Shown here: positions 1 to 64,000 of the stretch, piece by piece
How positions within the stretch are numbered: the stretch's first letter is position 1
Layout of the letters: the number at the start of each line of letters is the position of its first letter
IMG/VR virus record: IMGVR_UViG_3300047095_000752
Span: 124,001-188,000 of that record
Length of the DNA stretch: 64,000 nucleotides
Reading direction: 5' to 3' (one strand)
The notes under the pieces: model-generated
Seen by the model: the letters and a program-made list of their open reading frames with translations, nothing else
What the model was told of the DNA's origin: nothing
Databases searched by the model: none
Translations under genes and position numbers: made by a program

Positions 1-499
1 CGTCAATCTGAATTGGTCTATATTCGGGTGAAATTACAGGTAATTTATTTATAAAGAAAGTTCGATCATCAACTGCTTTGTAAAGTACATCGATAATCTT
101 ATTTCGGTCTCCACCCTCTTCACCGGTCGAAAAACGTATCTTATGGATGTTGTTTACAAATGCAGTCATACCATTAATATCACCCATATCATCTTCGACT
201 AAATTATTATTCGAATCCAGTGAAAATATGGCTTCCCCAGATAATAAGTCGGGGATGCGTCTAAAGATACGCTTCTCTAAAATATCATATAGAAATGGGT
301 GAACAACATTACAGTTTAGATCAATCCAAGAATAATTAGAACGTCTCTCTTTAGATCCTTCTACCCCGAAGATAGTTTCTGAATATAAACCTTGAGGGTG
401 GAAATTCATAGACTTATCGAAGTAGATTTGATGTGATGTTATAGCTTCTAGTGCCTTCTTTTCTTTTAAAAAGACATCTACGTGAATTGGTTCGATCAT
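1..499 (-). CDS. Phage multisubunit RNA polymerase beta'-like subunit, N-terminal part (runs off the left edge; absent from the ORF track)
   Basis: Hand translation from ATG at 499 (RBS GAGG): MIEPIHVDVF...HPQGLYSETIFGVEGSKERRSNYSWIDLNCNVVHP...NKLPVISPEYRPIQID. This matches RpoC motifs GLFxExIFG, RRxxxGxIxL...H and LPVxPPxxRP. No stop before the edge. Confidence 0.85.
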   Translation of the reverse strand, partial: MIEPIHVDVFLKEKKALEAITSHQIYFDKSMNFHPQGLYSETIFGVEGSKERRSNYSWIDLNCNVVHPFLYDILEKRIFRRIPDLLSGEAIFSLDSNNNLVEDDMGDINGMTAFVNNIHKIRFSTGEEGGDRNKIIDVLYKAVDDRTFFINKLPVISPEYRPIQID

Positions 500-515
500 A
501 AAAATACCTCTAAAA

Positions 516-523
516 ATTTGTCC
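516..523 (-). promoter_or_regulatory. Candidate phage promoter motif GGACAAAT
   Basis: Same 8-mer recurs in short intergenic gaps upstream of co-oriented genes (16968, 22106, 28285, 48040, 55209; variant 13251). Confidence 0.55.
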
Positions 524-540
524 AATTAATTAAATTTTAT

Positions 541-574
541 AAAAAAACATGGTGGAAATACATATTCCACCATG
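541..574 (-). terminator. Intrinsic terminator
   Basis: CATGGTGGAA/TTCCACCATG 10-bp stem followed by a T-run on the minus strand, downstream of 593..955. Confidence 0.7.
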
Positions 575-592
575 CTTCTAATTTCTATTATA

Positions 593-955
593 TCACAGAT
601 CCTTATAGGATCCCTTAATAAAATGTTCGATTATGTTGTCTTTCATCTTGTCAAGGACTGGAAATGAGGATCGGTTCTTCTCAATCACAGTTTCCAATAT
701 CCCCAATATGACTTTATAGTCTATCTTATCTTTATCATCTTTAACATATTTATTATGGAATTCAACAAATTTTCTGATATCTTTTAAATTGTATTTTTTA
801 AGAATTTTGAAATGTCGTATGGATATGGGGTTGTGTTCTATATAAACGTCCTCATATACCGCGTATAATTCCTTCATATTTTTTATTGTTTTATATTTGA
901 CTTTGAATAGAATTAAGTCGATAAACACTTTGAGTTTATTATATTTTTCATCCAT
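593..955 (-). CDS. Hypothetical protein
   Basis: 120-aa ORF, operon-like spacing. Confidence 0.6.
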   Translation of the reverse strand: MDEKYNKLKVFIDLILFKVKYKTIKNMKELYAVYEDVYIEHNPISIRHFKILKKYNLKDIRKFVEFHNKYVKDDKDKIDYKVILGILETVIEKNRSSFPVLDKMKDNIIEHFIKGSYKDL

Positions 956-961
956 AATATA

Positions 962-1846
962 TCAGTCCGATTCGATCTTGGATTCAGGGGTGTGTCCAAT
1001 CTTGAAGAGCGAATCCATGTTGCCGCTCAGGGCGTCCAGATCAACTTTCGCGTTCTGGACATTGTCATGGATATAGTCGCCCCACGGGATTTTGCGTTTG
1101 TCGATGGACTTGAAGAAATCGATTTCGTATTCGCACCATTTCTGGTACATCGGGAAATCCGCCGCGTTGGCTTCTTCGTTCATCTGACCTTGGAAGTCCG
1201 CCATGTACAGTTCCCAAATCCGAAGGAGTTCCGTGTCCTTCAGCTTGACTATGAACAGGTCGGCTTCCTTGTCTGAGTTCATGGCGACAGCGTACAGGGA
1301 GAACAGAGTGTTCATCTGCGTGAAGGCGTACAGGAGAAGCTTGCACTGGTCCTTGGTGTACGGGAAGTGGGTCAGGTCGCCGTAACAGTCGTAGTTGGAG
1401 TCCTTGTGATCCTTCATGACATCGAAGACTTCATTCTTGAGGTTATCATAGTTCGGAAGCTTGGACAGGATCTTCCGGAAGGTGCCATCCGGATCGTCTT
1501 CAACGTCCTTGAGGAGTTCATCCATGTTGATATCGTTGACAAGGGTGTCGTGGATGTGCTGGACGAGGTTGTGATACAGACGCTGTTCAATGGTGAGTTG
1601 CTCACCACCATCTTCGGAGCATATGTTGGACATCATGGCTGTGGTGTAAAAGCGATTGATGTCAGCTTGACTGTTGAAGAATGCGATGGTGTTGACATTT
1701 CGGGCAACACGGTCGGGGGAGCCGAGTTCACCGTCGTAAAAGTCGATTCCCTTGATGTTGTGGAAGAAAACCATCCACGTCTCGGGGAGTTCAAGCGCGT
1801 CAATCCGCGCACGCATCTTCTTTGTGAGCTTTGCCATTGTTTTCAA
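962..1846 (-). CDS. Hypothetical acidic protein with atypically high GC / C-ending codons
   Basis: 294-aa ORF, AAGGA RBS; visibly higher GC than its neighbours. Confidence 0.75.
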   Translation of the reverse strand: MKTMAKLTKKMRARIDALELPETWMVFFHNIKGIDFYDGELGSPDRVARNVNTIAFFNSQADINRFYTTAMMSNICSEDGGEQLTIEQRLYHNLVQHIHDTLVNDINMDELLKDVEDDPDGTFRKILSKLPNYDNLKNEVFDVMKDHKDSNYDCYGDLTHFPYTKDQCKLLLYAFTQMNTLFSLYAVAMNSDKEADLFIVKLKDTELLRIWELYMADFQGQMNEEANAADFPMYQKWCEYEIDFFKSIDKRKIPWGDYIHDNVQNAKVDLDALSGNMDSLFKIGHTPESKIESD

Positions 1847-1885
1847 ATTCCTTTATTCACACTACGGTTTAAGAGACACAACAGT

Positions 1886-2230
1886 TTATATACTATAATA
1901 ATATTTTGCCCGTGGAACCAATTGTCTTAACATAAGCATAATGTCGACATCGTACTTATGATTCATCCCGCGAGGCTTTAAATACTTATAGAATACTAAA
2001 GAGTGGACCATACAATAATAGTCCAAACCGAATATCGGTGGCTTGCGTGATATATCAGTTTTCCAATTTAGTGTTTTAAGAATTAAAGTATTTATGAATT
2101 TTAGAAATAGCTCGTTCAATAGATTTACTACGGTATAATTTATATAGTTTAATTCTTTTGGTATTCTATTTACACGGTATGTTTTAGGAACATCTAATTG
2201 TACATTGTAGCTGTTATAAAGCATCTTCAA
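1886..2230 (-). CDS. Hypothetical protein
   Basis: ORF overlapping its neighbour in an operon. Confidence 0.45.
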   Translation of the reverse strand: MKMLYNSYNVQLDVPKTYRVNRIPKELNYINYTVVNLLNELFLKFINTLILKTLNWKTDISRKPPIFGLDYYCMVHSLVFYKYLKPRGMNHKYDVDIMLMLRQLVPRAKYYYSI

Positions 2231-2465
2231 ATACTAAAAGTTCGGTTAATATACATTTGTTGTATAAAGTGATACTATCAGTCATAGATTGTTTTGTCTT
2301 TTGGCGTGCCCATACTGTAAGTACAAGCTTCTCATACATAGATTTTTTTGGGAGATCGTTTATGTTATATTTGAATATAATTGTGAATAAATTTCGGACT
2401 AATATTAATGTATTCTCATAGAATGTATTAGTCTTCCACTTTTTTCGCAAAATGTCGATGTACAA
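2214..2465 (-). CDS. Hypothetical protein
   Basis: ORF with upstream AGGA. Confidence 0.45.
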   Translation of the reverse strand: MYIDILRKKWKTNTFYENTLILVRNLFTIIFKYNINDLPKKSMYEKLVLTVWARQKTKQSMTDSITLYNKCILTELLVFEDAL

Positions 2466-2497
2466 TCGTTATATCCTTTCTAAGTTAAAACAAATAT

Positions 2498-3934
2498 CTA
2501 TGCTGACTGCTCATCGAATTCCTTCTGAAGAGTTAGGAATGTATTATTGAGTCCATTTGCGTATAGATTGGTATAAAACTTAATCACATCATCTTCTAAA
2601 TCGCTATATGTGATCTTGTTTATATACTGCCCATCTACAATATTAATAAGATTTTTCTTAGAGGCATTTAAAATACCACATATAGGACTGATGATATCAT
2701 ATTTTAATTTTTTCGAAGATATACCGAATATAGGAGTATTATCTTTTAATATGGTTGTTATGTCCCTCAATTTGTATGAGGACCGGGAGATGACAGTGTT
2801 ACTTTTAATAGGGCACAACAACAGAAATTCTGACAATACTGGATAATCCTTACAAAGTGTATTTTTACCCAGTATGTATAACAAAGCACCAATTAAAACA
2901 ATATGCTTTGGTGGCGCTGTTTTAAGTGTGTTGTAGGGTACGTTAAATACCTTGGATATGATTGGAAGTGTGAACAGTCTCAGGGCAGGATCTAGAGTTT
3001 TGATCCCGTCGAGACGTTCCTTCATATAAATAAATTCAATATCATTAATGTCGAATTCTTCTTCTAATAACTTCATTCCAAGCTTTGCTGCTTTTGAAAT
3101 TAAATCATTACAACAATAAACGTGGAATATATCTTTATGGATAAAGGATCCGTGTACACTTTCTGAGGAAGTGTATGACTCGTCGTATATCACTTTTTCG
3201 CGATACACTTCCTTCATCATCCACTTCAGATTATCATCAATTACCTTAACAAGAAAGAACACTGGATTCTGAGTTATATCCAAAAGTGACAGGAGATTCG
3301 TCATAATGAAATTAAAGGTACTCATGCACGTCGAAGATGGATCCTCCAGAGTCCGTAATTTGATCAATTCCCACATATAGCGGTCTGTTGTTGAGGATCT
3401 AAAATTTCGAGATCGGATCAACTGAAAGATCTTATCGGTCGTGCCGTACTGGACACAATCTCTTATAAAAGAATTATATATAGTCTTATTAATATTTTCT
3501 GGTACTTTTAATTGTGTGTCGTAGGAAAATATAGAAAAAATCTTTAAGCAAGTTGAGGTTAGCGCGATGTTATACATATCGGTCTCATCGAACAATATAC
3601 TCGTCGAAGATGCCTTCTTACGGTTTACGAATGAGGCAAAATCGATCTGTTTAAGTTCAATGTATTTTTTGACCAATGCTGTTAATTCATCCGTGGAATC
3701 TCGGATAAGCTCTGAGTTATATTTAGACTCAATATACTTAGCTAAAAGATCATAATACCAATCGGAGAATTCTGGAATTAACGCTACGATATCTTGAACT
3801 GTAGTGCTAACCGTCTCGAACCGATTTGATAGGGACGACTGACCAAGTTTGATATCTAGGTTGATATCCTCACAATCTTTTTTTGTTAAGATAATATTCC
3901 AGATCCGCTTTTCTAATTGATTGAAAAAAATCAT
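2498..3934 (-). CDS. Hypothetical helical protein (likely start 3934, MIFFNQ)
   Basis: Long ORF; the upstream 3976 start overlaps a sigma70-like promoter. Confidence 0.7.
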   Translation of the reverse strand: MIFFNQLEKRIWNIILTKKDCEDINLDIKLGQSSLSNRFETVSTTVQDIVALIPEFSDWYYDLLAKYIESKYNSELIRDSTDELTALVKKYIELKQIDFASFVNRKKASSTSILFDETDMYNIALTSTCLKIFSIFSYDTQLKVPENINKTIYNSFIRDCVQYGTTDKIFQLIRSRNFRSSTTDRYMWELIKLRTLEDPSSTCMSTFNFIMTNLLSLLDITQNPVFFLVKVIDDNLKWMMKEVYREKVIYDESYTSSESVHGSFIHKDIFHVYCCNDLISKAAKLGMKLLEEEFDINDIEFIYMKERLDGIKTLDPALRLFTLPIISKVFNVPYNTLKTAPPKHIVLIGALLYILGKNTLCKDYPVLSEFLLLCPIKSNTVISRSSYKLRDITTILKDNTPIFGISSKKLKYDIISPICGILNASKKNLINIVDGQYINKITYSDLEDDVIKFYTNLYANGLNNTFLTLQKEFDEQSA

Positions 3935-3963
3935 AGTATTTTCCCATAGTATAGTGTATAATA

Positions 3964-3993
3964 ATGGTACCATCATGGGCGGTGAAATGTCAA
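3964..3993 (-). promoter_or_regulatory. Sigma70-like promoter
   Basis: TTGACA-N18-TACCAT with TG. Confidence 0.5.
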
Positions 3994-4017
3994 CAAAAAT
4001 ATAGATGAATTGTTTAA

Positions 4018-4040
4018 TTCAATAATTAATATATATAATA
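4018..4040 (-). promoter_or_regulatory. Candidate promoter motif ATTATATATATTAAWTAKTG (copy 1)
   Basis: Near-identical copies at 6072-6094, 28253-28272, 41116-41136 and 43720-43739 (plus strand). Confidence 0.55.
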
Positions 4041-4053
4041 AAAGGAAGTTATA

Positions 4054-4809
4054 ATGTCAAAAGCACACAGTCACGATTTTGTATTTAAGACATACGCAGC
4101 CGAGAACTACACGCTGGTTACTATGTATACCAATAGCCATAGTAAAGATGAATTACGTTGCCCCAAAGGGCATAAAGTAGATATGCTTTTTACAAATTTT
4201 TACAATAAAGGGTGTAGATGTCTAAAGTGTTCAGGATCTGAGAAATTTGATCATGAATTTGTATTTAATGAATATGCCAAAGAAGGGTATATTATGAAAA
4301 ATATTTATAAAAATTGTGATACACCTGATGAGTTACTTTGCCCTAGAAAACATGATGTACAAGCGCGTTTCTCGTATTTTCGGAGGGGTGACCGTTGTAG
4401 ATTTTGTAAATATGAAAATATACAGGGAGAAAATCATCCAAAATTTAATCCAGATCGAACTAGAGTGCGTAGATGTGCATATTTATCATTTAATTTAAAT
4501 AAAATTCAAATTTTACGGGATGATCCGAACTACGATCTGTATTTATCGTCGTATAATGAGGCGGAATTCCAAAGAAAACTTACTGGGAATAAATATATTA
4601 AATCCATCATGTCTGTAGATCATATATTACCACGAGTCGCTTTTATTGACAATAATTTAGATGAAATTTATGATAAAAAGGTAATTAAAAAAATCTGCAA
4701 CCTCCGTGAAAACTTACGAATAATACCAAAAGAAGAAAATGGCACTAAATCCGGCAAGTACAACCAAGATGAATTTATGAAATGGTTTATGTCTAAGATT
4801 AATACTTAA
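4054..4809 (+). CDS. Zinc-finger-repeat HNH homing endonuclease (2 repeats)
   Basis: Two CPxxH...RCxxC repeats; C-terminal DHILPR...ICNLRENLRI...N..K HNH motif. Confidence 0.8.
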   Translation: MSKAHSHDFVFKTYAAENYTLVTMYTNSHSKDELRCPKGHKVDMLFTNFYNKGCRCLKCSGSEKFDHEFVFNEYAKEGYIMKNIYKNCDTPDELLCPRKHDVQARFSYFRRGDRCRFCKYENIQGENHPKFNPDRTRVRRCAYLSFNLNKIQILRDDPNYDLYLSSYNEAEFQRKLTGNKYIKSIMSVDHILPRVAFIDNNLDEIYDKKVIKKICNLRENLRIIPKEENGTKSGKYNQDEFMKWFMSKINT

Positions 4810-5047
4810 ATTCAAACTCCAATTGTTCTTCTGTATTATATTTCATCGTATCTACACAATAATGGCAATATAAATATTTACCGATAGGCTTCCACCCAGC
4901 CCCCTCTAAAGTCTCAGTAGGATCTATTCGCTTTCCGTGTAGTTCTCCCCGGCACCCTCGGCATACAGCCCGCCATATGATTCCCCATTTCATATCAATA
5001 TCTCTATAAGTATTTAAGCATCTAACGCCTTGAATTTCGATTTGCAT
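4799..5047 (-). CDS. Small CxxC...CxxC zinc-finger protein
   Basis: CRGC and CHYC pairs. Confidence 0.55.
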   Translation of the reverse strand: MQIEIQGVRCLNTYRDIDMKWGIIWRAVCRGCRGELHGKRIDPTETLEGAGWKPIGKYLYCHYCVDTMKYNTEEQLEFEFKY

Positions 5048-5048
5048 A

Positions 5049-5267
5049 TTATATATCGATTCTTAATATTTCTATATTTTCACGATCTTTTAATGGAGGT
5101 AGTGGTATATACTGTTTTTTATTCCAACAAATACACCATTGACCTTGATGTCTATAATATACTCCGTATTCGTATTCTTTTGTATTTCGACATGCGTACA
5201 CACCGTCCTCAACTTCTTCATTAATCTTTTGCCATTTCATTCGAGTGTTCCTTTTCGTTTTGGACAA
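5049..5267 (-). CDS. Hypothetical protein (start uncertain)
   Basis: ORF abutting 4799..5047. Confidence 0.5.
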   Translation of the reverse strand: MSKTKRNTRMKWQKINEEVEDGVYACRNTKEYEYGVYYRHQGQWCICWNKKQYIPLPPLKDRENIEILRIDI

Positions 5268-5303
5268 AATATGGTATAATTATAGTTGAAAGAGGAATTT
5301 GAT

Positions 5304-6059
5304 ATGCCAGCAAAACTTAAACATGAATTCGTATTTAATGAATATGCTAAACGGGGATATACGTTACTCGACCTATATAAAAATAGTGATCATAAATCTA
5401 AAGTTATGTGCCCAAAAGGGTGTGTTACAGAAATGAGATATAATAATTTTAAATACGGTGCGGACTGCTTGTTATGTTCCGGGGTTGCCCCGTATACCCA
5501 CGAATTTATATTTAATGAATATGCCAAAGAGGGTTATGTATTAGATAGTATATATAAAAGAAATAAGCATAAAGATGACCTGATCTGCCCACGTGGACAT
5601 AAAATAAAAATGAAATATAATAATTTTCAACAAGGGGATCGGTGTAGAGATTGTAAGTATGAAGACATGAGTGGTGAAAATCATTATCGGTTTAATCATG
5701 ACCGTACACGCAAGCGCCGGACGGATTATCTTCGTTTTGATTTAAGAAGAATTAAAATTTTAAAAGATGATCCGAACTATGATACATACAAATCCGCAAA
5801 GATTAAATCCAAACTTGAAAGTAAACTTAATAATAACCCCCATGTGAAATGTAGTATGACTGTAGATCATATATTTCCACGTACAGCATTTATAGATAAT
5901 GATTTGGACTTAATTCACGATTCCAAAATTATACAAAAAATATGTAACTTACGTGAAAACTTAAGGATCTTACCAAGAGAAGAGAATGGATCCAAGGGTG
6001 GAAAATACGATCAAGAAGAGTTCATGAAATGGTTTAGTGAAATAATAAAAAAATATTGA
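5304..6059 (+). CDS. Zinc-finger-repeat HNH homing endonuclease (2 repeats)
   Basis: Paralog of 4054..4809; GAGGA RBS before ATG 5304; extended -10 TGGTATAAT upstream. Confidence 0.8.
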   Translation: MPAKLKHEFVFNEYAKRGYTLLDLYKNSDHKSKVMCPKGCVTEMRYNNFKYGADCLLCSGVAPYTHEFIFNEYAKEGYVLDSIYKRNKHKDDLICPRGHKIKMKYNNFQQGDRCRDCKYEDMSGENHYRFNHDRTRKRRTDYLRFDLRRIKILKDDPNYDTYKSAKIKSKLESKLNNNPHVKCSMTVDHIFPRTAFIDNDLDLIHDSKIIQKICNLRENLRILPREENGSKGGKYDQEEFMKWFSEIIKKY

Positions 6060-6071
6060 AACCATTATGAT

Positions 6072-6094
6072 TTCAATATTTAATATATATAATA
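6072..6094 (-). repeat. 23-bp direct repeat of 4018-4040 (1 mismatch) / promoter motif copy
   Basis: TTCAATATTTAATATATATAATA vs TTCAATAATTAATATATATAATA. Confidence 0.7.
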
Positions 6095-6106
6095 TATACA
6101 AAAAAA

Positions 6107-6640
6107 TTAGCGGCGAGTTACAGATTTTTGTCTCATATTATTGTTGACCATCGATTTAAGTAAAGCCATATTGAAGAAAGCGCCGGGGCAAGCCATGTCT
6201 TTGAAAAATGAAACCTCGGAGTGGGTTACGATATTCTTTTCCGAAATTCGAAAGGCTTTCATCATAGGGATTATAACTTTGATTGCCATGACATTATATA
6301 ATTTTCGATCTGGTTGATCGGCATTCATATTCCCCATAACGGCTATATGGATCCCTTCTTGGTGCATATCTTCCATGTCGAGGAAGGGGGCTTTAGTGAG
6401 GAGTGGTGCACAAACTATCGGATGAAACTCGTCTCCAACTTTTTCTATAACGAAATTGTATGGTAAATACATTCGATCTAATTCGTAAATTGTCTTAGCC
6501 AGTTTATTTACTTGAAATGATGGACGATCAAATACAACTGCCGCATCCGTAGGCTTAAGATCTTCTGTATGATGGATTATGATCCAATTTGGCCAAGATC
6601 TCGCATATTTATACATGTCTTGTTTTAATGACATTGCCAT
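6107..6640 (-). CDS. N-acetylmuramoyl-L-alanine amidase (Amidase_2, T7 lysozyme-like)
   Basis: IIIHHT...YNFVI...IAVMGN...THSEV...CPG zinc-ligand pattern; TAATG coupling to the upstream gene. Confidence 0.8.
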   Translation of the reverse strand: MAMSLKQDMYKYARSWPNWIIIHHTEDLKPTDAAVVFDRPSFQVNKLAKTIYELDRMYLPYNFVIEKVGDEFHPIVCAPLLTKAPFLDMEDMHQEGIHIAVMGNMNADQPDRKLYNVMAIKVIIPMMKAFRISEKNIVTHSEVSFFKDMACPGAFFNMALLKSMVNNNMRQKSVTRR

Positions 6641-7578
6641 TATCGTTCTCCCGCTGGTTTCGCTGCTTGTGCTGCCTTTGCTGGGCAACTTAGTGGGGTC
6701 TGGATGAATGAACTCTGCCCCTTGATTAATACTTTACCGCCAGTTTTGATCCCGGCTGCTTGCTTTCCTTCAATAAATACAGATGCGGAACTGGATTTCA
6801 TATTCATGGATCCTTTTGACTCAAGTGCAGCCAACCCATCTGTTTTTATATCGACTCCACCTTTAGCTTTAACTTGGAATTTACCTTCCGTCTCAAACAT
6901 TATGTCGCCTTTAAATTTACATTCTAATGTTTGTTTTTCTATATCAAAATTAATATAATCGCCCTTATGTGTTTTTATAATTAATTTTTCACTACCTTCG
7001 CGCTCGTCGATTAGGATTACAGTCTGGTTTCCATCAACCTCGTACACAGATGCCGCGTTACCTGAAGGTCCTTCTGAGTCGTCCAGCTTTCTCTTCTTAC
7101 CTGTTATCTCTACTCTCTGTTGATCCGGGGAGTCGCAAACTACAACGGATCTACCCATCCCAGATGTAATTACAGTATAAACTTTATGGGGTTCGTCTAC
7201 ATTTCGGTTAACTGCAGGTAGTGGAACCGCTTTCTCTTGCCAAGGACCTAAATAGAAGGCTCTTTCCATGTCACTATCTTCAAATTGGACTCTCACATAT
7301 GAATTCAATAATGGGATAAAAACATTAGCTGCAGCAAAGTGTGAGGAACTTTCAGGGTCGTCTTCATTGTAGCCGCCCAGTCCCATATTTGAAGGATATG
7401 CTAAAATACCATCTTTGAATTCGTCCAGTTCTTCGTGGATTTCCTTGGACATTAATTCTGGTATGTAAACTCTAACAGCGCCGTATTTATTCTTTTCCCC
7501 GTCATCATCTACATCGACTTCCGTAACGCGGGCGCGGTAGATCTTATCATACTTCTTTTCTTGCTTGGCTGGAGGCAT
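6640..7578 (-). CDS. Baseplate hub / spike protein, T4 gp5- or VgrG-like (OB fold + beta-helix)
   Basis: YRARV...GAVRVYIP...FIPLLNSYVRVQFEDSD...FYLG, followed by beta-strand repeats. Confidence 0.8.
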   Translation of the reverse strand: MPPAKQEKKYDKIYRARVTEVDVDDDGEKNKYGAVRVYIPELMSKEIHEELDEFKDGILAYPSNMGLGGYNEDDPESSSHFAAANVFIPLLNSYVRVQFEDSDMERAFYLGPWQEKAVPLPAVNRNVDEPHKVYTVITSGMGRSVVVCDSPDQQRVEITGKKRKLDDSEGPSGNAASVYEVDGNQTVILIDEREGSEKLIIKTHKGDYINFDIEKQTLECKFKGDIMFETEGKFQVKAKGGVDIKTDGLAALESKGSMNMKSSSASVFIEGKQAAGIKTGGKVLIKGQSSFIQTPLSCPAKAAQAAKPAGER

Positions 7579-7587
7579 TTTATATCC

Positions 7588-7962
7588 TTAATCGTCTTCA
7601 TGTTTTTGAGCAGCTATAACTCTATTTTGTGCAACTTGAATATTTCTTAAATATCCAAAACATACTCTACGTTCGTCAGGATCCATTATATCATCACAGC
7701 CGTGCTTGATCCATCTCTTACGCTTAACCTTATCTACAAGCTCTCTAGCAAGCATCCCACCCCCTGCAATAGCCGCTCCCATGGCAGCATACTTAATCCC
7801 AGTATTTAATTTACTTGAAACTTCTCTTGTAGCTTCTTTTGGATCTAAGTACCCAGCTTCCGCTAAATATTTATATTCTGCTACAGTTAAATTAGACATG
7901 GCTTCTTGGATTAAAGCATCTAATCTTTCTTGTAGTTTCAATAATCTTTGTATGTCATTCAT
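7588..7962 (-). CDS. Leader-bearing small virion-type protein, class A
   Basis: MNDIQRLL..ERLDALIQEA..LTVAEY..LAEAG leader; GAAIAGGG segment; GCxxIxDPxERxxC. Confidence 0.7.
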   Translation of the reverse strand: MNDIQRLLKLQERLDALIQEAMSNLTVAEYKYLAEAGYLDPKEATREVSSKLNTGIKYAAMGAAIAGGGMLARELVDKVKRKRWIKHGCDDIMDPDERRVCFGYLRNIQVAQNRVIAAQKHEDD

Positions 7963-7977
7963 AATACAATTTCCTTA

Positions 7978-8247
7978 CTATCTTTTTAATAATGGAGGTC
8001 CGGTTGGTAACTGATTTTTAAGTCTTTGTTGATGTCTTTCTTCTACTGCTTTTTGTTTCTTTTCAATCTCTTTTTCAAATTGATATATAATTTGTTTACG
8101 TCTTAAATCTCTATCTCGAATAGCTTTACGTGTAGCAGCAATTGAAGCACCCGCCATAAGACCAGCACCAATTCCCGCTGCAGCTTTAAGTCCGGCTTTA
8201 ACTCCGGATTCAATTAATTTATTTTTAGCATTAGTTAAAATACTCAT
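7978..8247 (-). CDS. Leader-bearing small protein, class B
   Basis: MSILTN...LIE leader; Ala/Gly hydrophobic segment; basic tail. Confidence 0.7.
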   Translation of the reverse strand: MSILTNAKNKLIESGVKAGLKAAAGIGAGLMAGASIAATRKAIRDRDLRRKQIIYQFEKEIEKKQKAVEERHQQRLKNQLPTGPPLLKR

Positions 8248-8251
8248 TTAA

Positions 8252-8668
8252 TTAACCCTTATTCAGATATGAATCGACCATATCCTTACCACGATTTGCT
8301 AAGCCTTTAGCACGGTCGACCACATCTTGTGTAAAGGTTGTCTTTCTTGTACTCTTCATCCAGTTTATACACTGTTTATATTCCGGTGTATTTCTTCCAT
8401 ATTTTCTATGGCATGTATTGTATATACCGCTTAGGTCGGCATTTCGATTCATTAACTTTGTATCTTGTCTATCATCATACCTCCCCTTAGCCCACCCACC
8501 AGCCATTAAAGTAGGTACGACGGCTGCAGTGCCCTTCCAGAATTTTTTAGTTTTTGCTAAATCTATACCAGATCTGACCAGTTGTCCGGCGTGTCTACCA
8601 ATAGTTCCGGCTAGACCTTCATTTAAAAATTCTTCTAAATTTTTATTCGAATTATTTAAAATACTCAT
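8252..8668 (-). CDS. Leader-bearing small protein, class B
   Basis: MSILNNS...FLNE; CHRKYG...YKQC. Confidence 0.7.
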   Translation of the reverse strand: MSILNNSNKNLEEFLNEGLAGTIGRHAGQLVRSGIDLAKTKKFWKGTAAVVPTLMAGGWAKGRYDDRQDTKLMNRNADLSGIYNTCHRKYGRNTPEYKQCINWMKSTRKTTFTQDVVDRAKGLANRGKDMVDSYLNKG

Positions 8669-8688
8669 ATTATCAATACCTTTATTTA

Positions 8689-9216
8689 TTACTTATTGTC
8701 ATAATACATAAAAGAGCTATCACTACCTAACGCAGCCGCCCCTACATTTAGAGCGCCATTTATAGTGGCTAATCTAGCGAACTTTTTTAGTTGTTGATTT
8801 CTGTACTGTCTCTTCGCTTCTTCCTTCTCTGCTTTCAGTCTTGCTAATTCTTTATCCTTAGCACCATTTCGGATTTTATCTTCAACTCTGTCGATCTTTC
8901 TCTTTAAATCTCCAGATCCTTTTTGAACATAGGCGGCGGCAACACATCGGTTATATGATCTAGTTCCCTTTTCACCAACTGCTAAACAGTCAATAATTGG
9001 ATTTCTAATTTTTCCATCTTTACCACCGGCTTTGTTTAGGCGCATTTTATCACCAATTTTATTTCTAGCTACATTACCAGCACCAAGTCCGGTAATGACA
9101 CCTGCTGTAAGTGCTTTATTATTTTTAACTGCGTTTAAAGCCGTACCAATTGATTTACTTAATACACTTTCTTTTAACAATTGTAGTTCATGATTAGATT
9201 TATTCAAAATGCTCAT
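8689..9216 (-). CDS. Leader-bearing small protein, class B
   Basis: MSILNKS...LLKE; C-x13-C motif. Confidence 0.7.
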   Translation of the reverse strand: MSILNKSNHELQLLKESVLSKSIGTALNAVKNNKALTAGVITGLGAGNVARNKIGDKMRLNKAGGKDGKIRNPIIDCLAVGEKGTRSYNRCVAAAYVQKGSGDLKRKIDRVEDKIRNGAKDKELARLKAEKEEAKRQYRNQQLKKFARLATINGALNVGAAALGSDSSFMYYDNK

Positions 9217-9229
9217 AATATAGATCCCT

Positions 9230-9622
9230 TTATTTTTCGATTAAATTATTTATTTTTGATTTCAACTGATCTTTATACGCCAGACTTTTATTATAAGCAA
9301 ATCTACCTCGATCTGTTACGTCATTTGCGATATTGTATTTTGGGTTCAGTTTAAATTTATCAACACACGATTTGTACTTTGGTGTACCAGATCCATATCT
9401 ATTGGAACATGCTGTGTATATACCATTTGACTTAGCGTCCTTATTTAGTTTTCTTGTTTTTCGGGTTAAAATATGATTTGCAAGGATAGCGTCGATAGAT
9501 ATAGCTGATGCTAAATTTTTTCGTCTGTATTTATAGAAGGTTGCTGCGGCTTTTCTAGCCATAGATCCTTTAGATTCATAAAAGAAATTTAATTTTTTTA
9601 TAGATTCAGTTAAAATACTCAT
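9230..9622 (-). CDS. Leader-bearing small protein, class B
   Basis: MSILTES...FFYE; CSNRYG...YKSC. Confidence 0.7.
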   Translation of the reverse strand: MSILTESIKKLNFFYESKGSMARKAAATFYKYRRKNLASAISIDAILANHILTRKTRKLNKDAKSNGIYTACSNRYGSGTPKYKSCVDKFKLNPKYNIANDVTDRGRFAYNKSLAYKDQLKSKINNLIEK

Positions 9623-10425
9623 TAGTCTAAACTCGGTTTATATAGCTTTTCATTTATTTTATCGCCTATTTTGTCTTTAAGGCTTCGTGCTCGATTTGCA
9701 ATTGAATTTGGATCTATACCATATCTCTTATTTAATTTATCGACACATTTTGAATGTGATTTGCTTCCATCTTTATACACTTTAGAGCAAGCTACTTTTG
9801 GGTCTTTACCGCCAAATCTTACTGTTAATGAGTTCATAGCCGCATTTGAGGCAAGACCTGCACCGGCAGCCCCACCCGTGAACACTGCTGTATCTCTTAA
9901 TTCCTTTATACCTCGATTGTTCTTATATTTTTTGGCAGCATTTATATGTTTATTGAATTGAATGTCATCCATGGTACCTCGGAGTCCATCTCTCAGACTA
10001 CCTATGTCTTTGTCTACTAAATCACGAAACGCCTGACGATCTGTCTTATTTTTAGGATCTAATTTTTTTAACTTTTCTATTTTTCCGATGGCCATGTCGC
10101 GGTCATATTTCATATCAAAATTTTTGACTTGTTCTGGGATTTTAGCTTTTCTTGAAACAACATTATAAAAATTAATTTTATTATTATATCGGCGAGAGGC
10201 ACGACTGGCACGCTTAACTTTTGCAGCATCTATTGCGACTTTATTAAATTTGGAGGAAAGAAAGCTATTAATTCTATTCTTGGCTCGGTTTAGAGTCAGA
10301 GGTTTTTTATTCTTCTTTACTATATTCCCTGCTGCCTTAGCTGCGTCAATAACATCAGTATAATCTACATCAACTAGGTTCGCCAATTGCTTACCTACAG
10401 CCGTTTTAAAAGTTTCATTAATCAT
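9622..10425 (-). CDS. Basic protein of the same family (minimal MINE leader)
   Basis: GGAAGAGLA segment; CSKVYK...HSKC. Confidence 0.65.
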   Translation of the reverse strand: MINETFKTAVGKQLANLVDVDYTDVIDAAKAAGNIVKKNKKPLTLNRAKNRINSFLSSKFNKVAIDAAKVKRASRASRRYNNKINFYNVVSRKAKIPEQVKNFDMKYDRDMAIGKIEKLKKLDPKNKTDRQAFRDLVDKDIGSLRDGLRGTMDDIQFNKHINAAKKYKNNRGIKELRDTAVFTGGAAGAGLASNAAMNSLTVRFGGKDPKVACSKVYKDGSKSHSKCVDKLNKRYGIDPNSIANRARSLKDKIGDKINEKLYKPSLD

Positions 10426-10481
10426 TTTATTTTCCTTTTAGTAATTATATTCTATGATAAGATATATATTAATATTTAAGT

Positions 10482-11129
10482 CTACTGTATTCCTAATCTT
10501 TCTTTAAGCTTTTGTAGTCTGGTCTTCGGCGCTGGCTTTGGTTGGAGAGCACGATTTACGGCATATCCACCACCAGCGGCGGCTGCACCACCGGCTGCTA
10601 TACCAGCACCAATCTTAGCTTGTCTACGCGCTTGTGCTACGGCGGACTGTGATGCTGTAAGTGCGGGAGCGGCTTCGTCGGCAGCTTTTAAAGATAGAGC
10701 GGATCGTGCGTCTCTGGACTTATTTTTCCAATTACGTTTTGCCCACGGTCCAACTACTTCAGCATAAGTATTGGCACCACTGGCTTCACGTGAAGCCTTT
10801 TTAATATCTTTAAGCCTCATACCACCCGGCTTGGTACCGAATTGTTTTATCTTTTCACCTTTTTCAATTGCCGCCTTTAGGGTACTTTGATTCTTTTTAT
10901 CACCCATCACATTAACGCCGAATCGTCTTACAGCCTGTCCGGCGCGAGTACCAACAGCAGCCTTACCAAGTCCTACTATAGTATCATATCCGGTTTTAAA
11001 CTTATTTTCAGTTAAAATACCAGCTTCATGTAACTGTACAAATTCACTTACGGTCAATTCGTTCGTGGCTTCTTCAATTAAACTTGCTAACTGTTCTCTC
11101 ATTTCTAACATTTCTAATAATTCGTTCAT
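10482..11129 (-). CDS. Leader-bearing small protein, class A
   Basis: MNELLEMLE...LTVSEF..LHEAGILTE; IGAGIAAGGAAAAGGG. Confidence 0.75.
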   Translation of the reverse strand: MNELLEMLEMREQLASLIEEATNELTVSEFVQLHEAGILTENKFKTGYDTIVGLGKAAVGTRAGQAVRRFGVNVMGDKKNQSTLKAAIEKGEKIKQFGTKPGGMRLKDIKKASREASGANTYAEVVGPWAKRNWKNKSRDARSALSLKAADEAAPALTASQSAVAQARRQAKIGAGIAAGGAAAAGGGYAVNRALQPKPAPKTRLQKLKERLGIQ

Positions 11130-11134
11130 TTTAT

Positions 11135-12010
11135 TTAACCTTTCTTAGCATTTTGTAATGCGATAAATACCATCTTCTCGTAAAGACCTTTATTGATCTT
11201 TCTAAAGAATGATGAAAAAACGGAACTACCCGACACTGATGATGCGACCAATGTTGCAAATAATCTCGATCCATCTTCATAAGCTGGTAGACTTGATAAC
11301 CCAGAGCTATTAATAATAGTCTGTGAAAATAAATTTTCGGAAATAGGAATAATATTATTTTTTCTAAGTGCTGTTAAAAATCCAATCATAGATGATAAAT
11401 CAAAATTCAAATTCAATTCTGATGCTGATTGTGCATAATATCTATTTGCAAGTTTATTTATAACACCTTGATTTATATCTCCGCCCATAATACCAGAATG
11501 AACATACAATCCAATTAACACTTGTAGGTTAGGAATCAAATATTTATACGAGCCTTGAAGACCATGTTTCTTAGAATAAAATTTCATGAATGCGGATATG
11601 TAGAAATTTGCGATATGAATGTCAATATCTTTTTCGAATGGCTTACGTTTAATATAAGATTGTAAAGTTATAGCGTAAAGGAACATGGAATAAATATCAG
11701 GAGAACTATAATCAGATACATACTGACTAGGTAATACAGATAGATTTACAACAGGTATAAAGTCACGAGTTACAAAGCCGGGTAGAGGATATTCGGGCAT
11801 TCTAACTACAAGGCATTTATCCATATTTTCGATCACATATGAACCACCACCATGTGCTCTAGCATAACCTTTGGTTAATACTTTAATATGGTGGTTATCA
11901 TCAGCATCTACTTCGAATGCCTTGATTGTATTAGCGGCTACCGGTGATATGTTATATACTTGGTGTCCACTTTTATCTTTGATTAATTCAAAAGATTCTT
12001 TAATTCTCAT
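11135..12010 (-). CDS. Hypothetical protein (virion region)
   Basis: 291-aa ORF with RBS. Confidence 0.65.
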   Translation of the reverse strand: MRIKESFELIKDKSGHQVYNISPVAANTIKAFEVDADDNHHIKVLTKGYARAHGGGSYVIENMDKCLVVRMPEYPLPGFVTRDFIPVVNLSVLPSQYVSDYSSPDIYSMFLYAITLQSYIKRKPFEKDIDIHIANFYISAFMKFYSKKHGLQGSYKYLIPNLQVLIGLYVHSGIMGGDINQGVINKLANRYYAQSASELNLNFDLSSMIGFLTALRKNNIIPISENLFSQTIINSSGLSSLPAYEDGSRLFATLVASSVSGSSVFSSFFRKINKGLYEKMVFIALQNAKKG

Positions 12011-12070
12011 TTTATATGTTCCTTAGATCAAATTAATTCATAATAGAATTTTATAATATTACTAAATTAT

Positions 12071-12562
12071 TTATTCCCAATAGTCATCGGGAACGTTCTT
12101 TTTTGGTACTCTTCTCGACATGTGTCTATTTATATCATCTTGAAAACTACTGTATATATCCAACTTCTTTCGGGTGCTTCTGGGTTTCGTACTACGGGCA
12201 CCGTGTATCATATTATCATCAAGATTTTTATGAATTAGTCCTTGAATTTTTTCTTTTCTTAGATGTGCTGGTGTAGATCTTAATTCATCTTTCATATCTC
12301 TAAATTTATTGGCGGACATTCCCCACCGTTTATATGTTTTTACTACATCCTCAGCTTGCTCTTCCGGTGTCGTAAAGAAATTCGCAGCCAAACGCCGACT
12401 CGTCGCTTGAGGGGTACGTTTTAGCTGTTCCCGGTTTGAGGACTTTGCAAATTTAATAAGATCTGATGGCGTTCCAGATTTTGATGCCTTCTTTAAAATC
12501 TTTTTTAATATACCTTCTTTAAATAATTGAAGGGTATTTTCGGATTCTGTTAATATACTCAT
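12071..12562 (-). CDS. Leader-bearing basic protein, class B
   Basis: MSILTES...LFKE. Confidence 0.7.
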   Translation of the reverse strand: MSILTESENTLQLFKEGILKKILKKASKSGTPSDLIKFAKSSNREQLKRTPQATSRRLAANFFTTPEEQAEDVVKTYKRWGMSANKFRDMKDELRSTPAHLRKEKIQGLIHKNLDDNMIHGARSTKPRSTRKKLDIYSSFQDDINRHMSRRVPKKNVPDDYWE

Positions 12563-12566
12563 TATA

Positions 12567-13220
12567 CTATCCTTTAGATGTAATAGATTTAATCTTAGCT
12601 TTAATTCTGTTAATTGGCTTTGCAGCTTCTGCGGCTTTAGCCATCATTTGTTGGTTGCGTTCATTACGATTTTGATTGGACTTCTTAACGCCAGCCCCTA
12701 CAACTGTACCACCAACTGCTGTCGCTCCCGCGTGTGTAGCTAATGTTTTTCTAGATTGATTTACATTCTTTTTAATTCTACGTAGTTTACCGGCCGCGAT
12801 ATATTTATCGGCTTCAGGTCCGGACATCTGAGAAAAATGTTTAGTTTCACTCTGGTCAATACCAGCAGCCTTCATGCTACGATCTGCTTTAGCGATTTTA
12901 CGCTTCAACTGGGCTTGCTTGAGTTTATCTCCACCCATTACATTTTTTGCGAATTTGGTGGTGACTCTTTTTGTATCTTTACCAAACCCAATAGCTTTTT
13001 GACCTGTCTTTGAGGCGGCAACTTTTTGACCAAAACTAGAACCAGCAATACGCTTGCTTAATTTTGATAAAGCTCCAATACCATTCTTAATATTAAGTTC
13101 GTTTAGTACACCACTTTCGGTTAACATTTGAACTTCATTCATAGTAAGATTATCAACGGATTCTTCAATCAATTGATCTAATTTCTTCTTCATTTCTAAC
13201 ATTTCTAATAAGTCGTTCAT
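12567..13220 (-). CDS. Leader-bearing small protein, class A
   Basis: MNDLLEMLE...LTMNEV..LTESGVLNE; shares NVMGxxK with 10482..11129. Confidence 0.75.
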   Translation of the reverse strand: MNDLLEMLEMKKKLDQLIEESVDNLTMNEVQMLTESGVLNELNIKNGIGALSKLSKRIAGSSFGQKVAASKTGQKAIGFGKDTKRVTTKFAKNVMGGDKLKQAQLKRKIAKADRSMKAAGIDQSETKHFSQMSGPEADKYIAAGKLRRIKKNVNQSRKTLATHAGATAVGGTVVGAGVKKSNQNRNERNQQMMAKAAEAAKPINRIKAKIKSITSKG

Positions 13221-13265
13221 AGTATAAATTCTCCTTGTTATTTATTATATATTTGTCGAAACTTT

Positions 13266-13367
13266 TTATAGAGCGAATGAATTAACAAACGCAATAATTA
13301 AAGTTACTACATCATTAATAAAACTATTTAACAGTACTTCTAATTGGCTTAATAATAAATCAAACAT
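13266..13367 (-). CDS. 33-aa hydrophobic peptide (below the ORF track cut-off)
   Basis: MFDLLLSQLEVLLNSFINDVVTLIIAFVNSFAL*; AAGGA RBS. Confidence 0.55.
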   Translation of the reverse strand: MFDLLLSQLEVLLNSFINDVVTLIIAFVNSFAL

Positions 13368-13533
13368 GTTTTTTATCCTTTTTGGGTTGGGTTTGGTTGA
13401 GTTTAAGTGAGTATTTTATATTTAATCTTATAAACCTAATAAATTATTACGTTTATATGACATTTTAGATTTGCGACTTCCTTCTTGTTCGTATTTGATA
13501 TATGTTACTTTGTCGATGGTACCTCCCCGTCAG

Positions 13534-14073
13534 CTAGACCTGTGGTACGCCGGGTTCCAGCGGTGCTCCGTTCCCATCTTCCGGCGCACCTTCCGACGGT
13601 TCGTTGTACTGACTTTCGTCAATCGCTTGGTTAAGTTCACCTGTGGTGTACCGCATCTTGAGTCCATCGATGATGTAGCGCAACGACTTAGGCGTCGGTT
13701 TCACCACCGGATCCACGGCGGGGGGTGCGGTATAATATAATCCATTGATCTCCCACTGCTGCTTGCTCGGATTCCAGACTTCCTCTTCCCTCCGACCATA
13801 GAACCAGCGGGTCGGTATACCCCACTTGCCACCACTGGATGATCGGTATGCGCCATCCCAGTACCAGACGATGAGAGGACCATTTTTATATTCTGCCCAA
13901 ATCGGCCACTTTTTCTCGGCTAGACTATCGGGTCTGTCTGGAGTGTTCGTTCGCCAGTCGTAACCACCCACATTGAGGTAAGGAGCGACTGTTCCATATT
14001 GGTCCTGAGCGCCGCCGACGCTATATCTTAATCGTGTTATCATTTTATTCCTTCTACACCGATGGAACACCAT
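13534..14073 (-). CDS. Trp/Gly-rich hypothetical protein, high GC (start may be MITR)
   Basis: ORF with visibly elevated GC. Confidence 0.6.
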   Translation of the reverse strand: MVFHRCRRNKMITRLRYSVGGAQDQYGTVAPYLNVGGYDWRTNTPDRPDSLAEKKWPIWAEYKNGPLIVWYWDGAYRSSSGGKWGIPTRWFYGRREEEVWNPSKQQWEINGLYYTAPPAVDPVVKPTPKSLRYIIDGLKMRYTTGELNQAIDESQYNEPSEGAPEDGNGAPLEPGVPQV

Positions 14074-14099
14074 CTTATATTAAATATATACTATTATAA

Positions 14100-14438
14100 T
14101 TAATATTTGCCGCGCCGGGTCGATGGAGATGATAACGTATCACCTTTCGGTCCAGCCCACAAATCTTTACAAGCCCAATATGCGGCAGAAAATCTATCTT
14201 TCTGCTGATCACATTTATGTCTTGCTCTAAATGACTTTCTTGCTACGTCACTGTAGTTGTGACCATATCCCGTAGCGCCATAATGAATTAACTTCTCACG
14301 ACCACCTTCACAGACCTTGACCATTTTCTTCTTACCGGGTCTGGTTGAATTCATTGGTTTATTACAGGGCATTTTACTTTTATCGCTATTTTCTTTTAAT
14401 ATTGATTCTAAAAATAATTTACAGTCGCGTATTAACAT
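14100..14438 (-). CDS. Small basic protein with KSFRARHxC...AAYW motif (widespread in large viruses)
   Basis: PGKKKMV...IHYG..GY...RKSFRARHKC...SAAYWAC. Confidence 0.6.
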   Translation of the reverse strand: MLIRDCKLFLESILKENSDKSKMPCNKPMNSTRPGKKKMVKVCEGGREKLIHYGATGYGHNYSDVARKSFRARHKCDQQKDRFSAAYWACKDLWAGPKGDTLSSPSTRRGKY

Positions 14439-14449
14439 TTTTATATTCC

Positions 14450-15325
14450 TTACACCGAAGGTATTCCATCAGCGATTCGGTATGTGATTGATACCGGATA
14501 AGTTATTGTAAGTCTAGATCCAACCCTGAGTTGTGTCGCCATATTTGATAGTAATGATGAATTTTCAGAATTTGCTATAATATCAGATGTCTTCCAACTA
14601 ATTCTTTGATGCTTAGCTTGACTATTATAAACTAAAGTATAGTCGTAATTGTATTTTTGTTGAATTGAGAAATTATTAAGTTTAATTGATATACCAGACG
14701 GATTTGAAGGTTCTCTTAGTAAGTCTACGTATTTATTGGCTAGATCGGTAGATGTTAATATTTTAATTTCAGTCTTCTCGGTATTGTATATCCCGAGTAT
14801 CTGGGGTTGACCGAATCCTAACAATTGTTTCTCAGCGTCCAGTCTTTCCATTTCCATTTTATCTAATGGGTATTTTTTATAATATTGATTTATTTTAGTA
14901 TCTGATAATACAGTTTCTTTTAGTGGGATTATATTTTTATCAACTTGTCTATCACTAAATAATTGAAATATTGATGTATACGGCGGCACTAAAATAGTTT
15001 CAAAATCAACAAAATCTTCTCTCGAACTAACATTGTTGACATATAAGATTAAAGGCCAATATATGGTAGTATTATAATAATCAAAACTAACATAGTCTGG
15101 TCTCATATACCAACGTGAACGAAACGCAACTTCTTCACTTGAGTTTAGTAAGATGAAGAAGTTGCGATCAAAAGTTAATATATCAAAAGCTGGGAATTTA
15201 ACTTCAATATTGTTTTCAGTATCAACATCTATATATCTATTTCTAAAATTATCAATATCTGTTGCTAATTTTGAATTTCTAGATGCTTCTGTTCTAATTG
15301 AAGATTCTATTGGTTTAAGGGACAT
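14450..15325 (-). CDS. Baseplate wedge protein, gp53/LysM-like
   Basis: RPDYVSFDYYNTTIYWPLILYVNN motif. Confidence 0.65.
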   Translation of the reverse strand: MSLKPIESSIRTEASRNSKLATDIDNFRNRYIDVDTENNIEVKFPAFDILTFDRNFFILLNSSEEVAFRSRWYMRPDYVSFDYYNTTIYWPLILYVNNVSSREDFVDFETILVPPYTSIFQLFSDRQVDKNIIPLKETVLSDTKINQYYKKYPLDKMEMERLDAEKQLLGFGQPQILGIYNTEKTEIKILTSTDLANKYVDLLREPSNPSGISIKLNNFSIQQKYNYDYTLVYNSQAKHQRISWKTSDIIANSENSSLLSNMATQLRVGSRLTITYPVSITYRIADGIPSV

Positions 15326-15356
15326 TATACGTTACCTTATATATTATACTTCCTTA

Positions 15357-15671
15357 TTATACGTTGGAAATTTTTGACTTACAATAATTAAGCATTTTAG
15401 GATCATTCTTGTATCTAAAATTGCACAACGCCAATTTACCTTTATTTACTATACTTGATATCCCCGTAGGTTGTACATTTAACATTTTTGTAGTTTTAAC
15501 CGGAGTTGCTTTTGGGTTGTATGGCATTTTTGTATATTTTGGAGTTGCTTCGCCTCGTTTACCTAACATATTAGTTATAAAGGATTCTGATAAACCTAAT
15601 TTATTTATTTTCTTGTTTATTAGATTGTCTAATTCTTGCTTAGCTTCTAATAATTCTAATATATCATTCAT
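15357..15671 (-). CDS. Leader-bearing small protein, class A (short)
   Basis: MNDILELLEAKQELD...LSE; CNFRYK...NYC. Confidence 0.7.
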   Translation of the reverse strand: MNDILELLEAKQELDNLINKKINKLGLSESFITNMLGKRGEATPKYTKMPYNPKATPVKTTKMLNVQPTGISSIVNKGKLALCNFRYKNDPKMLNYCKSKISNV

Positions 15672-15691
15672 TTATAGGATCCTTTAAGTTT

Positions 15692-16234
15692 CTAACTATA
15701 TATAATATCATCGACTTTAGTTTTGATTTTTTCTCTAATTTTTTGTAGTTCTGGTTTATTTGCTTCAGCTTTTGCGGCGGCAGAATCTCTTCTTTTATTT
15801 TGAATTGATTTTCCTGCAATGGCTGCGGGCACGGAAGATGTACCGATTACCTTGGCTGCTCGTTCGAGTCCAATATCTTTACGAACCGCTTTTTTATTCC
15901 AATTTAACATAGCACGCATATAATCTAGATTTTTCATCCCCTCAAACCCCTCTTCGGGATCTAAGTCTATTCCATACCCATCTAAAGTTTTGACTCTTTT
16001 ATTTAATTTTTGAGCTAATTCAGCGGGTTTTGGTTTTAGAAATCCGGTTGAAACTCCAATTTTACGAATTAATTTTTTAGTATTAATTATATTATCTTTA
16101 GTTATCTTAATTTCGGTTAAAATACCATTTTCTTGTAAATAATTAAATTCGTTTACCGTAAGATCCCGAACAGCTTCTTGAATTAATTCATCGAGTTTTT
16201 CTTTGGTTTGCAACATTTCTAATAGATCATTCAT
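15692..16234 (-). CDS. Leader-bearing small protein, class A
   Basis: MNDLLEMLQ...LTVNEF..LQENGILTE. Confidence 0.75.
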   Translation of the reverse strand: MNDLLEMLQTKEKLDELIQEAVRDLTVNEFNYLQENGILTEIKITKDNIINTKKLIRKIGVSTGFLKPKPAELAQKLNKRVKTLDGYGIDLDPEEGFEGMKNLDYMRAMLNWNKKAVRKDIGLERAAKVIGTSSVPAAIAGKSIQNKRRDSAAAKAEANKPELQKIREKIKTKVDDIIYS

Positions 16235-16315
16235 ATTATAGTCCTTTAAATTCTAAACTAAAGTGTATGATAACACATTTTATAAATATTAGTTACGTTA
16301 AAGTTTTTTATGAAA

Positions 16316-16909
16316 TTACATTCTATCTTTTACAATATCTTTTAGCTTGGTTAATTTTCCGGCTTTTGCGGCAGCATAAAGTTTTTGAGCGCATGCCTTT
16401 ACTTCTTCAGGCTTTGAATATCTAGATTTACACGCAGTTACAGCATTACCGGTTTCTTTGTACACAGATAGCATACTACGATTTTTAACCTTATTGTTTG
16501 CGAATTGACCGGTCTTATACGCGGCGGTACCAGCCGCTGCAGTAGTTGCTAGTCTAACGGGGCGTTCAGTTGCTTTAACTATGCCCTTCTGATTTTTATA
16601 TGCATTTCTAAACATATCTTTCATTACGGCAGGCGCAATTACCTTTCCGAGTGCGTCCTTTTGTGAACGCGCCGCCTGTTTAGCGACTCTATTTACCATT
16701 TGAACTCGTTCTGCTGGAGTCATTTTTAAAATTCCAGTTGCAGTCCCAACACGCCGTAAAATTTTTGATAAAGGTTTCGTCGCAGCTTCATTCAGTACGC
16801 CAGATTCTTGAAGTGTCTGGAATTCACCTACAGTAAGTTCACCTACAGCTTCTTGGATCAGATTGTCAAGATCCTGCTGCATCTCTAAAAGTTCGATTAA
16901 TTCATTCAT
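16316..16909 (-). CDS. Leader-bearing small protein, class A
   Basis: MNELIELLE...LTVGEF..LQESGVLNE; CKSRY...KAC. Confidence 0.75.
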   Translation of the reverse strand: MNELIELLEMQQDLDNLIQEAVGELTVGEFQTLQESGVLNEAATKPLSKILRRVGTATGILKMTPAERVQMVNRVAKQAARSQKDALGKVIAPAVMKDMFRNAYKNQKGIVKATERPVRLATTAAAGTAAYKTGQFANNKVKNRSMLSVYKETGNAVTACKSRYSKPEEVKACAQKLYAAAKAGKLTKLKDIVKDRM

Positions 16910-16978
16910 TGTAATATCCTTTCAATGTTATTAGAATTAAATGGTTTACGTAAAATTCTTTACATATATTTGTCCGGT

Positions 16979-17515
16979 TTACCCTATATATCTATTAGCT
17001 TTATCTTTGGCTTTATCAAATATAGATTTATTTTTTAAAATCTCAGCTTCTTTTTTCTTTTTCAATTGATCGTGCTTAAGTTTACCATAAACTCCAAGAG
17101 TCACACCAACCCCAGCCGTTGTATAAGGGCGAGCTTTCATATTCTTGGGTAAATCTTTTATATTTTTCTTACCAGTTTTAATAGAATCTATAACTTCAGC
17201 TTTAATATCACCTTTAAATTTAGCTATATCAGCGGCATCTTTACCTTTTAATAAGGTATGTCTTTTGTCAATAGCATCATCAATGGCGTTAATAACAAAT
17301 CGGGTGGCTTTAGTTCCGGTCTGTAATACCTTCTTAGATACATTTCGGTTCGCGGATTTAGCATATGTACCGGCGAGCTTAAGTCCGGTCATTCCAAACT
17401 TAGCTAAATTTTCATTTAATATATTGAATTCATTGACAGTTAAATTGTTGATATGATTCTCGATTAACATATCAACTTCTTGTTTTGCTTCTAATAATTC
17501 TAATAAGTTATTCAT
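16979..17515 (-). CDS. Leader-bearing small protein, class A (start 17515)
   Basis: MNNLLELLEAKQE...LTVNEF..LNE; AAGGA RBS. Confidence 0.75.
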   Translation of the reverse strand: MNNLLELLEAKQEVDMLIENHINNLTVNEFNILNENLAKFGMTGLKLAGTYAKSANRNVSKKVLQTGTKATRFVINAIDDAIDKRHTLLKGKDAADIAKFKGDIKAEVIDSIKTGKKNIKDLPKNMKARPYTTAGVGVTLGVYGKLKHDQLKKKKEAEILKNKSIFDKAKDKANRYIG

Positions 17516-17531
17516 TATGTTATAATCCTTT

Positions 17532-18062
17532 TTATATATGGACATGTTTCCATGATTTATTTAATATTATATTTGATATACTTCTTGTATTTACATTAAA
17601 CATTTTTGAAAGATCAGACTGATTAAAAATTTGGTTTTTACCGTAAAATCTAATTTTCTTAACTTGTATTTCAGTTAATTTAGATCTGGCGTTATTTTCA
17701 CCTTTACTTGTTCTTAATTCATTGTCATATGCGTGTTGTATATTTTCGCTTCTAGTGCACCACTCTAAATTGTCTATATGGTTATTTTCTTTATTACCAT
17801 CTATATGATTAACTTCATCATAATAACTTTTCACATCCAATTTAAATGTAAGCATTACTAGTCGGTGATTTGTATATGATTTTCCTTTTTTATTTTTACT
17901 TAAATCTACTTGATGATATCCGTATCGATTTTTAAATGATTTCAGTATAAGTTCTCTATTTCTTTGAAAACTTTTAACTCTACCTAAATTGCTTATTTGG
18001 TAAAGCCCTTCATATTCTGGTATATCTTTCCAAACTTCTGTAGTCAATGTAACTAACTCCAT
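17532..18062 (-). CDS. NUMOD4-HNH homing endonuclease
   Basis: EVWKDIPEYEGLYQISNLGRVKS (NUMOD4); HRLV...VNHIDGNKENN..DNLEWCT.SEN. Confidence 0.92.
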   Translation of the reverse strand: MELVTLTTEVWKDIPEYEGLYQISNLGRVKSFQRNRELILKSFKNRYGYHQVDLSKNKKGKSYTNHRLVMLTFKLDVKSYYDEVNHIDGNKENNHIDNLEWCTRSENIQHAYDNELRTSKGENNARSKLTEIQVKKIRFYGKNQIFNQSDLSKMFNVNTRSISNIILNKSWKHVHI

Positions 18063-18758
18063 TTACAGTTCAGGTTTATCCGAACCTTCTTTTTTCCAAC
18101 TGTATTTAAATTTATCATAACCGCAGTTAGACCAGTTGATCTTTAGCTTTTCCAATATAGGATCCAAATCGTCCGCTTCTAAATAATGACCATATGTTTG
18201 AACGAAGTATCCCATATCACCTTGACATAATTCAATGGGTAAGTTAATTGCCGCATTGTGGTACATCTCGTGGATCGACTTCAGCAGAACAATAAAGGGA
18301 ACTCTCATCTTATAGTGCATTTCCATCACTTCATCGATGATATCAATTGAAGAGAATTCTTTCTTACTTATGACGTGTTTCATTATAACCGCTTTAACTA
18401 TAACGTACAATGCGGCAGGGTGGTGGTGGATATCGCTCTTAGCGTTAACGTGACTCTCCCCCGTGATCTGGCATTCCGTCATTTCCATCACATTACGAAT
18501 GTAGTCCGTCCACTCCCCATACTCCGGGCACATCCGGATCATACTTTCACATTTCTTTATAAACTTATTTAATTCTTTATCGTCTGAAATTTCATCCCGT
18601 TTATATCTTAATGTATATTCGGAATTCTCGGAATGAAGTTTATTATTATCTTCGTCATAAGTTACGATATTAACTTCCGTTTTAACGGTGGATGCTTCTT
18701 CGAATAATGAATTTATCCGAGCATCAATATCATCGTCTGCTACAGCCATGAAACCCAT
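18063..18758 (-). CDS. Hypothetical protein with HNH-like motif
   Basis: CQITG...DIHHHP...L..S.HEMYH. Confidence 0.5.
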   Translation of the reverse strand: MGFMAVADDDIDARINSLFEEASTVKTEVNIVTYDEDNNKLHSENSEYTLRYKRDEISDDKELNKFIKKCESMIRMCPEYGEWTDYIRNVMEMTECQITGESHVNAKSDIHHHPAALYVIVKAVIMKHVISKKEFSSIDIIDEVMEMHYKMRVPFIVLLKSIHEMYHNAAINLPIELCQGDMGYFVQTYGHYLEADDLDPILEKLKINWSNCGYDKFKYSWKKEGSDKPEL

Positions 18759-18765
18759 CTGATAC

Positions 18766-18996
18766 CTACCTTTTCTTCTTTCTTAACTTTTCTTTCATTT
18801 TGTACATATACATGTCGCATTTAAAGCGTTCATTTGGATCGTCGATGCTAGTACAACCATTCTTAATCCAACCGGCTCTCTTCTTACTACGAGTGAGATA
18901 TTCAATACCACCAATAGCAGATATAGTGGCAAGACCAATACTAACTAGGGCTTGATCGCTAATTTCTTTTAAAAATTGTTTATGTAAATAATTCAT
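18766..18996 (-). CDS. Leader-bearing small protein, class C
   Basis: MNYLHK..LKE; hydrophobic segment; WIKNGCTSIDDPNERFKC, shared with 7588..7962. Confidence 0.65.
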   Translation of the reverse strand: MNYLHKQFLKEISDQALVSIGLATISAIGGIEYLTRSKKRAGWIKNGCTSIDDPNERFKCDMYMYKMKEKLRKKKR

Positions 18997-19002
18997 AATT
19001 CG

Positions 19003-19788
19003 TTATCCAGTAATCGAATCGATTGTTTGTCTTATCTTAGAAGTCTTATACTTAGCATATAATCTATTTTGACACTTTTTAATGTCTTCTGGTGAATTAT
19101 ATGATTGTTTACATGCCTTTACAGCATTTTGTAGTTTCTCATATGTGTATTCACTTTGTTTCGTCTTTAGTGCTTTGTTTGCGGTGATTGCCGTAGCTCC
19201 GGCACCGGTTGCTAATCCACCACTAACAACATTGTCAATCATATCAATTTTTCGTAATTTCTTTGCACGTTCGGCTGCGGTGCCACGTAAATTATTAAGC
19301 TTATCACCTACACCCTTTGTAGATGTATTAAAATTATTTACAATCGTATCCATACCTGCCTGACGGCGTTTTAATAGATCTTCTGCGTCTTTAGCCTTAC
19401 TTAATATGGCAGCTTCGGTCTCTTTCCACTTGGCTTTTTGCTGAGCGGATGCATTAGGCTTGCGAGCAGGGGACTTTGCCCATCTACGTTCAAGTTCGTC
19501 TTGTACGGCTTTAATATCCTGTTGTGGACCTACGCTGCGCTTCTGAATAGCGTCGAGTGCGCTTTCAACCTTAGCTTTTTTAGCAACTTGAGTTTTACGA
19601 ATACCAATAGAGGGCTTGAGTAAATCACCATATCTATCTTTAAGTTTAGTAAAGTCGATGTGTCCCTTTTTCATAGATGCTAGTTTATTTGGTACGTATC
19701 TTATTACTTTACCTAAATTTTCTAATGTCTTAGATTTAGCACCCTCTTCGAGGATAGCTTCAATTAACGCTTTGTGTTGGTAATTCAT
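19003..19788 (-). CDS. Leader-bearing basic protein, class C
   Basis: MNYQHK...ILEE; GGLATGAGA; CKQSY...KKC. Confidence 0.7.
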   Translation of the reverse strand: MNYQHKALIEAILEEGAKSKTLENLGKVIRYVPNKLASMKKGHIDFTKLKDRYGDLLKPSIGIRKTQVAKKAKVESALDAIQKRSVGPQQDIKAVQDELERRWAKSPARKPNASAQQKAKWKETEAAILSKAKDAEDLLKRRQAGMDTIVNNFNTSTKGVGDKLNNLRGTAAERAKKLRKIDMIDNVVSGGLATGAGATAITANKALKTKQSEYTYEKLQNAVKACKQSYNSPEDIKKCQNRLYAKYKTSKIRQTIDSITG

Positions 19789-19791
19789 ATC

Positions 19792-21276
19792 TTAAGACCT
19801 CGTTAATAAATCGTTAACTTTATGATATACGGATGCATAATTACTAGATTCGACAACCGCAGATCTGATATTTGACTGCTTAGCGGCAGTTTCTTTAGAC
19901 CACGCACTTGCACGTGAGGCTTCACTGTAATCCAGTACGTCTTTAAGATTTAATACCTTCTTAAGATAATCAAATGGAATTTCTTGACAGTGATTTAAAC
20001 GAGGAGTACAAAAATAAGCAGACTCTTTAGTTTCATTTGTAATAACTAAATCACCAAAAACATATTTTGTAAGCTTACGATAGTTATTGACGATATCCAT
20101 TAAAGCTTCGTTACGATCTAAGTCATAAGAAGATAAAATAATCATTGTGCTCCAAGAGCTTGAATCTTTACTTGTGAACTTCTTGGCGAGAGTTGTGGTA
20201 TTTGTAAGTTCGTCTCTGGTTGGTGAAAACATGATTGCTTCAGAGGCTTCATTTGGATCGATGTAATCACCTTTATTAATAGCTCTGCGCTTAGTAAACC
20301 AAATTTTAGTATTAACTTTACGGAAAGCATTTTTAAATTGACGTTCAAACCAATTCATATTTTTGGCTTCATTTAGAAGTTTAATAATAGAAGTAACATC
20401 ATCAATAATATAAGGTACGCACTTGACCCCTACTCTTATCATCTTTTGTTCGGAGTTTTCAATACCACTATAAAGAGGAATTTCAAGGATCGTAGGTTCT
20501 AATGAAATTTGATTGAAGAATTGAATACCAGTAGGTTGTTCAACTGAATCTAAACTTCCAAATGAACTTGGCCTGTGTGTATCTAACTCAGCGGAGTGGG
20601 CGCGACGACCCTTTTTAATAGCAGTTTTACGATCTTTGAGTTCAGCAGATATCTTCTTGGTAGTAACATCGCTCTGTCGAGCAGCGCCGAAGTTCTTTGC
20701 TATATTTGATTTATCTAGTCTACTCAGAGCTTCCGTGGCATCTTTATTAGCTTTACTACCGGCGGGTGCATTGATTCCCGCTATTATTTGTGCGGGGGTT
20801 ATACCAAGCGTATGTAGTTGGGGTGCGATGCCAGATACGATTTTAGCAGACTGTGCCTGTGTTCTTGGGTCTAAATTTGGGTGTGACATTTTTGGGTTAT
20901 TTGGATCTTTACCCTGAGACACTGAAGAGTGATATCTGAATAAATTTTTCAAATCTTCCACATCTTCGGAACTGTTATTGGACCACATATCTTCTTTGTC
21001 AGCACCATTCGCTTCGCTTATAAATCTACCAATATTACACATTGAAGAAATTTGTTCGTTGATTACACTATCAGAAATAATAGTTACGGGAATATCAACG
21101 CCCTCTTTATTTACAGACCAAGAACCGATACGACTGTATTTCTTCATGGCTGCATTTTTGAACAAGGCGGCGTTGTTTAAAAGAATGTTTCTTTCAATAA
21201 GTTTTGAAAGTGCGGGAATTAGTTTCTCGTTCACTTGAGGTGAAACCATCGCAGGTACTATGAATAAAGCTTCCAT
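19792..21276 (-). CDS. Hypothetical protein, probably structural
   Basis: 494-aa ORF in the virion operon; internal INE/ISE motifs. Confidence 0.6.
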   Translation of the reverse strand: MEALFIVPAMVSPQVNEKLIPALSKLIERNILLNNAALFKNAAMKKYSRIGSWSVNKEGVDIPVTIISDSVINEQISSMCNIGRFISEANGADKEDMWSNNSSEDVEDLKNLFRYHSSVSQGKDPNNPKMSHPNLDPRTQAQSAKIVSGIAPQLHTLGITPAQIIAGINAPAGSKANKDATEALSRLDKSNIAKNFGAARQSDVTTKKISAELKDRKTAIKKGRRAHSAELDTHRPSSFGSLDSVEQPTGIQFFNQISLEPTILEIPLYSGIENSEQKMIRVGVKCVPYIIDDVTSIIKLLNEAKNMNWFERQFKNAFRKVNTKIWFTKRRAINKGDYIDPNEASEAIMFSPTRDELTNTTTLAKKFTSKDSSSWSTMIILSSYDLDRNEALMDIVNNYRKLTKYVFGDLVITNETKESAYFCTPRLNHCQEIPFDYLKKVLNLKDVLDYSEASRASAWSKETAAKQSNIRSAVVESSNYASVYHKVNDLLTRS

Positions 21277-21295
21277 TGTAGATTAATACTCCTAT

Positions 21296-21529
21296 CTAAA
21301 TTATCCAAGGTATATCATCACCCGCATATTTAAATACGAAATCCTTTTCAGTTCTGAATCTGCTAGGTTTCATTTCAGGTTTTGGGGTTAGATCTTCAGT
21401 TATTGTTATTTTATCTTGTTTTGGTGTTGTATTTACAATATTTATGGTTTCTTTTTTTGTTGGAGTTTTTTCACCGTTTAAGTTTATAACATCACCAACA
21501 TCAAAGAATTTTGGGGCTTGTCTAAACAT
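21296..21529 (-). CDS. Hypothetical protein
   Basis: Translationally coupled ORF. Confidence 0.5.
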   Translation of the reverse strand: MFRQAPKFFDVGDVINLNGEKTPTKKETINIVNTTPKQDKITITEDLTPKPEMKPSRFRTEKDFVFKYAGDDIPWII

Positions 21530-22065
21530 TACCCTAAAGCTAGAGTGATTAAATCATTTCTAAATGAACGGTGAGCATTTAGAAGAATTTCGCCATGTTG
21601 ACTTTTAAACAGCTTTTGATCTGCGTTTGAAAGTGCGGTTTCTAACATGAGCATGTCAAGAGCGGTCTCTAAAAAGGTCTTAATTACAACCTTCTTGGCG
21701 ACTTCACGACGGTCCATCTTAGTATTTTCAGATAAGATAGAATCCACTTCGTAGTTGATTTCAGTCAGAACTTCAGCATTCTTGAGTACGTTCTGGGTCT
21801 CAACAAACACATCAAGTCCAAGTTGGTAAGAGTGCTTATTGATCTCAGGTACTCCACCTTTGTATGTATTTTCGGATATATGCTCTGCCATTTTATATAC
21901 TTCATAAAGATTTAATAGCATAGCATTTTTGATCTTTTTATATTGGTTTAGGTTGGTTTCAGACAGGCACGTAGAGGGTCTTGAACCGGGAAATAAAATT
22001 ACATCTATAGCAACAATATTCTCTAACATAGCGATTTTACGCTGCTTGCAAATGGGACAACTCAT
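21529..22065 (-). CDS. Hypothetical protein, probably structural
   Basis: Strong AAGGAG RBS; GGACAAAT motif upstream (22106-22113). Confidence 0.65.
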   Translation of the reverse strand: MSCPICKQRKIAMLENIVAIDVILFPGSRPSTCLSETNLNQYKKIKNAMLLNLYEVYKMAEHISENTYKGGVPEINKHSYQLGLDVFVETQNVLKNAEVLTEINYEVDSILSENTKMDRREVAKKVVIKTFLETALDMLMLETALSNADQKLFKSQHGEILLNAHRSFRNDLITLALG

Positions 22066-22128
22066 TTCAAATCTCCTTTATTTTTTAGTAATTTGAATTA
22101 TAACAATTTGTCCCGATAAATATTATAC

Positions 22129-22160
22129 AAAAAAATAACCCCAGCAAATACCGGGGTTAT
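22129..22160 (-). terminator. Intrinsic terminator
   Basis: ATAACCCC/GGGGTTAT stem plus T-run. Confidence 0.65.
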
Positions 22161-22172
22161 AAATATACGTAT

Positions 22173-23316
22173 TCAGAATATTTTATAAAATGTTCGGGAT
22201 GAATAACAGGGTCGTGTACCAATCCAGCCGGGACCTGCTTGCCCTTTATATAAATACCAAAATTTATTATCGAAAAACCTACATAAAATTTCAAGTCGAT
22301 CTGTAAACATTTTTGGGCTTATTCTTGGTGGTTGTTCATCTGTAACCCCAGTGTCAAATGCTATCACCGATGTGTCATGTATTATCATCGGAGTGCTCAT
22401 CTGTATACCTCCCCAATCCACAAATGGTATCATGATTGGTATGTCTATAATTATAGTAGGTTTATTAAATTTATTTTTTAATTTTTTAAACAATCTGAAT
22501 ATATCAAATATTATATCTATAAATCTACACGTCATCCTCAACGTTACACGTATATAATCTATTAATCCGGAATAGCTAGAAGTCATATATACTCGTAAAC
22601 ATTGGTATCGTGATCTATTGTAATACGATCAATGGATGTTATTTTTTTGTAGATTTTTATTAATTTATTTGTAAATCGACTTGTATTATAAAAGTTTTGT
22701 TCTCGGTGGGTATCGTACGTCTTAATGATACCGCCGTCCCTATATGTCTGCCTTGGATCTATGGTTATTTTAGACAGATTGAATGTATTGATGGTATACC
22801 CCCAACCGCTAGTTTCGAAATTTATAAAAATTCGAAATGTTGATAAATATTTGTATTGTTTTATAAAGCCCTCGGCGTAGTCTTCTGGTAAAAACAATAG
22901 ATTTAATCGGGTGATTAATTTAGTGATAATAGTTAAAGAATTTACTGCTTGACGACCTGCATCGTTTAGATTGAGTATAGAATTCATACTACAGTTAGAC
23001 CTTTTATATAACACGTTGAATCCTTATTTACTTCTTGAAGGAATCCTGTGTACTTATATAAAAATACCCGGATAAGCCCGCTACCATACGCCCATATAAG
23101 TGGTATAAATATAATGGCGACCGTATGACACCTCCGTGGGACTGGTCTATATTCTGGTAATTCATAAACAATCTTAAAATCAGATCTAGATCGTCGTTCT
23201 AGTTCGTTATATGCTTTATAGAATATACAATTAAAAAAGTGTAAAATTGTATCTTTAAGTTTAACTAAAAGCTCATATGTACCCCTCGAACTCCACTTCC
23301 CAATTTCGAATTTCAT
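22173..23316 (-). CDS. Three small overlapping hypothetical ORFs (22173-22586, 22583-23014, 22984-23316)
   Basis: Coupled ORFs with no recognisable motif. Confidence 0.45.
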
Positions 23317-24167
23317 ATTTTATATTTTTCAAGTACTTTATCTATTTCATTTATGATCTGGTTTGACAGTTTTGATTTCTTCATAGTACCATAATGCTCC
23401 TCTAAACAATTTTTCAATAGTTTTCGTATAGCTTTATGTTTCACATCTGAATTGATTTTAATATCACTTGGGCACATCGTTTCAACTCGTTGCTTCAATG
23501 TTTCGAAGTGAGATTGTAGTTCGGCGAAGTTGATTTCACCTTTGATTATATCCATATGCAACTCGTTGTCCGACAATAAATCGATGGAATGATATGTACA
23601 CCATTCTACAGCTTGATTCATAAGCCGAACACTATTTACCGCTAATTCAGGATCGAAGTTATGATTTTGAAGTTTTATTGTTTTCTTATTTCTTTTTCGA
23701 GTAGGCATAGTCACATTGTATGAATTGGAGGGTTCACGAAATGTTAATAACTTGTTGAATAGTTTTATCGAATGTTCATAGTACGCATGGTAAATAGTTG
23801 GTCCTACAAACAAATCCCGGTTTTCTATAATTAAATCAAATATTTTAGATCTGTTTTCAATTAATGAATCTTCGGTATACAACGAATCTATAGCATTTGT
23901 ATTTCTGTTTTTACACATAACCATAAAATTAATAAAATTGTGTAGGATTGTAGTGCTCGTGTCGTCCGTCTCGGTTATACAATCCGTTGTCCTCGGACTT
24001 GGGTCGTAACCGTGGATGTAAGCTAAGTTGTTGGTTAAATATATGTCTTCATACTGAGGCATATAAAATCCGAATTTTTGTATTTTTATAGCTTTATGTG
24101 TAATTCCGTATGCGATTGGCCATAACTGTGTTTTAAATCCGACTTCCAATTCAATTTTCTTTTGCAT
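23313..24167 (-). CDS. Degenerate Pol-beta-superfamily nucleotidyltransferase (paralog of 63409..64000)
   Basis: NTNAIDSLY ~ NPNMIDSLF; FDPELAVNSVRL ~ FDTKFAYHIVRL; LLKNCLEEHYG ~ LLLNCLEAHYG; GS..DxD motif not seen. Confidence 0.65.
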   Translation of the reverse strand: MQKKIELEVGFKTQLWPIAYGITHKAIKIQKFGFYMPQYEDIYLTNNLAYIHGYDPSPRTTDCITETDDTSTTILHNFINFMVMCKNRNTNAIDSLYTEDSLIENRSKIFDLIIENRDLFVGPTIYHAYYEHSIKLFNKLLTFREPSNSYNVTMPTRKRNKKTIKLQNHNFDPELAVNSVRLMNQAVEWCTYHSIDLLSDNELHMDIIKGEINFAELQSHFETLKQRVETMCPSDIKINSDVKHKAIRKLLKNCLEEHYGTMKKSKLSNQIINEIDKVLEKYKI

Positions 24168-26208
24168 TAAAACCCTTTCTGAAGCTTACATGTGGCGCGA
24201 ATTTCATTCTATACTGGAATGTTATTATTCTTATATCTTTACATCCTTCGTAATACCCCAGTCCCATCATAGATGCGACTACATAGGGGACAGATTCAAG
24301 TTTACCATCTTCGAATATAATAATGTCTGCTCGCAATATTTTGTTAGATTTTGTATTCTGTTGTTTAACCATAGAACTTAATAGTTTTAGATATAACCTT
24401 CTCATACACGTTATAATATCAAGTGTCATTGATTCTAATTTGTATCTCATATTATATAACCATATGTCTTACATAAAGGCGAAACATTCCGATGTAGATT
24501 TAAAGCGTTGTCAATATAAGAAACCATATTATCAATCGTTATTAACTTTTTATCGTGTATATACAATAGTCTTGTTGGTGAGAATTCTCTGCGCGGATGA
24601 TGTTGTTTTAATATACGGTCATATAGTTTAGTTATAAGTCCTTTAATTTCTATGAAGTTATATATAAGTTTGCCTCTAAGATAATAAATCACGACCCATG
24701 TAGATATGTTGATACAATAGCGTCCAACATCTCAACTAATAGTTTTCCTTTCATTTCAATCGATTTAGCGGACTTAAAATTAGGATCGATATTTTCAATA
24801 TGGTTGCTATTCATGATGGAATTCAATACGTGTAATACTCTGGCTTGTTCTTTGATGTTGTGATGATTTCCAACAACTGGATTTGAGTATACATTATATT
24901 CGGTTACGGTGCGGGCGTCTATATCAACTACTTCATATACATAAAGTTTATTCATAACATTTTTATAAAATGTATTTTCTTTTTCGGAATATGCTCGCAG
25001 GAGTCGGATAGATTGCTCAATTAGCTTAACATTAGTTTTTACAATCTTATGGAATTTTTTGAATTCTTGCTTTTCATCATCGGTGAAATATTTAGACTTA
25101 TTGATTTTAGTACGATCTTTACTTGTACTGTAAAGGTAATGGGTGATGTACGACTTAATCTTGTTTTTACTTTCGGGGGTACCGGGCATGGCAGAAGGTT
25201 CCTTTAAAAAAGAAAGATGACGTAAAGTATAGAAATCAAGAGTGGGATTAGTATTATTAATTTTAACATTTCTACCTTAAATTTATATTTAGATGCATTA
25301 GACTCATTTACATTTCTTTCTATTCTTTCGTCTATCTTTTTGATTGCTTTATTTCGTATATCAATAGATATCCGGATATAGTAGTTGGACCCTTCGCTTA
25401 GATTTGAAGCTATGACTTTTATTTTATCGAGTGTTTCTGAGAATTCCTCATGTAGCATAGAGGGATCATCTAAAGAATCTAATAAATTATTACACACATT
25501 TAGTTGTATTCTTAAATCTAACTCCCGAATCTTGCTAAAATCATCTCCTATAATTTCCATATATAATTCTTATATTGTTTTATTTCTTCGACTAGAAGCG
25601 GTTCGTCCTTACAATGAAATGTTACATTTGTATGTTTATTGATTATATCTTTAAATGCTATACGTAAGAAAGAACTGTTATAACCAATTAAGCCGTCCAA
25701 ATCTATACAAACACAACGAGATGGATTATCAAGAAATATTATTTTTGTTAAAAAATAATTGAATGTTTTTGCGTCTTGATCGTTTAATATAACTGTTTCG
25801 ACATCATTGTATATATCTTCGAAGAATTCTTTAACACTTATGGTAATTTTATCTTGTGTCATGTAATCTATTTGTTTTAATACTCGATCTAAACTTCTAG
25901 AGGTGGATATATAACCCACCCCTAGAAGCAAGATCAAACCGGTGAATAAACACCCAATAATTAACATTATATGATTAGTCTTTCATGCGAGCCTCTTTAG
26001 CGATAGCTTCGGAGACCTCCACGCTTTTCTGGATTCCAATCTTGGTGGCGGAATCAATTGCGATGAACATGAATTCACGGGGATTGTAGTCAGGGTGTTC
26101 TGCGATGAGTTCGGAGAACATGGTGTCCAACTGGAGTGAGAGTTTAGCTCCGTCTTCGTTGTGAGCGGAGGTGGCGGGGTTGAACAGGGGCTTAAGCTTC
26201 GTAGCCAT
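24151..26208 (-). CDS. Run of small hypothetical ORFs (24151-24450, 24447-24692, 24689-25189, 25204-25560, 25548-25967, 25975-26208)
   Basis: Coupled ORFs. 25204 has a C-terminal TM; 25548 has an N-terminal TM plus a STAS-like IDLDGLIGYNSSFL..AF segment; 25975 is higher GC. Confidence 0.5.
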
Positions 26209-26223
26209 TCTTAGTTTCCTTTG

Positions 26224-26550
26224 TTAGATGGGGTTTATTTTAACGCCGTACTTTTTGGCAAGGTCTTGACACTTGGGGCAGGGGTCTATGGGTAATAGAC
26301 CGCCTTTCTTATTGACTCTTATAATATAAATCGCATATAGGGCAGGTCCCGCCTTCTTTATGACTTCTTCTTCCGCGTGTACACCACCTGATTTTCGTAC
26401 AAATCGGGGCTTATTGTGTGATATGTATATTACTTCCCCTTTTCGATTAATTCCTATTGCTGATATTTTAAATCTACATACCGACTTATTTGCTTTTTTT
26501 ATAGCTTTAAATAGCTGTTGATTTTTTTTAAATTTCATATGTTGGATCAT
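26224..26550 (-). CDS. Zinc-dependent cytidine/dCMP deaminase-fold protein
   Basis: HAEE ... PCPKC signature. Confidence 0.8.
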   Translation of the reverse strand: MIQHMKFKKNQQLFKAIKKANKSVCRFKISAIGINRKGEVIYISHNKPRFVRKSGGVHAEEEVIKKAGPALYAIYIIRVNKKGGLLPIDPCPKCQDLAKKYGVKINPI

Positions 26551-27199
26551 TTATATTAGTAATTCGGTTCTTAGCTAATTCTATAATGTAATCCATTGGA
26601 TCGAAGTCTATTCGGTTTGTCGCGTTGTGGTACGTGTACGTCGGATCTATCTTGTACAATGGAGTGCCGCGCAGTAGACAATATAAAATATGATGTTGTC
26701 TGTACATTAACTTATATTCGTATATATGATCATAACATGATAACAAAGATCTATTGTATTTTGATATATAGTCGTCCGGTTTATTGTACCACAACGATTG
26801 ATATTCAGATGCGTTGTAATCGTTTGAGTTTGTATTATGAGTTTTACTGAAATTAGTTTTAAATGTTATCGCCGGTTTAAACACTCTATTCTCATATAAA
26901 TCCGCTGTGTAAGAATTATATAAAGAATAGTGCACGTTGGTTTCGTCAAAGTAATTGTCTCTAACGGTTGTCTTTATTTTATTATATTTTTTCCTGAATA
27001 TACGAATTATATATAGATCATATTTTAATACCCTATAAAGATTATCTACCAAAACCGCTTGGAAAGGATCTGTCATGAAATCCCTCCGTAAAACCCCCGG
27101 CTCACCCGGTTTAAGATTATAGTGGTATTTTATATAGTCTAATATCTGATTGTCATCTAAATTGAATTCAACTTCTTTATCTACATTTACAACTTCCAC
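26528..27199 (-). CDS. Hypothetical protein
   Basis: ORF with RQHHILYCLLRG.P...I motif typical of phage proteins. Confidence 0.55.
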   Translation of the reverse strand: MEVVNVDKEVEFNLDDNQILDYIKYHYNLKPGEPGVLRRDFMTDPFQAVLVDNLYRVLKYDLYIIRIFRKKYNKIKTTVRDNYFDETNVHYSLYNSYTADLYENRVFKPAITFKTNFSKTHNTNSNDYNASEYQSLWYNKPDDYISKYNRSLLSCYDHIYEYKLMYRQHHILYCLLRGTPLYKIDPTYTYHNATNRIDFDPMDYIIELAKNRITNINDPTYEI

Positions 27200-27259
27200 T
27201 AGCGATTCCTTTGGTCTATGATCTTAAATAATTCCATGATAGGAATATAAGTAATTATG

Positions 27260-27706
27260 TTATTTAACTTCAATTTTTATAGTATTGTCTTTGATTTCTT
27301 TTTGGCTGAATCCTAAGTATAGAATACCGTTATCCAGACTGTTTAACGACGGCTTATCAGCAACGTAGTTCGAGTTAATTTTAACTGTATAGTAATACTC
27401 TTTTGGTTTTGTCGATTCTTTAGAGTTGTAGTGTGGATTCGATACTATACCACGTACACTCAATTGATGATTCGATTTATTATATTGTACCGAGATGTCT
27501 TCTTTACGCACACCGGGTAACTCAAATGCGTACATGAGTTGTTTAGTGCCTTCACAAAAAGCCGTGGTGACGCCGTCTGGGTTGTAAACGTCTCCGTTTA
27601 ACACCGACTCTGGATTTGTGAACCACGCATCGAAACGGTCTAATTGGTTGAACATATCCTTTACTGGATTTAAATTTTTATGACGATTGTAAATATCTAC
27701 CCACAT
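27260..27706 (-). CDS. Small heat-shock protein (Hsp20 / alpha-crystallin)
   Basis: ELPGVRKEDISV...LSVRG...LDNGILYL. Confidence 0.88.
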   Translation of the reverse strand: MWVDIYNRHKNLNPVKDMFNQLDRFDAWFTNPESVLNGDVYNPDGVTTAFCEGTKQLMYAFELPGVRKEDISVQYNKSNHQLSVRGIVSNPHYNSKESTKPKEYYYTVKINSNYVADKPSLNSLDNGILYLGFSQKEIKDNTIKIEVK

Positions 27707-27785
27707 GATTATATCTCCTTTTTGGTTGGGTTTTAAAGTTAAACTAAAATTACAGCTTCCAGATGTTGGAAGCTGTATACATTAT

Positions 27786-27905
27786 AGCATTTGCCGTGCC
27801 AAAATGCAAATTTAGTTGTAACATGTTGATATAATTAGACTTATGATTTTTCTATATATTTGTGGATATAATATTCGCTCTATATTGAAACGGCAACTGT
27901 TTCAA
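27786..27905 (-). promoter_or_regulatory. Sigma54 promoter with IHF site and palindromic UAS upstream of hsp20
   Basis: TGGCACGGCAAATGCT (GG-N10-GC) at 27786-27801; TATCAAcatgTTA (WATCAANNNNTTR) at 27819-27831; TTGAAAC-N7-GTTTCAA at 27885-27905. Confidence 0.7.
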
Positions 27906-27915
27906 GGTGAAACGG

Positions 27916-28224
27916 TTAGTTTTTAAATTCTTTTACAATCTTATTGAATTTTCGGTTTATGGATCTTTGGTTTTCAGATTTAAATAATACTATCTCTTTT
28001 ATCTTTTTTACTACGGTTTTATCTACATGCTTTTGTTTTTTGTTTTTTACTTTTATATTAAAATTCCCAATAAAAGAATTTATTTTAGACTGTTTGTTGA
28101 GGGTGCAGACTGATATTGATACTGAGTACTTAAACTCTGAATCCGCCACACATTCGGGTAATTCCGTTATACTTAATATCTCATACTCTACATTAATTTG
28201 CTCTCTCATAGTACAAATCCTCAT
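27916..28224 (-). CDS. Hypothetical protein
   Basis: ORF preceded by both recurrent motifs. Confidence 0.5.
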   Translation of the reverse strand: MRICTMREQINVEYEILSITELPECVADSEFKYSVSISVCTLNKQSKINSFIGNFNIKVKNKKQKHVDKTVVKKIKEIVLFKSENQRSINRKFNKIVKEFKN

Positions 28225-28291
28225 ATTAAAAAAATAAATATATTTCTATACTCAATATTTAATATATATAATGTCTTTATATAAATTTGTC

Positions 28292-28678
28292 CTACGATTT
28301 GGCTTTGTAGTACTTTATACCAAGTTTGTCTAGCTCCGATTTTAACAATTGAATTCGCTCTTCGGAACTACTACAACAATCATTCTTTGTAATTGTATTT
28401 GAAACTCGGGTTGAATTCCAACCATATACTTTTCGCATTATACTAAGTGTGGTCATCTTTTGCTTTGAATTTTTATTTTCACACAGATTATATGTTATAC
28501 CATCGTCACCCTTTGGTTCCGAGTTTCTCAATATTGACTTTGATATTCCAGCTTTATTTATTAAAAACCCAACTAGACATTGACAGTCATCTTTATCGCA
28601 GAAGCTGCCTTTTATAAGCTTATCAGGTAACTGAACACGGGACGGCTTCTTGAGTGTGGGGGCTTTGACTGTTTTCAT
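28292..28678 (-). CDS. Hypothetical protein
   Basis: AAGGA RBS; CQCLVG motif. Confidence 0.55.
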   Translation of the reverse strand: MKTVKAPTLKKPSRVQLPDKLIKGSFCDKDDCQCLVGFLINKAGISKSILRNSEPKGDDGITYNLCENKNSKQKMTTLSIMRKVYGWNSTRVSNTITKNDCCSSSEERIQLLKSELDKLGIKYYKAKS

Positions 28679-29624
28679 TTTCGTATTCCTTTAGTCTAAG
28701 GTTAAACCAAGTGAGAAATTCATCTTGGTTGTATTTGGCTCTCTTGTCTGAGTTCTCGGTTCTTGTGATTATTCTTAAGTTTTCTCTTAAGTTGCAAATG
28801 GATTTGATTATGGCTTTATCATATTTTATGTCAAAATCGTTATCAACGAAAGCCGCTCGCGGAAATATATGATCCACTTCGTAAATATTTCTGAGATCGT
28901 GACGATGCTTTCTATTGTGTTTTGCTAGATATTTATTATTTAAAAAATCATTGTAGTTTGGATCATCTGATAGAATGTGAATTTGACTGTGGTGAAATGA
29001 TAAAAATTTTCGGCGAATATCTCTGGTCCGATCTATATTCCATCTCGTGTGGTTTTCACCTGATATACTTTTATAAAAACATTCTCTACATTTATAACCA
29101 TATTGAAAATCCCCAAATGTACGTTCAGATTTATGACCAGCCGGGCATTTCATTTCAAGTTTTGTATTAGCGTTTTTATATTCAGTGCTTAATAGAATAT
29201 AACCTGTAGATTCGATTGTTGATTTAACGTGTTCATATGAATGTTTTACTAAACCTGCGCATATCTTACATCTATTATTGTTATCTTTAAAACTATTAAA
29301 TATAACATCGTATGTATGATCTTTTGGGCATTTAACTGTTAATTTACTACAATTATTTTCATACACTCCCGATATATATTTATAACCTTTTGACTCTATA
29401 TAATTTATAACATCGTTTATATCTAATTTTCGTTTATTTAAACTGCATTGTTTACATCTACGTCCCGCTTTAAAATTGTTGTATATGGAGTAAAATATAT
29501 GATCATCGGGACATTTAATCTTTAGTTTATCACTATTTTTGGTATATGTTTTACTTAGTAGTTTATACCCGCTTTCTTTTTCAATTTCATTTTTAACATA
29601 TTCGTATTCTAATTTCTTAGGCAT
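28623..29624 (-). CDS. Zinc-finger-repeat HNH homing endonuclease (3 repeats)
   Basis: Three CPxxH..RCxxC repeats; DHIFPR...ICNLRENLRI. Confidence 0.8.
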   Translation of the reverse strand: MPKKLEYEYVKNEIEKESGYKLLSKTYTKNSDKLKIKCPDDHIFYSIYNNFKAGRRCKQCSLNKRKLDINDVINYIESKGYKYISGVYENNCSKLTVKCPKDHTYDVIFNSFKDNNNRCKICAGLVKHSYEHVKSTIESTGYILLSTEYKNANTKLEMKCPAGHKSERTFGDFQYGYKCRECFYKSISGENHTRWNIDRTRDIRRKFLSFHHSQIHILSDDPNYNDFLNNKYLAKHNRKHRHDLRNIYEVDHIFPRAAFVDNDFDIKYDKAIIKSICNLRENLRIITRTENSDKRAKYNQDEFLTWFNLRLKEYENENSQSPHTQEAVPCSVT

Positions 29625-31967
29625 TTATATCACTCCGTTGTCACTCAGATAATCTCCGATCAAGATGAACATACTGTCAGTATCGCCGTATGCAACATAT
29701 GGTAGATCGGAATTCTCAAAGTGTTCGATGTAGGATGTTTTAATAGTTGAATCATCCGTCTGTAAATAATTTGAAAGATGATATACGGAAAATTTAAGGG
29801 CTTCTTGACCTGTGCTGGTGATCGCTTTCGCCATATCTAGATTGTACATACGGAAAAATGGCAACCCCAGGATCCCATAAATGCTATTGCTGACAATTTT
29901 ATAACTGCTCTGTTTATTATCAAATTGCTTTAATTCTACCTTCATCCGCTCCTTAGTCACAGGATCCAGATCCGTATTTGTATTAATTTCTTGTCTAAGA
30001 TCGCCTAATTTCTTTTTATAAAGATCGCGCTGATCGCCCAAGTGAGTTAACACTTCGTGGAAGAATGATAGCTCAACTTCATGTTGAACAAAAAGGCATC
30101 CATTAATCGTTATAATATAATCATTCTTTACTATGAATTCTTCAAACTCAGCCGGAGTTAAATATATATCTTCGCTGGATCTAAGGATCGGATTAAGTGT
30201 AACCTTAATTTGATCCGGTAGTTGTGATTTTTTATATAGATATGAATATGCGTCTTTTTCTGACACTTTACCTTTGTATGTATTAGGTCCTATATTCATA
30301 GATTGAATTATTGATGGATACAGTGATTTAAAGTCAAAATCGACAACCCACTGGTGAACACCTACCTTTGGTTCCAGTACATATGCCCCTGAGAATGTCG
30401 CGTGATTTTGTTTTATTGAATTTCTGCATACTAAATTCTTATCCTTAGCGAACTTCAATAGAATTGGATCAACAAGACCAGATGTGGTCTCAGCCCGTCT
30501 CCAAGTACTACTACAAGTCTTTATAAGTTCAAATCGCAAATCTATATGGTGGAGAGCGTCTTCAAGTTCAGATAGCAGTACAGTATCAACCCCAGAATAT
30601 AATATAAACTTAACAAGATCACTTTCGTACATAGTATTAATGGTACCTTCAAAAGCGACTTTACCTTCACCCAGTACCTTCTGTGATATATTATTTAATT
30701 TATAACTTTCTTCTACATTTTGCGTAAGTTTTTTATATATTGCTAATTGGTCTACCATATATAGACCATATACTGTCGTCCCATAATATTCACTTATGTC
30801 AACATCAGCAAGTCCGATTGGAGACAATGAATCTACATCCAATCCCAATTTATGCATGCGATTTACTGTATAGGGCACATCGAATAGCTCTGAATTCCAC
30901 CCCGCCCAAACATCAGGATCGAGTTCTTTTGCTTTTTCTATAAATGCCGTTATAAGATCAGCTTCTGAGTCAAAAATCTTTATAATATATTCATTAATCT
31001 CTGGGAACACGCTTAAATTATCATATAAGCTCTTATGCCCTTTATTGTATGATGTTGTGTCCATTTCAGGTAGTTGTAGAATATAGACGTGTGTAGCCCC
31101 ATCACTGTCCAGTTTAAAAGATATCGAGTTAATCGGGAACTCAGCTTCAAGAGCGAATGGAAATGCTTTATGTTGTCCGGTATACACTTCAATATCCCAG
31201 TATAGTATCTTTAATTTATACTGGCATTCCGGTTCAGTTCTATTGTAATAATAGTCAATAGAATGTTTAATATCCGGTTTAACATCTTCTTCGTACATCG
31301 CTGTAGTTGGGAGAAGTCCAACTTTGGTTGTATGTAACTGTACGTCGGATACCTTCTTTATTATATCACTGTCTCTAATGTCCATAGGTACTGAATAGAA
31401 ATAAGTATCTTTTGAATTTACTGTGTGGTATTTTTTAGTTCCATTTGCATCTCTAAACACATATAGAATCTTACTTTTAAACTTATTGTATTGTATGTCA
31501 ATTAATATGTGATTTGAATCGTAACACCAATCGGGTAGTTTAAACGAGTGACATTTTGCTTCTTCATTTGTAACGACTGTGTTTATACTCTTTTCTCTAT
31601 TTTTAAAGTATAATTTAGATATGGTAGTAAATTGCTCTTCTACGAACGAATAGAAAAAGTCCAATTCACTACATACCTCGTCTAGATCATAAGTGATCAT
31701 CAACTTTATATCTTTATATTTAATACCTTTACCTACAACAGACTCAAACTTATCACCCAACTCGTCGTTAAACGTTTTCGTCACACCCTCCCCCATAATT
31801 ACAGTGAGTGTAGCATCTGTAGCTTTGATGTGATCTTCGGTTAGCTTACTTGTTGGATATATTTTATGATCTATCTTATCGAAGTTGTTAGTCTTCAAGA
31901 TCTTTTTGAATAACTTATTTTTTATAGTTTCTTGATTTGCATAAATTGCAATTGGAATTGAAGCCAC
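29625..31967 (-). CDS. Family B DNA polymerase, N-terminal subunit (UDG-like domain, 3'-5' exonuclease, palm motifs A-C)
   Basis: WDIEV (ExoI), GWNSELFD (ExoII), YSGVD (ExoIII), DFKSLYPS (A), KIVSNSIYG (B), YGDTDS (C); stop 15 aa after DTDS. Confidence 0.92.
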   Translation of the reverse strand: MASIPIAIYANQETIKNKLFKKILKTNNFDKIDHKIYPTSKLTEDHIKATDATLTVIMGEGVTKTFNDELGDKFESVVGKGIKYKDIKLMITYDLDEVCSELDFFYSFVEEQFTTISKLYFKNREKSINTVVTNEEAKCHSFKLPDWCYDSNHILIDIQYNKFKSKILYVFRDANGTKKYHTVNSKDTYFYSVPMDIRDSDIIKKVSDVQLHTTKVGLLPTTAMYEEDVKPDIKHSIDYYYNRTEPECQYKLKILYWDIEVYTGQHKAFPFALEAEFPINSISFKLDSDGATHVYILQLPEMDTTSYNKGHKSLYDNLSVFPEINEYIIKIFDSEADLITAFIEKAKELDPDVWAGWNSELFDVPYTVNRMHKLGLDVDSLSPIGLADVDISEYYGTTVYGLYMVDQLAIYKKLTQNVEESYKLNNISQKVLGEGKVAFEGTINTMYESDLVKFILYSGVDTVLLSELEDALHHIDLRFELIKTCSSTWRRAETTSGLVDPILLKFAKDKNLVCRNSIKQNHATFSGAYVLEPKVGVHQWVVDFDFKSLYPSIIQSMNIGPNTYKGKVSEKDAYSYLYKKSQLPDQIKVTLNPILRSSEDIYLTPAEFEEFIVKNDYIITINGCLFVQHEVELSFFHEVLTHLGDQRDLYKKKLGDLRQEINTNTDLDPVTKERMKVELKQFDNKQSSYKIVSNSIYGILGLPFFRMYNLDMAKAITSTGQEALKFSVYHLSNYLQTDDSTIKTSYIEHFENSDLPYVAYGDTDSMFILIGDYLSDNGVI

Positions 31968-31984
31968 GTGAAGTACCTTTTGGT

Positions 31985-33113
31985 TTATCTTTTAAATGCA
32001 GTTCTACGAATCAATCGAGTTGTATTTTTTCTGCTTACAAAATCATTTTCTGGAATCATATGATATAAATCTAAAAGAGACATACTCGCAAATTTACTAA
32101 ATAAAACTTTAAACATAGAATTTAAAATATAATCAAATCCATCGAGTCTTTCATAGGGTCTCTTTATGAATTTTGTTTTTTTATTATCATTTTTACAAAT
32201 AATAAATACGAATGAGAAAAAGTCAACTAATACACTATGTATAGCATCATGAATTAATAATGTAGTATAATATTCTATGTTTAGGTGATATCTAAATTTA
32301 GGCATAATTAAATACATGGGGTTGTAATAGTTTTCTTTTTTGTTCACTTTATAACCCTTACATTTTCATGATAGCGGTTGAATAGTTCTGAGTTACTACA
32401 GTAGTTGTGGTTATAATTTATTGTGAAGGATCTTCGGAAATTAGATCTGATCCCTAAGTCTAAAATTTTAACCGTGAACTTGAATTTCAGTCTGTTGAAA
32501 TCCAGATGTACGGTATAATAATCATTTCCTAATATTATAGCTATAAGTTTGGATAATTTTTTAACTTCTATTTGTTCCAACATATATGATATATAATATA
32601 TATTACTCCCGATATATCGAATTGATATTGGTGGTATAACTATTACACCGTGTGCCATAAATGCTCGTACTGATAATGGGTATATGACATTTGCTTAAAT
32701 TCAGTTCTTCTAAATTTATTTGAAGTTTTATCTTGTACAAGTATAGAACCATAAAACCAACATATCGCACGTAGATTGGCTGCGATTGGATAATGTATAT
32801 ATAAGGATAACTGAGTCAGGCATCCATAATATATATGCTTATCACTTTCGTTTCGGATACCATTTATTTTAAGTGTATTTTCGTTTTTCTTTCTGCGATA
32901 TCTTGGGATTATTATATTTGCATTCTTTCTTAGTGTAACCGACAACAATCCTTGAATGACACACATGGTCCTACCAAGTCCTTGTTGAAGTGTTTTTATT
33001 TTACCTTTATTCCCATATGAGATATCTTGATGTTGGTCGTGGATTTTATAATGATCTATATTTGGAAAGAATAAAAATAAAAATGGACTTTTACTTCTCT
33101 TTCTTATACTCAT
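31985..33113 (-). CDS. Three small hypothetical ORFs (31985-32347, 32344-32658, 32643-33113)
   Basis: Coupled ORFs between the two polymerase genes. Confidence 0.45.
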
Positions 33114-33445
33114 AGCAGTTTTATAAAGTTGGGGTTATTTTTTATTAGGGCGAGTAACGAATGTGATAATACTTCGATCATTTGCTCATAGAAGGAGTCG
33201 TCATCCTCGTCTAGGTTTAGACCGGCTTGAATCAGTATAGCGTGAAGGATCTCGTGTAAAATTGTAACTTCCATTTTACCTTTAGCTAAGGAACGTTTTA
33301 TAACGAGTTTTAAATTCTCATTATCTGTGTACGCAGAATAGTCGCCATCCGGGGTCATTTTTGGCTCATCTTCAAATACAATCTGATAGGTTAATGGTGA
33401 TATATATATTTCTTTTAGATCTGTTATTTTTTTGGCATCGGACAC
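33110..33445 (-). CDS. HExxH zinc metallopeptidase-like protein (ImmA/IrrE-like)
   Basis: TILHEILHAI ... EQMIE. Confidence 0.65.
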   Translation of the reverse strand: MSDAKKITDLKEIYISPLTYQIVFEDEPKMTPDGDYSAYTDNENLKLVIKRSLAKGKMEVTILHEILHAILIQAGLNLDEDDDSFYEQMIEVLSHSLLALIKNNPNFIKLL

Positions 33446-34404
33446 TGTGTTGACCTCTCGGTTGTATCGGTTGTATTATATTCATTTATCTTTTCATTAA
33501 ACCAAGCCATAAATTCTTCTTGGTTGTATTTACCACCTTTAGTGTTGTTATCTTTTTCGTGTATTATTCTTAAGTTTTCTCGTAGGTTGCAGATCTCTTT
33601 TATTATAGCCGGATCGTATATATTATCTAAGTTGTTATCAATAAATGCTATTCTCGGTTGAATGTGATCTACCGTATAATCAGATCTGTCCCATATATTA
33701 CTTGATGTCTTGGCGAGTTTTTGAGATTGGACGTGATTGTTGTAATTCGGATCATCATTTAATATATGTATTTTTTTATAATCAAACGATAAATATTTAG
33801 TTCTAGTTTGTCGGGTCCGGTCAGTCATCCAACGAACGTTATTTTCACCAGACTTATTTTCATAGGAACATTCCCTACACCTAACATCATTATTTTTAAA
33901 ATTATCAAAGATCATTTCTATTTTATGATTTTTAGGGCACAGTAGTTCGTCTTTATTTTTACAGCCTTTATATTCGGAAATTAACGTATAGCCATGATCT
34001 TTATAATAATTAAATACAAAATCATGACTATATTGCATTTTTATCTTATGACATTCTATACATCTACGTCGAGTCCTAAAATGGCTAAAACTCATTTCTA
34101 TTTTATGACCTTTCGGACATATCAATTCATCTTTTGTCATACACCCTTTATATTTAGAATTTAATGTATACCCACGTTTTTTATAATAATTTTCTACATA
34201 ACTTTCATCAGTTCTTTTATTTATATTTGAACATTCTCTACACTTGTGTCCGTTTTTAAAACTATTGAATAGCATTTCTATTTTATGATTTTTAGGACAT
34301 AATAATGTATTTTTTGTACGGGTATTAACATATTGTGTAAGTAATGTGTATCCACGTTCTGCATAATAATTAAATACGAATTCATGTGTTAATTTGTTTG
34401 GCAT
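33424..34404 (-). CDS. Zinc-finger-repeat HNH homing endonuclease (3 repeats)
   Basis: Three CPKxH repeats; DHIQPR...ICNLRENLRI. Confidence 0.8.
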   Translation of the reverse strand: MPNKLTHEFVFNYYAERGYTLLTQYVNTRTKNTLLCPKNHKIEMLFNSFKNGHKCRECSNINKRTDESYVENYYKKRGYTLNSKYKGCMTKDELICPKGHKIEMSFSHFRTRRRCIECHKIKMQYSHDFVFNYYKDHGYTLISEYKGCKNKDELLCPKNHKIEMIFDNFKNNDVRCRECSYENKSGENNVRWMTDRTRQTRTKYLSFDYKKIHILNDDPNYNNHVQSQKLAKTSSNIWDRSDYTVDHIQPRIAFIDNNLDNIYDPAIIKEICNLRENLRIIHEKDNNTKGGKYNQEEFMAWFNEKINEYNTTDTTERSTQCPMPKK

Positions 34405-34429
34405 AACTTTTCCTACATTATAGTTTAGT

Positions 34430-35206
34430 TTATTGAAATACTTGATCCATAGAATTTATGTTGTTTTGAATAAGAGCAAGAAGTACTTCCTTTACTCTGT
34501 CCGTCCATACGAATCGCAATTGTTCTGCCACGTTACATACATAATAGTCGGGTAACGATTCCTCTTCTGCGGGTAGGACCATATATTTCTGCTTAGATCC
34601 AATTAAATGCATGTTATCCAGAATACGCTGAGGTGCTTTCATTGGGTCGATCCCATTTATCCGGAAAAGATAACCTTTTGTACCGGGCGCAAAAGTTCGA
34701 TACTCTAGCATATTCCATAAGATCATCGCTTGTACCTGATACGGTGGCTTTCCCTTATATTCAGAAAGTGGCTTCGAAAAGTTCACGGATCCAGCAATCA
34801 ACTTAGAATTTTGATTACATAATTGTATAACTTCTTTTTCCGTGTCGACAATAAATTGCTTAATTTCATTTATGTTGATCTTCTCTACTTTCAAGATCAT
34901 ATCTAAGAGAGCTTGTACCTTTTCTTTGGTGTAAACCGGAAAGTTAGAGCGACGAATCACAAGTCCTTTTAGGTCGAATTCGGATACAGTTTTACCTTCT
35001 TTATTTTTTATAAAAAGACCATATTTCTTTTTTGTAAAGAATACCGCATTACTTGCCAATACTTCTTGTTTCAATTTTAGAGCATTATATTTGGGATTGG
35101 CTCGGTGCATCCTTATGAATTCGGGTAGTAGATCTTTATTTAAAATGTCTTCTAGCTTATGACACTCTTTTAAAACAATCTGTATAAGTTCTTCTTCGGT
35201 TTTCAT
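34430..35206 (-). CDS. Family B DNA polymerase, C-terminal subunit (rest of palm + thumb)
   Basis: LKQEV...FFTKKKYGL...KGLVIRRS (KKrY and KGxxxxRS motifs). Confidence 0.88.
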   Translation of the reverse strand: MKTEEELIQIVLKECHKLEDILNKDLLPEFIRMHRANPKYNALKLKQEVLASNAVFFTKKKYGLFIKNKEGKTVSEFDLKGLVIRRSNFPVYTKEKVQALLDMILKVEKININEIKQFIVDTEKEVIQLCNQNSKLIAGSVNFSKPLSEYKGKPPYQVQAMILWNMLEYRTFAPGTKGYLFRINGIDPMKAPQRILDNMHLIGSKQKYMVLPAEEESLPDYYVCNVAEQLRFVWTDRVKEVLLALIQNNINSMDQVFQ

Positions 35207-35670
35207 CTAAAAAGTTTCTTTTCAGCGATTGTTATTTTCTTTTTGGTTGGTTTTTTATTAGTCAACATATCTATAAGAGCTTTATTCTTTTCTTTTTCTG
35301 CAATCTTCATTAAAAGATCTATTTCATATTTTTTAAGTAGTGGGAATTTATCTTGAAGATCCTTGTATTCATATTTCTCTTTTTTCATATTTACATAGGA
35401 TAAAGTCCAAGGCGTTAATCTATTCTTTGTAGCTAGTTGTTTCAATTCTTTAAAGAAGCTCATTTTATATGGTTGTAAATTTTTATCATACAAATTATAT
35501 TTATTATATAGATCATTTAAGTATATAGTTATATCCGAGTTGATACAAGTAAACATTGCCAAAGCACTTACAATGTAAATAGCCTTGGTAATGTCTGGAT
35601 CTAATTCGGATTTCATATCACCGTCGCATAACCACTGTTTAAAAGTGTTATACGGACTTACTGGTGCCAT
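35203..35670 (-). CDS. Hypothetical protein, possibly a clamp-loader small subunit (gp62-like)
   Basis: Size, helical character and position next to the polymerase only. Confidence 0.3.
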   Translation of the reverse strand: MAPVSPYNTFKQWLCDGDMKSELDPDITKAIYIVSALAMFTCINSDITIYLNDLYNKYNLYDKNLQPYKMSFFKELKQLATKNRLTPWTLSYVNMKKEKYEYKDLQDKFPLLKKYEIDLLMKIAEKEKNKALIDMLTNKKPTKKKITIAEKKLFR

Positions 35671-36020
35671 TACGATACCTCTCGTCGTTGATTTTCAATT
35701 CGTTTATTATTCTGAGCGTTAAGAAATTTTTCGTGATTCAGTGAGTCTTTTCTAAAATTCAATAATACCTGTCTTAAATAAATCGATTGCTTTCTTACGC
35801 TTAGGGGTAATCGGTTCTTATTAGTAGTTGAAGCTTTCTCTGCTAAGTTTATTAATTTCCCGAATTCTTTCTTAAGATTTTCGAGAGAGTCTCTATAAAG
35901 CCGGTTTGTTTCAATATTGTTATTTATATCATTATAACAAACTTCGCACAAGGCTACACTTTTATCATCAAACATATACGACGTTTTTGATGGTTTAAAA
36001 CAATGAATACATTGATTCAT
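35670..36020 (-). CDS. CxxC-CxxC protein with a basic C-terminal helix
   Basis: CIHC/CEVC; VRKQS..LRQ.L..FRK.S resembles Hc1-like small proteins. Confidence 0.45.
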   Translation of the reverse strand: MNQCIHCFKPSKTSYMFDDKSVALCEVCYNDINNNIETNRLYRDSLENLKKEFGKLINLAEKASTTNKNRLPLSVRKQSIYLRQVLLNFRKDSLNHEKFLNAQNNKRIENQRREVS

Positions 36021-36031
36021 AATTTTAGCCT

Positions 36032-36892
36032 TTATGTTGGTGTTGGGGGGTGGGTATAGATTTCGGATTGTGATATTATCATACCTTTAGATCTATAAAA
36101 CATAGTTATATCATCCGGCATTTTATTGTTCGTGAATATATTCCACTGCTTATGTTTTTCATTAGAGTTCGTTACATCTATACATGTGTAGGTTCTATCT
36201 TTCAACCCTAATTTCATAGTTTTAAATTTGTAAATAACAGTTTCGGAATCATGTTCTATATAACCAACCACTGCACAGTTTCTATATTTTGATGTGGACT
36301 TCATATAATAATTTGAAATGTTATTATCATCAGATGCATAACTTTGATCTCGACTTCGAGACCCACACTCTACATATGCCCAAATAGGTTTATCTAATTT
36401 AAATATCCCATTTATAGATTTGTTATTTAATTCAAAATACAAAACACAGTGTAAATATACATGATTTGACTCCATGTTGTATACATATGGGGTCAATCTT
36501 AAATTTATCTTTATATCACCCTCTCGCATTTGTTCAGATGTCGAGGCTTGTCTATGTGGAGGGTAAACCTGACTCGCCAAATCATACGGTGTACTTGAAA
36601 TTTCAATACCTGCATTTTTTTGATCTGATGTAAATGCTGGGATTCGGCATCGTAAAAAGTATAATACTTTTCTTGAAAGTTGAACGGACTGATACATTGT
36701 GATATTGATGATTTTATGATATAAAGAATACGCTAAATCAAATTTTACGATACATGGTAGTATCGTTTTGTTGATTGCATATATTAACTTTAAATTATTT
36801 TTTATTCGATTGGATACAACAGCTTCTGACCCGAGTGAATATGAATATTCATCGTTGTTGTAGGAATCTTCTCTTGACCTCATATACGACAT
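36032..36892 (-). CDS. Hypothetical protein
   Basis: 286-aa ORF. Confidence 0.55.
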   Translation of the reverse strand: MSYMRSREDSYNNDEYSYSLGSEAVVSNRIKNNLKLIYAINKTILPCIVKFDLAYSLYHKIINITMYQSVQLSRKVLYFLRCRIPAFTSDQKNAGIEISSTPYDLASQVYPPHRQASTSEQMREGDIKINLRLTPYVYNMESNHVYLHCVLYFELNNKSINGIFKLDKPIWAYVECGSRSRDQSYASDDNNISNYYMKSTSKYRNCAVVGYIEHDSETVIYKFKTMKLGLKDRTYTCIDVTNSNEKHKQWNIFTNNKMPDDITMFYRSKGMIISQSEIYTHPPTPT

Positions 36893-37097
36893 GGCGCAAT
36901 ACTTTTCCTTTTTCGAAGTTGTTCTGAGCGGGTGGTAGAAAGCGATAATACTTAATCAATTGTTCATCAGTTGCATTTCGTACCTCATCGATTGTAGGAA
37001 AAGTTGCCTTCCAATCGAATCGCCCATAGTTAAACTTCTTGTAGGTGGAATTTGTATTGTCGGTTGATGTTTGCTCTGTCATTTTTGTGTTCTCCAT
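36849..37097 (-). CDS. Hypothetical protein
   Basis: ORF with YYRFLP motif. Confidence 0.5.
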   Translation of the reverse strand: MENTKMTEQTSTDNTNSTYKKFNYGRFDWKATFPTIDEVRNATDEQLIKYYRFLPPAQNNFEKGKVLRHVVYEVKRRFLQQR

Positions 37098-37137
37098 CGC
37101 TGAAGTTAAGGTTTAAGGTTATATCTACATTATACTG

Positions 37138-38490
37138 TTAATTTGTTGTTTTGTCAACCTTTTTAATCTGTTCTTCGAATGTATTGACTACGGATTCGGG
37201 ACTTATATGCTGTGTGCAACCGGGTAGTAAATTACTAACTCGGAATGGACATCTATGTTCCTTACTATTCAAATAACAGGGGTAAAAGCCACACTCATTG
37301 TTCCATGTATCGTCTGGATTCAGCCCCTGTACGGTTTCGTATCCACCAACCACATTGTATGCTGGGTAGGGTCCACAAATCGTCACAGCGGGCTTCCCGA
37401 GCGCCCCGGAAATATGGGCAAAGGAAGAGTCAATCGTAATCCCACCAACGCACGCGGAATAGATTGCAATTGCTTTTGTGATTGTATCGGACACGGCAGC
37501 AAGATTGAGTATATTATCACGATTTTCGATAAATGACTTATTTGACAACTGTGGGCTTAATATTGCGTTTGTACCTTTATTTTTAATATCAATATAATTT
37601 AAAGTATTAACGATAAAATTATTAACTTCAGGTTGCCTCTTAATATTATCAATAATACCAACCTTATATCCCCGCCCAATCAGAAGGCGACAAATCTCAG
37701 CCCATTTTTCATCTGGGTAGGCACGTAGATTTGATGTCGATGTCATATGTAGCAACACTGTATTATTTGGAATCAGTAACTTCATAGATTTCATTAAAAT
37801 GTGATTTGGAATTAATTTTGAAATGTAATCTTTTGAATCATATGTGAATTTACAAACGTCTCGATAAACATCATAATAATTCTGCTTCTGAGCAGCTTCA
37901 CAATTTTCAATGGCACCAATAAATGTAAGGTGATAATCATGAGCCATCATAAGCTTGGCGTCTAGAGGGAAGGGTACGACATTGTCAACGATACCCGGAG
38001 GGAAGTTGCTAAACAGTTCCATAAAGGCTGGCTTCGTAGAATATGTAATTTTACAGGAAGGCCATCGGTCTTTAATATGCTTGAGTACACTCTGGGATAC
38101 AATCAAGTCACCCAACCCACCCATACGCATTACAAGTAGAGATTTGTTGGTTAGGTCTTGACCCATATATCGGTTACATATATCTTCGAACTTAAGCTTA
38201 GATGGTTTTAAACATTTCTTTGTATCACCCTTTGTCTTATATCCATCCATAAAAATTGAAAGTGGGAGAACGTAATTATTTCCCGACTTCATTTGATATA
38301 CGTCGTCGAATGTAAAATCGCGAGTCACTCTTGCGATTGTCATTGCCGTGGGTGCTTCAAGAAGTTCTTGTATATTTTTAAACTTACGATCCGTCACATA
38401 ATTTTCAAGTCCAAATTTCTTAACCACATCTTTTGTTAACTTGAATTTCTTATGTGCATCTTTATATGAATTTAGATTTTTCTTCGCCAT
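37138..38490 (-). CDS. Glycosyltransferase family 9 (heptosyltransferase-like); likely start MAKK at 38490
   Basis: RMGGLGDLI; ITIDSSFAHISGALGKPAVTICGP; C-terminal CxPC...C...C. Confidence 0.85.
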   Translation of the reverse strand: MAKKNLNSYKDAHKKFKLTKDVVKKFGLENYVTDRKFKNIQELLEAPTAMTIARVTRDFTFDDVYQMKSGNNYVLPLSIFMDGYKTKGDTKKCLKPSKLKFEDICNRYMGQDLTNKSLLVMRMGGLGDLIVSQSVLKHIKDRWPSCKITYSTKPAFMELFSNFPPGIVDNVVPFPLDAKLMMAHDYHLTFIGAIENCEAAQKQNYYDVYRDVCKFTYDSKDYISKLIPNHILMKSMKLLIPNNTVLLHMTSTSNLRAYPDEKWAEICRLLIGRGYKVGIIDNIKRQPEVNNFIVNTLNYIDIKNKGTNAILSPQLSNKSFIENRDNILNLAAVSDTITKAIAIYSACVGGITIDSSFAHISGALGKPAVTICGPYPAYNVVGGYETVQGLNPDDTWNNECGFYPCYLNSKEHRCPFRVSNLLPGCTQHISPESVVNTFEEQIKKVDKTTN

Positions 38491-38564
38491 GCCTTTAGTC
38501 CTCTGCGGTGATTGTTTCGGTTTGTGAGTGTATGATATCACACAAAACTTTTTTTTTCAATACC

Positions 38565-39395
38565 GGACAGATTTATGTAAACCACTCGGGGGAGGAACGA
38601 AGAGGGGGGTTAGGGGGGTGATGAAAGGAGGGGGCAAAACTAATTGAAATCGGAAGAATAGGAAATTGTAATTTATGGAACGAAGTGGAATAAATTAGAA
38701 TTTCTGTAGAAAGATCATGAAAATATAAAAACAGAAAGATCAAAAATAAAATTGTAATAAATAGAGAAATATATTGAATATGTGAAACTACTAAAATATA
38801 AAGAAATAGATCTAAGTAAAAATTAAAAGTGAAACTTTAAAATTTACTTGCTAAAAAGTTTAGATCGAAATTAATAAAAAAGATCAAGTAAATGGAATAA
38901 ATTAAAACTTCAATATTATTTTCAAGTGGGAACTCCTTTTTTGGATTTCCCATCTTTTAATTAATATTTCCGAATTTCAATATGAAATAATTTTACAATA
39001 TTGTTTTCAAGCGTAAGCTTTTAAATAATATTGTTTTTTATTTTTAATAAAATTTATTTATTGAGATTTTATTTTAAAGATCAGATATAAGATCAGGAAT
39101 ACTGTTTACGAATATTAATTTAAAATCCAGAGTCATACTCCCATTTCATTCCCGTATGACTCTGGACATATTGAGATATAATATACAATCTTCTTATAAT
39201 ATGTACTATATAATATTATATCTATAACTTTTTTGTAAAATATCTCAATTATCTCAATTTAGTATATAAAGTATTGATATTGAAAGAGTTACAAAACTTG
39301 AGATAAGGTTGAGTAGTTGAGATGTAGCGGAAAAATTCAGGGACTGTAATTTTTCCATAGCTTAAATTATAATAAAACTTGAATTTTGACCTATT
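38565..39395. other. Long non-coding region, candidate replication origin
   Basis: No ORF of 60 aa or more. G-tracts 38588-38634; A-rich strand-biased tract with 7 AGATC; 16-bp direct repeat 38911/38996; 13-bp hairpin 39126-39166; TTGAGAT repeats; IHF consensus 39267-39279. Confidence 0.6.
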
Positions 39396-40930
39396 TAAAT
39401 TACAAGTGGACTCAAATCCGCTTGAGATGATGTGTGGAGGTTAGGATCCAATTTAAACTTTGTGGTGTGTCCGAATTTTGAGAAAGAAACAGTCCACCCA
39501 TTCATTTCCAGTACATCAGTGTTTTCTTTTAATCTTCTGGCGAATACTCTTGGTTTTAATTTATTTGAATATGCTGTATTGGACTCCAATATTTTGATAA
39601 TTTCAGTCGGAGTACCTTCAATATAATTATATCCAATTTTATTAAAATCAAATTCTATAATCGATTGTATCAGTGGATCTAGATCCGTAAGGTTTTGCAG
39701 TTGAGAATTTACAATTGTTTTAATTATAGTAGAAATGTTAAATGTAGAATCAGTCGGTATTAAATGTTGAAGTAATTCACCAAATCTTGTAAATCTATAT
39801 TTCTCGGTAAATTTAATATTATTTGTATTCTTTAAAAATGATTGTGCTTCGTAAGCTAATTCCGATAATATATTACTTCTATTATCTAATATAAATTTTA
39901 TTAATAATTCTTCAGGTATTGAATAATCTATTCTATCTTCAAAGAATATTGGGAGGACTCTATCCTTGATATCCTCCCGCTTAGCGAAGTTCGCATTCCT
40001 CGTAGTTATAATCATAGATGATACAATTTGTTTTTTATGAGTTTTAGAATCTGAGAATAAAATTCGCTCACCAAGTTCACCACCAGTTGCAGCCAATGTC
40101 ATTGTGTCTGGAAACCAACTCGGCGGTTTTGAATCTAAGTTATCTATAGCGTAAACAAAATTCTCAGTTATACAAGCCATCAGACTTCTTTTATTATCTG
40201 GAAAAATTGAAACATTACTTCTCTCGCCCATGAATAATTTTATGATAGCTTTTGAAGTTAATGTCTTACCCGAACTTTTATTTCCGTAAAATAATAAAAT
40301 TGGTAGTGGTTTTATTTTTAATAGAGTACCTACAATCCAAGACTTCAACACATATTTTTGAATCTCTCCGGTGTAGATATAAGTACCATCTGGAATAAGG
40401 ACATTTATATTAAAAGCGTCGGTACATGAATATACAGAATTACAATTAGAAGGTTCCCAATCGGGAAGTGTATAGTCGCCATCAAAATATATATCGCTGT
40501 ATCCATTTTTAACTTTAATTAGATTATCATGTTCGTCGAAAGTCACTATATGTTTATCGCCACAACTTACATATAATTTATTATTAAAGATACAAGTGAA
40601 TTTATGTAAAGTTATAATTCGGTCACTTAGTAGTATCTTGTCTTTTATATAATTGAATAATTCTTTTGAAAATTTGTTTTGAAAAAAATCAACTCCGAAG
40701 GTTACATTAAACAGAGATTGAATTTCCTGATATGATGCGTCGAACTGGACGACTTCCCCGGATGGTAGGTGTATATATGGCACATACTTTTCTTTTTCGT
40801 TTATAACTTTAAATACATGATTACCTTCATATAGTATGTTAAATATAGTTTCTTTTATTTTTATTAGAGCCTTTGGATTTTTCTTTCTTTTATTTAGAAA
40901 CGAAAAAATCAACTTTTGAATTGAGTCCAT
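39395..40930 (-). CDS. P-loop replication ATPase / helicase-like protein with C-terminal wHTH
   Basis: Walker A GNKSSGKT; YAIDNLD; ATGG..xERILFSD; ITT; DIKDR. Confidence 0.7.
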   Translation of the reverse strand: MDSIQKLIFSFLNKRKKNPKALIKIKETIFNILYEGNHVFKVINEKEKYVPYIHLPSGEVVQFDASYQEIQSLFNVTFGVDFFQNKFSKELFNYIKDKILLSDRIITLHKFTCIFNNKLYVSCGDKHIVTFDEHDNLIKVKNGYSDIYFDGDYTLPDWEPSNCNSVYSCTDAFNINVLIPDGTYIYTGEIQKYVLKSWIVGTLLKIKPLPILLFYGNKSSGKTLTSKAIIKLFMGERSNVSIFPDNKRSLMACITENFVYAIDNLDSKPPSWFPDTMTLAATGGELGERILFSDSKTHKKQIVSSMIITTRNANFAKREDIKDRVLPIFFEDRIDYSIPEELLIKFILDNRSNILSELAYEAQSFLKNTNNIKFTEKYRFTRFGELLQHLIPTDSTFNISTIIKTIVNSQLQNLTDLDPLIQSIIEFDFNKIGYNYIEGTPTEIIKILESNTAYSNKLKPRVFARRLKENTDVLEMNGWTVSFSKFGHTTKFKLDPNLHTSSQADLSPLVI

Positions 40931-40953
40931 AAAAGGTTTCCTTGTTTGAAAAT

Positions 40954-40977
40954 GCCGCCCGGTAAGTTCCGGGCGGC
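40954..40977 (-). terminator. GC-rich hairpin (terminator or attenuator) upstream of the ATPase gene
   Basis: GCCGCCCGG-N6-CCGGGCGGC. Confidence 0.55.
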
Positions 40978-40991
40978 GATTAATTCGTTTA

Positions 40992-41087
40992 TCAGTCGTC
41001 TGTGTAGTCGTCTCCTATGGAACGAGCTACTGTTATAAGGAGGACCACAAAAATGAAAAACGCAAATAAAACATTAACCAATTCCAT
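40992..41087 (-). CDS. 31-aa single-pass membrane peptide (not in the ORF track)
   Basis: MELVNVLFAFFIFVVLLITVARSIGDDYTDD*; GGAG RBS. Confidence 0.55.
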   Translation of the reverse strand: MELVNVLFAFFIFVVLLITVARSIGDDYTDD

Positions 41088-41141
41088 TACTTCACTCCCG
41101 AGTTAAAGTTTAGATTCAATAATTAATATATATAATCGGGT

Positions 41142-41170
41142 TTGACTTTAGACCAAAAGGGTGGTATCAT
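41142..41170 (+). promoter_or_regulatory. Sigma70-like promoter
   Basis: TTGACT-N17-TATCAT with TGG. Confidence 0.55.
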
Positions 41171-41200
41171 TTAGATACAAACCACAACGGAGTTTCTTTT

Positions 41201-43147
41201 ATGAAAATCGAACAAGAGTTCAATTGGTATTCCAACACGGTATATGAATATTTCGATAATGTTCAAAATTCAAAACTATCATTTCATCTAGAATCTGGAT
41301 TATCTAAAAATGACACTGGAATGATGAATTATACAAATACAAGACTATCCGTTAAAATTAAAGATAATCAGATTAATCAAAAGGTTGAGTTTGAGCTTAG
41401 CTTTGATGACGTATACATATTAAATACAATTATAGGGTCCATATCCAAAACCCCCGGTAAACCACCAATTCCAATTAATTCATACACGAAAAATAAACAA
41501 AGACAATTAGTCGTGTATGAACCGTCTCCCGGCTTATTTAATTTAAGCATAACAGATAATAGTACAATCGCTAAGACATTGGTAGTCGCTTTTAAAAAGG
41601 TGACCCTTGCGGCTATGAATGATGTAATCTCCCAGTTAAAATCCAATTGGCTTATACTGTCATCAAATGCACAATCAATTGTAACTACCCATAGCGTCCT
41701 TAATCATCTAGAAGCTATTGATAAACATATAACAGAATCTAATGTAATTGCTTTACATAATACAAATAACGTAAAACAACCTACAGCCATCCGCCGTGTA
41801 GATCCGGTTACATCGGTGGTTGCCCCTCCTGTAGTACATATAGATAATGAATTTGAACCAGACCTTGAAATGGAGACTTCCGAATATGAAGACATAGACT
41901 CAACTCCCGTATTTGATATCGATACCAGTGGGGCGAGTGAAGCTGAAACTGATCCACCGGTCGGGTTTGTACTTGATGATAATGTCCTTAGTTCAGTGTC
42001 CCTGACCGCTGCTGGGGAGTCTGGTACAACAGACTACACTAAACGACCAAAGCAAGTCATAACCCCTCGTCCGTTTATCAATAATTTTATCGAATGGAAT
42101 TTGGATAATATTTATCAATGGGTTACCGGATTTGTATATTGTGATCAGAATTCAGATCAACTGACATTAACGCCACTGGACCTTATATTAACTAAATCTA
42201 TTGGAAAACATAAATATGAATTTTTAACTAACAATCCCCATCATTATGAATTTGAATATCACATTTTAGATGTCATTAAAAAGGCTATGAAGTCTTATGT
42301 GGAAACTGGTAAGACTAAGACAACCGTAAATTATTATGTAGATACTAATACAATTGATAAAAATAATGATATAGATTTATGGAATTTCACGGTAGATCTA
42401 ACAGTATTAATTAATGTCTTCAAAATATTCTTGATAAATGTAAATCAACTTAATCTTAAGTCTGAAGAAAGTCTTGAAAAGACATTCAATGTAAAGATGG
42501 CATATATATTCTTAGACACCATCGCATGTACATTTTTATCAAAAATAAACCATGAAGATACAGAACAATTTACGTCAGACTCAATTAATGTATTCCAGCA
42601 GATGTCAGATCGTGGTTCGTTTGATTCTATATTGAATACATACTCAGCATTATCAATGGGTGGAAAACTCCAACTGAACATAAGCATGTTCAAGGCTTGC
42701 GCGGACAAATTCTTAGAAATACAGTCTAATAAAGACAAAGTATGTATAGACACTTTAAATATTGGTATAAATGGTATAGAACATATACGTGAAAAATTAG
42801 AGACAGTTATACAAAAGCCGAAGAAAGTAAAATCACCTCAAGTTAAATTATTCTGTAAGTATTTGAAAAATAATGACTTAGACGACTCTAACTATAAAGA
42901 TTGCTACGAATTATTAGAATTCGACATGACGGAAGAAACCAACACTGATATTATAAAGGTATACGGTATTCTACGTATGAACCCAAATATAACTAAAATG
43001 ATCCAGTTAGAAAATCACATTGATTCTAAAGAACAAGTAGAAGAAACCCCCACAGTTCCTGAACCAACTCAAAAGTCTGAGCATGAAGTATTCGATATCT
43101 GGGATATTGACGACTCCGACGAATCCCTTTTCAACTTGGAAGATTAA
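41201..43147 (+). CDS. Hypothetical protein with acidic linker and acidic C-terminus
   Basis: 648-aa ORF. Confidence 0.7.
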   Translation: MKIEQEFNWYSNTVYEYFDNVQNSKLSFHLESGLSKNDTGMMNYTNTRLSVKIKDNQINQKVEFELSFDDVYILNTIIGSISKTPGKPPIPINSYTKNKQRQLVVYEPSPGLFNLSITDNSTIAKTLVVAFKKVTLAAMNDVISQLKSNWLILSSNAQSIVTTHSVLNHLEAIDKHITESNVIALHNTNNVKQPTAIRRVDPVTSVVAPPVVHIDNEFEPDLEMETSEYEDIDSTPVFDIDTSGASEAETDPPVGFVLDDNVLSSVSLTAAGESGTTDYTKRPKQVITPRPFINNFIEWNLDNIYQWVTGFVYCDQNSDQLTLTPLDLILTKSIGKHKYEFLTNNPHHYEFEYHILDVIKKAMKSYVETGKTKTTVNYYVDTNTIDKNNDIDLWNFTVDLTVLINVFKIFLINVNQLNLKSEESLEKTFNVKMAYIFLDTIACTFLSKINHEDTEQFTSDSINVFQQMSDRGSFDSILNTYSALSMGGKLQLNISMFKACADKFLEIQSNKDKVCIDTLNIGINGIEHIREKLETVIQKPKKVKSPQVKLFCKYLKNNDLDDSNYKDCYELLEFDMTEETNTDIIKVYGILRMNPNITKMIQLENHIDSKEQVEETPTVPEPTQKSEHEVFDIWDIDDSDESLFNLED

Positions 43148-43152
43148 CTTTT

Positions 43153-43719
43153 ATGACAAACCAGCACACAACAACTGAAAATCCAATCGTAGTAAAAAAT
43201 CAAGACAACAACTATTATAACCGAACTGTAACACTTGGATTTCAATGTGTTCCAAATAGTTCACACTATTATATTGACATTTTTTTAAATAAGAATAATA
43301 ATCTATTTAATTTCAATTATGACCTCTTACCGGGGTATCAAATCAATGTCATCCGAAATCTTGACAATAGTTTTTTTGTAAAAAAATATTTGACTACACA
43401 ATCCGTTCTCGACTCACACACTACGATCCGAGTTGGTCCTGATAAGGGAACAAAGATTAAACTAGATGGGCGTTGTATCTTGAACGGCAATGGCGATCCA
43501 AAGCTTGATACATGCTACAAATTTATGTCAGAAAAATTAACATTTGGTAAAGATAATAACCTATCATATATTGGATATGGTATTAAAGACTACAAAGACG
43601 ACTATTCATTCATATATGTAACCCGCACTAAATTTTATAAAAATACAAATACCCGTAAGTTCCGCACTGCAGGTATTGAAATTCGGAGAATCGATTCTTC
43701 GTTACAACTAGGCGACTAG
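43153..43719 (+). CDS. Hypothetical protein
   Basis: 188-aa ORF. Confidence 0.55.
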   Translation: MTNQHTTTENPIVVKNQDNNYYNRTVTLGFQCVPNSSHYYIDIFLNKNNNLFNFNYDLLPGYQINVIRNLDNSFFVKKYLTTQSVLDSHTTIRVGPDKGTKIKLDGRCILNGNGDPKLDTCYKFMSEKLTFGKDNNLSYIGYGIKDYKDDYSFIYVTRTKFYKNTNTRKFRTAGIEIRRIDSSLQLGD

Positions 43720-43804
43720 ATTATATATATTAAATAGTGTACCAATTAATAGTTGGATCTTTTTTTAAAGGTCCAATTATTTTTTATAAGAGGATATAAA
43801 ATAA

Positions 43805-45019
43805 ATGGCAAACATGCAACCACTGGTTCAAACGTCCCCACACCATGTAACTTACCTCAATTCTATTTTTAGTAGTTTTATTTCAGGGCTTGGTGATTAT
43901 GTTCGATCCGATCTATTTCCACGAGCGAAAGATACCATCATCTCAACACACACCAAAGCCGTTGAGATGGTCCGTACGAGAAAGAATTTAGCCAATGAGA
44001 ACTGGAGTCCTAAGTTCCCATTCTTGGTCGTACAACCCAATATGGATATAAAGCCTGAGCCGCTATTAGGGCGGTTATACCACTCATATCCAAACTACTA
44101 TTCAAGATTCGCTTCTAAATTATATGCGCCCCGCATGTACGAAGATGACGATGTGTACATAGCACCTGTACTTAATAGATATGTCGGTAGTATGGATTGT
44201 ATTGCATGGTGCTCATCTATTTACGAAGCTATTGATTTGAGACTCGGTGTGTTCCAGATGTTCGGCGGCGAGGGCGTTTATATCCAACCTCGAAATTTAG
44301 ACTGCCTTTTAATTATTCCGGAATTCTTAGAAAATTATACATATGAGAATAAATACACCGAAGAGACCAAAGTATTAGACTGGTCATCATCACAGTCATC
44401 TCAGGTATTAATTAGAAATATTAATAAGAATCAATTATGTGCCCCCATTACACTCAGACCAATTATCAAGTTACTGTCAATAGATGACAGTTACGACTCT
44501 TATGGTGGTAGTGGAGATACAATTACAGACCACCGAGTGTCTATTCAAATAGAGTGGGAATGTAATATTCCAACTCACCTTGTTATGATCGAAAAGAAAA
44601 TGCCCAGACCAAGCATACCGATTTCTTTTGAAACTAGTTATAAATATAAATTTGTAAGAGATCCATTGACCGATGAACTGTTGAAATTACCCGATGAAAT
44701 GTTTAATACATCGGTGGTGGATTTAGATAGTACCTCAGTTGAAAAGAAATTTCTTGAGTACAATAAACTTGAAAATTATATTATAACCGACGAGGACATC
44801 GTTAAATTCGCAAATAATGAAAACGTATACGTCACACCAAATACTGTAATAACAGACTCTAGATTCCTACGAGTACATGGTAAGTATGGATTCTTACGTG
44901 AACCGATTCACTATGATGTAAAGTCCGACGGGCGCATTGTACTTTTTGGTCAGAATATGAAATCCTTACTTGAAGATGATATATTAACTTTTGTGTTTTA
45001 TCTCGCCAATGAAATTTAA
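43805..45019 (+). CDS. Hypothetical protein, possibly tail completion / neck
   Basis: 404-aa ORF with RBS; function inferred from composition only. Confidence 0.5.
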   Translation: MANMQPLVQTSPHHVTYLNSIFSSFISGLGDYVRSDLFPRAKDTIISTHTKAVEMVRTRKNLANENWSPKFPFLVVQPNMDIKPEPLLGRLYHSYPNYYSRFASKLYAPRMYEDDDVYIAPVLNRYVGSMDCIAWCSSIYEAIDLRLGVFQMFGGEGVYIQPRNLDCLLIIPEFLENYTYENKYTEETKVLDWSSSQSSQVLIRNINKNQLCAPITLRPIIKLLSIDDSYDSYGGSGDTITDHRVSIQIEWECNIPTHLVMIEKKMPRPSIPISFETSYKYKFVRDPLTDELLKLPDEMFNTSVVDLDSTSVEKKFLEYNKLENYIITDEDIVKFANNENVYVTPNTVITDSRFLRVHGKYGFLREPIHYDVKSDGRIVLFGQNMKSLLEDDILTFVFYLANEI

Positions 45020-45027
45020 CTTACCAG

Positions 45028-45057
45028 TTGACAAACTACACAGCTATCATGTACAAT
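45028..45057 (+). promoter_or_regulatory. Sigma70-like promoter
   Basis: TTGACA-N18-TACAAT. Confidence 0.55.
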
Positions 45058-45097
45058 ACCTTTGCTAGCAACAAACCTTTAACCAAAAGGAAACTAA

Positions 45098-46087
45098 ATG
45101 CCTGACCTTATTCGGGATAAAATGTGGGTCGAGAAATATCGACCACGCGACCTGAAGGACTTAATCCTTCCGGATAATATGAAATCATTTTTTGAAAATT
45201 GTATAGCAAATAAATCGATACCAAATTTAATATTACATGGTCGCCCCGGAACGGGTAAGACTACATTAGCTCAAATATTAATTGATAATATAGTTGGTAC
45301 ATCCAGCGAAGACAGAGAATATAATTTACTACAATTGAATGGAAGTTTAAATACCGGTGTAGATACTGCCAGAAATCTTATAACCGGATTCATTAAGATT
45401 CCCGCCCTTAATGAATCACAATTGAAAATTATACATATTGACGAGGCAGACTACACATCCAGCGCGTTGCAAGCTGCCTTAAGAAATATAATTGAAGAGA
45501 GTGCATCTTCATGTCGATTTATTTTTACACTAAATTCTAAACATAAGATTATGGAAGCCTTATTTTCTCGTTGCCAATCGTTCGAATTTAAGAAAACCAT
45601 ATCTAAAGAATATATCCTAAAACATATAGCAAATATACTAAAAATTGAAACTGGTCTTGAAAATAAAGATAGTATTATCTCAGAACATATTAAAAGATCA
45701 TACCCAGATATTAGACGAATTATAAACGATGTCCAACAGACTGTTGTAGACAATGTAATATCAGAAGAAATAGTAATACAACATACATTTGAAGATGACA
45801 TTATAAATAATATTAAAGAATTTGGTAAATATGTAAAATTGAATGATAAAGTTGGATTGACATCCAAAATAAAAGAAATTGAAAAACTATTAAATGATAA
45901 TGATATAGATTATATTAATATATACGAAAAATTGTTCGAAGATGAGGGGATAAGCTTCGCATCAAAGATATTAGTAAGCGAACATTGTAATAAACATCAA
46001 GATACATTAGTACCTAATATGAACTTTATAGCAATGCTTTATAAAATAATCGAAACTATGTATAAAAAATTAAAACTGATATCATAA
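45098..46087 (+). CDS. Clamp loader AAA+ subunit (RFC small / T4 gp44-like)
   Basis: WVEKYRP, GRPGTGKTT, IDEAD, QAALR, SRC, PDIRR. Confidence 0.93.
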   Translation: MPDLIRDKMWVEKYRPRDLKDLILPDNMKSFFENCIANKSIPNLILHGRPGTGKTTLAQILIDNIVGTSSEDREYNLLQLNGSLNTGVDTARNLITGFIKIPALNESQLKIIHIDEADYTSSALQAALRNIIEESASSCRFIFTLNSKHKIMEALFSRCQSFEFKKTISKEYILKHIANILKIETGLENKDSIISEHIKRSYPDIRRIINDVQQTVVDNVISEEIVIQHTFEDDIINNIKEFGKYVKLNDKVGLTSKIKEIEKLLNDNDIDYINIYEKLFEDEGISFASKILVSEHCNKHQDTLVPNMNFIAMLYKIIETMYKKLKLIS

Positions 46088-47070
46088 TGAAAGATAAAGA
46101 AATATTACGGCAAGACCTGACTGCAAAGACGGGTCTTGCCTATTTTAACTCTATGGAGTTGATTACATTCTGCCCCCGATGTGAAAAAGATAGATTCCAC
46201 GGCGGACGTAGTCACGGTCACCTGTATATAAGTATAAACGACCCAATATTCAAATGTTTCCGGTGTGACTTTAAAGGCTTTATATATAAGTTATTTAAAG
46301 AACTTCAGTTAGATATAAACAAATATTATGATTTAGATACATTAAAGATCAACTGGTCTAAGACAGACTCAGACCGATTTGTCGATAAAGAGTATAATAC
46401 AGGAGTATTAGTACCGGTAATTAATAAAGATTTCTATACCGATAAGCTGAATTATATAAAGAGCCGAATTCCAAATTACGATGAAGAAATATTATCAAAC
46501 AACATTGTGTTTAATATAAAAGAATTCATAAGCTTAAATAAAATCAATATTGATAAAGAACAATCATTTATAGATTTCTTAGAGTCTAACTTCGTGGGAT
46601 TCCTATCAGCTAGAAAATCTCAGCTTATATGTCGTAATATAGATACAACCTCACAGTTCAGATACTTTAAAATCAAACTGTTAGATATATACTTTAAAGA
46701 TTTTTACGCTAAGCCGCTTGATTTATACAGTAATAAGGTTGTATTATGTGAAGGTGTATTTGATTTACATAACATTATAGCAAATGACAGAACTAAACCT
46801 ATAATCAAGAATTCGGCTATAATAGCGACAGCCTTAAACAATGATTATAAAAATACATTGATATCCGTACTAGATTATGTTAAAATTCCATTTGCAGATG
46901 TTATAATCTTTAGTGACGCCGACTTAAAAGAAGCGGACTATATGCCCATATACTTCAATAATGCTGCAAAGTCTGTTACCCTCTACTACAATTCTTTAAA
47001 TAAGGATTTTGGTACTCACTTAATAGACCCAGTTAAAATACCGATTACAAAATATATAAAAAGGAAATAA
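46087..47070 (+). CDS. DNA primase (T4 gp61-like; zinc finger + TOPRIM)
   Basis: CPRC..HLY..CFRC; LCEGVFD; FSDAD. Confidence 0.8.
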   Translation: MKDKEILRQDLTAKTGLAYFNSMELITFCPRCEKDRFHGGRSHGHLYISINDPIFKCFRCDFKGFIYKLFKELQLDINKYYDLDTLKINWSKTDSDRFVDKEYNTGVLVPVINKDFYTDKLNYIKSRIPNYDEEILSNNIVFNIKEFISLNKINIDKEQSFIDFLESNFVGFLSARKSQLICRNIDTTSQFRYFKIKLLDIYFKDFYAKPLDLYSNKVVLCEGVFDLHNIIANDRTKPIIKNSAIIATALNNDYKNTLISVLDYVKIPFADVIIFSDADLKEADYMPIYFNNAAKSVTLYYNSLNKDFGTHLIDPVKIPITKYIKRK

Positions 47071-47076
47071 TACATC

Positions 47077-47490
47077 ATGGCTAAACCAAAGAAGGTATTA
47101 AAATGTAAGAAATCCAAGATTAAGTCCATTGTGGATGAAATGACGGTATCAGATACATTAGATGTAGCCCGTGATGAATTCGATATGTATTCCAATGTGA
47201 TTAAGGGAAAGAAGACCAAATCCTTTAAGCACATTGGAAATTTTTATTTTTTTCATACAATAAAAAATGAAACTCCGAAATTAATGTTATTTTGTGTCTT
47301 GGAATTTCCTATGGATAAAAAAGACTCAATTGAACTTAATGAGAAGGTTATAAGCGTAATAGACTTCTTGGAAAAGATTTTTATTGAAGTCACTGTAGAG
47401 AATATAGTAAAATACAATAAGTATGAAACTGAACAACATCTGGTGTTCTTGAAAATTTTAGTTGACCCATCACATTTAAACGAGGATTAA
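47077..47490 (+). CDS. Hypothetical protein
   Basis: ORF with RBS. Confidence 0.55.
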   Translation: MAKPKKVLKCKKSKIKSIVDEMTVSDTLDVARDEFDMYSNVIKGKKTKSFKHIGNFYFFHTIKNETPKLMLFCVLEFPMDKKDSIELNEKVISVIDFLEKIFIEVTVENIVKYNKYETEQHLVFLKILVDPSHLNED

Positions 47491-47493
47491 GAA

Positions 47494-48030
47494 ATGAAAA
47501 AAGAAAAAGTATATTTGATTCAAATTTGGTACGCAAATCAGGTTCTAAATAAGATCTCAACAAGCGATATGAGTATTGCTGCTGGATTTAATGTCCTTAA
47601 GTTGAAGGAAACTATTTCCCGCGAGTTCGCACTGGTTGAACAACAGCGAGTAGCTCTACTGAAGAAGTACGGTGCCGGAGACGGTGTACCTCTTCCAGAA
47701 GAATTTATTAATGAGTTTACTTCTAAATTTAATGATTTCCTAGTCTCAAATCAAACTGAAATTTATGTCAATAAGATTAAGCTTAGTGCTATTATTAATG
47801 AAAATATTAGACTTACACCGGACGAACTGGCTACGGCTGGCTTTATTATTGATAATGATATCGATCAAGCCGAACCAGAAGAAGAACCCGAAACCCCAGT
47901 CGATGAAGTCACTCCCGAAGTCGTAGACGATGAAGGTAGGTCCCCGGCAATTAAGTCTAAAACTAAGATTAAAGCAAATCTAACGGTCGTAAACACGGAT
48001 GATGTCAAAGATCAAGTATTACTCGAATAA
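47494..48030 (+). CDS. Hypothetical phage protein with acidic tail
   Basis: R..LLKKYG motif. Confidence 0.55.
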   Translation: MKKEKVYLIQIWYANQVLNKISTSDMSIAAGFNVLKLKETISREFALVEQQRVALLKKYGAGDGVPLPEEFINEFTSKFNDFLVSNQTEIYVNKIKLSAIINENIRLTPDELATAGFIIDNDIDQAEPEEEPETPVDEVTPEVVDDEGRSPAIKSKTKIKANLTVVNTDDVKDQVLLE

Positions 48031-48070
48031 AGAAATGGGGGACAAATGATTGTAACATAAGGAATTTTTT

Positions 48071-48784
48071 ATGCCCTGCGATCACACATCCCAAATAGAT
48101 AGATTCTTAGTAAGAAGAAAAGTCTCCGGACCAATGGATAGCTCCTCGTTATTAAACGGGGAGTTTGCTTTTGGGAATACGGAAAAATGTTTATACGTTA
48201 AAGATGCCACTTCATCTACCGTATATCAATTTGGAAAAATAAGCGACTCTCTTACTGTAAATGCAAACTCAGTTTGGTCAAGCACTTATACAAAAGATTA
48301 CATCGATGCCGCCGTTTCAAAGCCAAAAACAATACTACTAACGGCGGGCGGGTTAAACCCTACCCAAACTAGCGGATGTACCGTCCCATACGTAGCAACT
48401 GATAATACAATTCCTAAAGTTTTTGTAGATTTCACATCTGGTACATATGGGTTTTGGAACATCTCTATCCCTACCGATTACACCGGTTCTCTGTCTAAAA
48501 TTTCGATTATATACAGCGGACCCGCATCGGCGTGTACTTGGGAAGTTCAAGCCCGAATATTGACAGACAACGACGCTATCAACTCAGGTGGATCGTGGAG
48601 TACAGCACAGTCTATAAGCGACACTCCGGCTAACGCAGATCGATTAGAGATTGCGGACTTGGCAGGGAATATCAATATGCTCGGGTCTGCAGCAAATGCA
48701 AATAAATTTGTATGTATTCGACTTAATTTGGCATCGGGTACTGGTACTTATAAATTACTACAATTGAAATTAGAATATTATTAA
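48071..48784 (+). CDS. Tail-fibre-associated structural protein
   Basis: LLNGEFAF...LYVKD N-terminal motif; VWSSTYT; GGACAAAT upstream. Confidence 0.55.
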   Translation: MPCDHTSQIDRFLVRRKVSGPMDSSSLLNGEFAFGNTEKCLYVKDATSSTVYQFGKISDSLTVNANSVWSSTYTKDYIDAAVSKPKTILLTAGGLNPTQTSGCTVPYVATDNTIPKVFVDFTSGTYGFWNISIPTDYTGSLSKISIIYSGPASACTWEVQARILTDNDAINSGGSWSTAQSISDTPANADRLEIADLAGNINMLGSAANANKFVCIRLNLASGTGTYKLLQLKLEYY

Positions 48785-48793
48785 AAGGTTTAT

Positions 48794-49798
48794 ATGAGTA
48801 ATACAAGATATAACATACAAACAGCAACCGAAGTGTTTAAACAATATGGTTTAGAATTACTCGAAACTGAATATAAAAATTTAGACGTACGAATGAAGTA
48901 TAAATGCTTAACATGTCATTATGTGGGGGATAAGCCTTTATATGATGTTTTAAGATTTAAATCTGGATGTAAAAGTTGTAATTTAAATAAATTATACGAA
49001 TCAAAGAAATATACCATAGATTTTGCGAGAGACAGTTTTTTAAAAAATGGGTTGATTCTATTAGATGATGTATATATAAATAATCAGACTCCTATGAAAT
49101 TTGAATGTGCAACGTGTTGTAATTCAGGTCAAAATAATTTAGCAAATATATTAAATCAAGGTCAAGGGTGTAAAAAATGTAAAGATGAGGCGTCAGCCTC
49201 CAAAAAACGATTCAATATAGAATATGCTAAAACTGTATATTTAGAAAAAAATTTAGAACTCCTTGAAAATGTTTATATAAATAGTAACACAAAAATGAAA
49301 TATCGGTGTTTGATTTGTAATTATATAGGACAAAATAGTTTAGGTAGTATGGATGATAAAAGCCGTGGGTGTAGAGAATGTCATTATAGAAATATGTGCG
49401 GTAAAAATCATTGGGCGTGGAATCCCAAAAAAACTGAATTGAATGAAATGATTAGAGTAAAAAGATCTAAACATTGGGTTATAAAACATATGACTGATGA
49501 TCCGTTGTATAATGAATGGTTATTAGGGTATGACACTTATGAAATTCACCACACTCCTCAAATTAATGACTGGAGTTCGTATTTAATTGAAAATAACCTA
49601 ACTGATAATAATGAAATTATAATGTATGTAAGAGAGACTGCAAATACTAGAGAAAGACTTAGTATAGTTCCGACTAAAATTCATAAATCCATGCATAAAA
49701 ATAGAAGTTATAAGTTCAATAAAGAAAAATTCGAAAAATTTTTAGAAGAAAATGATATAGGAGTATTAGATTATGCCAATCGAAGTCCCATACAATGA
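48794..49798 (+). CDS. Zinc-finger-repeat HNH-like endonuclease (3 CxxC-type repeats)
   Basis: GLELLE..Y...MKYKC..C...GC..C repeats; KHMxDDP; EIHH...N...L...H. Confidence 0.7.
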   Translation: MSNTRYNIQTATEVFKQYGLELLETEYKNLDVRMKYKCLTCHYVGDKPLYDVLRFKSGCKSCNLNKLYESKKYTIDFARDSFLKNGLILLDDVYINNQTPMKFECATCCNSGQNNLANILNQGQGCKKCKDEASASKKRFNIEYAKTVYLEKNLELLENVYINSNTKMKYRCLICNYIGQNSLGSMDDKSRGCRECHYRNMCGKNHWAWNPKKTELNEMIRVKRSKHWVIKHMTDDPLYNEWLLGYDTYEIHHTPQINDWSSYLIENNLTDNNEIIMYVRETANTRERLSIVPTKIHKSMHKNRSYKFNKEKFEKFLEENDIGVLDYANRSPIQ

Positions 49799-50281
49799 AT
49801 TTGTATATTCAAAAGACGAGATCGATGCCCTACTAGGAGTCAAGGCGGATAAGGTACCGGGTGCAGTAGGTAATAACATCGCCGGTTTAACTGCATCGCA
49901 AGGGAACCTTCTCGATACAGGATTCGACATATGTGATCTATCAATCGGGGCGGTTATAGACGCAGGTACATTCTAATGGCTAACCGAACCGATATAACCC
50001 GTAATCATAAAGGTTATGGAGTTAATATAAGATCAAATAAACCTTGGCAACATAATGATGTATATTCATACGATCCGTTACCAATAACAATACCAGATCG
50101 AACAATGATTACATACAGGGTCGAAGAATTCGATCCATTAGTAATAAATAAAGCGACTAAAACAGGTGAGACCACTCAAGGTAATATAGCACTATTATCG
50201 GATAATGAGGGGGATCTCGTAGACTCGGGTGTGCACCCTAGCGATTTGGTCGTATGTGTAATAGACTGTGGAGAATTTTAA
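49773..50281 (+). CDS. Two small related structural proteins (49773-49976, 49976-50281)
   Basis: Shared KA.K...NIA.L...G.L.D.G and C-terminal ID(A/C)G(T/E)F motif typical of tail-fibre proteins. Confidence 0.55.
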
Positions 50282-51058
50282 ATGCATATTAAAAAGGGAA
50301 TCGAATTATATAATAAAAATAAGAATTACTATTTATCACTTACAGACGTAAATAATAAAGAAGAAATATTAGCCAGCGGACCTTTAGATTTAAAAAAAGG
50401 AATCAAGCTCCATCAAGATATGACAATAGAAGGCGTATTGAGCGTACAATACGAGTTAGAAGTAGGTAACAGAAATAATAGAGTAACTGAAGATGGAAAA
50501 TTATTAACATCTCAGTTGTCAAACAAAAACTTTTCGGATGGTACTTTAGTCGGATTTAACAATTCTCTAAGTCAAGCTATACAGCCCCGTGAACACATGT
50601 ACATACAGTCGTCTGGAAATTCCCGTATAAAACATAATGACATTGTATATCAAGCAGACGAATTCCCACCAGAAGATATGGGTATTAATTATACGTTTAC
50701 CTTACCTTCTTTTTTTATAAATAATATTTTGGACATAACGTTTTATTTTATAAATCCCTCTGAACATAGCTTAGACACTGTGGAATTTACATATAATATA
50801 GTATCACCAGAACACGGGATACAAACAGACTTTAGTAAAATTGTATTTAAGAAAAAAGGTTTTGTGTCTACACCTAGCTTTAGAAATAAAGTTGCAAACA
50901 ATGATTCGGTAGATTTAAGTAATTCACTTTTAAGTCTACAATTAAAACGAAACAAAGGAGTTGGTAGTTCGGACTCTGTTGATCGATCAGTTTATTTCAT
51001 AGGGATGAATATCGAACATCATATCAATTATTATAAAGGAATTAGATATAATGAATAA
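50282..51058 (+). CDS. Hypothetical structural protein
   Basis: 258-aa ORF; beta-rich C-terminus resembling 48071..48784. Confidence 0.5.
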   Translation: MHIKKGIELYNKNKNYYLSLTDVNNKEEILASGPLDLKKGIKLHQDMTIEGVLSVQYELEVGNRNNRVTEDGKLLTSQLSNKNFSDGTLVGFNNSLSQAIQPREHMYIQSSGNSRIKHNDIVYQADEFPPEDMGINYTFTLPSFFINNILDITFYFINPSEHSLDTVEFTYNIVSPEHGIQTDFSKIVFKKKGFVSTPSFRNKVANNDSVDLSNSLLSLQLKRNKGVGSSDSVDRSVYFIGMNIEHHINYYKGIRYNE

Positions 51059-51365
51059 TAATAAGGGTATGCCGAAGGATACAGATTCCGATTGGAATAC
51101 GTATAGATTGTATGTATTAGATTACATAAAGAAATTAGTAACATCAATGGAAGACTGTGAAAAGAAAATTGGGAATATTCAACTAGAAAACGTAACGAAG
51201 ATATACGAGACTAAAGAAGAATTCCAAGCTCAACTTCAAGAATTAGCAACAACCGTTCTAAAGCTACAAATTCGGGTAGGACTAATACTAACCGGATTGA
51301 CCGTAATTATCACCTTACTGTTCAATGTGGTTTCAAAATATTTATTAGCATATATAGAAAAATAA
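51051..51365 (+). CDS. Coiled-coil + C-terminal TM protein (holin / XhlA-like)
   Basis: Architecture and position. Confidence 0.5.
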   Translation: MNNNKGMPKDTDSDWNTYRLYVLDYIKKLVTSMEDCEKKIGNIQLENVTKIYETKEEFQAQLQELATTVLKLQIRVGLILTGLTVIITLLFNVVSKYLLAYIEK

Positions 51366-51376
51366 AGGAGACGGTA

Positions 51377-51940
51377 ATGATGTTGCTCACATTAGAAAGG
51401 ATTGCAACCAATATATTCATAGGGAGTGTAGCGGACCCAATTCTAACAAAACTTGAAAACCCTGTAAATAACTATGAAAAAGAAAAAAGTGAGATTATAG
51501 AAAAAATTCGATCCAGCCAAAGGGTGACCGAGTCTCAGTTTAGTAGAAATCGTAAATTCCTCCAAAAATTGGAGGACATGGCAATGGATTTGAAAAAACG
51601 AATTGGACCGATAGACGACAGTTTAGAAGCATTTAAAGACTCAGATAATATGGTTGTGTTATACGATCATAAATTTAACATTTTGAAATATAATAATTCG
51701 TTTAAAGATGAATTTTGGGTGGATGACATAAAGAATTCGGGGATATTTAAATCATTTATTAGAAAGGGGTCTAAAGAAAACATATTATACGAGACAATAA
51801 CTATTTATAAAAAACAAATTAAATATGAAGCCGAATTTGAAACAACTATAAATAATAATAAATATCACGTCATTACAAAACCTATTTATGATGAATTTCA
51901 CCACTTCGACTTCTTCTTAAGGATATATACAAAACTATAA
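51377..51940 (+). CDS. Coiled-coil + PAS-domain protein
   Basis: DNMVVLYDHKFNILKYNNSF ... VITKPIYDE (PAS/PAC pattern). Confidence 0.55.
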   Translation: MMLLTLERIATNIFIGSVADPILTKLENPVNNYEKEKSEIIEKIRSSQRVTESQFSRNRKFLQKLEDMAMDLKKRIGPIDDSLEAFKDSDNMVVLYDHKFNILKYNNSFKDEFWVDDIKNSGIFKSFIRKGSKENILYETITIYKKQIKYEAEFETTINNNKYHVITKPIYDEFHHFDFFLRIYTKL

Positions 51941-51952
51941 GGAGATGGTATA

Positions 51953-52339
51953 ATGTTAACAGAATCTCAGATTACAATGCTTAAAAAGCAAAAAGAATTT
52001 TCTATATTCAACACTCCAATCCTCAATTCTTTTTTTGGATTTTGGTTATATATTATTAAAAAGATTATATTCGCGTGCACTTCAGTAAAAGTATGGGCAT
52101 TAGTAGGATTCAGTTGGATCAACGCATGGCTCTTGGTACAGGGGTATCTCGAATCATCCGGTTTCGCTGCGATCCAGATCTCCTTAATTACAACCACATT
52201 AGTTGCCCGCGAATTTTCTAAAAGTGCAAATAATTCTATAGTTGAAAAAATTCAAAATATGCCTATTGTAGAAAAGTTGACCGAAGCTGCAGGATTTGGA
52301 ACTCAAGATAAAACTCTAGGGACTGAACTGGAAGATTAA
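51953..52339 (+). CDS. Multi-pass membrane protein, holin candidate
   Basis: 2-3 hydrophobic segments; S.K.W motif; charged C-terminus. Confidence 0.55.
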   Translation: MLTESQITMLKKQKEFSIFNTPILNSFFGFWLYIIKKIIFACTSVKVWALVGFSWINAWLLVQGYLESSGFAAIQISLITTTLVAREFSKSANNSIVEKIQNMPIVEKLTEAAGFGTQDKTLGTELED

Positions 52340-52343
52340 GTCT

Positions 52344-53267
52344 ATGCCTAAAATAATAACACATAACGAAGTGTTTGAATATTACAAAAAAGAAGGTTAT
52401 GTTTTAGAATCTATATATAGAGGCTGTAAGTATAAAGACGAACTTATTTGCCCAGAAGGTCATAAGATTGAAATGACTTTTAATAACTTTAAAAGTTATG
52501 GTAAAAAGACGGGTAAAAGATGTGGTGAATGTTTCGGAACTGAAAAATATTCGCAAGAATATGTATTCAATTATTATAAAAAATATGGATATACACTAAG
52601 ATCTATCTATAAAAACAATCACACTAAAGACGAGTTAACATGCCCGGATAATCACAAAGTTGACATGTTATTTGATAATTTCAAAAATAAAGGCAGTCGT
52701 TGTGTAAAATGTTCCGGTGTTGAAAAATTTACTCAAGAATATGTATTTAATTATTATAAGAATGAAGGATATACATTAACAAGCATTTATAATGGGTGCG
52801 AGTCTAAAGATGAATTGATATGCCCCGAAGGTCACAAGATAGATATGCTTTTCAATAACTTCAAAAATAAAGATAGTAGATGTAAAGAATGTTATATAGA
52901 AAATAATAGGGGTGAAAACCATCCAAACTTTAACCCAAATAGAGAAGAACTTTTATTAAATCATAGATTAAGAACAAGTAAAAAGAATCCATGGATTAAA
53001 AAACATATGAAAGATGACCCAAATTATAACAATTGGATATTAGACTCAAAGCAATTTGTAGTAGATCATATAATACCGGTAAAGTTATTTTGTAAATTAT
53101 ATAATGAATATAATTTAGATGAATATAAACTTAGAAAAGCAATTAATAAAATAGACAATCTACAATTATTAACAATAGAACAAAATTCAAATAAACACGC
53201 CAAAGGTTGTATAAATGAAGCCAAGGAATATTTAATTAAAAACAATATACAATTAATCAACACATAA
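52344..53267 (+). CDS. Zinc-finger-repeat HNH homing endonuclease (3 repeats)
   Basis: Three CPxxH repeats; DHIIP...NKIDNLQLL...NSNK. Confidence 0.8.
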   Translation: MPKIITHNEVFEYYKKEGYVLESIYRGCKYKDELICPEGHKIEMTFNNFKSYGKKTGKRCGECFGTEKYSQEYVFNYYKKYGYTLRSIYKNNHTKDELTCPDNHKVDMLFDNFKNKGSRCVKCSGVEKFTQEYVFNYYKNEGYTLTSIYNGCESKDELICPEGHKIDMLFNNFKNKDSRCKECYIENNRGENHPNFNPNREELLLNHRLRTSKKNPWIKKHMKDDPNYNNWILDSKQFVVDHIIPVKLFCKLYNEYNLDEYKLRKAINKIDNLQLLTIEQNSNKHAKGCINEAKEYLIKNNIQLINT

Positions 53268-53278
53268 GGAGAAATACC

Positions 53279-53749
53279 ATGGATGAATTAGAACAAATCC
53301 CCGTAGATGAAGTAGTCCAACAAGGAGTAGATGGTGGTGCAAGCTTTGACGGTATATTTGATGGTATAATGGGATTAGCTGGCAGTAGCGGTATGGTCGG
53401 CGTTGTAATTGTAGCCGTACTCGGACTTATAGCTTTCCTAAAATTTGGTAAAAAGACTAAACAATTAAATAAGATTCAAAAAGAAGATGTTAAAGTATAT
53501 AAAGAAAATAAAAAAGAGTCTTTAAAAGAAATTAAACAAATAGATAAAAAAGCAGAAGATATTATAAACAAAATTGTAAAGAATAGCGAAGAAGAAGATG
53601 ACATTGAAATGGAAATTGCAACGGGTATAATTGACGTTGTAGATGAAATTGAAGAGATAAAGAAAGATCCAACCCGCCGGACCATACCTTCCGCTAATGA
53701 ACGACTGAGAATCGCCCTACAAAAGGCGAAAGAACGTAGAGGACACTAA
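53279..53749 (+). CDS. TM + coiled-coil protein, i-spanin-like
   Basis: Single TM followed by a charged coiled coil; upstream of a lipoprotein gene. Confidence 0.5.
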   Translation: MDELEQIPVDEVVQQGVDGGASFDGIFDGIMGLAGSSGMVGVVIVAVLGLIAFLKFGKKTKQLNKIQKEDVKVYKENKKESLKEIKQIDKKAEDIINKIVKNSEEEDDIEMEIATGIIDVVDEIEEIKKDPTRRTIPSANERLRIALQKAKERRGH

Positions 53750-53751
53750 TT

Positions 53752-54306
53752 ATGTACAAGCACACAATACTTTTAATTACAATTATGGTTGCACTTATGG
53801 GTTGTGCTTCCGATGGACAGGATGCTTTAGAAACGTACAAGTCACCTGAGATTACCTTTGAACCCACTTTAGAATATTCTCTAGACACTTCAAAGCTAGA
53901 CGATCTACATGAAGAGACTTTGAGTGGTTTACTCGATGCTCCTATTTATGCGAATATCACCGATGATGGTACTATGAGTTTAACTTTTGATGATACTGAG
54001 GCGAACGCCGTCTTACTTTACAGTGAAGATTATAGTAAGATCGCTGATCTTGCAGAAATCACCGAAGGTTATAGAAATATTGTTATGAGTCAAGTCGAAC
54101 TAATTAAGGTTAAGGATTCTACGATTCAAGCTTTACAACAATTAGTATTACTCCAGCAAAGTTCGAAAGAGATCTACAAGGAAAATTTCGTATTGGCGGA
54201 CAAGCTGTATAGGGCTGAACATAAGCTTAGGATGCGAGAAAAGGTATACGGAGAGATCAGGTTTTTTAGCACAATACTTGGCATTATAGCTGTTGGTGTT
54301 ATTTAA
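53752..54306 (+). CDS. Lipoprotein with C-terminal TM, spanin-like
   Basis: Signal peptide with lipobox LMGC; C-terminal FFSTILGIIAVGVI. Confidence 0.6.
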   Translation: MYKHTILLITIMVALMGCASDGQDALETYKSPEITFEPTLEYSLDTSKLDDLHEETLSGLLDAPIYANITDDGTMSLTFDDTEANAVLLYSEDYSKIADLAEITEGYRNIVMSQVELIKVKDSTIQALQQLVLLQQSSKEIYKENFVLADKLYRAEHKLRMREKVYGEIRFFSTILGIIAVGVI

Positions 54307-55073
54307 TGTCTCATAATAAATTACCATATGAAGAAGTTTATAAGGTCTTTAAAGATCAAGGCTGCGAATTATTAGGAAGAGAATACATTAATAAAAAAAC
54401 TTTAATGAAATATAGATGTAAGTGTGGTATTGAAGGTAAGATACGATTAAATAATTTTAAAGATGGTCAACGATGTCAAACGTGCCGATGTGATAGAAAA
54501 TCTAAATATGAAGACGCCTATAAGTGTTTCAAAGATCAAGGTTGCGAATTATTAGAAAATGAATATACATATATATCATCTAAATCTAAACTTAAATACA
54601 AATGTGAATGTGGTTTTCCCAGTATAATACGATTAGATGCTTTTAAGGGCGGGTCTCGATGTAAAGAATGTCAAAGATCAAATAGGATAGGTGAAAAAAA
54701 TTCAAATTATAAAACAGATAGGACACGAAAGCGGCGCGGAGATTTATTAAAATTTGACTACAAACATGAAATTATATTAAGTGATGATCCAATGTATAAC
54801 TTATATATAGCATCTAAACAAATATTCACACAAACAAAAAAATCTAAATATGGAGCTAAGCCTAAATATTCTATCGATCATATACAACCAAGAATTGCCT
54901 TTATCGATAATGATCTAGATAATATTCATGGTACAAAAATAATTAAGAAGATCTGTAACCTTCGTGAAAATCTTAGAATAATCCCAAAAGAAGAAAATGG
55001 ATCTAAAGGCGGCAAATACATCCAAGAAGAATTCATGGCTTGGTTCAATGATAAAATAAAGGAGTATGAATAA
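54306..55073 (+). CDS. Zinc-finger-repeat HNH homing endonuclease (2 CxCG-type repeats)
   Basis: FKDQGCELL..EY...KY.C.CG repeats; DHIQPR...ICNLRENLRI. Confidence 0.8.
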   Translation: MSHNKLPYEEVYKVFKDQGCELLGREYINKKTLMKYRCKCGIEGKIRLNNFKDGQRCQTCRCDRKSKYEDAYKCFKDQGCELLENEYTYISSKSKLKYKCECGFPSIIRLDAFKGGSRCKECQRSNRIGEKNSNYKTDRTRKRRGDLLKFDYKHEIILSDDPMYNLYIASKQIFTQTKKSKYGAKPKYSIDHIQPRIAFIDNDLDNIHGTKIIKKICNLRENLRIIPKEENGSKGGKYIQEEFMAWFNDKIKEYE

Positions 55074-55207
55074 TGGGTAGCATTGAAGTTCTAAAGAATA
55101 TAGTCTCAAAACAAGCAAATATAGATAATGAGGTTGATCCTAAACTTCTACCCAAAGAAAAAGGGTGTGGATGTCAGCATAAGAAGCTTATAATGACAGA
55201 AAAGTAA
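55073..55207 (+). CDS. 44-aa peptide with GCGC motif (not in the ORF track)
   Basis: MGSIEVLKNIVSKQANIDNEVDPKLLPKEKGCGCQHKKLIMTEK*; AAGGAG RBS. Confidence 0.45.
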   Translation: MGSIEVLKNIVSKQANIDNEVDPKLLPKEKGCGCQHKKLIMTEK

Positions 55208-55239
55208 GGGACAAATTTAAAATAAATAGGAATTATATT

Positions 55240-55647
55240 ATGAACTCTGTGTGTAAGAAAGTTATATACGAAAAATATATTGTGAATGAATTTAGTCTGA
55301 CCGGTGCTATGCAAGGCGCAGAAAATTTCATTTCGAAGAATAGTAATGTCATCGGTCTTGGAATGCCAGCCGTTGGTGCGGGACTCTCCATGGCAATTTC
55401 GGCAAAAGACGCTATACAGCGTAAGATGATGGAACACAAGTGGAAGCGTAAAGGATGTGACCAAGAGATCAACCCTCAGCTAAAACAGCAATGCGAAGTT
55501 CGCCAAAGAAATATGCTTATAGCATCAATCGGAAAAGAAAAGGGTCGCTGCAGAGGAGCCAAAGATCCACAAGCATGTATGGCTCAAATTGATCAAAGAA
55601 TCAGTACCCTACGTGGACAGAACGCTCAAGAGTACTCAGGAGAATAA
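55240..55647 (+). CDS. Leader-bearing small protein (outlier of the array family)
   Basis: ..IVNE leader; GLGMPAVGAGL; GC...C and C..AKDPQAC; GGACAAAT upstream. Confidence 0.65.
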   Translation: MNSVCKKVIYEKYIVNEFSLTGAMQGAENFISKNSNVIGLGMPAVGAGLSMAISAKDAIQRKMMEHKWKRKGCDQEINPQLKQQCEVRQRNMLIASIGKEKGRCRGAKDPQACMAQIDQRISTLRGQNAQEYSGE

Positions 55648-55648
55648 T

Positions 55649-56008
55649 ATGCTTCATCATCACAAACAACGTATCTCGGAGAGTCTTGCCGTTGTCGGTG
55701 GAATGGCTGCAGCGGCTGCTATGGGTGCTTTAGCCGCTAAGGGTCTCTCGTCCTTCCGTAGCCGTTACATGTCCTGTAAATCGATTGAGGACCCCTACCA
55801 GAGAGATATGTGTACTGTTCGTATCCTTGACTCAATGATTGAGAATATGATGGAACTTCGTGGTAGTTGTGATAATACAGCAGACCCCGCCGCCTGTAAA
55901 TTAGAATTAGCTTATAAGATCGATAAGTTAACCGCGAAGAAAGCCAGACTCCAACAGGGTGTAAACCGTAAGCACCGCGCAAGAATAATTGATAGAGAAA
56001 CGAGTTAA
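55649..56008 (+). CDS. Leader-bearing small protein (start 55649)
   Basis: MLHHHKQRISE; VGGMAAAAAMGALAA; CKSIEDPYQRDMC; CDNTADPAAC. Confidence 0.65.
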   Translation: MLHHHKQRISESLAVVGGMAAAAAMGALAAKGLSSFRSRYMSCKSIEDPYQRDMCTVRILDSMIENMMELRGSCDNTADPAACKLELAYKIDKLTAKKARLQQGVNRKHRARIIDRETS

Positions 56009-56025
56009 ATTATAAAATCATTTAT

Positions 56026-56068
56026 AAAAAAATAAATCCCGATCCATTAAGTTGGATCGGGATTTTTT
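56026..56068. terminator. Bidirectional intrinsic terminator between convergent blocks
   Basis: AAATCCCGATCCA/TGGATCGGGATTT stem with A- and T-runs on both sides. Confidence 0.8.
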
Positions 56069-56101
56069 CATGTTATTAATATTTAGTCGCTATAATATAG
56101 G

Positions 56102-56512
56102 CTAACGCATTTCCTTCATGTGTACATGGTCGTCGTTGGGACCAAAGTGCTTAAGGGGGTGATCTCCGCATACGTACTCGGCTAGAGAAATTGCTGCCGC
56201 ATCGACTAAGTGTTCTGTGTTACCATCTTCAAGATACATTTGAAGGCGGTCTATTATACTACTCACACGTTTATATGAAGGTCGATCTGAATCTTTTAGA
56301 AGCCCGTAACGAAAACTACCGACAATAAGCCTGTTACGCATTAGTTGTTCAAATGTATCATCCCATTCAGATTTCTTTAATTCATCTAATGGTGGTAGAG
56401 TTTTAATCTTATTTTCTTTATATTTTTTACCGGCGAGTTCAAACCAAAGCTCTTTCAAAAATGGACAGTTAGACATAAGGTTCTCTCGTAGTTGACTAAT
56501 AGTTGATATCAT
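56102..56512 (-). CDS. Hypothetical protein, possibly a dNTP diphosphohydrolase-like helical fold
   Basis: G..RYG...S...RL..Y...G..EHL.DAA pattern. Confidence 0.35.
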   Translation of the reverse strand: MISTISQLRENLMSNCPFLKELWFELAGKKYKENKIKTLPPLDELKKSEWDDTFEQLMRNRLIVGSFRYGLLKDSDRPSYKRVSSIIDRLQMYLEDGNTEHLVDAAAISLAEYVCGDHPLKHFGPNDDHVHMKEMR

Positions 56513-56547
56513 CCTAATTGTATCATACTTAAGCTATATTGGCAAAC

Positions 56548-58081
56548 TCATTTAACCTGTTTCATATATTGGTTCAAAGTCCGGATTAACACATCTTCTA
56601 AAATATATGGGTCTAATCCGTTAAAATTATATCCTTCGGACTTACACATACAATCATACTTATCGTTATAATAAGTGAATACAATTGGTTTGTTATATAT
56701 GTTTAATTCTTCTTGTAAAATTTTACCCAAACATTGTTTCAATATTGTTATATCAAGTTCACATCGTCTATTGAATAGGTATTTAAGTTCACCATTCTCA
56801 TACCGTATCATAATCGCATTATTAAATCGTTCTAAAAATTTAGTACACACCCCATCAATATGCTCGACCAGCGTATCAAATCCTCGTTTTTCTATTTCTA
56901 AACGATTGGATTTTTGATATAAACCATCTAGTGGATTATCCATATTCAGTTTCCTTTTCTAAAAAACTATTTAATATATCTGCTAATTCTAAATAATATC
57001 GGTTTGAAATCTGATATTTATTGTAATTATCATAATAAACAATATTTGGTCCGAGTGGATCTATTCTGAAGTTACTGTTAGACATTAAATACTCACCAAG
57101 TCTTCTACTTGTACCTTCGTATAAAGGGCTTAATGACAACAATACAGAAAAATGATGGGGCATAGTTAAAGCTATATAATGTGTGTATTTTTTATTAAAG
57201 TTATCTACGGCGGATACTAAACATTCAATGGCGTTTAGATCTGCCTTTAAACTCGATATATAAGATTCTACAGTTAAATTAAATGCATATGGAGTTTCAG
57301 TCTTAGATTCAATAAGTCGATCTAGAGTCGAGGGCTGGTTTATTATTGGCTTAGGGTTTTTATTTATTACTATCGTGGTTGACATTGTTTAGACTTTTTA
57401 GTTTTCATATCATAAAAAATATTTAAGCACTTTATTAAGTTGTCATACATATCAGTATAAACATGTGGTATCTCATATGCCATCCCGGATGTAATACCCT
57501 TTTCTTTAGTTATGATATGTCCGTATTCACCATATCTTAAATCTATATAATGATATTTATTATTATTTTTATTTTCTCTAAAAATTTTATTTAATAATTT
57601 GATATTTTCATTTTCGGCGGATTTATGTAAATAAAAAACAATTGGACAACAATGAAAATCTTCGGGATCGTTATAGTCATAATTTCGGCAAGATAATATA
57701 AATCTGGGAAATTTTTTATTAAATTTATCTAAATCTTTTATAATATTTTCTAAGATTCTTTTATTTTCAGATAACTCTTTTATTTCATCTTCGAATTCTT
57801 GTATTACATCTATTATTTCTTTAATGGACTTACTTGGCATATATTAGTTCTTTCGGTTTTCCGTGAATACAACCAAAATCTGGACCTGTCTTAAAATGTG
57901 CGCTATATCCATCCGAATCACAATACATCAACGAATCTGGTTTAGATTCTTCGATGTTTGGATCATATAGGAATTTATCACCATCTAATAAACAATCGTA
58001 ATAATAATCCGATCTATATCCTTCTAGGTGGCTGTTATCATCATCGGAATACCAATATTTACATTCTTTACAAGTTATCAT
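56548..58081 (-). CDS. Four small hypothetical ORFs (56548-56943, 56936-57385, 57370-57840, 57830-58081)
   Basis: Coupled ORFs. The first three share a coiled-coil then FN..F pattern; the last has CKECKYW...T.PDFGC..G. Confidence 0.5.
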
Positions 58082-58100
58082 TTTAACATCCTTTCTAAGT

Positions 58101-58133
58101 AAAAAAAGACCCACCATATATTTTGGTGGGTCT
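58101..58133 (-). terminator. Intrinsic terminator
   Basis: AGACCCACCA/TGGTGGGTCT stem plus T-run. Confidence 0.7.
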
Positions 58134-58143
58134 ACTAAATATA

Positions 58144-58572
58144 CTACGCACGATAGGTTTTTCTTTTATTAAATGAAAATCTTGGTATGAAATTTTTAAA
58201 AGTAAATTGTCTACCAATCCAGTTTAAATTACATATTGAAAATATCAATGATCCAAGTATAGTAACAAGAGATTGAACAACACGAAGTCGGTATGGGTAT
58301 ACAACCCATTTTAGGGCGGCTAGGTGGGGTAGACCATAAGACATGACCCACCCTCTTCTCCAGTCTTTACAATTGAATTCTCTATTATAATGATTCCAAC
58401 CATTTGCTATTGATATATCGGGAGACTGATAATCCATCCAAACCGCGTCCCTGTGAACTCCACCCTTACGATGAACAGAGTGCAGACCGCGCCGACAATA
58501 TAAATAACCACGAAATGGATAGAATAGCACATGTGTTCTGAGTTTTGTTGTCAATTTTATATTGAACTCCAA
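58144..58572 (-). CDS. Hypothetical protein
   Basis: ORF; start uncertain. Confidence 0.4.
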   Translation of the reverse strand: MEFNIKLTTKLRTHVLFYPFRGYLYCRRGLHSVHRKGGVHRDAVWMDYQSPDISIANGWNHYNREFNCKDWRRGWVMSYGLPHLAALKWVVYPYRLRVVQSLVTILGSLIFSICNLNWIGRQFTFKNFIPRFSFNKRKTYRA

Positions 58573-58585
58573 ATAAGGGTTTGAT

Positions 58586-60187
58586 TTATAATGTTTGGTT
58601 TATAAGGTAGCGACCACAATCCCATATTTTAACGGTATATTCTTTTGAGTACTTACTATATCTATTGCTAAAATTGTCATCTATATAATAAAAGTCTGGT
58701 TCAATGCTTGTAGAAATTTCGCATTGAGAATCTAATTTAAAATATCGCTTATTTATTAAAACTGGCATTCCAATACCCCAAATATAATCTATAACAGAAT
58801 GGTCTAGTTTAGTTCCACACCTCATGACAATATTATCCTTTATCAGTACCACAAATACAAGTTCATCATTATAATAATATCCAACATTAGTATCAGACTT
58901 AGTATATCCTTCTATGTGATTTTTATTTAAGAATTTTCGGGATATTCTTTTATTAATATATCTCATGTCACACTCATTGAAATCTATAATTTTGTTTAGA
59001 TTTAATTTTTCTTTTATTATTGACTGGATGATGTCGGATTTATATATCCATTCATCCTCAAATATATGTAATAAGTCAATACCTTTATTAAGACATAGAT
59101 TCGTTTTGTTTAAGTGGTATTGAGAGTCTTTACCTTGGAGTTCAGAATGCCAATACAATCCGTTAAATTCTATAGCTAAGTTATAGTCGGGTAAATAGAT
59201 ATCAAGTTCGAGAGGTGATATTATAGATCGATTTGAAGTTGATATGTTATAATCTATAGGTAAAATGGATTTAATAAAATCAACAATTTCGTTTTCATAT
59301 TTTGATGTATATGGTAGTGGATCGCATACATAGCATCTTGGTATTCGACCATTATCTAAATGATCTTCGAAGGTTGTGTTACAATCGTTACATTGAAATC
59401 TATATTTCTCATTTTTGACTCCATTGTAATTATATAAATTAAATAATGGAGTCAAAGATTTAAACTTATGTGAATTTAATATTTTATTGAATTTACGAGC
59501 TAATGATTTTTTTCTAAGTTTAGTCTTTCCTAAATCCGTTTTTAAATAATGTATTTCACCATAACGTTTTATGTTTGTTTCCTTTATTTTTTGTTTTACC
59601 GTATCACTTTGAAAAGTATATTTTACACCATACTTCTCTAAATTTGTTTTTTTGATATTATTTTGTATGGTTGGATTATTAAATGGGTTTTCAAATCCAT
59701 GTTGCTTTAAATTGGTTTGTTTAATTTGTTCTAAAATAATATCGGATTTGAGTGGGTTATCCACGCCATATTTTTTAAAGCACGTAGTTTTAATTTTCTC
59801 TCTACACTCATTATTTTCTTTCGAAAGAAATTCTTCAACCCCATATCTTTCTAAATTAGTTTTCTTTATTTTATCTCGTATTTGTTTAATTTGTGTTATA
59901 TACTCAACTCCGTATTTTTCTAAATTAGTTTTCTTTGTTTTTTCAGTTCTTTTTTGTATAAATTCTGGATCTTTAAACTTACACTTCGTCGAACAATAAA
60001 TATAAAACCCCTTAGCTAGATTTTTAAATTTTAATTTGTTATTACAAACCCTACAGTTAAGTTTTACATTAGGATTTATATATTTTATATAGAATTCTTC
60101 TTTAGAAGCTTCAGGATGAATTTTTGATAAGTGTGTCGATAATTGATTTATATTTGAATACTTTTTATCACATAGGCTGCAATCCAT
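58586..60187 (-). CDS. Homing endonuclease, PD-(D/E)XK/Vsr-like (Hef-type) with KxTNLEKYGV repeats
   Basis: Six K.T....(Y/H)G repeats; ELDIYLPDYNLAIEFNGLYWHS; HIFEDEW. Confidence 0.85.
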   Translation of the reverse strand: MDCSLCDKKYSNINQLSTHLSKIHPEASKEEFYIKYINPNVKLNCRVCNNKLKFKNLAKGFYIYCSTKCKFKDPEFIQKRTEKTKKTNLEKYGVEYITQIKQIRDKIKKTNLERYGVEEFLSKENNECREKIKTTCFKKYGVDNPLKSDIILEQIKQTNLKQHGFENPFNNPTIQNNIKKTNLEKYGVKYTFQSDTVKQKIKETNIKRYGEIHYLKTDLGKTKLRKKSLARKFNKILNSHKFKSLTPLFNLYNYNGVKNEKYRFQCNDCNTTFEDHLDNGRIPRCYVCDPLPYTSKYENEIVDFIKSILPIDYNISTSNRSIISPLELDIYLPDYNLAIEFNGLYWHSELQGKDSQYHLNKTNLCLNKGIDLLHIFEDEWIYKSDIIQSIIKEKLNLNKIIDFNECDMRYINKRISRKFLNKNHIEGYTKSDTNVGYYYNDELVFVVLIKDNIVMRCGTKLDHSVIDYIWGIGMPVLINKRYFKLDSQCEISTSIEPDFYYIDDNFSNRYSKYSKEYTVKIWDCGRYLINQTL

Positions 60188-60255
60188 TTATAATCCTAAA
60201 AATAATTCGTTATATTAAAATTAATATAACGAATTATTACGTTGTTGGTTTCATA

Positions 60256-61035
60256 TTAGATCTTGTGGTTCTCGAAGGTCCATTCCCCGTCTTCATTCCG
60301 ACTCATATCTTGATAAATGTTTGGAAACTCTTCCTTAAGTAAAGTAGCAATTTTATCAAATACAACTCGAATTTCTATCTCAGCGTGTTTGGATGTACGA
60401 AGCTCGATGACATGTCGTAGAGTCCGGTGATTGGCGGTGAAGACCATCTTACACATCTTACCTGTAGGGGCAATGCGTCGGAATGCGGAAGTTAAAATCT
60501 TCTTAGTATCAAAGTCTTTAATATTATCAATGTCATATATTTTTTCGAGTTCTTTAATTGATTTTTCAACACTTAGAACCGCATCTTGAAATACTTTATA
60601 TGCTTCTTCGTTATCTTTAATAATATCTGGAGCATACATAGAAATATCGTCGCAACGAATGTATCGATCTGATGACTGTGCATAGGCGGTTCCTGCCCTA
60701 TGCCGGACTAACTCATGAGTAGCTACACGAGATAGCTCCAACAGAAATCCGACGTTACAATGCTCTAGAACTGAACCGTGCCCGGATTTAAGAATGTTAT
60801 TGATATAGATATCATTACCTTCTCTTACACGAGAAATATTCTTATTTTCAAATGTACCATCTTCTTTAGACCACGATTCATAGCAATTTCTACCGGCAAA
60901 TTCAATTAATGATTCGGCACAGGTAACACCAAGTGCTGGTTTCCATGCGATTTCATTGTCGCTAAGATAATCCCACAGTCCTGATGTAATTTGAGTCTTT
61001 GAAATGATATACACTTTGGGGTCTGTAATTCTCAT
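60256..61035 (-). CDS. thyX: FAD-dependent thymidylate synthase
   Basis: GHGSVLEH; SRVATHELVRHR...AQSSDRY; N.R.LRH..ELR....AE.EIR. Confidence 0.93.
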   Translation of the reverse strand: MRITDPKVYIISKTQITSGLWDYLSDNEIAWKPALGVTCAESLIEFAGRNCYESWSKEDGTFENKNISRVREGNDIYINNILKSGHGSVLEHCNVGFLLELSRVATHELVRHRAGTAYAQSSDRYIRCDDISMYAPDIIKDNEEAYKVFQDAVLSVEKSIKELEKIYDIDNIKDFDTKKILTSAFRRIAPTGKMCKMVFTANHRTLRHVIELRTSKHAEIEIRVVFDKIATLLKEEFPNIYQDMSRNEDGEWTFENHKI

Positions 61036-61092
61036 TGAAATTCCTTTGTTGCGGTTTCGGTTGGATTATTATATCATACGAATTTCAAGGCA

Positions 61093-61906
61093 TCAATACT
61101 TCTTACCATAATATATAGACTGTTCACGTTCATGCCGAATTTTAAAATCTATTAGAATGTTACTTATTATATTCCACATCATACTATGCAGATTTAAATC
61201 CTCTAATTCTTCATTCACAATATTACCATCACTGACGCTTAGAAGATCTGTACCATCCAATGTAAACCTCACTGCTAGACCTAATAGTGTTGGAATACCA
61301 TAAAATTTAATATGTTTAGTGGGAGCTTGAATATACACGTCCCCTAATTTCATGTTCATCTTATCATTTGGGCTGGTGTTATGTATTGGTACCGTCGCTG
61401 TATAAATATTAGGATAAACTTGAACCTCATTAAAAGTACAATTTACAAATATATCACCTTCTTTATAATTTAATATATCATCATTTGTTAATATTTTATT
61501 CGTGGTTATATACATAACAAACCTCCAGTTAGGTGAAAGAGTAACTAAACTTTATAAGGTTTTTATCAAATTCTTCAGATCTATACAAATAAGCGAAGTT
61601 ATCTAATTCATTCTTAAACTTATCAAATCCCATATCATCCAATATATAATCGAGTCTAGTACATATATCATACATATTTTGATTATATTTAACATTACCA
61701 TCCCTTGGTTTATCTCTTGGTGATAGACCTCTCGGACCTAAAGTCATACGATAGGTTTGATCTTTAAATACATTTATAATATGACCGAGATTATCATCCT
61801 TTGTAATTTGGGAGGTTACCGAAACCATTTCGATAGAATAATACCACGTGTATTCTAATTGGGTATATCCTAAATCATGTAAATTTTTTGGTTGAGCGCC
61901 TTGCAT
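61093..61906 (-). CDS. Two hypothetical ORFs (61093-61515, 61529-61906)
   Basis: ORFs in an operon. Confidence 0.5.
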
Positions 61907-62561
61907 TATTCAAGTCCTTTAGTTGTATATATCGACATACTGTTAGATTCCTGTTGAGAGCATAGGGTACAGTTAAACTACCCCTAGACTGCATAGCAAC
62001 TAAATCTAAATTAATCATACCAGCATTTCGAGTTGACGGCTTTTCATTTATAGCATATATACCTTGAAATTTAGATGTCAACTCACTCTTAGTTATAGCT
62101 AATGCTTGTTTATAAGACTGAGAGTTTATATCAACTCTAAAGTGATATCCAGTAGAACTAATTGTAACATAGCACTTATATCTATTATATAATTGAAATA
62201 GATCCGTTACACATTTCTTTAAATCTTTTTCTGTAATCTTATTAGATCTACTGTCTATGTCAATTATTTTTTGTCGGAGAGTCTGACCGGGATATTCACT
62301 TTCGACAGATATGGAAACTGTGTAGCCAGTTATAATATCTTCATAGTTATCTTTATTTAATATTATAGCCGAATCTTTATATTTACGAACTACGGTGAAG
62401 GAATCGTGTGTATCGTATTTATTAAACAGTAAAACTTTTCTGTAATTACACTCCTTAAGTATTTTGTCTTTGTTTGAAATGTAATACTCGTACAACTCAC
62501 CTGTAGTCGTACGAGTATTACCAACTGTTATTGTCTTGTCTGGTTCCGATGGTTGCGGCAT
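61875..62561 (-). CDS. Archaeo-eukaryotic primase / LigD-polymerase-like protein
   Basis: T.G.L..YY; IIDID; SSTGYH; RGSLTVPYAL. Confidence 0.65.
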   Translation of the reverse strand: MPQPSEPDKTITVGNTRTTTGELYEYYISNKDKILKECNYRKVLLFNKYDTHDSFTVVRKYKDSAIILNKDNYEDIITGYTVSISVESEYPGQTLRQKIIDIDSRSNKITEKDLKKCVTDLFQLYNRYKCYVTISSTGYHFRVDINSQSYKQALAITKSELTSKFQGIYAINEKPSTRNAGMINLDLVAMQSRGSLTVPYALNRNLTVCRYIQLKDLNNARRSTKKFT

Positions 62562-62569
62562 AATATCTC

Positions 62570-63412
62570 CTAGCCTCTATAACGATGATAATGCATTTCT
62601 ATATATTTACCGTTTTTCAATTCTCGTCTTGTTGATTGATGTAGAACACGAAGAGTATTCCCATTCAAGTTAGACTTTGTATGTAGTTTATGGTTTATTT
62701 TATTTTTAAACCCTATATTATACATAAGTTTTTTAGACATGAATCTATTTTTAGTTTCTAAAAATCTTTTAATAACATAGGGGCTTATGGAATACATCCA
62801 CTGGTCGGACATTGGTAGATACTCACATGCACACCAATTATAAAGATTATCGTAAAAATATGACTTTAAACTTTTATTACATTTTATATATTGTAACATA
62901 TTTAGACGTGGTCGATATAAGATTAAATTTGTAAGCAGAGAGTAATTTATCATAGATTTTACTAAATACATTCTGGTTAAGTCGGACATATCTAAGGTTC
63001 AACCATCAAGAATTTTTTGAAATATTTATTACCTCGATATAAGTCGAACCAATGCCCATTAACAAAGCCAAATATAGAAATGTATAGTAAATTAGTATAA
63101 AATGCGAATGTATTATATGTATCGTATTCAAATATGAAAATTCTAAATATACGCCTAATGCCGGACCAACAACGTGTAATTTTATCTATAATCATGACAT
63201 TTAACCCAATCGTCTGAAAAGAATTTTTTGAAATACACAGTACTATCGTATAACTCTTTCCATTGGTCATTAATGAAACCATACAATGTGATGAAGGTCA
63301 TATTTGCATATACTGTAAATGTATAAAATGAATTACGAATCTGGTTTCCTATAAAACATGTAAATATGCGTCTAATTATACCCATACATATTCGGATGTT
63401 CGTTTCAATCAT
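62570..63412 (-). CDS. Three small hypothetical ORFs; 62992-63282 and 63182-63412 are tandem paralogs
   Basis: Shared IRRIF..FI...F..Y.N...I...GF.N..W..LY....YFKKF. Confidence 0.55.
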
Positions 63413-64000
63413 ACATTGAACCTATCTATAACTTTTTGCATTTCAGATAATATGGATTCTGCTTTGGTGTTGCGAGGTACCATTTTATCTAAAGATCCAT
63501 AGTGGGCTTCAAGGCAATTCAATAGAAGTTCCTTAATTGGTTCATACTGTATGTCGTGAGGGAGAGAAGTAGTTTCATATAGTGTCTGGAGTGTCTTTTC
63601 TTTTTCATAAAAATGATTTTCAACTTGATCTAAGTTCCACTCTCCCGCGCGTATTGACTTCCACCGTTCTCGATCCCGTTGCATGTCCATATCACCAAAT
63701 TGTAATAATTGTTCAGCATAATCTATTAGTCGAACGATGTGATATGCGAATTTAGTATCAAATCCGTATTTATCTATTAATTCTTTTCTTTTACCGGAAT
63801 TTGGATCTTTATTTTTCAATTTTCGTAATTGAGAATACGCATAGCCTTTGTAAGTGTGCCAGAGCTTAGAACATAAGAACTTATGTCTATTATTACGAAC
63901 CATCTCACCGATCTTGGTCATATGGCATATACAATTATCAGGAACAAATAAACTGTCGATCATATTTGGATTATTATTTACACATAAATCAAAATACTTT
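63409..64000 (-). CDS. Pol-beta-superfamily nucleotidyltransferase, C-terminal part (starts beyond the right edge)
   Basis: Frame open to the edge (KYFDLCVNNNPNMIDSLF); YKGYAYSQL; R.ELI.KYGFDTKFAYH.VRL; IRAGEW. Confidence 0.8.
   Translation of the reverse strand, partial: KYFDLCVNNNPNMIDSLFVPDNCICHMTKIGEMVRNNRHKFLCSKLWHTYKGYAYSQLRKLKNKDPNSGKRKELIDKYGFDTKFAYHIVRLIDYAEQLLQFGDMDMQRDRERWKSIRAGEWNLDQVENHFYEKEKTLQTLYETTSLPHDIQYEPIKELLLNCLEAHYGSLDKMVPRNTKAESILSEMQKVIDRFNV

What the first reader, a model, noticed from the sequence alone, without database searches (positions are those of the whole stretch)
7588..56008. Shared two-cysteine mini-module shuffled across different leader classes
Seen: a C-x(11-13)-C module follows the hydrophobic segment regardless of leader class. 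One subtype is CxxxY...C (CHRKYGRNTPEYKQC, CSNRYGSGTPKYKSC, CSKVYKDGSKSHSKC, CNFRYKNDPKMLNYC, CKSRYSKPEEVKAC, CKQSYNSPEDIKKC). The other is CxxIxDPxxRxxC (GCDDIMDPDERRVC in class A 7962, GCTSIDDPNERFKC in class C 18996, CKSIEDPYQRDMC in 55649). Leader, body and Cys module therefore reassort independently. Inference: a disulfide-stapled helical hairpin, suggesting an oxidising (virion or periplasmic) destination, with combinatorial diversification by recombination.
Basis: partly seen in the sequence, partly recalled or inferred. Interest (0 to 1): 0.65.

Follow-up and report, generated by a model that had tools for sequence, protein, structure and literature searches.

The report
Mosaic leader-and-cysteine proteins of a lake jumbo phage
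An uncultivated freshwater jumbo phage carries a fast-changing tandem array of small basic proteins assembled from interchangeable N-terminal leaders, variable bodies and a cysteine-pair helical tail, most likely proteins loaded into the phage head and ejected into the host; one cysteine module belongs to a large, unnamed phage domain family.

Summary
All nine quoted peptides are present. In the 15-gene array at 7588-19788 (minus strand), 9 proteins have exactly two Cys spaced 11-13 residues apart, and 6 have none.

The leaders form three unalignable classes, A, B and C. The Cys modules form groups 1a, 1b and 2. Classes A and C each occur with both 1b and 2, so at least one recombination or fusion is needed. 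Class B occurs only with 1a.

- "Type 2" is a shortened form of a conserved C-terminal domain: a Gly/Ala-rich helix, a basic linker, then C-x10/11-C-x18/22-C-x4/5/8-C.
- A whole-library profile search found 171 cluster representatives. None matches Pfam, PHROG or a GenBank phage.
- AlphaFold predicts three helices with one Cys pair at each turn.
- Across the family, Cys are kept or lost only as pairs.

The window lies in a 245-kb lake-water phage with a T4-type portal and a gp21-type prohead protease. Every leader ends in hydrophobic-x-Glu, the T4 protease motif. Related strains differ by whole cassette genes.

Best reading: the leaders are capsid-targeting propeptides on packaged, ejected proteins, comparable to T4 internal proteins and phiKZ inner-body paralogs. 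This is a new variant of a known kind. Cleavage, packaging and disulfide formation are inferred, not shown.

The parts
7588..7962 (-). Class A leader (about 35-41 aa), Gly/Ala helix, basic linker, type-2 Cys pair (residues 89 and 101; nt 7660-7698). A two-Cys short form of the 4-Cys domain.
   Evidence: Orthologues are 85-96% identical.
7978..8247 (-). Class B leader, Gly/Ala helix, basic tail, no Cys.
   Evidence: 91% identical orthologue in L002.
8252..8668 (-). Class B leader, type-1a Cys pair (residues 86 and 100; nt 8369-8413).
   Evidence: Absent from L002. In other strains an extra gene is inserted at its 5' end.
8689..9216 (-). Class B leader, C-x13-C pair (residues 77 and 91; nt 8944-8988), second Gly/Ala segment near the C-terminus.
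   Evidence: Absent from L002.
9230..9622 (-). Class B leader, type-1a Cys pair (residues 72 and 86; nt 9365-9409).
9622..10425 (-). No class A/B/C leader. Long basic body, Gly/Ala segment, type-1a Cys pair (residues 213 and 227; nt 9745-9789).
   Evidence: Absent from L002.
10482..11129 (-). Class A leader, basic body, Gly/Ala helix, basic tail, no Cys.
   Evidence: 67% identical orthologue in L002. Missing between the 291-aa and 89-aa genes in L003.
12071..12562 (-). Class B leader, basic body, no Cys, no hydrophobic segment.
12567..13220 (-). Class A leader, basic body, Gly/Ala helix, no Cys.
15357..15671 (-). Class A leader (diverged), orphan C-x13-C pair (residues 83 and 97; nt 15381-15425).
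   Evidence: Absent from L002.
15692..16234 (-). Class A leader, body homologous to 12567 over its whole length, no Cys.
   Evidence: Absent from L002.
16316..16909 (-). Class A leader, replaceable body, type-1b Cys pair (residues 160 and 173; nt 16391-16432). Its C-terminal 71 aa are homologous to those of class C gene 19003.
16979..17515 (-). Class A leader (true start at 17515, behind its own ribosome-binding site), basic body, no Cys.
18766..18996 (-). Class C leader (11 aa), TM-strength helix, basic linker, type-2 Cys pair (residues 48 and 60; nt 18817-18855). This 76-aa two-Cys short form is also seen in distant phages (P0064).
19003..19788 (-). Class C leader, long basic body, Gly/Ala helix, type-1b Cys pair (residues 226 and 239; nt 19072-19113).
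55240..55647 (+). Other leader (ends V-N-E at residue 17), TM-strength helix, full 4-Cys domain (pairs at nt 55456-55494 and 55549-55578).
55649..56008 (+). Class-C-like leader (ends I-S-E at residue 11), TM-strength helix, full 4-Cys domain (pairs at nt 55775-55813 and 55868-55897). This was the AlphaFold target.
6640..7578 (-). Context: baseplate hub/spike-like protein directly downstream of the array, followed by an amidase at 6107-6688.
   Evidence: phrog_9992, E 6e-6; Amidase_2, weak.

Best explanation
The array at 7588-19788 is a rapidly turning-over family of small, strongly basic proteins of an uncultivated freshwater jumbo myophage. Each protein has up to four pieces.

(1) An N-terminal leader of class A (about 41 aa), B (13-17 aa) or C (11-15 aa). 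It most likely works like the capsid-targeting sequence of T4 internal proteins: it docks the protein into the assembling prohead core and is then cut off after a hydrophobic-x-Glu site by the phage's own T4 gp21-type prohead protease.
(2) A Lys/Ala-rich body that diverges or is replaced quickly.
(3) A Gly/Ala-rich, weakly hydrophobic helix.
(4) A basic helical tail. In 9 array members it carries a Cys pair on either side of a Pro-containing turn.

The 'type 2' pair is the first half of a widespread C-terminal domain: helix, basic linker, then C-x10/11-C-x18/22-C-x4/5/8-C. That domain folds as three helices with one Cys pair at each turn. Several unrelated proteins of this phage and of many uncultured phages carry it.

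I infer that the mature proteins travel inside the head with the DNA and are ejected at infection. I further infer that the Cys pairs close as intramolecular disulfide staples once the particle leaves the reducing cytoplasm, and that the latent hydrophobic helix lets the ejected protein associate with the host membrane.

Shown here: the modules, their mosaic distribution, the breadth of the family, the predicted helices, the pairwise keep-or-lose pattern of the Cys, the cassette gain and loss between strains, and the protease and portal genes.

Inferred only: cleavage, packaging, ejection, disulfide formation and membrane insertion.
For: Genome context. The window lies in a 245,225-bp virus record. 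The record has a Peptidase_S77 (T4 gp21) prohead protease at genome 240325-241083 (65 bits, above cut-off) and a T4-type portal at 236814-238928.

Leaders.
- Every leader ends in hydrophobic-x-Glu, the T4 gp21 motif L/I-X-E. T4 capsid-targeting sequences are N-terminal propeptides of 10-19 residues (PMC9026906).
- In orthologues of 16316 identity is 37-40 of 41 up to L-N-E, then collapses.
- Leader DNA is only 50-68% identical and third codon positions have drifted. Conservation is therefore at the protein level, not recent gene conversion.
- Among the 4-Cys family hits, 79% have a hydrophobic-x-Glu in residues 4-30, against 42% of this genome's ORFs. Recurrent leader types end in I/L-x-E followed by Gly, Ala or Ser.

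Composition and turnover.
- The proteins are strongly basic, like T4 internal proteins.
- Flanking structural genes are 86-97% identical to those in L002, while array genes are 43-94% identical and six are absent there.
- Other strains carry two extra cassette genes.

The 4-Cys domain.
- 171 representatives at E<=1e-3. The domain is C-terminal in 135 of 149.
- AlphaFold: pLDDT above 90 for residues 35-119; helices 21-44, 49-76 and 80-118; Cys at 43, 55, 74 and 83.
- Cys states across the family: CCCC 145, CCxx 7, xxCC 1. None has one Cys of a pair alone, apart from one row cut at the domain edge.

Precedents. SPN3US paralogs gp53 and gp54 share identical 15-residue N-termini on diverged bodies, and its ejection protein gp47 has a predicted TM helix (PMC5694885). 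The phiKZ inner-body locus encodes paralogous, proteolysed, injected proteins that associate with membrane-derived vesicles (bioRxiv 10.1101/2024.03.24.586471).
Against: - There is no direct evidence that any of these proteins is in the virion or is cleaved.
- The major capsid protein was not found, and the record is only about 78% complete.
- The array sits next to baseplate-type genes, not the head genes.
- L/I-x-E is not significantly avoided in the mature parts: 6 observed against 10.8 expected, P=0.07. An apparent family-wide avoidance vanished once the conserved I-x-D-P motif was excluded.
- The basic cluster right after the helix fits an N-out/C-in membrane topology. That would put the Cys domain in the reducing cytoplasm.
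- The first Cys pair is not symmetric about its turn in the model (2 residues before, 7 after), so its disulfide is less certain than that of the second pair.
- The type-1 model is poor (pLDDT 56).
- The protease-with-leader co-fold gave no verdict.
Confidence: 0.42

Rival explanations
1. Tail-lumen or baseplate-hub cargo, resembling tape-measure or pilot proteins. The proteins are loaded into the tail tube or hub rather than the head, and are released into the periplasm on contraction to breach or line the membrane. The leaders are assembly or chaperone-docking helices, not protease substrates.
For: - The array lies directly upstream of a hub/spike-like gene and an amidase. It is interleaved with a gene giving weak baseplate-wedge/sheath PHROG hits.
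- The Atlas shape search lists phage tail protein and lambda-type tape-measure C-terminal clusters among the nearest shapes, with TM by query 0.62-0.67.
- From general knowledge, tape measures often carry Gly-rich hydrophobic segments.
Against: - No tape-measure Pfam or PHROG family hits any member.
- The shape matches are generic helical hairpins.
- Other carriers of the same domain sit at three other loci, away from tail genes.
- The leader boundary coincides with the protease motif.
Confidence: 0.2
2. Inner-membrane proteins of the infected cell, such as lysis regulators, spanin-like proteins or superinfection-exclusion factors. They insert N-out/C-in, and the Cys domain stays cytoplasmic and reduced.
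For: - 55240 and 55649 follow a TM/coiled-coil gene (53279) and a lipobox-plus-C-terminal-TM gene (53752). The same order recurs in the unrelated contig L009.
- Their helices reach TM strength, 1.6 or more.
- The 15 residues before Cys1 carry a mean net charge of +2.7, which fits the positive-inside rule.
Against: - Many carriers have 200-550 residues before the helix and no signal peptide.
- Most array members have helices too weak for a stable TM.
- Strong overall basicity and conserved cleavable-looking leaders are not features of holins or spanins.
- Tandem arrays of 15-17 paralogs are unusual for lysis genes.
Confidence: 0.15
3. The Cys pairs are not intramolecular staples. They either cross-link subunits through intermolecular disulfides or form a metal site shared between two chains.
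For: - The first pair is asymmetric about its turn in the model.
- The Cys are invariant across a family whose mean column identity is 14%.
- From general knowledge, lambda Rz/Rz1 spanins use intermolecular disulfides.
Against: - C55 and C74 lie 19 residues apart on one continuous helix, so one chain cannot build a four-Cys site.
- There are no CxxC knuckles or conserved His.
- Two-Cys forms persist under conservation.
Confidence: 0.15
4. The pattern is a chance or annotation artefact in non-coding or mis-called ORFs.
For: None found.
Against: Ribosome-binding sites, orthologues in independent metagenomes, 171 family representatives and the statistics.
Confidence: 0.01

Closest known systems
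T4 internal proteins IPI/IPII/IPIII and Alt with their capsid-targeting sequence (CTS)
   Same: Small basic proteins. A short conserved N-terminal propeptide ends in L/I-x-E on otherwise unrelated bodies. A gp21-family protease is encoded in the same genome. The loci vary between related phages (PMC9026906, PMC3012670).
   Different: There are three or more leader classes instead of one, and class A is about 41 residues long. Here 15-17 genes sit in tandem. There is a C-terminal Gly/Ala helix plus a Cys-pair tail that T4 IPs lack. No sequence similarity to T4 IPs was found (PHROG/Pfam blank). Packaging and cleavage are untested here.
phiKZ inner-body locus paralogs (gp92-97, PF12699) and SPN3US ejection-protein paralogs gp53/gp54
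   Same: A tandem locus of paralogous internal head proteins in jumbo phages that also encode multisubunit RNA polymerase. They are proteolysed after Glu, injected and membrane-associated after injection. SPN3US paralogs share identical N-termini on diverged bodies (PMC5694885; bioRxiv 10.1101/2024.03.24.586471).
   Different: PF12699 is absent from these proteins and from the whole genome. The motif here has a hydrophobic residue at P3, like T4, rather than Ser/Ala/Gly. The Cys modules are not described for those proteins.
Ejection proteins of P22 (gp7, gp16, gp20) and T7 (gp14-16) that form a trans-envelope conduit
   Same: The proposed working principle: proteins stored in the particle that become membrane-associated after ejection (PMC8402733 abstract).
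   Different: No homology. Those proteins are not known to carry removable leaders or Cys staples. This is an analogy only.
Twin Cx9C (CHCH) disulfide-stapled helical hairpins
   Same: Helix-turn-helix held by Cys pairs. This is recalled from general knowledge.
   Different: The spacing here is C-x10/11-C and C-x4/5/8-C. Each pair brackets a turn, rather than two pairs bridging two helices. Not a member.
Phage tape measure proteins
   Same: Helical, with Gly-rich hydrophobic segments and gene position next to hub genes. There are shape-level Atlas neighbours.
   Different: No family hit. The proteins are far too short individually. The domain also occurs away from tail genes.

Membership tests
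T4-type CTS-bearing internal head proteins | Short N-terminal propeptide ending at an L/I-x-E cleavage site | tested here: met
   At sequence level only. Classes B and C end in a hydrophobic residue (L, I or F)-x-E at residues 11-17. Class A ends at residue 35-41 and has several internal sites. The conservation boundary coincides with L-N-E in 16316 orthologues.
T4-type CTS-bearing internal head proteins | A gp21-family prohead protease in the same phage | tested here: met
   Peptidase_S77 hit of 65 bits, above cut-off, at genome 240382-240849, next to a T4-type portal.
T4-type CTS-bearing internal head proteins | Physically packaged in the head, cleaved there and ejected with the DNA | not testable with these tools
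   Needs virion proteomics. The co-fold of protease with leader gave no verdict.
T4-type CTS-bearing internal head proteins | Small, basic, non-conserved bodies at variable loci | tested here: met
   K+R far exceeds D+E in all members. Bodies are replaced between orthologues. Genes are gained and lost between strains.
phiKZ-like internal head proteins (Pfam PF12699) | Match to the phiKZ_IP profile | tested here: not met
   No hit in ten members at E<=1, and none anywhere in the genome.
Twin Cx9C / CHCH hairpin | Two Cx9C motifs on antiparallel helices | tested here: not met
   Spacings are 10-11 and 4/5/8, with 18 or 22 between the pairs.
Zn(Cys)4 ribbon or knuckle | Four ligands, usually two CxxC knuckles, converging on one site | tested here: not met
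   No CxxC. C55 and C74 are 19 residues apart on one predicted helix. Two-Cys forms are conserved.
Tape measure proteins | Match to TMP families, with length scaled to the tail | tested here: not met
   No PHROG or Pfam TMP hit for any array or 4-Cys member. There are only generic shape neighbours.
Spanin / holin lysis proteins | Defined membrane topology (i-spanin: N-in, C-out, periplasmic coiled coil) and place in a lysis cassette | tested here: inconclusive
   55240 and 55649 lie after lysis-like genes, and the synteny recurs in L009. However, the charge distribution predicts the opposite topology, and most members lack a TM-strength helix.
New 4-Cys C-terminal domain family (defined here) | Gly/Ala-rich helix, basic linker, then C-x10/11-C-x18/22-C-x4/5/8-C at the C-terminus | tested here: met
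   Full form: 55240, 55649, and genome 89834-90796 and 88400-89827. First half only: 7588 and 18766. A further carrier at genome 229198-229692 matches the profile, but its Cys pattern was not checked in full. Type-1 modules align in register, but hhalign probability is 1.6%, so their membership is inconclusive.

The most novel reading that the evidence does not exclude
Freshwater jumbo phages may run a natural plug-and-play protein-delivery system. Three independent cassettes recombine to diversify what is injected with the DNA: a protease-removable capsid-targeting leader, a hypervariable basic body, and a previously undescribed disulfide-stapled, latent membrane-anchor domain. The 4-Cys domain would then be the shared device that takes ejected cargo to the host membrane.
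Probability: 0.25. Interest if true: 0.72.

Novelty: new variant of a known kind. Interest (0 to 1): 0.55.

Why it matters
If the reading is right, this array is a clear sequence-level example outside T4 and phiKZ of interchangeable targeting leaders on diversifying injected proteins. It would also define an unnamed domain family: 171 cluster representatives with no Pfam, PHROG, PDB or cultured-phage match.

The predictions are easy to test:
- cleavage after defined Glu residues;
- C1-C2 and C3-C4 disulfides;
- membrane association after ejection.

The leaders could serve as handles for packaging foreign proteins, as the T4 capsid-targeting sequence already does. The gene-by-gene differences between near-identical lake strains point to an arms-race locus.

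If the reading is wrong, the domain family and the mosaic architecture still stand as unexplained, conserved features of uncultured jumbo phages.

Tried and rejected
Family and similarity searches that found nothing:
- PHROG and Pfam scans of array members, of 117 domain members and of long carriers.
- Megablast and tblastn against GenBank phages.
- IMG/VR locus searches with the conserved 291-aa neighbour and with a domain alignment.
- Protein Atlas feature search.
- Foldseek against PDB and BFVD: no match at E<=1e-3, only generic helical hairpins.
- tRNA and Rfam scans of the window.

Searches with limited reach or weak results:
- The word-based homologue searches see only proteins of 0.55-1.75 times the query length. 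They found only close orthologues for 16316, 7588 and 9230.
- The Atlas shape search gave non-specific neighbours.
- hhalign of type 1 against type 2 aligned the Cys in register but was not significant.
- AlphaFold of the type-1 module had low confidence.

Tests that gave no verdict or were dropped:
- Complex prediction of the prohead protease with the class A leader: no verdict. This counts neither for nor against binding.
- Test for avoidance of L/I-x-E in mature regions. In the window it is weak (6 against 10.8, P=0.07). A strong family-wide Glu-versus-Asp bias at +2 (p=4e-6) proved to come from the conserved I-x-D-P motif of the domain itself. It vanished in the bodies alone (p=0.2), so I dropped it.
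- A possible link of the 475/546-aa carriers to the RNA polymerase beta subunit. One weak PHROG hit was not reproduced in 12 homologues or against PDB.
- No T4 late-promoter motif recurs upstream of the array genes.
- The major capsid protein (PF07068) and the sheath (PF04984) were not found.

Full report
WHAT THE WINDOW IS

The 64-kb window is bases 124001-188000 of a single 245,225-bp virus record. The record is linear, has 35% G+C, and CheckV rates it 78% complete.

- It encodes a family-B DNA polymerase about 29% identical to those of T4-like cyanophages and vibriophages.
- It has a T4-type portal at genome 236814-238928.
- It has a T4 gp21-type prohead protease (Peptidase_S77, 65 bits) at genome 240325-241083.
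- Related contigs carry pieces of a multisubunit RNA polymerase beta-prime next to the same genes.
- The DNA occurs in lake-water metagenomes from 24 studies.
- No GenBank phage matches it at the DNA level.

I read it as an uncultivated freshwater jumbo myophage with mixed T4-like and phiKZ-like features.

CHECKING THE OBSERVATION

Between 7588 and 19788, all on the minus strand, lie 15 small genes. Each has its own AAGGA-type ribosome-binding site. Their N-termini fall into three classes that cannot be aligned with each other:

- Class A: 7588, 10482, 12567, 15357, 15692, 16316, 16979.
- Class B: 7978, 8252, 8689, 9230, 12071.
- Class C: 18766, 19003.
- 9622 has none of the three.

These leaders occur nowhere else in the genome.

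Nine of the fifteen proteins have exactly two Cys, 11-13 residues apart, and the other six have none. Given two Cys per protein the joint chance of that spacing is about 1e-13. The chance that all members have 0 or 2 Cys is 4e-5. The paralogs share ancestry, so I read these figures as evidence of selection.

The 'hydrophobic segment' is Gly/Ala-rich and in most array members too weak for a stable membrane helix.

ARE THE MODULES SHUFFLED?

Smith-Waterman z-scores against shuffles and BLAST group the Cys modules as follows:

- Type 2: 7588, 18766, 55240, 55649, and a gene at genome 89834-90796.
- Type 1b: 16316, 19003.
- Type 1a: 8252, 9230, 9622, 8689.
- 15357 stands alone.

The leader groups cut across the module groups. 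Class A carries type 2 (7588) and 1b (16316). Class C carries type 2 (18766) and 1b (19003). The shared pieces are significant:

- 16316 residues 123-193 against 19003 residues 189-259, E 2e-8.
- 18766 residues 39-68 against 7588 residues 80-109, E 4e-6.
- Class A leaders against each other, E 1e-5 to 1e-10.

All four combinations of two leaders with two modules cannot arise by duplication and divergence alone. At least one fusion or recombination is needed. The Mantel correlation of leader and module similarity is -0.05 (eight proteins, so low power). Class B occurs only with 1a, so that block is congruent.

The bodies move as well. Three orthologues of 16316 from other samples keep 37-40 of the 41 leader residues and about 60% of the Cys tail, but the roughly 100 residues between cannot be aligned.

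Leader-coding DNA is only 50-68% identical between paralogs, and third codon positions have drifted. The leaders are therefore old and held by selection on the peptide, not homogenised by recent gene conversion.

THE LOCUS IS A HOT SPOT

In the syntenic contig L002 the flanking structural genes are 86-97% identical to the window, while array genes are 43-94% identical. Six array genes and two further genes (the HNH endonuclease at 17532-18062 and the 13534-14073 gene) are absent there. L003 lacks the 10482 gene.

A 98%-identical strain has two extra genes of 173 and 109 residues. They sit exactly where contigs from two other lake samples show insertions: 482 nt at 8668, with a 59-nt repeat of the leader, and 343 nt at 7977/7979. 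So near-identical strains differ by whole leader-bearing cassettes.

WHAT 'TYPE 2' REALLY IS

Aligning the type-2 carriers showed a larger unit:

- a Gly/Ala-rich helix;
- a basic linker ending in W/Y-x3-G;
- a first Cys pair, C-x11-C, with a central I-x-D-P;
- 18 residues;
- a second pair, C-x8-C, with a central D/N-P.

55240, 55649, genome 89834-90796 and the C-terminus of genome 88400-89827 have all four Cys. 7588 and 18766 stop after the first pair. The local scan found a seventh carrier at genome 229198-229692, whose Cys pattern I did not check in full.

A profile search of 1.84 billion cluster representatives found 171 proteins at E<=1e-3, 28 of them at E<=1e-10, with lengths of 70-650 residues. 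The domain is C-terminal in 135 of 149. About 140 of the 149 have the pattern C-x10/11-C-x18/22-C-x4/5/8-C.

Nothing known matches the domain:

- Pfam and PHROG are blank.
- tblastn against GenBank phages finds nothing.
- Foldseek against PDB and BFVD finds nothing at E<=1e-3.

In other contigs several neighbouring genes carry the domain: three in L005, three in L009, two in L008.

STRUCTURE

With a 117-sequence alignment, AlphaFold models 55649 with pLDDT above 90 from residue 35 onward. It predicts three helices at 21-44, 49-76 and 80-118.

- C43 ends helix 1 and C55 lies in helix 2.
- C74 ends helix 2 and C83 lies in helix 3.
- Each pair therefore brackets one turn.

C55 and C74 are 19 residues apart on one helix, roughly 28 Å. 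One chain therefore cannot bring four Cys to a single metal site.

Across 154 aligned members the Cys states are CCCC 145, CCxx 7 and xxCC 1. One further row (xCCC) is cut at the domain edge. No member keeps half a pair. This is what two independent two-Cys units would give.

The second pair is symmetric about its turn (3 residues before, 4 after) and fits a hairpin staple well. The first pair is asymmetric (2 before, 7 after), so I am less sure of it. I could not read distances from the model.

For type 1, hhalign puts C...P...C in register with the first pair of type 2 but without significance. AlphaFold gives only a weak helix-loop-helix with pLDDT 56. Whether type 1 is homologous to type 2 remains open. 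Type 1a and 1b have only close orthologues within reach of the word search.

WHAT THE LEADERS ARE

Every leader ends in hydrophobic-x-Glu:

- Class B at residues 13-17.
- Class C at residues 11-15.
- Class A at residues 35-41, with several more such sites inside it.

T4 gp21 cuts after L/I-X-E. T4 internal proteins carry 10-19-residue N-terminal capsid-targeting sequences that are removed in this way, and related phages hang such leaders on diverse basic proteins (PMC9026906, PMC3012670). In SPN3US the diverged paralogs gp53 and gp54 share identical 15-residue N-termini, and extra sites inside long propeptides are thought to help clear them (PMC5694885).

The same logic appears in the 4-Cys family at large. 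Of the hits, 79% have such a site in residues 4-30, against 42% of this genome's ORFs. Recurrent leader types, one aromatic-acidic and one Lys-rich, end in I/L-x-E followed by Gly, Ala or Ser. One of these is on genome 89834-90796, and a class-C-like one is on many short carriers.

The phage encodes the matching protease. The proteins are strongly basic, as T4 internal proteins are.

MOST LIKELY MECHANISM

The leader docks the protein into the prohead core and the gp21-type protease removes it. The basic mature protein stays with the DNA and is ejected at infection. The Cys pairs oxidise to staples outside the reducing cytoplasm. The latent Gly/Ala helix mediates membrane association after ejection. 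This would resemble the injected inner-body paralogs of phiKZ, which end up with membrane-derived early vesicles (bioRxiv 10.1101/2024.03.24.586471).

Only the architecture, the distribution, the predicted fold and the gene context are shown. Cleavage, packaging, ejection, oxidation and membrane insertion are inferred. I put this composite at about 0.4.

RIVALS

(a) Tail-lumen or hub cargo. The array abuts a hub/spike-like gene and an amidase, and the shape neighbours include tape-measure C-termini. However, no tape-measure family matches, and the domain also sits at loci away from tail genes.

(b) Producer-cell membrane proteins. 55240 and 55649 follow lysis-like genes in a synteny that recurs in L009, and the basic linker fits N-out/C-in. 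However, long carriers have no signal peptide and most array helices are too weak for a stable membrane span.

(c) Intermolecular disulfides or an inter-subunit metal site. This is not excluded.

WHAT FAILED

- The co-fold of the protease with a class A leader gave no verdict.
- A test for avoidance of L/I-x-E in mature regions was weak in the window. Family-wide it proved to be an artefact of the domain's own I-x-D-P motif.
- A hint that the 475/546-aa carriers are RNA polymerase beta pieces was not reproduced.

NOVELTY

Interchangeable targeting leaders on diversifying packaged proteins are known from T4 and from phiKZ-like phages. The phiKZ_IP family itself is absent here. What is new:

- the several leader classes in one array;
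- the scale and turnover of the array;
- the Cys-pair tail;
- above all, the unnamed 4-Cys C-terminal domain family.

I rate it a new variant of a known kind.

OPERATORS' NOTES

Read laying was given 5,901 letters. Only genetic code 11 was used.

Noticed in passing
window 4054-4809, 5286-6059, 17532-18062, 28623-29624, 33424-34404, 48794-49798, 52344-53267, 54306-55073: Eight HNH-type homing-endonuclease paralogs. Most have repeated Cys-rich N-terminal units. The one at 17532-18062 sits inside the array and is absent from the syntenic contig L002. The one at 54306-55073 separates the lysis-like genes from the two 4-Cys genes.
   Followed up: partly
window 29625-31967 (-) and 34430-35206 (-): The family-B DNA polymerase is split into two genes. 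The larger one covers PHROG 262 profile positions 17-590 and the smaller covers 597-764. The C-terminal piece lies upstream of the N-terminal piece, with an HNH gene and small ORFs between. This resembles the split polymerases described for phiKZ-like phages.
   Followed up: partly
window 51953-52339, 53279-53749, 53752-54306: A possible lysis cassette: a multi-TM holin-like protein, an acidic protein with one strong TM helix plus a coiled coil, and a protein with a lipobox signal and a C-terminal TM helix (unimolecular-spanin-like). The last two, followed by 4-Cys genes, recur in the unrelated contig L009. None has a PHROG hit.
   Followed up: partly
window 14100-14438 (-): A 112-aa, five-Cys protein inside the array. 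It matches part of PHROG 220, 'minor head protein and DNA pilot' (E 1e-19), and is 89% conserved in L002.
   Followed up: no
genome 86724-90796 (locus L004), outside the window: A conserved trio: a 320-aa leader-bearing 4-Cys protein, a 475-aa protein with the 4-Cys domain at its end, and its 546-aa paralog without the domain. The same trio occurs in L005. The bodies have no known family.
   Followed up: partly
genome 121344-122834 and contigs L003, L005: Multisubunit RNA polymerase beta-prime fragments (Pfam PF00623, PF04998) lie a few kb from the array, in a phage that has a T4-type portal and protease. This is a mix of T4-like and phiKZ-like traits.
   Followed up: no
genome 242360-245225 (contig end): No long ORF in the last 2.9 kb after the protease and two roughly 210-aa genes. 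A T4-type major capsid protein (PF07068) and a sheath (PF04984) were not found anywhere. The record may be cut before them, or they may be too diverged.
   Followed up: no
window 13534-14073 (-): A 179-aa Trp/Gly/Pro-rich gene in a slightly G+C-richer stretch inside the array. In L002 only a 33-codon ORF stands in its place.
   Followed up: no
window 22100-24700: A stretch of short, overlapping, Cys- and aromatic-rich ORFs on both strands with no clear gene. It may be non-coding or badly diverged.
   Followed up: no
window 7588-7962 (-), residues 42-50: After its class A leader, 7588 has a stretch that aligns with the class C leader of 18766. It looks as if a class A leader was added in front of a complete class-C-type gene. 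This is speculative.
   Followed up: no

What the first reader, a model, noticed from the sequence alone, without database searches (positions are those of the whole stretch)
27751..27915. Complete host-type sigma54 enhancer-dependent promoter driving phage Hsp20
Seen on the minus strand, in canonical order and spacing: palindromic UAS TTGAAAC-N7-GTTTCAA (plus a half site GTGAAAC), IHF consensus, -24/-12 box TGGCACG-N4-ATGCT, then an 11-bp 5' UTR hairpin (27751-27777) and the hsp20 RBS. Known: sigma54 needs a bacterial enhancer-binding protein at a UAS, often with IHF bending, and some bacterial sHsp genes are sigma54-dependent. Inference: the phage wires its chaperone into a host stress-sensing bEBP circuit, which is rarely described for phages and narrows the host to sigma54/IHF-using Gram-negatives.
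Basis: partly seen in the sequence, partly recalled or inferred. Interest (0 to 1): 0.65.

Follow-up and report, generated by a model that had tools for sequence, protein, structure and literature searches.

The report
Conserved sigma-54 promoter on phage hsp20
A large T4-like lake phage and five related phage contigs keep, upstream of their small heat-shock gene, the parts of a bacterial sigma-54 promoter (-24/-12 box, IHF bend site, upstream dyad) plus a 5' RNA hairpin, which suggests the phage chaperone is switched on through a host enhancer-binding protein, an arrangement rarely described in phages.

Summary
Taken alone, the sigma-54 box (one mismatch to TGGCACG-N4-TTGCW) is only weakly unusual: 0.39 such sites are expected per genome. 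The evidence comes from comparison.

I recovered five syntenic relatives from metagenomes, one of them distant (L090). Across the six sequences, 143 of 225 intergenic columns vary. Even so:
- **Sigma-54 core:** TGGCA...TGCT and its GG-N10-GC spacing are invariant.
- **IHF core:** TATCAA-N4-TTA is invariant, sits at a fixed 30-nt offset, and has a freely varying N4.
- **Hairpin:** an 11-bp hairpin starts 10 nt after the GC in every sequence, with compensatory changes and complete sequence turnover in L090.
- **Upstream dyad:** a dyad is centred near -120 in all six.

The overlapping sigma-70 reading (TGcTATAAT) is real in the window. However, its -35 is not conserved and its last T is lost in L090.

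The conserved core inside it is AACAG-N3-CYGTT.

Both promoter readings predict the same start (27774-27775), so TSS mapping cannot separate them. The 245-kb record contains no rpoN or bEBP, and the host is unknown.

Verdict: the sigma-54/IHF reading is probably right (about 0.65), possibly sharing the site with a sigma-70 promoter. Function is untested.

The parts
27260..27706 (-). hsp20 gene (148 aa, alpha-crystallin small heat-shock protein)
   Evidence: ORF. Pfam HSP20 E = 7.5e-4, 20.0 bits against a cut-off of 20.8. A profile of three phage homologues against PDB hits Hsp16 at 2e-7, and also Hsp21 and Hsp16.5.
27715..27720 (-). Shine-Dalgarno AAGGAG, 8 nt before the ATG
   Evidence: AAAGGAGATATA is invariant in the five close sequences. 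47% of the phage's genes have such a motif, against 6% in a control.
27741..27750 (-). U-rich tail ATTTTAGTTT after the hairpin
   Evidence: Flagged terminator-like together with the hairpin. TGTAATTTTAGT is invariant in five sequences. L090 has AGTTTTAA at the same place.
27751..27777 (-). Conserved 11-bp stem-loop at the predicted 5' end of the hsp20 transcript
   Evidence: -21.4 kcal/mol for the UTR, z = -3.3. Of 11 pairs, 2 show compensatory changes, 1 is U-A to U-G and none is broken; the loop varies freely. L090 has an 11-bp stem of unrelated sequence at the same offset.
27786..27801 (-). Sigma-54 type -24/-12 element TGGCACG-GCAA-ATGCT; predicted +1 at 27775
   Evidence: It is the only site of this quality in the genome. 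TGGCA and TGCT are invariant in six sequences while the spacer positions read GCAA/GTAA/ACAA/TTAA/ACAA/CGAG.
27781..27789 (-). Overlapping extended -10 of a sigma-70 type promoter (TGcTATAAT); predicted +1 at about 27774
   Evidence: 10 of 12 matches plus TG. The phage has a class of such promoters. The hexamer reads TATACT in L025 and TATATA in L090.
27804..27809 (-). -35-like TTGCAT, 17 nt from TATAAT; not conserved
   Evidence: 3 of 6 positions vary among five sequences and 5 of 6 among six.
27819..27831 (-). IHF-type core TATCAA-CATG-TTA, centred near -50
   Evidence: Exact match to WATCAANNNNTTR. The 9 specified positions are invariant in six sequences, the N4 reads CATG/TAGG/TAAG/TAAC/TAGG/ATAC, and the core is always 30 nt upstream of TGGCA.
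27889..27901 (-).
   Evidence: AACAG-N3-CTGTT in L026, L002, L025 and L029, with N3 varying. AACAA-N2-CTGTT in L090 with the same centre.
27911..27915 (-). Third half site CCGTT, 9 nt upstream of AACAG
   Evidence: It reads CCGTT, CTGTT or TTGTT in the five close sequences (YYGTT). L090 instead has CTGTT-N9-AACAG on the other side of the dyad.
27916..28224 (-). Upstream gene ORF102 (no family hit); its stop codon directly abuts the regulatory region
   Evidence: Homologues at 83-97% identity sit in the same position in the relatives.
28275..28292 (-). Copy of the phage's own promoter motif GGACAAAT-TTA-TATAAAG, serving ORF102
   Evidence: 21 oriented intergenic copies lie 15-90 nt from start codons. 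GGACAAAT is 22-fold enriched upstream of genes.

Best explanation
The 209-nt spacer before hsp20 carries a host-type, enhancer-dependent sigma-54 promoter that this phage lineage has maintained.

**Proposed mechanism**
- Host RNA polymerase with sigma-54 binds TGGCACG-N4-ATGCT (27801-27786) as a closed complex.
- An IHF-like protein bends the DNA at TATCAA-N4-TTA (centre about -50).
- A host enhancer-binding ATPase, bound to the CYGTT/AACAG half sites centred about -120, opens the complex.
- Transcription starts at about 27775, at the base of a conserved 11-bp stem-loop. That stem-loop most likely protects the 5' end of the mRNA, and may also stop read-through from ORF102.

In the window's sub-lineage an extended -10 sigma-70 promoter (TGcTATAAT) shares the same start point, so the site may be dual.

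**Shown:** the motifs, their spacing and their conservation pattern.
**Inferred:** which proteins bind, dependence on rpoN, which activator is involved, and what signal it senses.
For: 1. **Motif quality.** The box has one mismatch to the consensus and is unique in 245 kb. That equals the median of the 18 validated E. coli promoters listed in PMC2831329 (the mismatches are my count). Three of those promoters also have ATGC at the -12 box.
2. **Conservation in close relatives.** Five sequences show third-position divergence of 0.29-0.58 in the flanking genes. All 11 consensus-matching sigma-54 positions are invariant (3 of 194 mask placements do as well). When at least 3 of the 5 free positions are also required to vary, only the true placement qualifies (1 of 194). 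The IHF mask gives the same result (4 of 197, then 1 of 197).
3. **Conservation in a distant relative.** L090 is syntenic. It keeps TGGCAT-N5-ATGCT with GG-N10-GC, the IHF core exactly 30 nt upstream, a dyad at the same centre, and a hairpin starting 10 nt after the GC. It loses the -35-like hexamer and the last T of the -10. With six sequences and 64% of columns variable, the sigma-54 core and the IHF core are each the single best-conserved placement (1 of 210 and 1 of 213).
4. **Spacing.** In the five close relatives there are no indels between the dyad, the IHF core and the promoter, although up to 66 of 209 positions are substituted. L090 differs there by two single-base gaps in the six-sequence alignment.
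5. **Singleton status.** The site belongs to neither of the phage's two repeated promoter classes.
6. **Precedent.**
   - E. coli ibpB has a sigma-54 promoter (PMC2831329).
   - The Flavobacterium psychrophilum chaperone regulon is sigma-54 driven (PMC9723704).
   - Pseudomonas phage YuA has a sigma-54-like promoter (PMC10914365).
Against: - The host is unknown, so the presence of rpoN, IHF and a matching activator cannot be checked.
- The phage record has no rpoN, no bEBP AAA+ domain and no HU/IHF.
- A perfect extended -10 sigma-70 element overlaps the box. The phage clearly uses that promoter type, including one promoter with the same '-10, 3 nt, hairpin, U-run' geometry.
- Genome-wide, one site of this quality is not rare by chance (p about 0.3).
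- The whole 100-nt block is strongly conserved in four of the five relatives, so most of the discriminating power rests on L025 and L090.
- A scan of 185,579 species genomes for the dyad plus a sigma-54 box gave 50 hits, which is chance level, and none lay next to hsp20.
- A more distant viral hsp20 (L027/L038) has TTTGGCA upstream but the wrong spacing (GG-N9-GC, or GA in place of GC).
Confidence: 0.65

Rival explanations
1. This is an ordinary host sigma-70 promoter of the extended -10 type (TTGCAT-N17-TGcTATAAT), one of the phage's early promoters. The sigma-54 and IHF likenesses are incidental.
For: -: 10 of 12 matches plus TG.
- TTG-N17-TGnTAnnnT is about ten-fold enriched upstream of genes (8 found, 0.8 expected).
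- the promoter at genome 76886 (-) has the same layout of -10, 3 nt, hairpin and U-run.
- The key -10 positions and the TG are invariant in the five close sequences.
Against: - The -35 hexamer varies at 5 of 6 positions.
- The -10 becomes TATATA in L090, losing the final T.
- This reading does not explain why TTGGCA inside the spacer is invariant.
- It also does not explain why an exact IHF core is kept at a fixed distance while its N4 varies.
- The whole sigma-70 mask is no better conserved than average (74 of 181 placements do as well).
Confidence: 0.17
2. The conserved TGGCA-N7-TGCTA is an imperfect dyad operator for an unknown phage or host regulator, sitting on a weak promoter. It is not a sigma-54 site.
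For: - TGGCA and the reverse complement of TGCTA (TAGCA) match at 4 of 5 positions in all six sequences.
- The distant viral hsp20 in L027 has a perfect TGGCA-N6-TGCCA upstream, followed by a hairpin.
Against: - The same asymmetry is kept in all six sequences.
- The spacing differs from L027, and L038 loses the right arm.
- No second copy of the motif exists in 245 kb.
- This reading leaves L090 without a recognisable promoter.
- The letters and spacing fit the sigma-54 consensus exactly.
Confidence: 0.1
3. There is no dedicated promoter. The hairpin plus U-run is the terminator of the ORF102 unit, and hsp20 is made by read-through from the GGACAAAT promoter at 28292.
For: - The hairpin and tail meet the terminator pattern.
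- ORF102 has its own promoter 67 nt upstream of its start codon.
Against: - The hairpin lies 140 nt after the ORF102 stop codon, with conserved promoter-like blocks in between.
- Its U-run is weaker than those of the phage's typical terminators.
- The same promoter-then-hairpin layout follows a textbook sigma-70 promoter elsewhere in the genome.
- The fixed 10-nt offset from the GC in L090 points to a transcript start there.
Confidence: 0.05

Closest known systems
IHF-assisted, bEBP-activated sigma-54 promoters of Proteobacteria (for example nifH, Pu, pspA, glnHp2)
   Same: The order and distances match: an enhancer dyad about 120 nt upstream, an IHF core in between, and GG-N10-GC at -24/-12. 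The spacing is strictly kept among the relatives.
   Different: It sits in a lytic-type T4-like phage genome that encodes neither sigma-54, IHF nor an activator. The enhancer half site (CYGTT/AACAG) matches no activator site that I can name. It is overlapped by an extended -10.
E. coli ibpB sigma-54 promoter (Kuczynska-Wisnik 2001, cited in PMC2831329), and the sigma-54 driven chaperone regulon of Flavobacterium psychrophilum (PMC9723704)
   Same: A small heat-shock or protein-quality-control gene is placed under sigma-54.
   Different: Those are cellular genes. The phage uses Shine-Dalgarno sites and TTGACA/TATAAT promoters, so a Bacteroidota host is unlikely. No sequence relationship to the ibpB promoter was found.
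Sigma-54-like promoter of Pseudomonas phage YuA (Ceyssens 2008, as cited in PMC10914365)
   Same: A phage promoter read by host sigma-54.
   Different: YuA is a siphovirus of a known host, and its promoter was found experimentally. Here the case is comparative only, with different phage type and different gene.
5'-terminal stem-loops that stabilise mRNAs (ompA type), and promoter-proximal intrinsic terminators
   Same: A GC-containing 11-bp hairpin lies at the very 5' end and is followed by a U-run.
   Different: Which of the two roles applies is not resolved. The Shine-Dalgarno site is not sequestered, so it is not a ROSE or fourU type thermometer. There is no Rfam match at gathering score.

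Membership tests
Sigma-54 (-24/-12) promoter | GG and GC doublets exactly 10 bp apart within TGGCAC-N5-TTGCW | tested here: met
   TGGCACG-GCAA-ATGCT has one mismatch. The same spacing is kept in all six relatives.
Sigma-54 (-24/-12) promoter | Intergenic, in the sense orientation, at a workable distance from the gene | tested here: met
   80 nt from the box to the ATG, in the only long (209-nt) spacer of this gene block.
Sigma-54 (-24/-12) promoter | Selective conservation of consensus positions compared with free positions | tested here: met
   Mask tests give 1 of 194 with five sequences and 1 of 210 with six.
Sigma-54 (-24/-12) promoter | Transcription depends on rpoN and on ATP hydrolysis by a bEBP | not testable with these tools
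   No host or culture is available. Two RNA-library read-length contigs lie only inside the coding sequence.
Sigma-54 (-24/-12) promoter | An activator (bEBP) and its upstream binding site exist | tested here: inconclusive
   A dyad conserved at about -120, plus a third half site. There is no PF00158 hit in the phage. No host regulon was found with the dyad.
IHF binding site | WATCAANNNNTTR core between enhancer and promoter | tested here: met
   Exact core at 27831-27819, about 0.02 expected by chance. The 9 specified positions are invariant and the N4 is free in six sequences. Binding itself was not tested.
Sigma-70 extended -10 promoter | TGnTATAAT with the first T, the second A and the last T kept; the -35 is optional | tested here: inconclusive
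   Perfect in the window and kept in four relatives. The last T is lost in L090 and the -35 is not conserved.
Intrinsic terminator | GC-rich hairpin followed directly by a U-run, placed at the end of a transcription unit | tested here: inconclusive
   The pattern is met. However, it lies 140 nt past the stop codon and directly after promoter elements, and its tail is weaker than those of the phage's usual terminators.
RNA thermometer (ROSE / fourU) | The Shine-Dalgarno site is paired in a conserved, weak helix | tested here: not met
   The consensus fold pairs only the 5' hairpin. The Shine-Dalgarno region is unpaired in the alignment fold. There is no Rfam hit at gathering score.
Hsp20 / alpha-crystallin | Alpha-crystallin domain | tested here: met
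   Pfam 20.0 bits (cut-off 20.8) for the single sequence. The profile against PDB gives E = 2e-7 to Hsp16 and hits other sHsps.
The phage's own promoter class (GGACAAAT-N3-TATAAA) | PWM score within the range of the 21 oriented intergenic copies (at least 14.9) | tested here: not met
   The best scores in the hsp20 upstream region range from -3.2 to 10.0 in the six sequences, and they fall at non-homologous places.

The most novel reading that the evidence does not exclude
A lineage of large, T4-like, apparently lytic freshwater phages has kept a complete host enhancer-dependent promoter (activator dyad, IHF bend, sigma-54 box) through deep sequence divergence. It drives a single gene, the phage's own small heat-shock protein. 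The phage would therefore read the state of a host stress-sensing AAA+ activator to decide when to make its chaperone. Bound sigma-54 holoenzyme might also gate an overlapping sigma-70 promoter.
Probability: 0.45. Interest if true: 0.7.

Novelty: new member of a known kind. Interest (0 to 1): 0.6.

Why it matters
Phage gene timing is usually explained by host sigma-70, phage sigma factors or phage polymerases. Use of the host's enhancer-dependent sigma-54 pathway is documented for very few phages. In the papers I could search, it has not been reported for T4-like or jumbo phages, nor for a phage chaperone gene.

If it is real:
- It shows a phage coupling one auxiliary gene to a host signal-sensing activator rather than to its own temporal programme.
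- It gives a sequence-based host clue: a host with rpoN and IHF that uses Shine-Dalgarno sites and has classical -35/-10 promoters.
- It offers a compact natural example of overlapping sigma-54 and sigma-70 promoters with a 5' stabilising hairpin.

Tried and rejected
**Searches for more relatives**
- Blastn and tblastn of the region and of Hsp20 against 50,697 phage records gave no match.
- The first IMG/VR scans gave no close relatives.
- The metagenome scan with the Hsp20 alignment returned only generic bacterial Hsp20s. None had a convincing sigma-54 box.
- The full HMMER search showed the clade is tiny: two close clusters, then a gap.
- Of the next-best Hsp20s:
  - L090 was informative.
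  - L093 has a sigma-54-like box with correct spacing but no context.
  - L091, L092, L094, L096 and L097 have none.

**Search for a host regulon**
- I scanned the species genomes for the dyad, then N72-102, then a sigma-54 box. There were 50 hits, about chance level. The taxa were diverse and none lay beside hsp20. This is uninformative, not evidence against the model.

**Reads**
- The two metatranscriptome runs hold one read-length contig each, both inside the coding sequence. They show no 5' ends.

**Ideas rejected**
- CIRCE, HAIR and a sigma-32 reading of CTTGAAA were rejected because the spacing is wrong or the letters are not conserved. The consensus sequences were recalled from memory.
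- Membership of the phage's GGACAAAT promoter class was rejected on PWM score.
- A Bacteroidota host, which would be attractive because its chaperone regulon is sigma-54 driven, was rejected on Shine-Dalgarno and promoter usage.

**Other dead ends**
- L027/L038 have TTTGGCA plus a hairpin upstream of hsp20, but the spacing is not sigma-54 compatible.
- The record behind L025 could not be opened for a wider scan.
- PHROGs gave nothing for the neighbouring genes.

Full report
**What the window is.**
The window is bases 124001-188000 of a 245,225-bp IMG/VR virus record, 78% complete by CheckV and 35% G+C. Its family-B DNA polymerase matches T4-like phages at under 30% identity. Near-identical DNA occurs in many lake-water metagenomes. 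So this is a large, distant T4-like freshwater phage whose host is unknown.

**Checking the observation.**
On the minus strand, a 209-nt spacer (27915-27707) separates the stop codon of ORF102 (27916) from the hsp20 start codon (27706).
- TTGAAAC-N7-GTTTCAA at 27905-27885, preceded by GTTTCAC.
- An exact IHF core, TATCAACATGTTA, at 27831-27819.
- TGGCACGGCAAATGCT at 27801-27786.
- An 11-bp hairpin at 27777-27751, followed by ATTTTAGTTT.
- AAGGAG at 27720-27715.

The gene is a genuine small heat-shock protein. A single-sequence Pfam search falls just under the cut-off, but a profile of three phage homologues hits solved sHsp structures at E = 2e-7.

A perfect extended -10 (TGcTATAAT, 27789-27781) overlaps the -12 box, with a weak -35 (TTGCAT) 17 nt upstream. 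With C27787 at -12, sigma-54 would start at 27775. The TATAAT would start at 27774 +/- 1.

**Chance, from this genome alone.**
- A box with one mismatch or fewer and GG/GC in place occurs once in the genome. 0.39 are expected, and 32% of random genomes have one. Being intergenic and correctly oriented brings the estimate to about 0.02-0.03.
- The IHF core occurs 29 times in the genome and 4 times between genes. About 0.02 are expected in the 85 nt concerned.
- The 7-N7-7 palindrome is not significant (p about 0.14).
- By my count from Table 1 of PMC2831329, one mismatch is the median for the 18 validated E. coli sigma-54 promoters. Three of them (zraP, hycA, fdhF) also read ATGC at the -12 box.

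**The phage's other promoters.**
Two repeated classes exist:
- **A phage-specific motif, GGACAAAT-N3-TATAAA.** There are 21 oriented copies lying 15-90 nt before start codons. One of them (28292-28275) serves ORF102.
- **A classical TTGACA-N17-TGnTATAAT class.** It is about ten-fold enriched upstream of genes.

The hsp20 site is a singleton. No other intergenic TGGCAC lies near a gene start, and the phage-motif PWM scores at most 10.0 there, against at least 14.9 for true copies. One sigma-70-type promoter (genome 76886, minus strand) has the same layout of -10, 3 nt, hairpin and U-run. This supports a transcript start at the hairpin base. It also keeps the sigma-70 reading alive for the window.

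**Comparative evidence.**
This is the decisive part. Word searches with Hsp20 and ORF102, followed by contig look-ups, gave four syntenic relatives: L026, L002, L029 and L025. The full HMMER search showed the clade is otherwise empty. Its next-best hit lies on L090, a distant but syntenic contig with the gene order hsp20, an ORF, then a dCMP-deaminase-like gene.

Divergence is substantial. Third-position differences at identical residues are 0.29-0.34 in ORF102 and 0.35-0.58 in hsp20. The Hsp20 proteins are only 42-58% identical.

*Five sequences (81 of 209 columns variable):*
- All 11 consensus-matching sigma-54 positions are invariant. The spacer reads GCAA, GTAA, ACAA, TTAA or ACAA, and the -15 base is A or G.
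- Only 3 of 194 placements of that mask are as conserved. Only the true placement also has at least 3 variable free positions.
- The IHF mask behaves the same way (4 of 197, then 1 of 197), with N4 reading CATG, TAGG, TAAG, TAAC or TAGG.
- The sigma-70 mask is unremarkable (74 of 181), and the -35 varies at 3 of 6 positions.
- There are no indels between the dyad and the promoter, although L025 differs at 66 of 209 positions.

*L090:*
- It keeps TGGCATC-CGAG-ATGCT with GG-N10-GC.
- It keeps TATCAA-ATAC-TTA exactly 30 nt upstream.
- It has an 11-bp hairpin of unrelated sequence starting 10 nt after the GC, then GUUUU.
- Its -35-like hexamer is gone.
- Its -10 reads TATATA, so the final T is lost.

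*Six sequences (143 of 225 columns variable):*
- TGGCA plus TGCT is the single fully invariant placement of its mask (1 of 210).
- The IHF core likewise (1 of 213).
- The -35 varies at 5 of 6 positions and the -10 at 2 of 6.

**The enhancer.**
The inner dyad is:
- AACAG-N3-CTGTT in four relatives.
- AACAG-TTG-CCGTT in the window.
- AACAA-N2-CTGTT in L090.

All share the same centre, near -120. A third half site lies 9 nt away, upstream in the window group and downstream in L090. The variable centre and the tolerated C/T fit a protein site better than an RNA stem. I could not assign it to any known activator. A scan of 185,579 species genomes for the dyad followed by a sigma-54 box gave only chance-level, unrelated hits.

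**The hairpin.**
Of its 11 pairs, two carry compensatory double changes, one changes from U-A to U-G, and none is broken. The loop is free to vary. L090 replaces the whole stem. The G-U pair argues for an RNA structure.

The hairpin does not sequester the Shine-Dalgarno site, so it is not a thermometer, and it has no Rfam family. Its position at +1, and the same design after another promoter, favour a 5'-end protective stem-loop. A role as an insulator or attenuator is not excluded. In that role it would be a terminator for ORF102 read-through, with a weaker U-run than the phage's usual terminators.

**Host and trans-acting factors.**
- The record has no rpoN, no bEBP AAA+ domain, no sigma-70 region 2, no HU/IHF and no psbA. 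It is only 78% complete, so absence is provisional.
- 47% of genes carry a Shine-Dalgarno motif (control 6%). Bacteroidota-type promoters are not enriched.
- The host is therefore probably not a Bacteroidota member, even though sigma-54 drives the chaperone regulon in that phylum (PMC9723704, PMC12316311).
- A proteobacterial host with rpoN and IHF is an inference, not a result.

**Expression.**
Two lake metatranscriptome runs each hold one read-length contig, and both lie inside hsp20. This is compatible with expression but says nothing about where the transcript starts.

**Comparison with known systems.**
The architecture is that of a standard IHF-assisted, activator-dependent sigma-54 promoter. 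Precedents are:
- E. coli ibpB (PMC2831329).
- Sigma-54 driven chaperone genes in Flavobacterium (PMC9723704).
- A sigma-54-like promoter in Pseudomonas phage YuA (PMC10914365).

I found no report linking sigma-54 to a phage hsp20 or to T4-like phages. I therefore rate it a new member of a known kind.

**Verdict.**
- The sigma-54/IHF interpretation is the best-supported explanation (about 0.65). The enhancer is redefined, and an overlapping sigma-70 element may also fire in the window's sub-lineage.
- A purely sigma-70 reading is at about 0.17, an unknown operator at about 0.10, and a read-through/terminator reading at about 0.05.
- Function is untested and the host is unidentified.

Noticed in passing
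window 28292-28275 (-) and 20 other places in the genome (for example window 522, 13257, 16974, 22112, 48041, 55210): A phage-specific promoter-like motif, (G)GACAAAT-N3-TATAAA, lies 15-90 nt upstream of start codons in the sense orientation. There are 21 copies, and GGACAAAT is 22-fold enriched upstream of genes. It resembles a T4-type late -10 with an added upstream block.
   Followed up: partly
genome 190293-190308 (+), i.e. 2.3 kb beyond the window's right end: A second, weaker sigma-54-like box, TGGTATG-TAAC-TTGCT (two mismatches). It is intergenic and lies 28 nt before a lone plus-strand gene for a 268-aa protein with a signal-peptide-like N-terminus. No IHF core or dyad was seen, and its conservation could not be checked.
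   Followed up: partly
window 27260-27706 compared with 27707-27810; L002, L025, L029: The Hsp20 proteins of relatives are only 42-58% identical. Yet the promoter/5'UTR block and the first seven codons (MWVDIYN) are almost unchanged. The coding body evolves fast, or is exchanged by recombination between conserved flanks.
   Followed up: partly
L027:1228-1345 (= L028) and L038:450-600: A very distant viral hsp20 (25% identity, no Shine-Dalgarno site) also has TTTGGCA(C/T) followed by a hairpin, and an upstream TTGTCA-N7-TGACAA dyad. However, GG-N9-GC in L027 and GA in place of GC in L038 do not fit sigma-54. This is unexplained.
   Followed up: partly
genome 76886-76826 (-) (outside the window), and window 595-546 (-): Other sigma-70-type promoters in this phage are also followed directly by a hairpin plus U-run before the gene. 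This looks like a recurrent 'promoter then 5' stem-loop' design.
   Followed up: partly
window 27865-27849 (-): A degenerate copy of the phage-specific motif (CCACAAAT-ATA-TAGAAA; PWM 10.0 against at least 14.9 for true copies) lies between the dyad and the IHF core. It is weaker in L026 and L029 and absent in L025 and L090.
   Followed up: yes
window 28623-31967 (-): The DNA polymerase ORF (780 aa) ends about 20 residues after its YGDTDS motif. An ORF with CapR-homology and weak HNH matches (333 aa) follows directly. This may be a polymerase gene split by a homing-endonuclease-like insertion. The same layout is seen in L025.
   Followed up: no
L093:333-348: Another of the nearest Hsp20 genes sits on a 1.5-kb contig of unknown origin with 34% G+C. 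It has CGGCATG-TCTT-ATGCA with correct GG-N10-GC spacing, 67 nt before its start codon.
   Followed up: partly
genome 13572-16862 (outside the window): A cluster of phage tRNA genes (Ile-TAT twice, Leu-TAA, Asn-GTT, Arg-TCT and one odd call). All read A/T-ending codons, which hints at a host with higher G+C than the phage.
   Followed up: no

Follow-up and report, generated by a model that had tools for sequence, protein, structure and literature searches.

A large, uncultured phage from lake water encodes its family B DNA polymerase as two separate genes that lie close together and in reversed order. The gene for the C-terminal part (polC) is located 2.46 kb upstream of the gene for the N-terminal part (polN) in the direction of transcription and is transcribed first, with five ORFs in between. 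The best overall explanation, to which we assign a probability of about 0.8, is a polymerase made from two polypeptides that would assemble non-covalently, and whose gene order was swapped locally long ago. Most likely, judging from the sequences, the product is a two-subunit replicative enzyme of the T4 gp43-like type. A heterodimeric polymerase had already been put forward in the original prediction for this DNA, and it is the most reasonable product given that a deep clade has conserved the two halves under purifying selection, and that the record contains no further polymerase.

The window, i.e. the whole stretch of DNA that was analysed, comprises 64,000 nucleotides of an IMG/VR virus record with a length of 245 kb and an estimated completeness of ~78%. 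The features of the locus are collected in Table 1.

Table 1 Features of the split polymerase locus (positions in the window)
Feature	Position	Strand	Description	Basis
Terminator-like hairpin candidate	27751..27777	(-)	11-bp stem and T run; downstream of the block	Pattern scan
HNH1	28623..29624	(-)	Putative HNH gene, 333 aa, after polN	phrog_681, phrog_559, CapR x3, weak HNH_4
polN	29625..31967	(-)	Predicted N-terminal subunit, 780 aa	Pfam, PHROG, T4/RB69 alignment, AF2 model
Three small ORFs	31985..33113	(-)	156, 104 and 120 aa, between p111 and polN	
p111	33110..33445	(-)	Small HExxH protein, 111 aa	phrog_1233 (E 6e-15), Peptidase_M78 (E 2.7e-4)
HNH2	33424..34404	(-)	Putative HNH gene, 326 aa, between polC and the 111-aa gene	phrog_559, phrog_681, Pfam CapR
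polC	34430..35206	(-)	Predicted C-terminal subunit, 258 aa	Pfam, PHROG, homolog alignment, AF2/Foldseek
up155	35203..35670	(-)	Conserved neighbour upstream of polC	Sequence, homologs in relatives
Sigma-70-like promoter candidate	37129..37157	(-)	TTGACA-17-TATAAT, 12/12; upstream of the polC/polN block	Pattern scan

The two halves of the polymerase

PolN contains a degenerate UDG-like N-terminal domain, an NTD, a 3'-5' exonuclease domain, and palm and fingers. It matches Pfam DNA_pol_B_exo1 (PF03104, E 4e-19) and positions 11-236 of the 453 in DNA_pol_B (PF00136, E 6e-34), covers positions 17-590 of the 856 in phrog_262 (E 3e-103), and can be aligned to residues 107-628 of T4 gp43 and 104-628 of RB69 gp43. 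The Exo I-III motifs are present as DIEV (D258/E260), WNSELFD (D363) and YSGVD (D461), and are invariant in 19 homologs. Polymerase motifs A, B and C (DFDFKSLYPS, KIVSNSIYG and YGDTDS) all reside on polN and every one of them is invariant, the residues concerned being D543/D545, K690/N694/G698 and D762-S765. The AF2 model of polN has a pLDDT of 88. As first noticed from the reading frame, YGDTDS sits 15 residues before the end of the protein, whose C-terminus reads ...YGDTDSMFILIGDYLSDNGVI up to the stop codon; the ORF, Pfam and PHROG data agree on this point.

The remaining palm with the KKKY / KxY motif, the thumb and a conserved C-terminal tail are found on polC, which matches positions 259-379 of Pfam DNA_pol_B and 597-764 of phrog_262, and includes the sequences FFTKKKYGLF and LKGLVIRRSNFP. 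The KxY motif and the thumb are thus present, yet on a separate chain instead of the single chain of family B. An alignment of 21 polC homologs (247-275 aa) has 37 invariant columns, with K59, K60 and Y62 being nearly invariant; for several homologs a Pfam match is absent from their record. In the AF2 model the polC thumb reaches a pLDDT >90, and the top Foldseek matches are RB69/T4 gp43. Palm strands 39-83 modelled alone have a pLDDT <50, consistent with this segment needing polN in order to fold. The C-terminal tail of T4 polymerase binds the sliding clamp, and the tail of polC may do the same; a clamp loader gene lies nearby (45098-46087), providing a replisome context.

The Pfam and PHROG ranges covered by polN and polC complement each other without overlap, so that the two pieces are exactly complementary, and compared with the intact relatives L011 and L032 the break adds, drops or duplicates no residues. 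The break falls within the palm, in a surface loop at about RB69 residue 636-640, and all split members are broken at this same loop. Given this position, strands from both subunits would together form the palm sheet. In the predicted enzyme, exonuclease, fingers and the palm portion bearing motifs A, B and C would come from polN, while polC would supply the remaining palm strands with KxY, the thumb and the C-terminal tail; together they would be expected to form an active polymerase. The coordinates confirm that the KKKY/thumb part forms a separate 258-aa gene about 2.5 kb upstream, with five genes in between, as originally described.

Assembly support

Read support across 29-35 kb had been proposed as a check on this arrangement. 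The segment 29400-35300 is identical, with zero differences, in Logan contigs from four lake-water runs, at least one of which may be the source sample itself, and in two of these four runs a single contig spans it entirely. The sole 'joint' reported in the contig check consists of the HNH paralogs cross-matching. Moreover, the swapped order is present in divergent relatives that were assembled independently. An assembly artefact is ruled out by the unchanged segment in four runs and the same order in divergent relatives.

Gene order, phylogeny and selection in relatives

Recovering the loci of relatives from IMG/VR required an alignment-based search, as a single-protein locus search found none. 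The comparison of gene order, likewise suggested in the original prediction, bears out a permuted, C-then-N arrangement: polC precedes polN in the window as well as in at least 13 further loci with 34-77% identity (L034 and L035 being near-identical). The spacing between the two genes in the permuted loci ranges from 8 nt (L012) to 2.5 kb, and is only 8-41 nt in some. Stand-alone C fragments of 247-263 aa make up 19 more clusters (at 90% identity), and about 45 more distant relatives have a single intact ORF of ~1080 aa. A collinear split at the same loop occurs in two sister lineages, L037 and L041, and the halves in L041 are separated by merely a 21-nt stop/Shine-Dalgarno/start spacer. The permuted loci are organized as F2-[polC][polN]-F3-F4-DnaB and the intact loci as F2-[polB]-F3-F4-DnaB. 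Since the flanking genes are the same as around intact polB, the halves have been swapped in place. With the swapped order common to the whole related lineage, the arrangement represents a long-established, functional design and neither a mistake nor a dead gene.

In the phylogenetic tree, 14 permuted, two collinear-split and two intact genes form a clade with 100% support, of which the base is not resolved by the tree. A monophyletic permuted set is compatible with the data (p-AU 0.32), whereas a single group of all split forms is rejected (p-AU 0.005); a scenario in which the split came first therefore needs either re-fusion in L011/L032 or two independent splits at the same loop. The tree groups the intact L011/L032 with the collinear splits, away from the permuted groups.

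Between the window and its closest relative, L006, pN is 0.145 and 0.173 for the two halves and pS is 0.80 and 0.85; the synonymous sites are saturated, so that dN/dS of the halves is not computable and only a pN well below pS can be given. As judged from this substitution pattern, both polN and polC are under strong purifying selection.

Comparison with known split polymerases

Family B polymerases produced in two pieces are known from the Aeromonas phages 44RR and 25, of which gp43A and gp43B co-purify and are active (Petrov, Karam and co-workers; review PMC2988022). The polymerase described here resembles these in being a T4-type family B enzyme made from two cistrons, and in having free-standing homing endonuclease genes settled at the locus. 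The Aeromonas split can also consist of a short intercistronic untranslated sequence, comparable to the spacer of L041. However, the order of gp43A/gp43B is collinear whereas that of polC/polN is permuted. The break also differs: according to phrog_2062 and phrog_1918, the 43A/43B break corresponds to about polN residue 660, before motif B, whereas the break here is at residue 780, after motif C. The parallel to T4-like gp43A/43B that had been drawn thus stands as an analogy but not as the same split, since theirs lies ~120 residues further upstream as judged from the split-fragment PHROGs. No cultured phage with close DNA similarity was found by megablast, and the best protein matches among cultured phages are T4-like gp43 proteins, with an identity of <30% to the polymerase studied here.

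Archaeal split PolBs have a small C-terminal piece of ~220-260 aa, similar in size to polC, and are split near motif C. In Methanothermobacter, the family B polymerase PolB1/PolB2 is encoded by two unlinked genes (Kelman et al. 1999, as cited in PMC3984812), and the PolB of Nanoarchaeum equitans, also from two unlinked genes, is re-joined by a split intein (Choi et al. 2006, as cited in PMC2677866). These are cellular enzymes with distant genes, whereas the genes described here are of phage origin, adjacent and swapped, and the split intein of Nanoarchaeum has no counterpart. A further parallel in phages is PhiKZ, in which gp82 (DNAP-N) and gp50 (DNAP-C) form a stable 1:1 complex by cryoEM that resembles RB69 gp43 (PMC13648687). 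This is likewise a two-subunit phage family B polymerase that is split within the palm and has non-collinear genes, although the assembly is predicted in the present case. The PhiKZ split is located after motif A, in a large palm insertion, with motif C on the C subunit, whereas here it follows motif C. In addition, a long distance separates the PhiKZ genes, the enzyme is considerably bigger (1369 aa) and the phage belongs to a different lineage (chimallivirus).

Essential replication genes that are broken in two at one locus have been described as 'fractured genes' in environmental phages (Dassa et al. 2009, PMC2677866). The similarities comprise an uncultured aquatic phage, a replication gene broken at one locus and the presence of homing endonuclease genes. 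However, fractured genes keep their original order and nearly all have split-intein halves with an endonuclease in between, whereas the polymerase genes have no intein halves, are in reversed order, and have endonuclease genes that are secondary. A description of a permuted, adjacent split PolB was not found in the literature searched.

Intervening and neighbouring genes

The ORFs between polC and polN encode proteins of 326 (HNH2), 111, 156, 104 and 120 aa. The 111-aa protein appears M78/IrrE-like, with a match under the Pfam cut-off, and has a dN/dS of ~0.06 in comparison with L006. Homologs are located between polC and polN in L005, L006, L007 and L010. The possibility that p111 was part of the swap from the start was rejected, as L012, L025 and L009 lack it and intact genes have no homolog beside them. 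The 156-, 104- and 120-aa ORFs have no Pfam or PHROG match and are all missing from L005, L007 and L010; the former two have homologs at the same position in L006, and the 120-aa ORF matches only marginally.

The stop codon of up155 overlaps the polC start (ATGA), suggesting translational coupling, and homologs of up155 immediately precede polC in permuted relatives and lie upstream of the intact polB in more distant ones. The block may be co-transcribed from the upstream promoter candidate to the hairpin downstream (Table 1); the total of sigma-70-like sites is not above chance, so that this promoter is only a candidate.

HNH1 and HNH2 are putative free-standing HNH-type homing endonucleases. 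Three CapR-like zinc-ribbon modules are present in each, together with an HNH-like motif at the C-terminus in which VDHI...N...N is discernible; the two genes match phrog_559 and phrog_681 with E down to 1e-30, and Pfam HNH_4 only with E 0.009, below the cut-off. The observation of a zinc-finger HNH gene after each half is upheld, the two being full-length paralogs (42% identity, E 2e-78). HNH2 is nearer to other copies in the genome (44-50%) than to HNH1, and the 245-kb record contains 14 members of the family. The ATG of HNH1 follows immediately after the polN TAA, in frame (junction GGAGTGATATAAATG), and HNH2 harbours an internal 180-nt triple repeat. HNH2 is missing at its position in L006, L005, L007 and L010, while at the site of HNH1 a paralog is present in L006 and none in L007, which has a copy elsewhere in the locus. 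Presence/absence polymorphism beside conserved genes, in combination with multiple copies, is thus found for these genes, as for homing endonucleases. L006 has no HNH gene after polC, and an unrelated HNH_3/NUMOD4 gene before it. The permuted loci L005, L007, L010, L012, L025, L036, L039, L040 and L046 (34-58% identity) have no HNH gene beside either half, so that the permuted order predates these HNH genes by far.

Alternative explanations and the origin of the permuted order

A single chain could in principle still result from the two genes, either at the RNA level, through trans- or back-splicing of a permuted intron-exon arrangement, or at the protein level, through a split intein. For the latter, Nanoarchaeum PolB and the fractured phage genes offer precedents (PMC2677866), and the relative L007 contains an intein in motif C of its already split gene, 17 residues upstream of the break. 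However, neither end has extra residues compared with intact homologs, and no Rfam intron family was detected in 27500-36500 at E<=1, nor any intein domain in the 245-kb record, in agreement with the earlier view that the break shows no intein or intron signature. Each half has its own start and stop with neighbours abutting; the polC/up155 overlap and the abutment of HNH1 on the polN stop leave no space for intron or intein halves, and the polC-polN gap in L012 is just 8 nt. Intron, trans-splicing and intein joining were rejected on these grounds, making this the least probable of the readings considered. It is also very improbable that the ORFs are relics of a broken polB in a phage replicated by a host or other unrecorded polymerase. 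The incompleteness of the record leaves room for this, and defective genomes do occur among metagenomic assemblies, but both pieces are intact and their catalytic residues invariant across lineages with saturated synonymous sites, and at least 13 other lineages share this architecture. An intact polB elsewhere, which according to the original prediction would make the two genes pseudogenes, was searched for in the ~78% complete record, and no second polB, PolA or Pol III alpha was found.

With respect to the rearrangement itself, it had been proposed that recombination between the HNH paralogs permuted the genes, and that the split removed a homing site. An HNH paralog does follow each half in the source genome, and homing endonucleases break and rearrange phage genes, fractured genes being documented (PMC2677866, PMC2988022). 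This proposal did not hold up and is highly unlikely: many permuted relatives, down to 34% identity, have no adjacent HNH gene, even the closest relative is without HNH2, and the two genes are only distant members of a 14-copy family that share short DNA matches of 71-77%. Furthermore, same-strand direct repeats would delete the intervening DNA rather than swap it. The loss of a homing site is unsupported; the DNA of motif C is still present in the split gene, and in L007 motif C of the already split gene has an intein. Long or high-identity repeats were not found, the zinc-ribbon repeats inside HNH2 and weak matches between the paralogs being the sole ones detected, and excision or recombination between flanking repeats is accordingly unsupported. 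Alternatively, the whole polB may have been doubled in tandem, after which copy 1 was truncated at its 5' end and copy 2 at its 3' end, with the L037/L041 splits being an independent event at the same permissive loop. This is possible, though we consider it rather unlikely. The unchanged flanks are compatible with it. So are the native termini, polC having kept the polB stop, with a Shine-Dalgarno sequence after it, and polN the start and the UDG end, and so is the placement of intact L011/L032 apart from the permuted groups. On the other hand, two truncations would have had to stop independently at one and the same codon, yet the break is clean and without overlap; no tandem-duplicate or overlapping intermediate was found among ~90 loci; and with the nearest sister lineage collinearly split at the same loop, a single split is simpler.

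The preferred reading, of two separately made polypeptides and a local swap, would most likely have begun with a collinear split as it survives in the two sister lineages, followed by tandem duplication of the split pair and loss of the outer copies. The swap would have been strictly local, between unchanged flanking genes. As the products are separate proteins, their order is irrelevant to function and the swap could be fixed. HNH1, HNH2, p111 and the three small ORFs would be later insertions at a hot spot. A more speculative view, which we consider unlikely, is that the family forms a natural series from intact gene via the 21-nt-cassette collinear split to the swapped pair, and that the order was selected for assembly and is not neutral. 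The small palm-thumb subunit would then be translated first from a polycistronic mRNA, so that polC, already made, could bind the C-terminal palm strands of polN during their emergence from the ribosome.

Implications

Split PolB enzymes were already known. The one described here is distinguished by the adjacency of the reversed genes, by the stability of this arrangement throughout a deep lineage of large phages from aquatic habitats, and by the survival of intact and collinear-split sisters. Annotation pipelines will label such phages as polymerase-truncated or overlook the 258-aa subunit. The break-tolerant loop may guide the engineering of split polymerases, and the family offers a comparative system for asking how an essential enzyme, normally a single chain, can function when its catalytic palm is interrupted. 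The intact, collinear and permuted forms allow one to ask whether gene order affects the assembly of a split enzyme; if selection on assembly order proved true, this would be a natural gene-order permutation tuned to the co-translational assembly of a split polymerase.

Organization of the split polymerase locus

The family B DNA polymerase of the window phage is encoded by two genes on the minus strand, which carries every gene of the polymerase region. The gene for the C-terminal subunit (polC), which contains both KKKY and KGLVIRRS, is transcribed first, and that for the N-terminal subunit (polN) ends in ...YGDTDSMFILIGDYLSDNGVI. Profile coverage of the two products is complementary with zero overlap. 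The halves are separated by the zinc-ribbon/HNH gene HNH2 (326 aa), the HExxH protein gene p111 (111 aa) and three ORFs (156, 104 and 120 aa) that match no family, while HNH1 (333 aa) follows polN. The original prediction of a split polymerase in swapped order, with five genes in between and an HNH gene after each half, was thus borne out in every detail by the ORF coordinates and the Pfam/PHROG matches.

Features of the polymerase region and of the HNH family in the window
Feature	Positions	Strand	Description
Candidate terminator	27777-27751		hairpin; pattern match only
HNH1	28623-29624	minus	CapR-zinc-ribbon/HNH family
polN-HNH1 junction	29616-29636
polN	29625-31967	minus	780 aa; Pfam DNA_pol_B_exo1 + DNA_pol_B positions 11-236/453; phrog_262 positions 17-590/856
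UDG-like domain	31488-31967	minus	polN residues 1-160
p111	33110-33445	minus	phrog_1233; M78/IrrE-like, below Pfam cut-off
HNH2	33424-34404	minus	CapR-zinc-ribbon/HNH family
HNH2 repeats	33897-34381	minus	three tandem 180-nt repeats, 68-74% identity
polC	34430-35206	minus	258 aa; DNA_pol_B positions 259-379; phrog_262 positions 597-764
Large ORFs	36032-43147		467, 511, 648, 404, 286 aa; no PHROG match at E<=1e-5
Candidate promoter	37157-37129		sigma-70, 12/12 consensus; pattern match only
Clamp loader gene	45098-46087
Other HNH-family copies	4054-4803, 5304-6062, 48830-49732, 52344-53204, 54318-55070
Different homing endonuclease	58586-60187		533 aa; phrog_3339

This arrangement is real, and neither an artefact nor a relic. 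An assembly artefact is ruled out by Logan contigs from four lake-water runs, in which positions 29400-35300 are identical without a single difference, in two runs on one contig; the sole joint reported in these contigs is a cross-match between HNH1 and HNH2. All public runs bearing the window are lake-water metagenomes. The IMG/VR virus record of which the window is bases 124001-188000 (245,225 bp, estimated to be 78% complete) contains polN and polC as its only polB pieces, so that no second or intact polB was found, and within the same record neither a family A polymerase, Pol III alpha nor an intein domain was detected. The claim that no intein or intron is involved stands as well: Rfam searches (E<=1) found no intron at the polymerase locus, and comparison with intact homologs shows no additional residues at the break in either half. 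Since, in addition, the start codon of polC overlaps the preceding gene's stop codon (ATGA) and HNH1 starts at the base right after the polN stop (TAA-ATG, same frame), there is no room for intron or intein halves.

The CapR-zinc-ribbon/HNH family is present in 14 copies in the 245-kb record (about one per 17 kb), seven of which are in the window, an unusually large expansion of a single homing-endonuclease family. The three zinc-ribbon modules of HNH2 are encoded by its tandem repeats. The Shine-Dalgarno sequence of HNH1 is supplied by the last polN codons (GGAGTGATA), and the same abutting junction is seen in the closest relative, L006 (14625-14640), though the HNH protein of the latter is only 43-49% identical.

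The permuted order in related phages

Stand-alone C fragments (247-263 aa) fall into 19 additional clusters (44-85% identity); the N fragments that share contigs with them measure 777-808 aa, or about 1190 aa where an intein is present. Gene order was compared in these relatives: polC lies upstream of polN on one strand in L005, L006, L007/8, L009/13/14, L010, L012 and L025, of which the contigs were read, and a metagenome scan revealed the same order in L034/35, L036, L039, L040 and L046. The permuted arrangement is a lineage trait. Between the two genes lie as few as 8 nt (L012) or 41 nt (L025), one small gene (L005, L007, L010) or as many as the five genes of the window. Of these five, HNH2 is confined to the window and the three small ORFs to the window and L006, in which an unrelated HNH_3/NUMOD4 gene precedes polC in place of HNH2.

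The gene p111 is found in one subclade only, where it stays between the polymerase genes under strong purifying selection (dN/dS ~0.06); it could encode a regulator or a replisome-linked protease. In some of the permuted relatives, a LAGLIDADG intein interrupts motif C of polN at YGD^TDS (L007:9097-12687; also P0031, P0032 and L035), only 17 residues short of the end of a gene that is already split. In L009, a protein of >1581 aa with several intein/HNH domains adjoins DnaB.

Origin of the swapped order

Single uninterrupted ORFs of ~1077-1111 aa occur in 15 IMG/VR loci and in ~45 loci from metagenomes, with some contigs common to both sets. The intact loci read F2 - polB - F3 (radical SAM) - F4 - DnaB and the permuted loci F2 - polC - polN - F3 - F4 - DnaB; with the same flanks in both, the halves were swapped in place. 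In two loci the same loop is broken but the N half still precedes the C half. One of them is L041 (4893-4919), whose polN ends in ...KELIVI-TGA, followed by a 21-nt spacer containing AAGGAAAGGAGAGG and then by ATG-DDPIVQ; compared to the intact genes of L011 and L032, the Lys codon of 'K-DDP' is replaced by a stop/Shine-Dalgarno/start cassette and the rest is the same. This minimal spacer is similar to the untranslated sequence between the two cistrons of Aeromonas phage 44RR. In L037 (2128-4985), the halves are 2.8 kb apart, separated by three opposite-strand ORFs (287, 103 and 346 aa) without a Pfam match.

In a maximum-likelihood tree of 44 polymerases, for which the N and C parts were joined solely to align them, 14 permuted, two collinear-split and two intact forms (L011, L032) form a clade with 100% support, within which the intact and the collinear-split genes form a joint group (99%) and the base is left unresolved. 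The hypothesis that the permuted form arose only once is not rejected (AU test, p 0.32), while a clade of all split forms without L011 and L032 is rejected (p 0.005). Therefore, either one split was followed by re-fusion in L011 and L032, or the loop was split twice.

The favoured route to the swap is that the loop of polB would have been split first, with the halves in N-C order, after which this pair would have been duplicated in tandem and the outer genes lost, yielding polC-polN. This order of events would account for a break that is clean and flanks that are unchanged, and each intermediate would be viable. Duplication of an intact polB with subsequent complementary truncations is the less likely alternative. 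Recombination between HNH1 and HNH2, originally proposed as a possible cause, was not upheld. Both are full-length paralogs (42% identity), no closer to one another than to other copies, and even close relatives differ in whether they carry them. Their behaviour is that of free-standing homing endonuclease genes which settled beside conserved replication genes after the swap. The HNH genes cannot be the cause of the swap.

Predicted function and relation to known split polymerases

In the comparison of the window with L006, polN and polC show 0.145 and 0.173 non-synonymous differences per site, with saturated synonymous sites (0.80 and 0.85). None of the residues in the exonuclease and polymerase motifs varies. 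PolN aligns with T4 gp43 residues 107-628 and RB69 gp43 residues 104-628; by the published domain limits of RB69 gp43, the break would fall at about residue 636-640. This is within the second segment of the palm, after motif C and before the KKRY motif. AlphaFold2 models polN alone confidently, with a pLDDT of 88, and polC alone with a thumb above 90 and palm strands 39-83 below 50; the best fold matches are RB69 and T4 gp43. These results fit a palm sheet completed only in the polN-polC complex. The clamp-binding tail of gp43 may have its counterpart in the conserved ...F(E/Q) end of polC and in the ...LTF end of intact relatives; a clamp loader gene is present in the window. The candidate promoter and terminator would bound one transcription unit. 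Much of the replication-region content of this phage is uncharacterised, and large ORFs matching no PHROG lie beside the replication module.

In the intact and split relatives L009, L011, L012 and L029, a family-4-like uracil-DNA glycosylase (UDG) domain is fused to the polymerase N-terminus (PF03167, E down to 2.5e-20) with intact CxxC, AEAP and HPS motifs. In the subclade of the window this domain is shortened and all three motifs are lost, and it is therefore probably an inactive relic. An in-frame stop within the UDG domain of the otherwise intact polB of L051 (2577-2579) may be due to faulty sequencing, to a true start further downstream, or to UDG having been lost independently.

Split family B polymerases are documented for Aeromonas phages 44RR and 25, with products that co-purify and are active (PMC2988022); these are collinear with another break site, whereas the order here is permuted. 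The PhiKZ polymerase, for which a cryoEM structure of the complex is available (PMC13648687), is broken after motif A and encoded by distant genes, in contrast to the break after motif C and the nearby genes found here. Methanothermobacter and Nanoarchaeum have split polymerases from unlinked genes (cited in PMC3984812 and PMC2677866), the Nanoarchaeum halves being joined by an intein (PMC2677866). In so-called fractured genes, the halves remain in their original order and bear split inteins (PMC2677866), unlike the swapped order without an intein domain in the window. In the searched literature, the coverage of which is incomplete, no split polymerase with adjacent genes in swapped order was found described. 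We infer that the permuted adjacent split is a functional variant of the known split family B polymerases.
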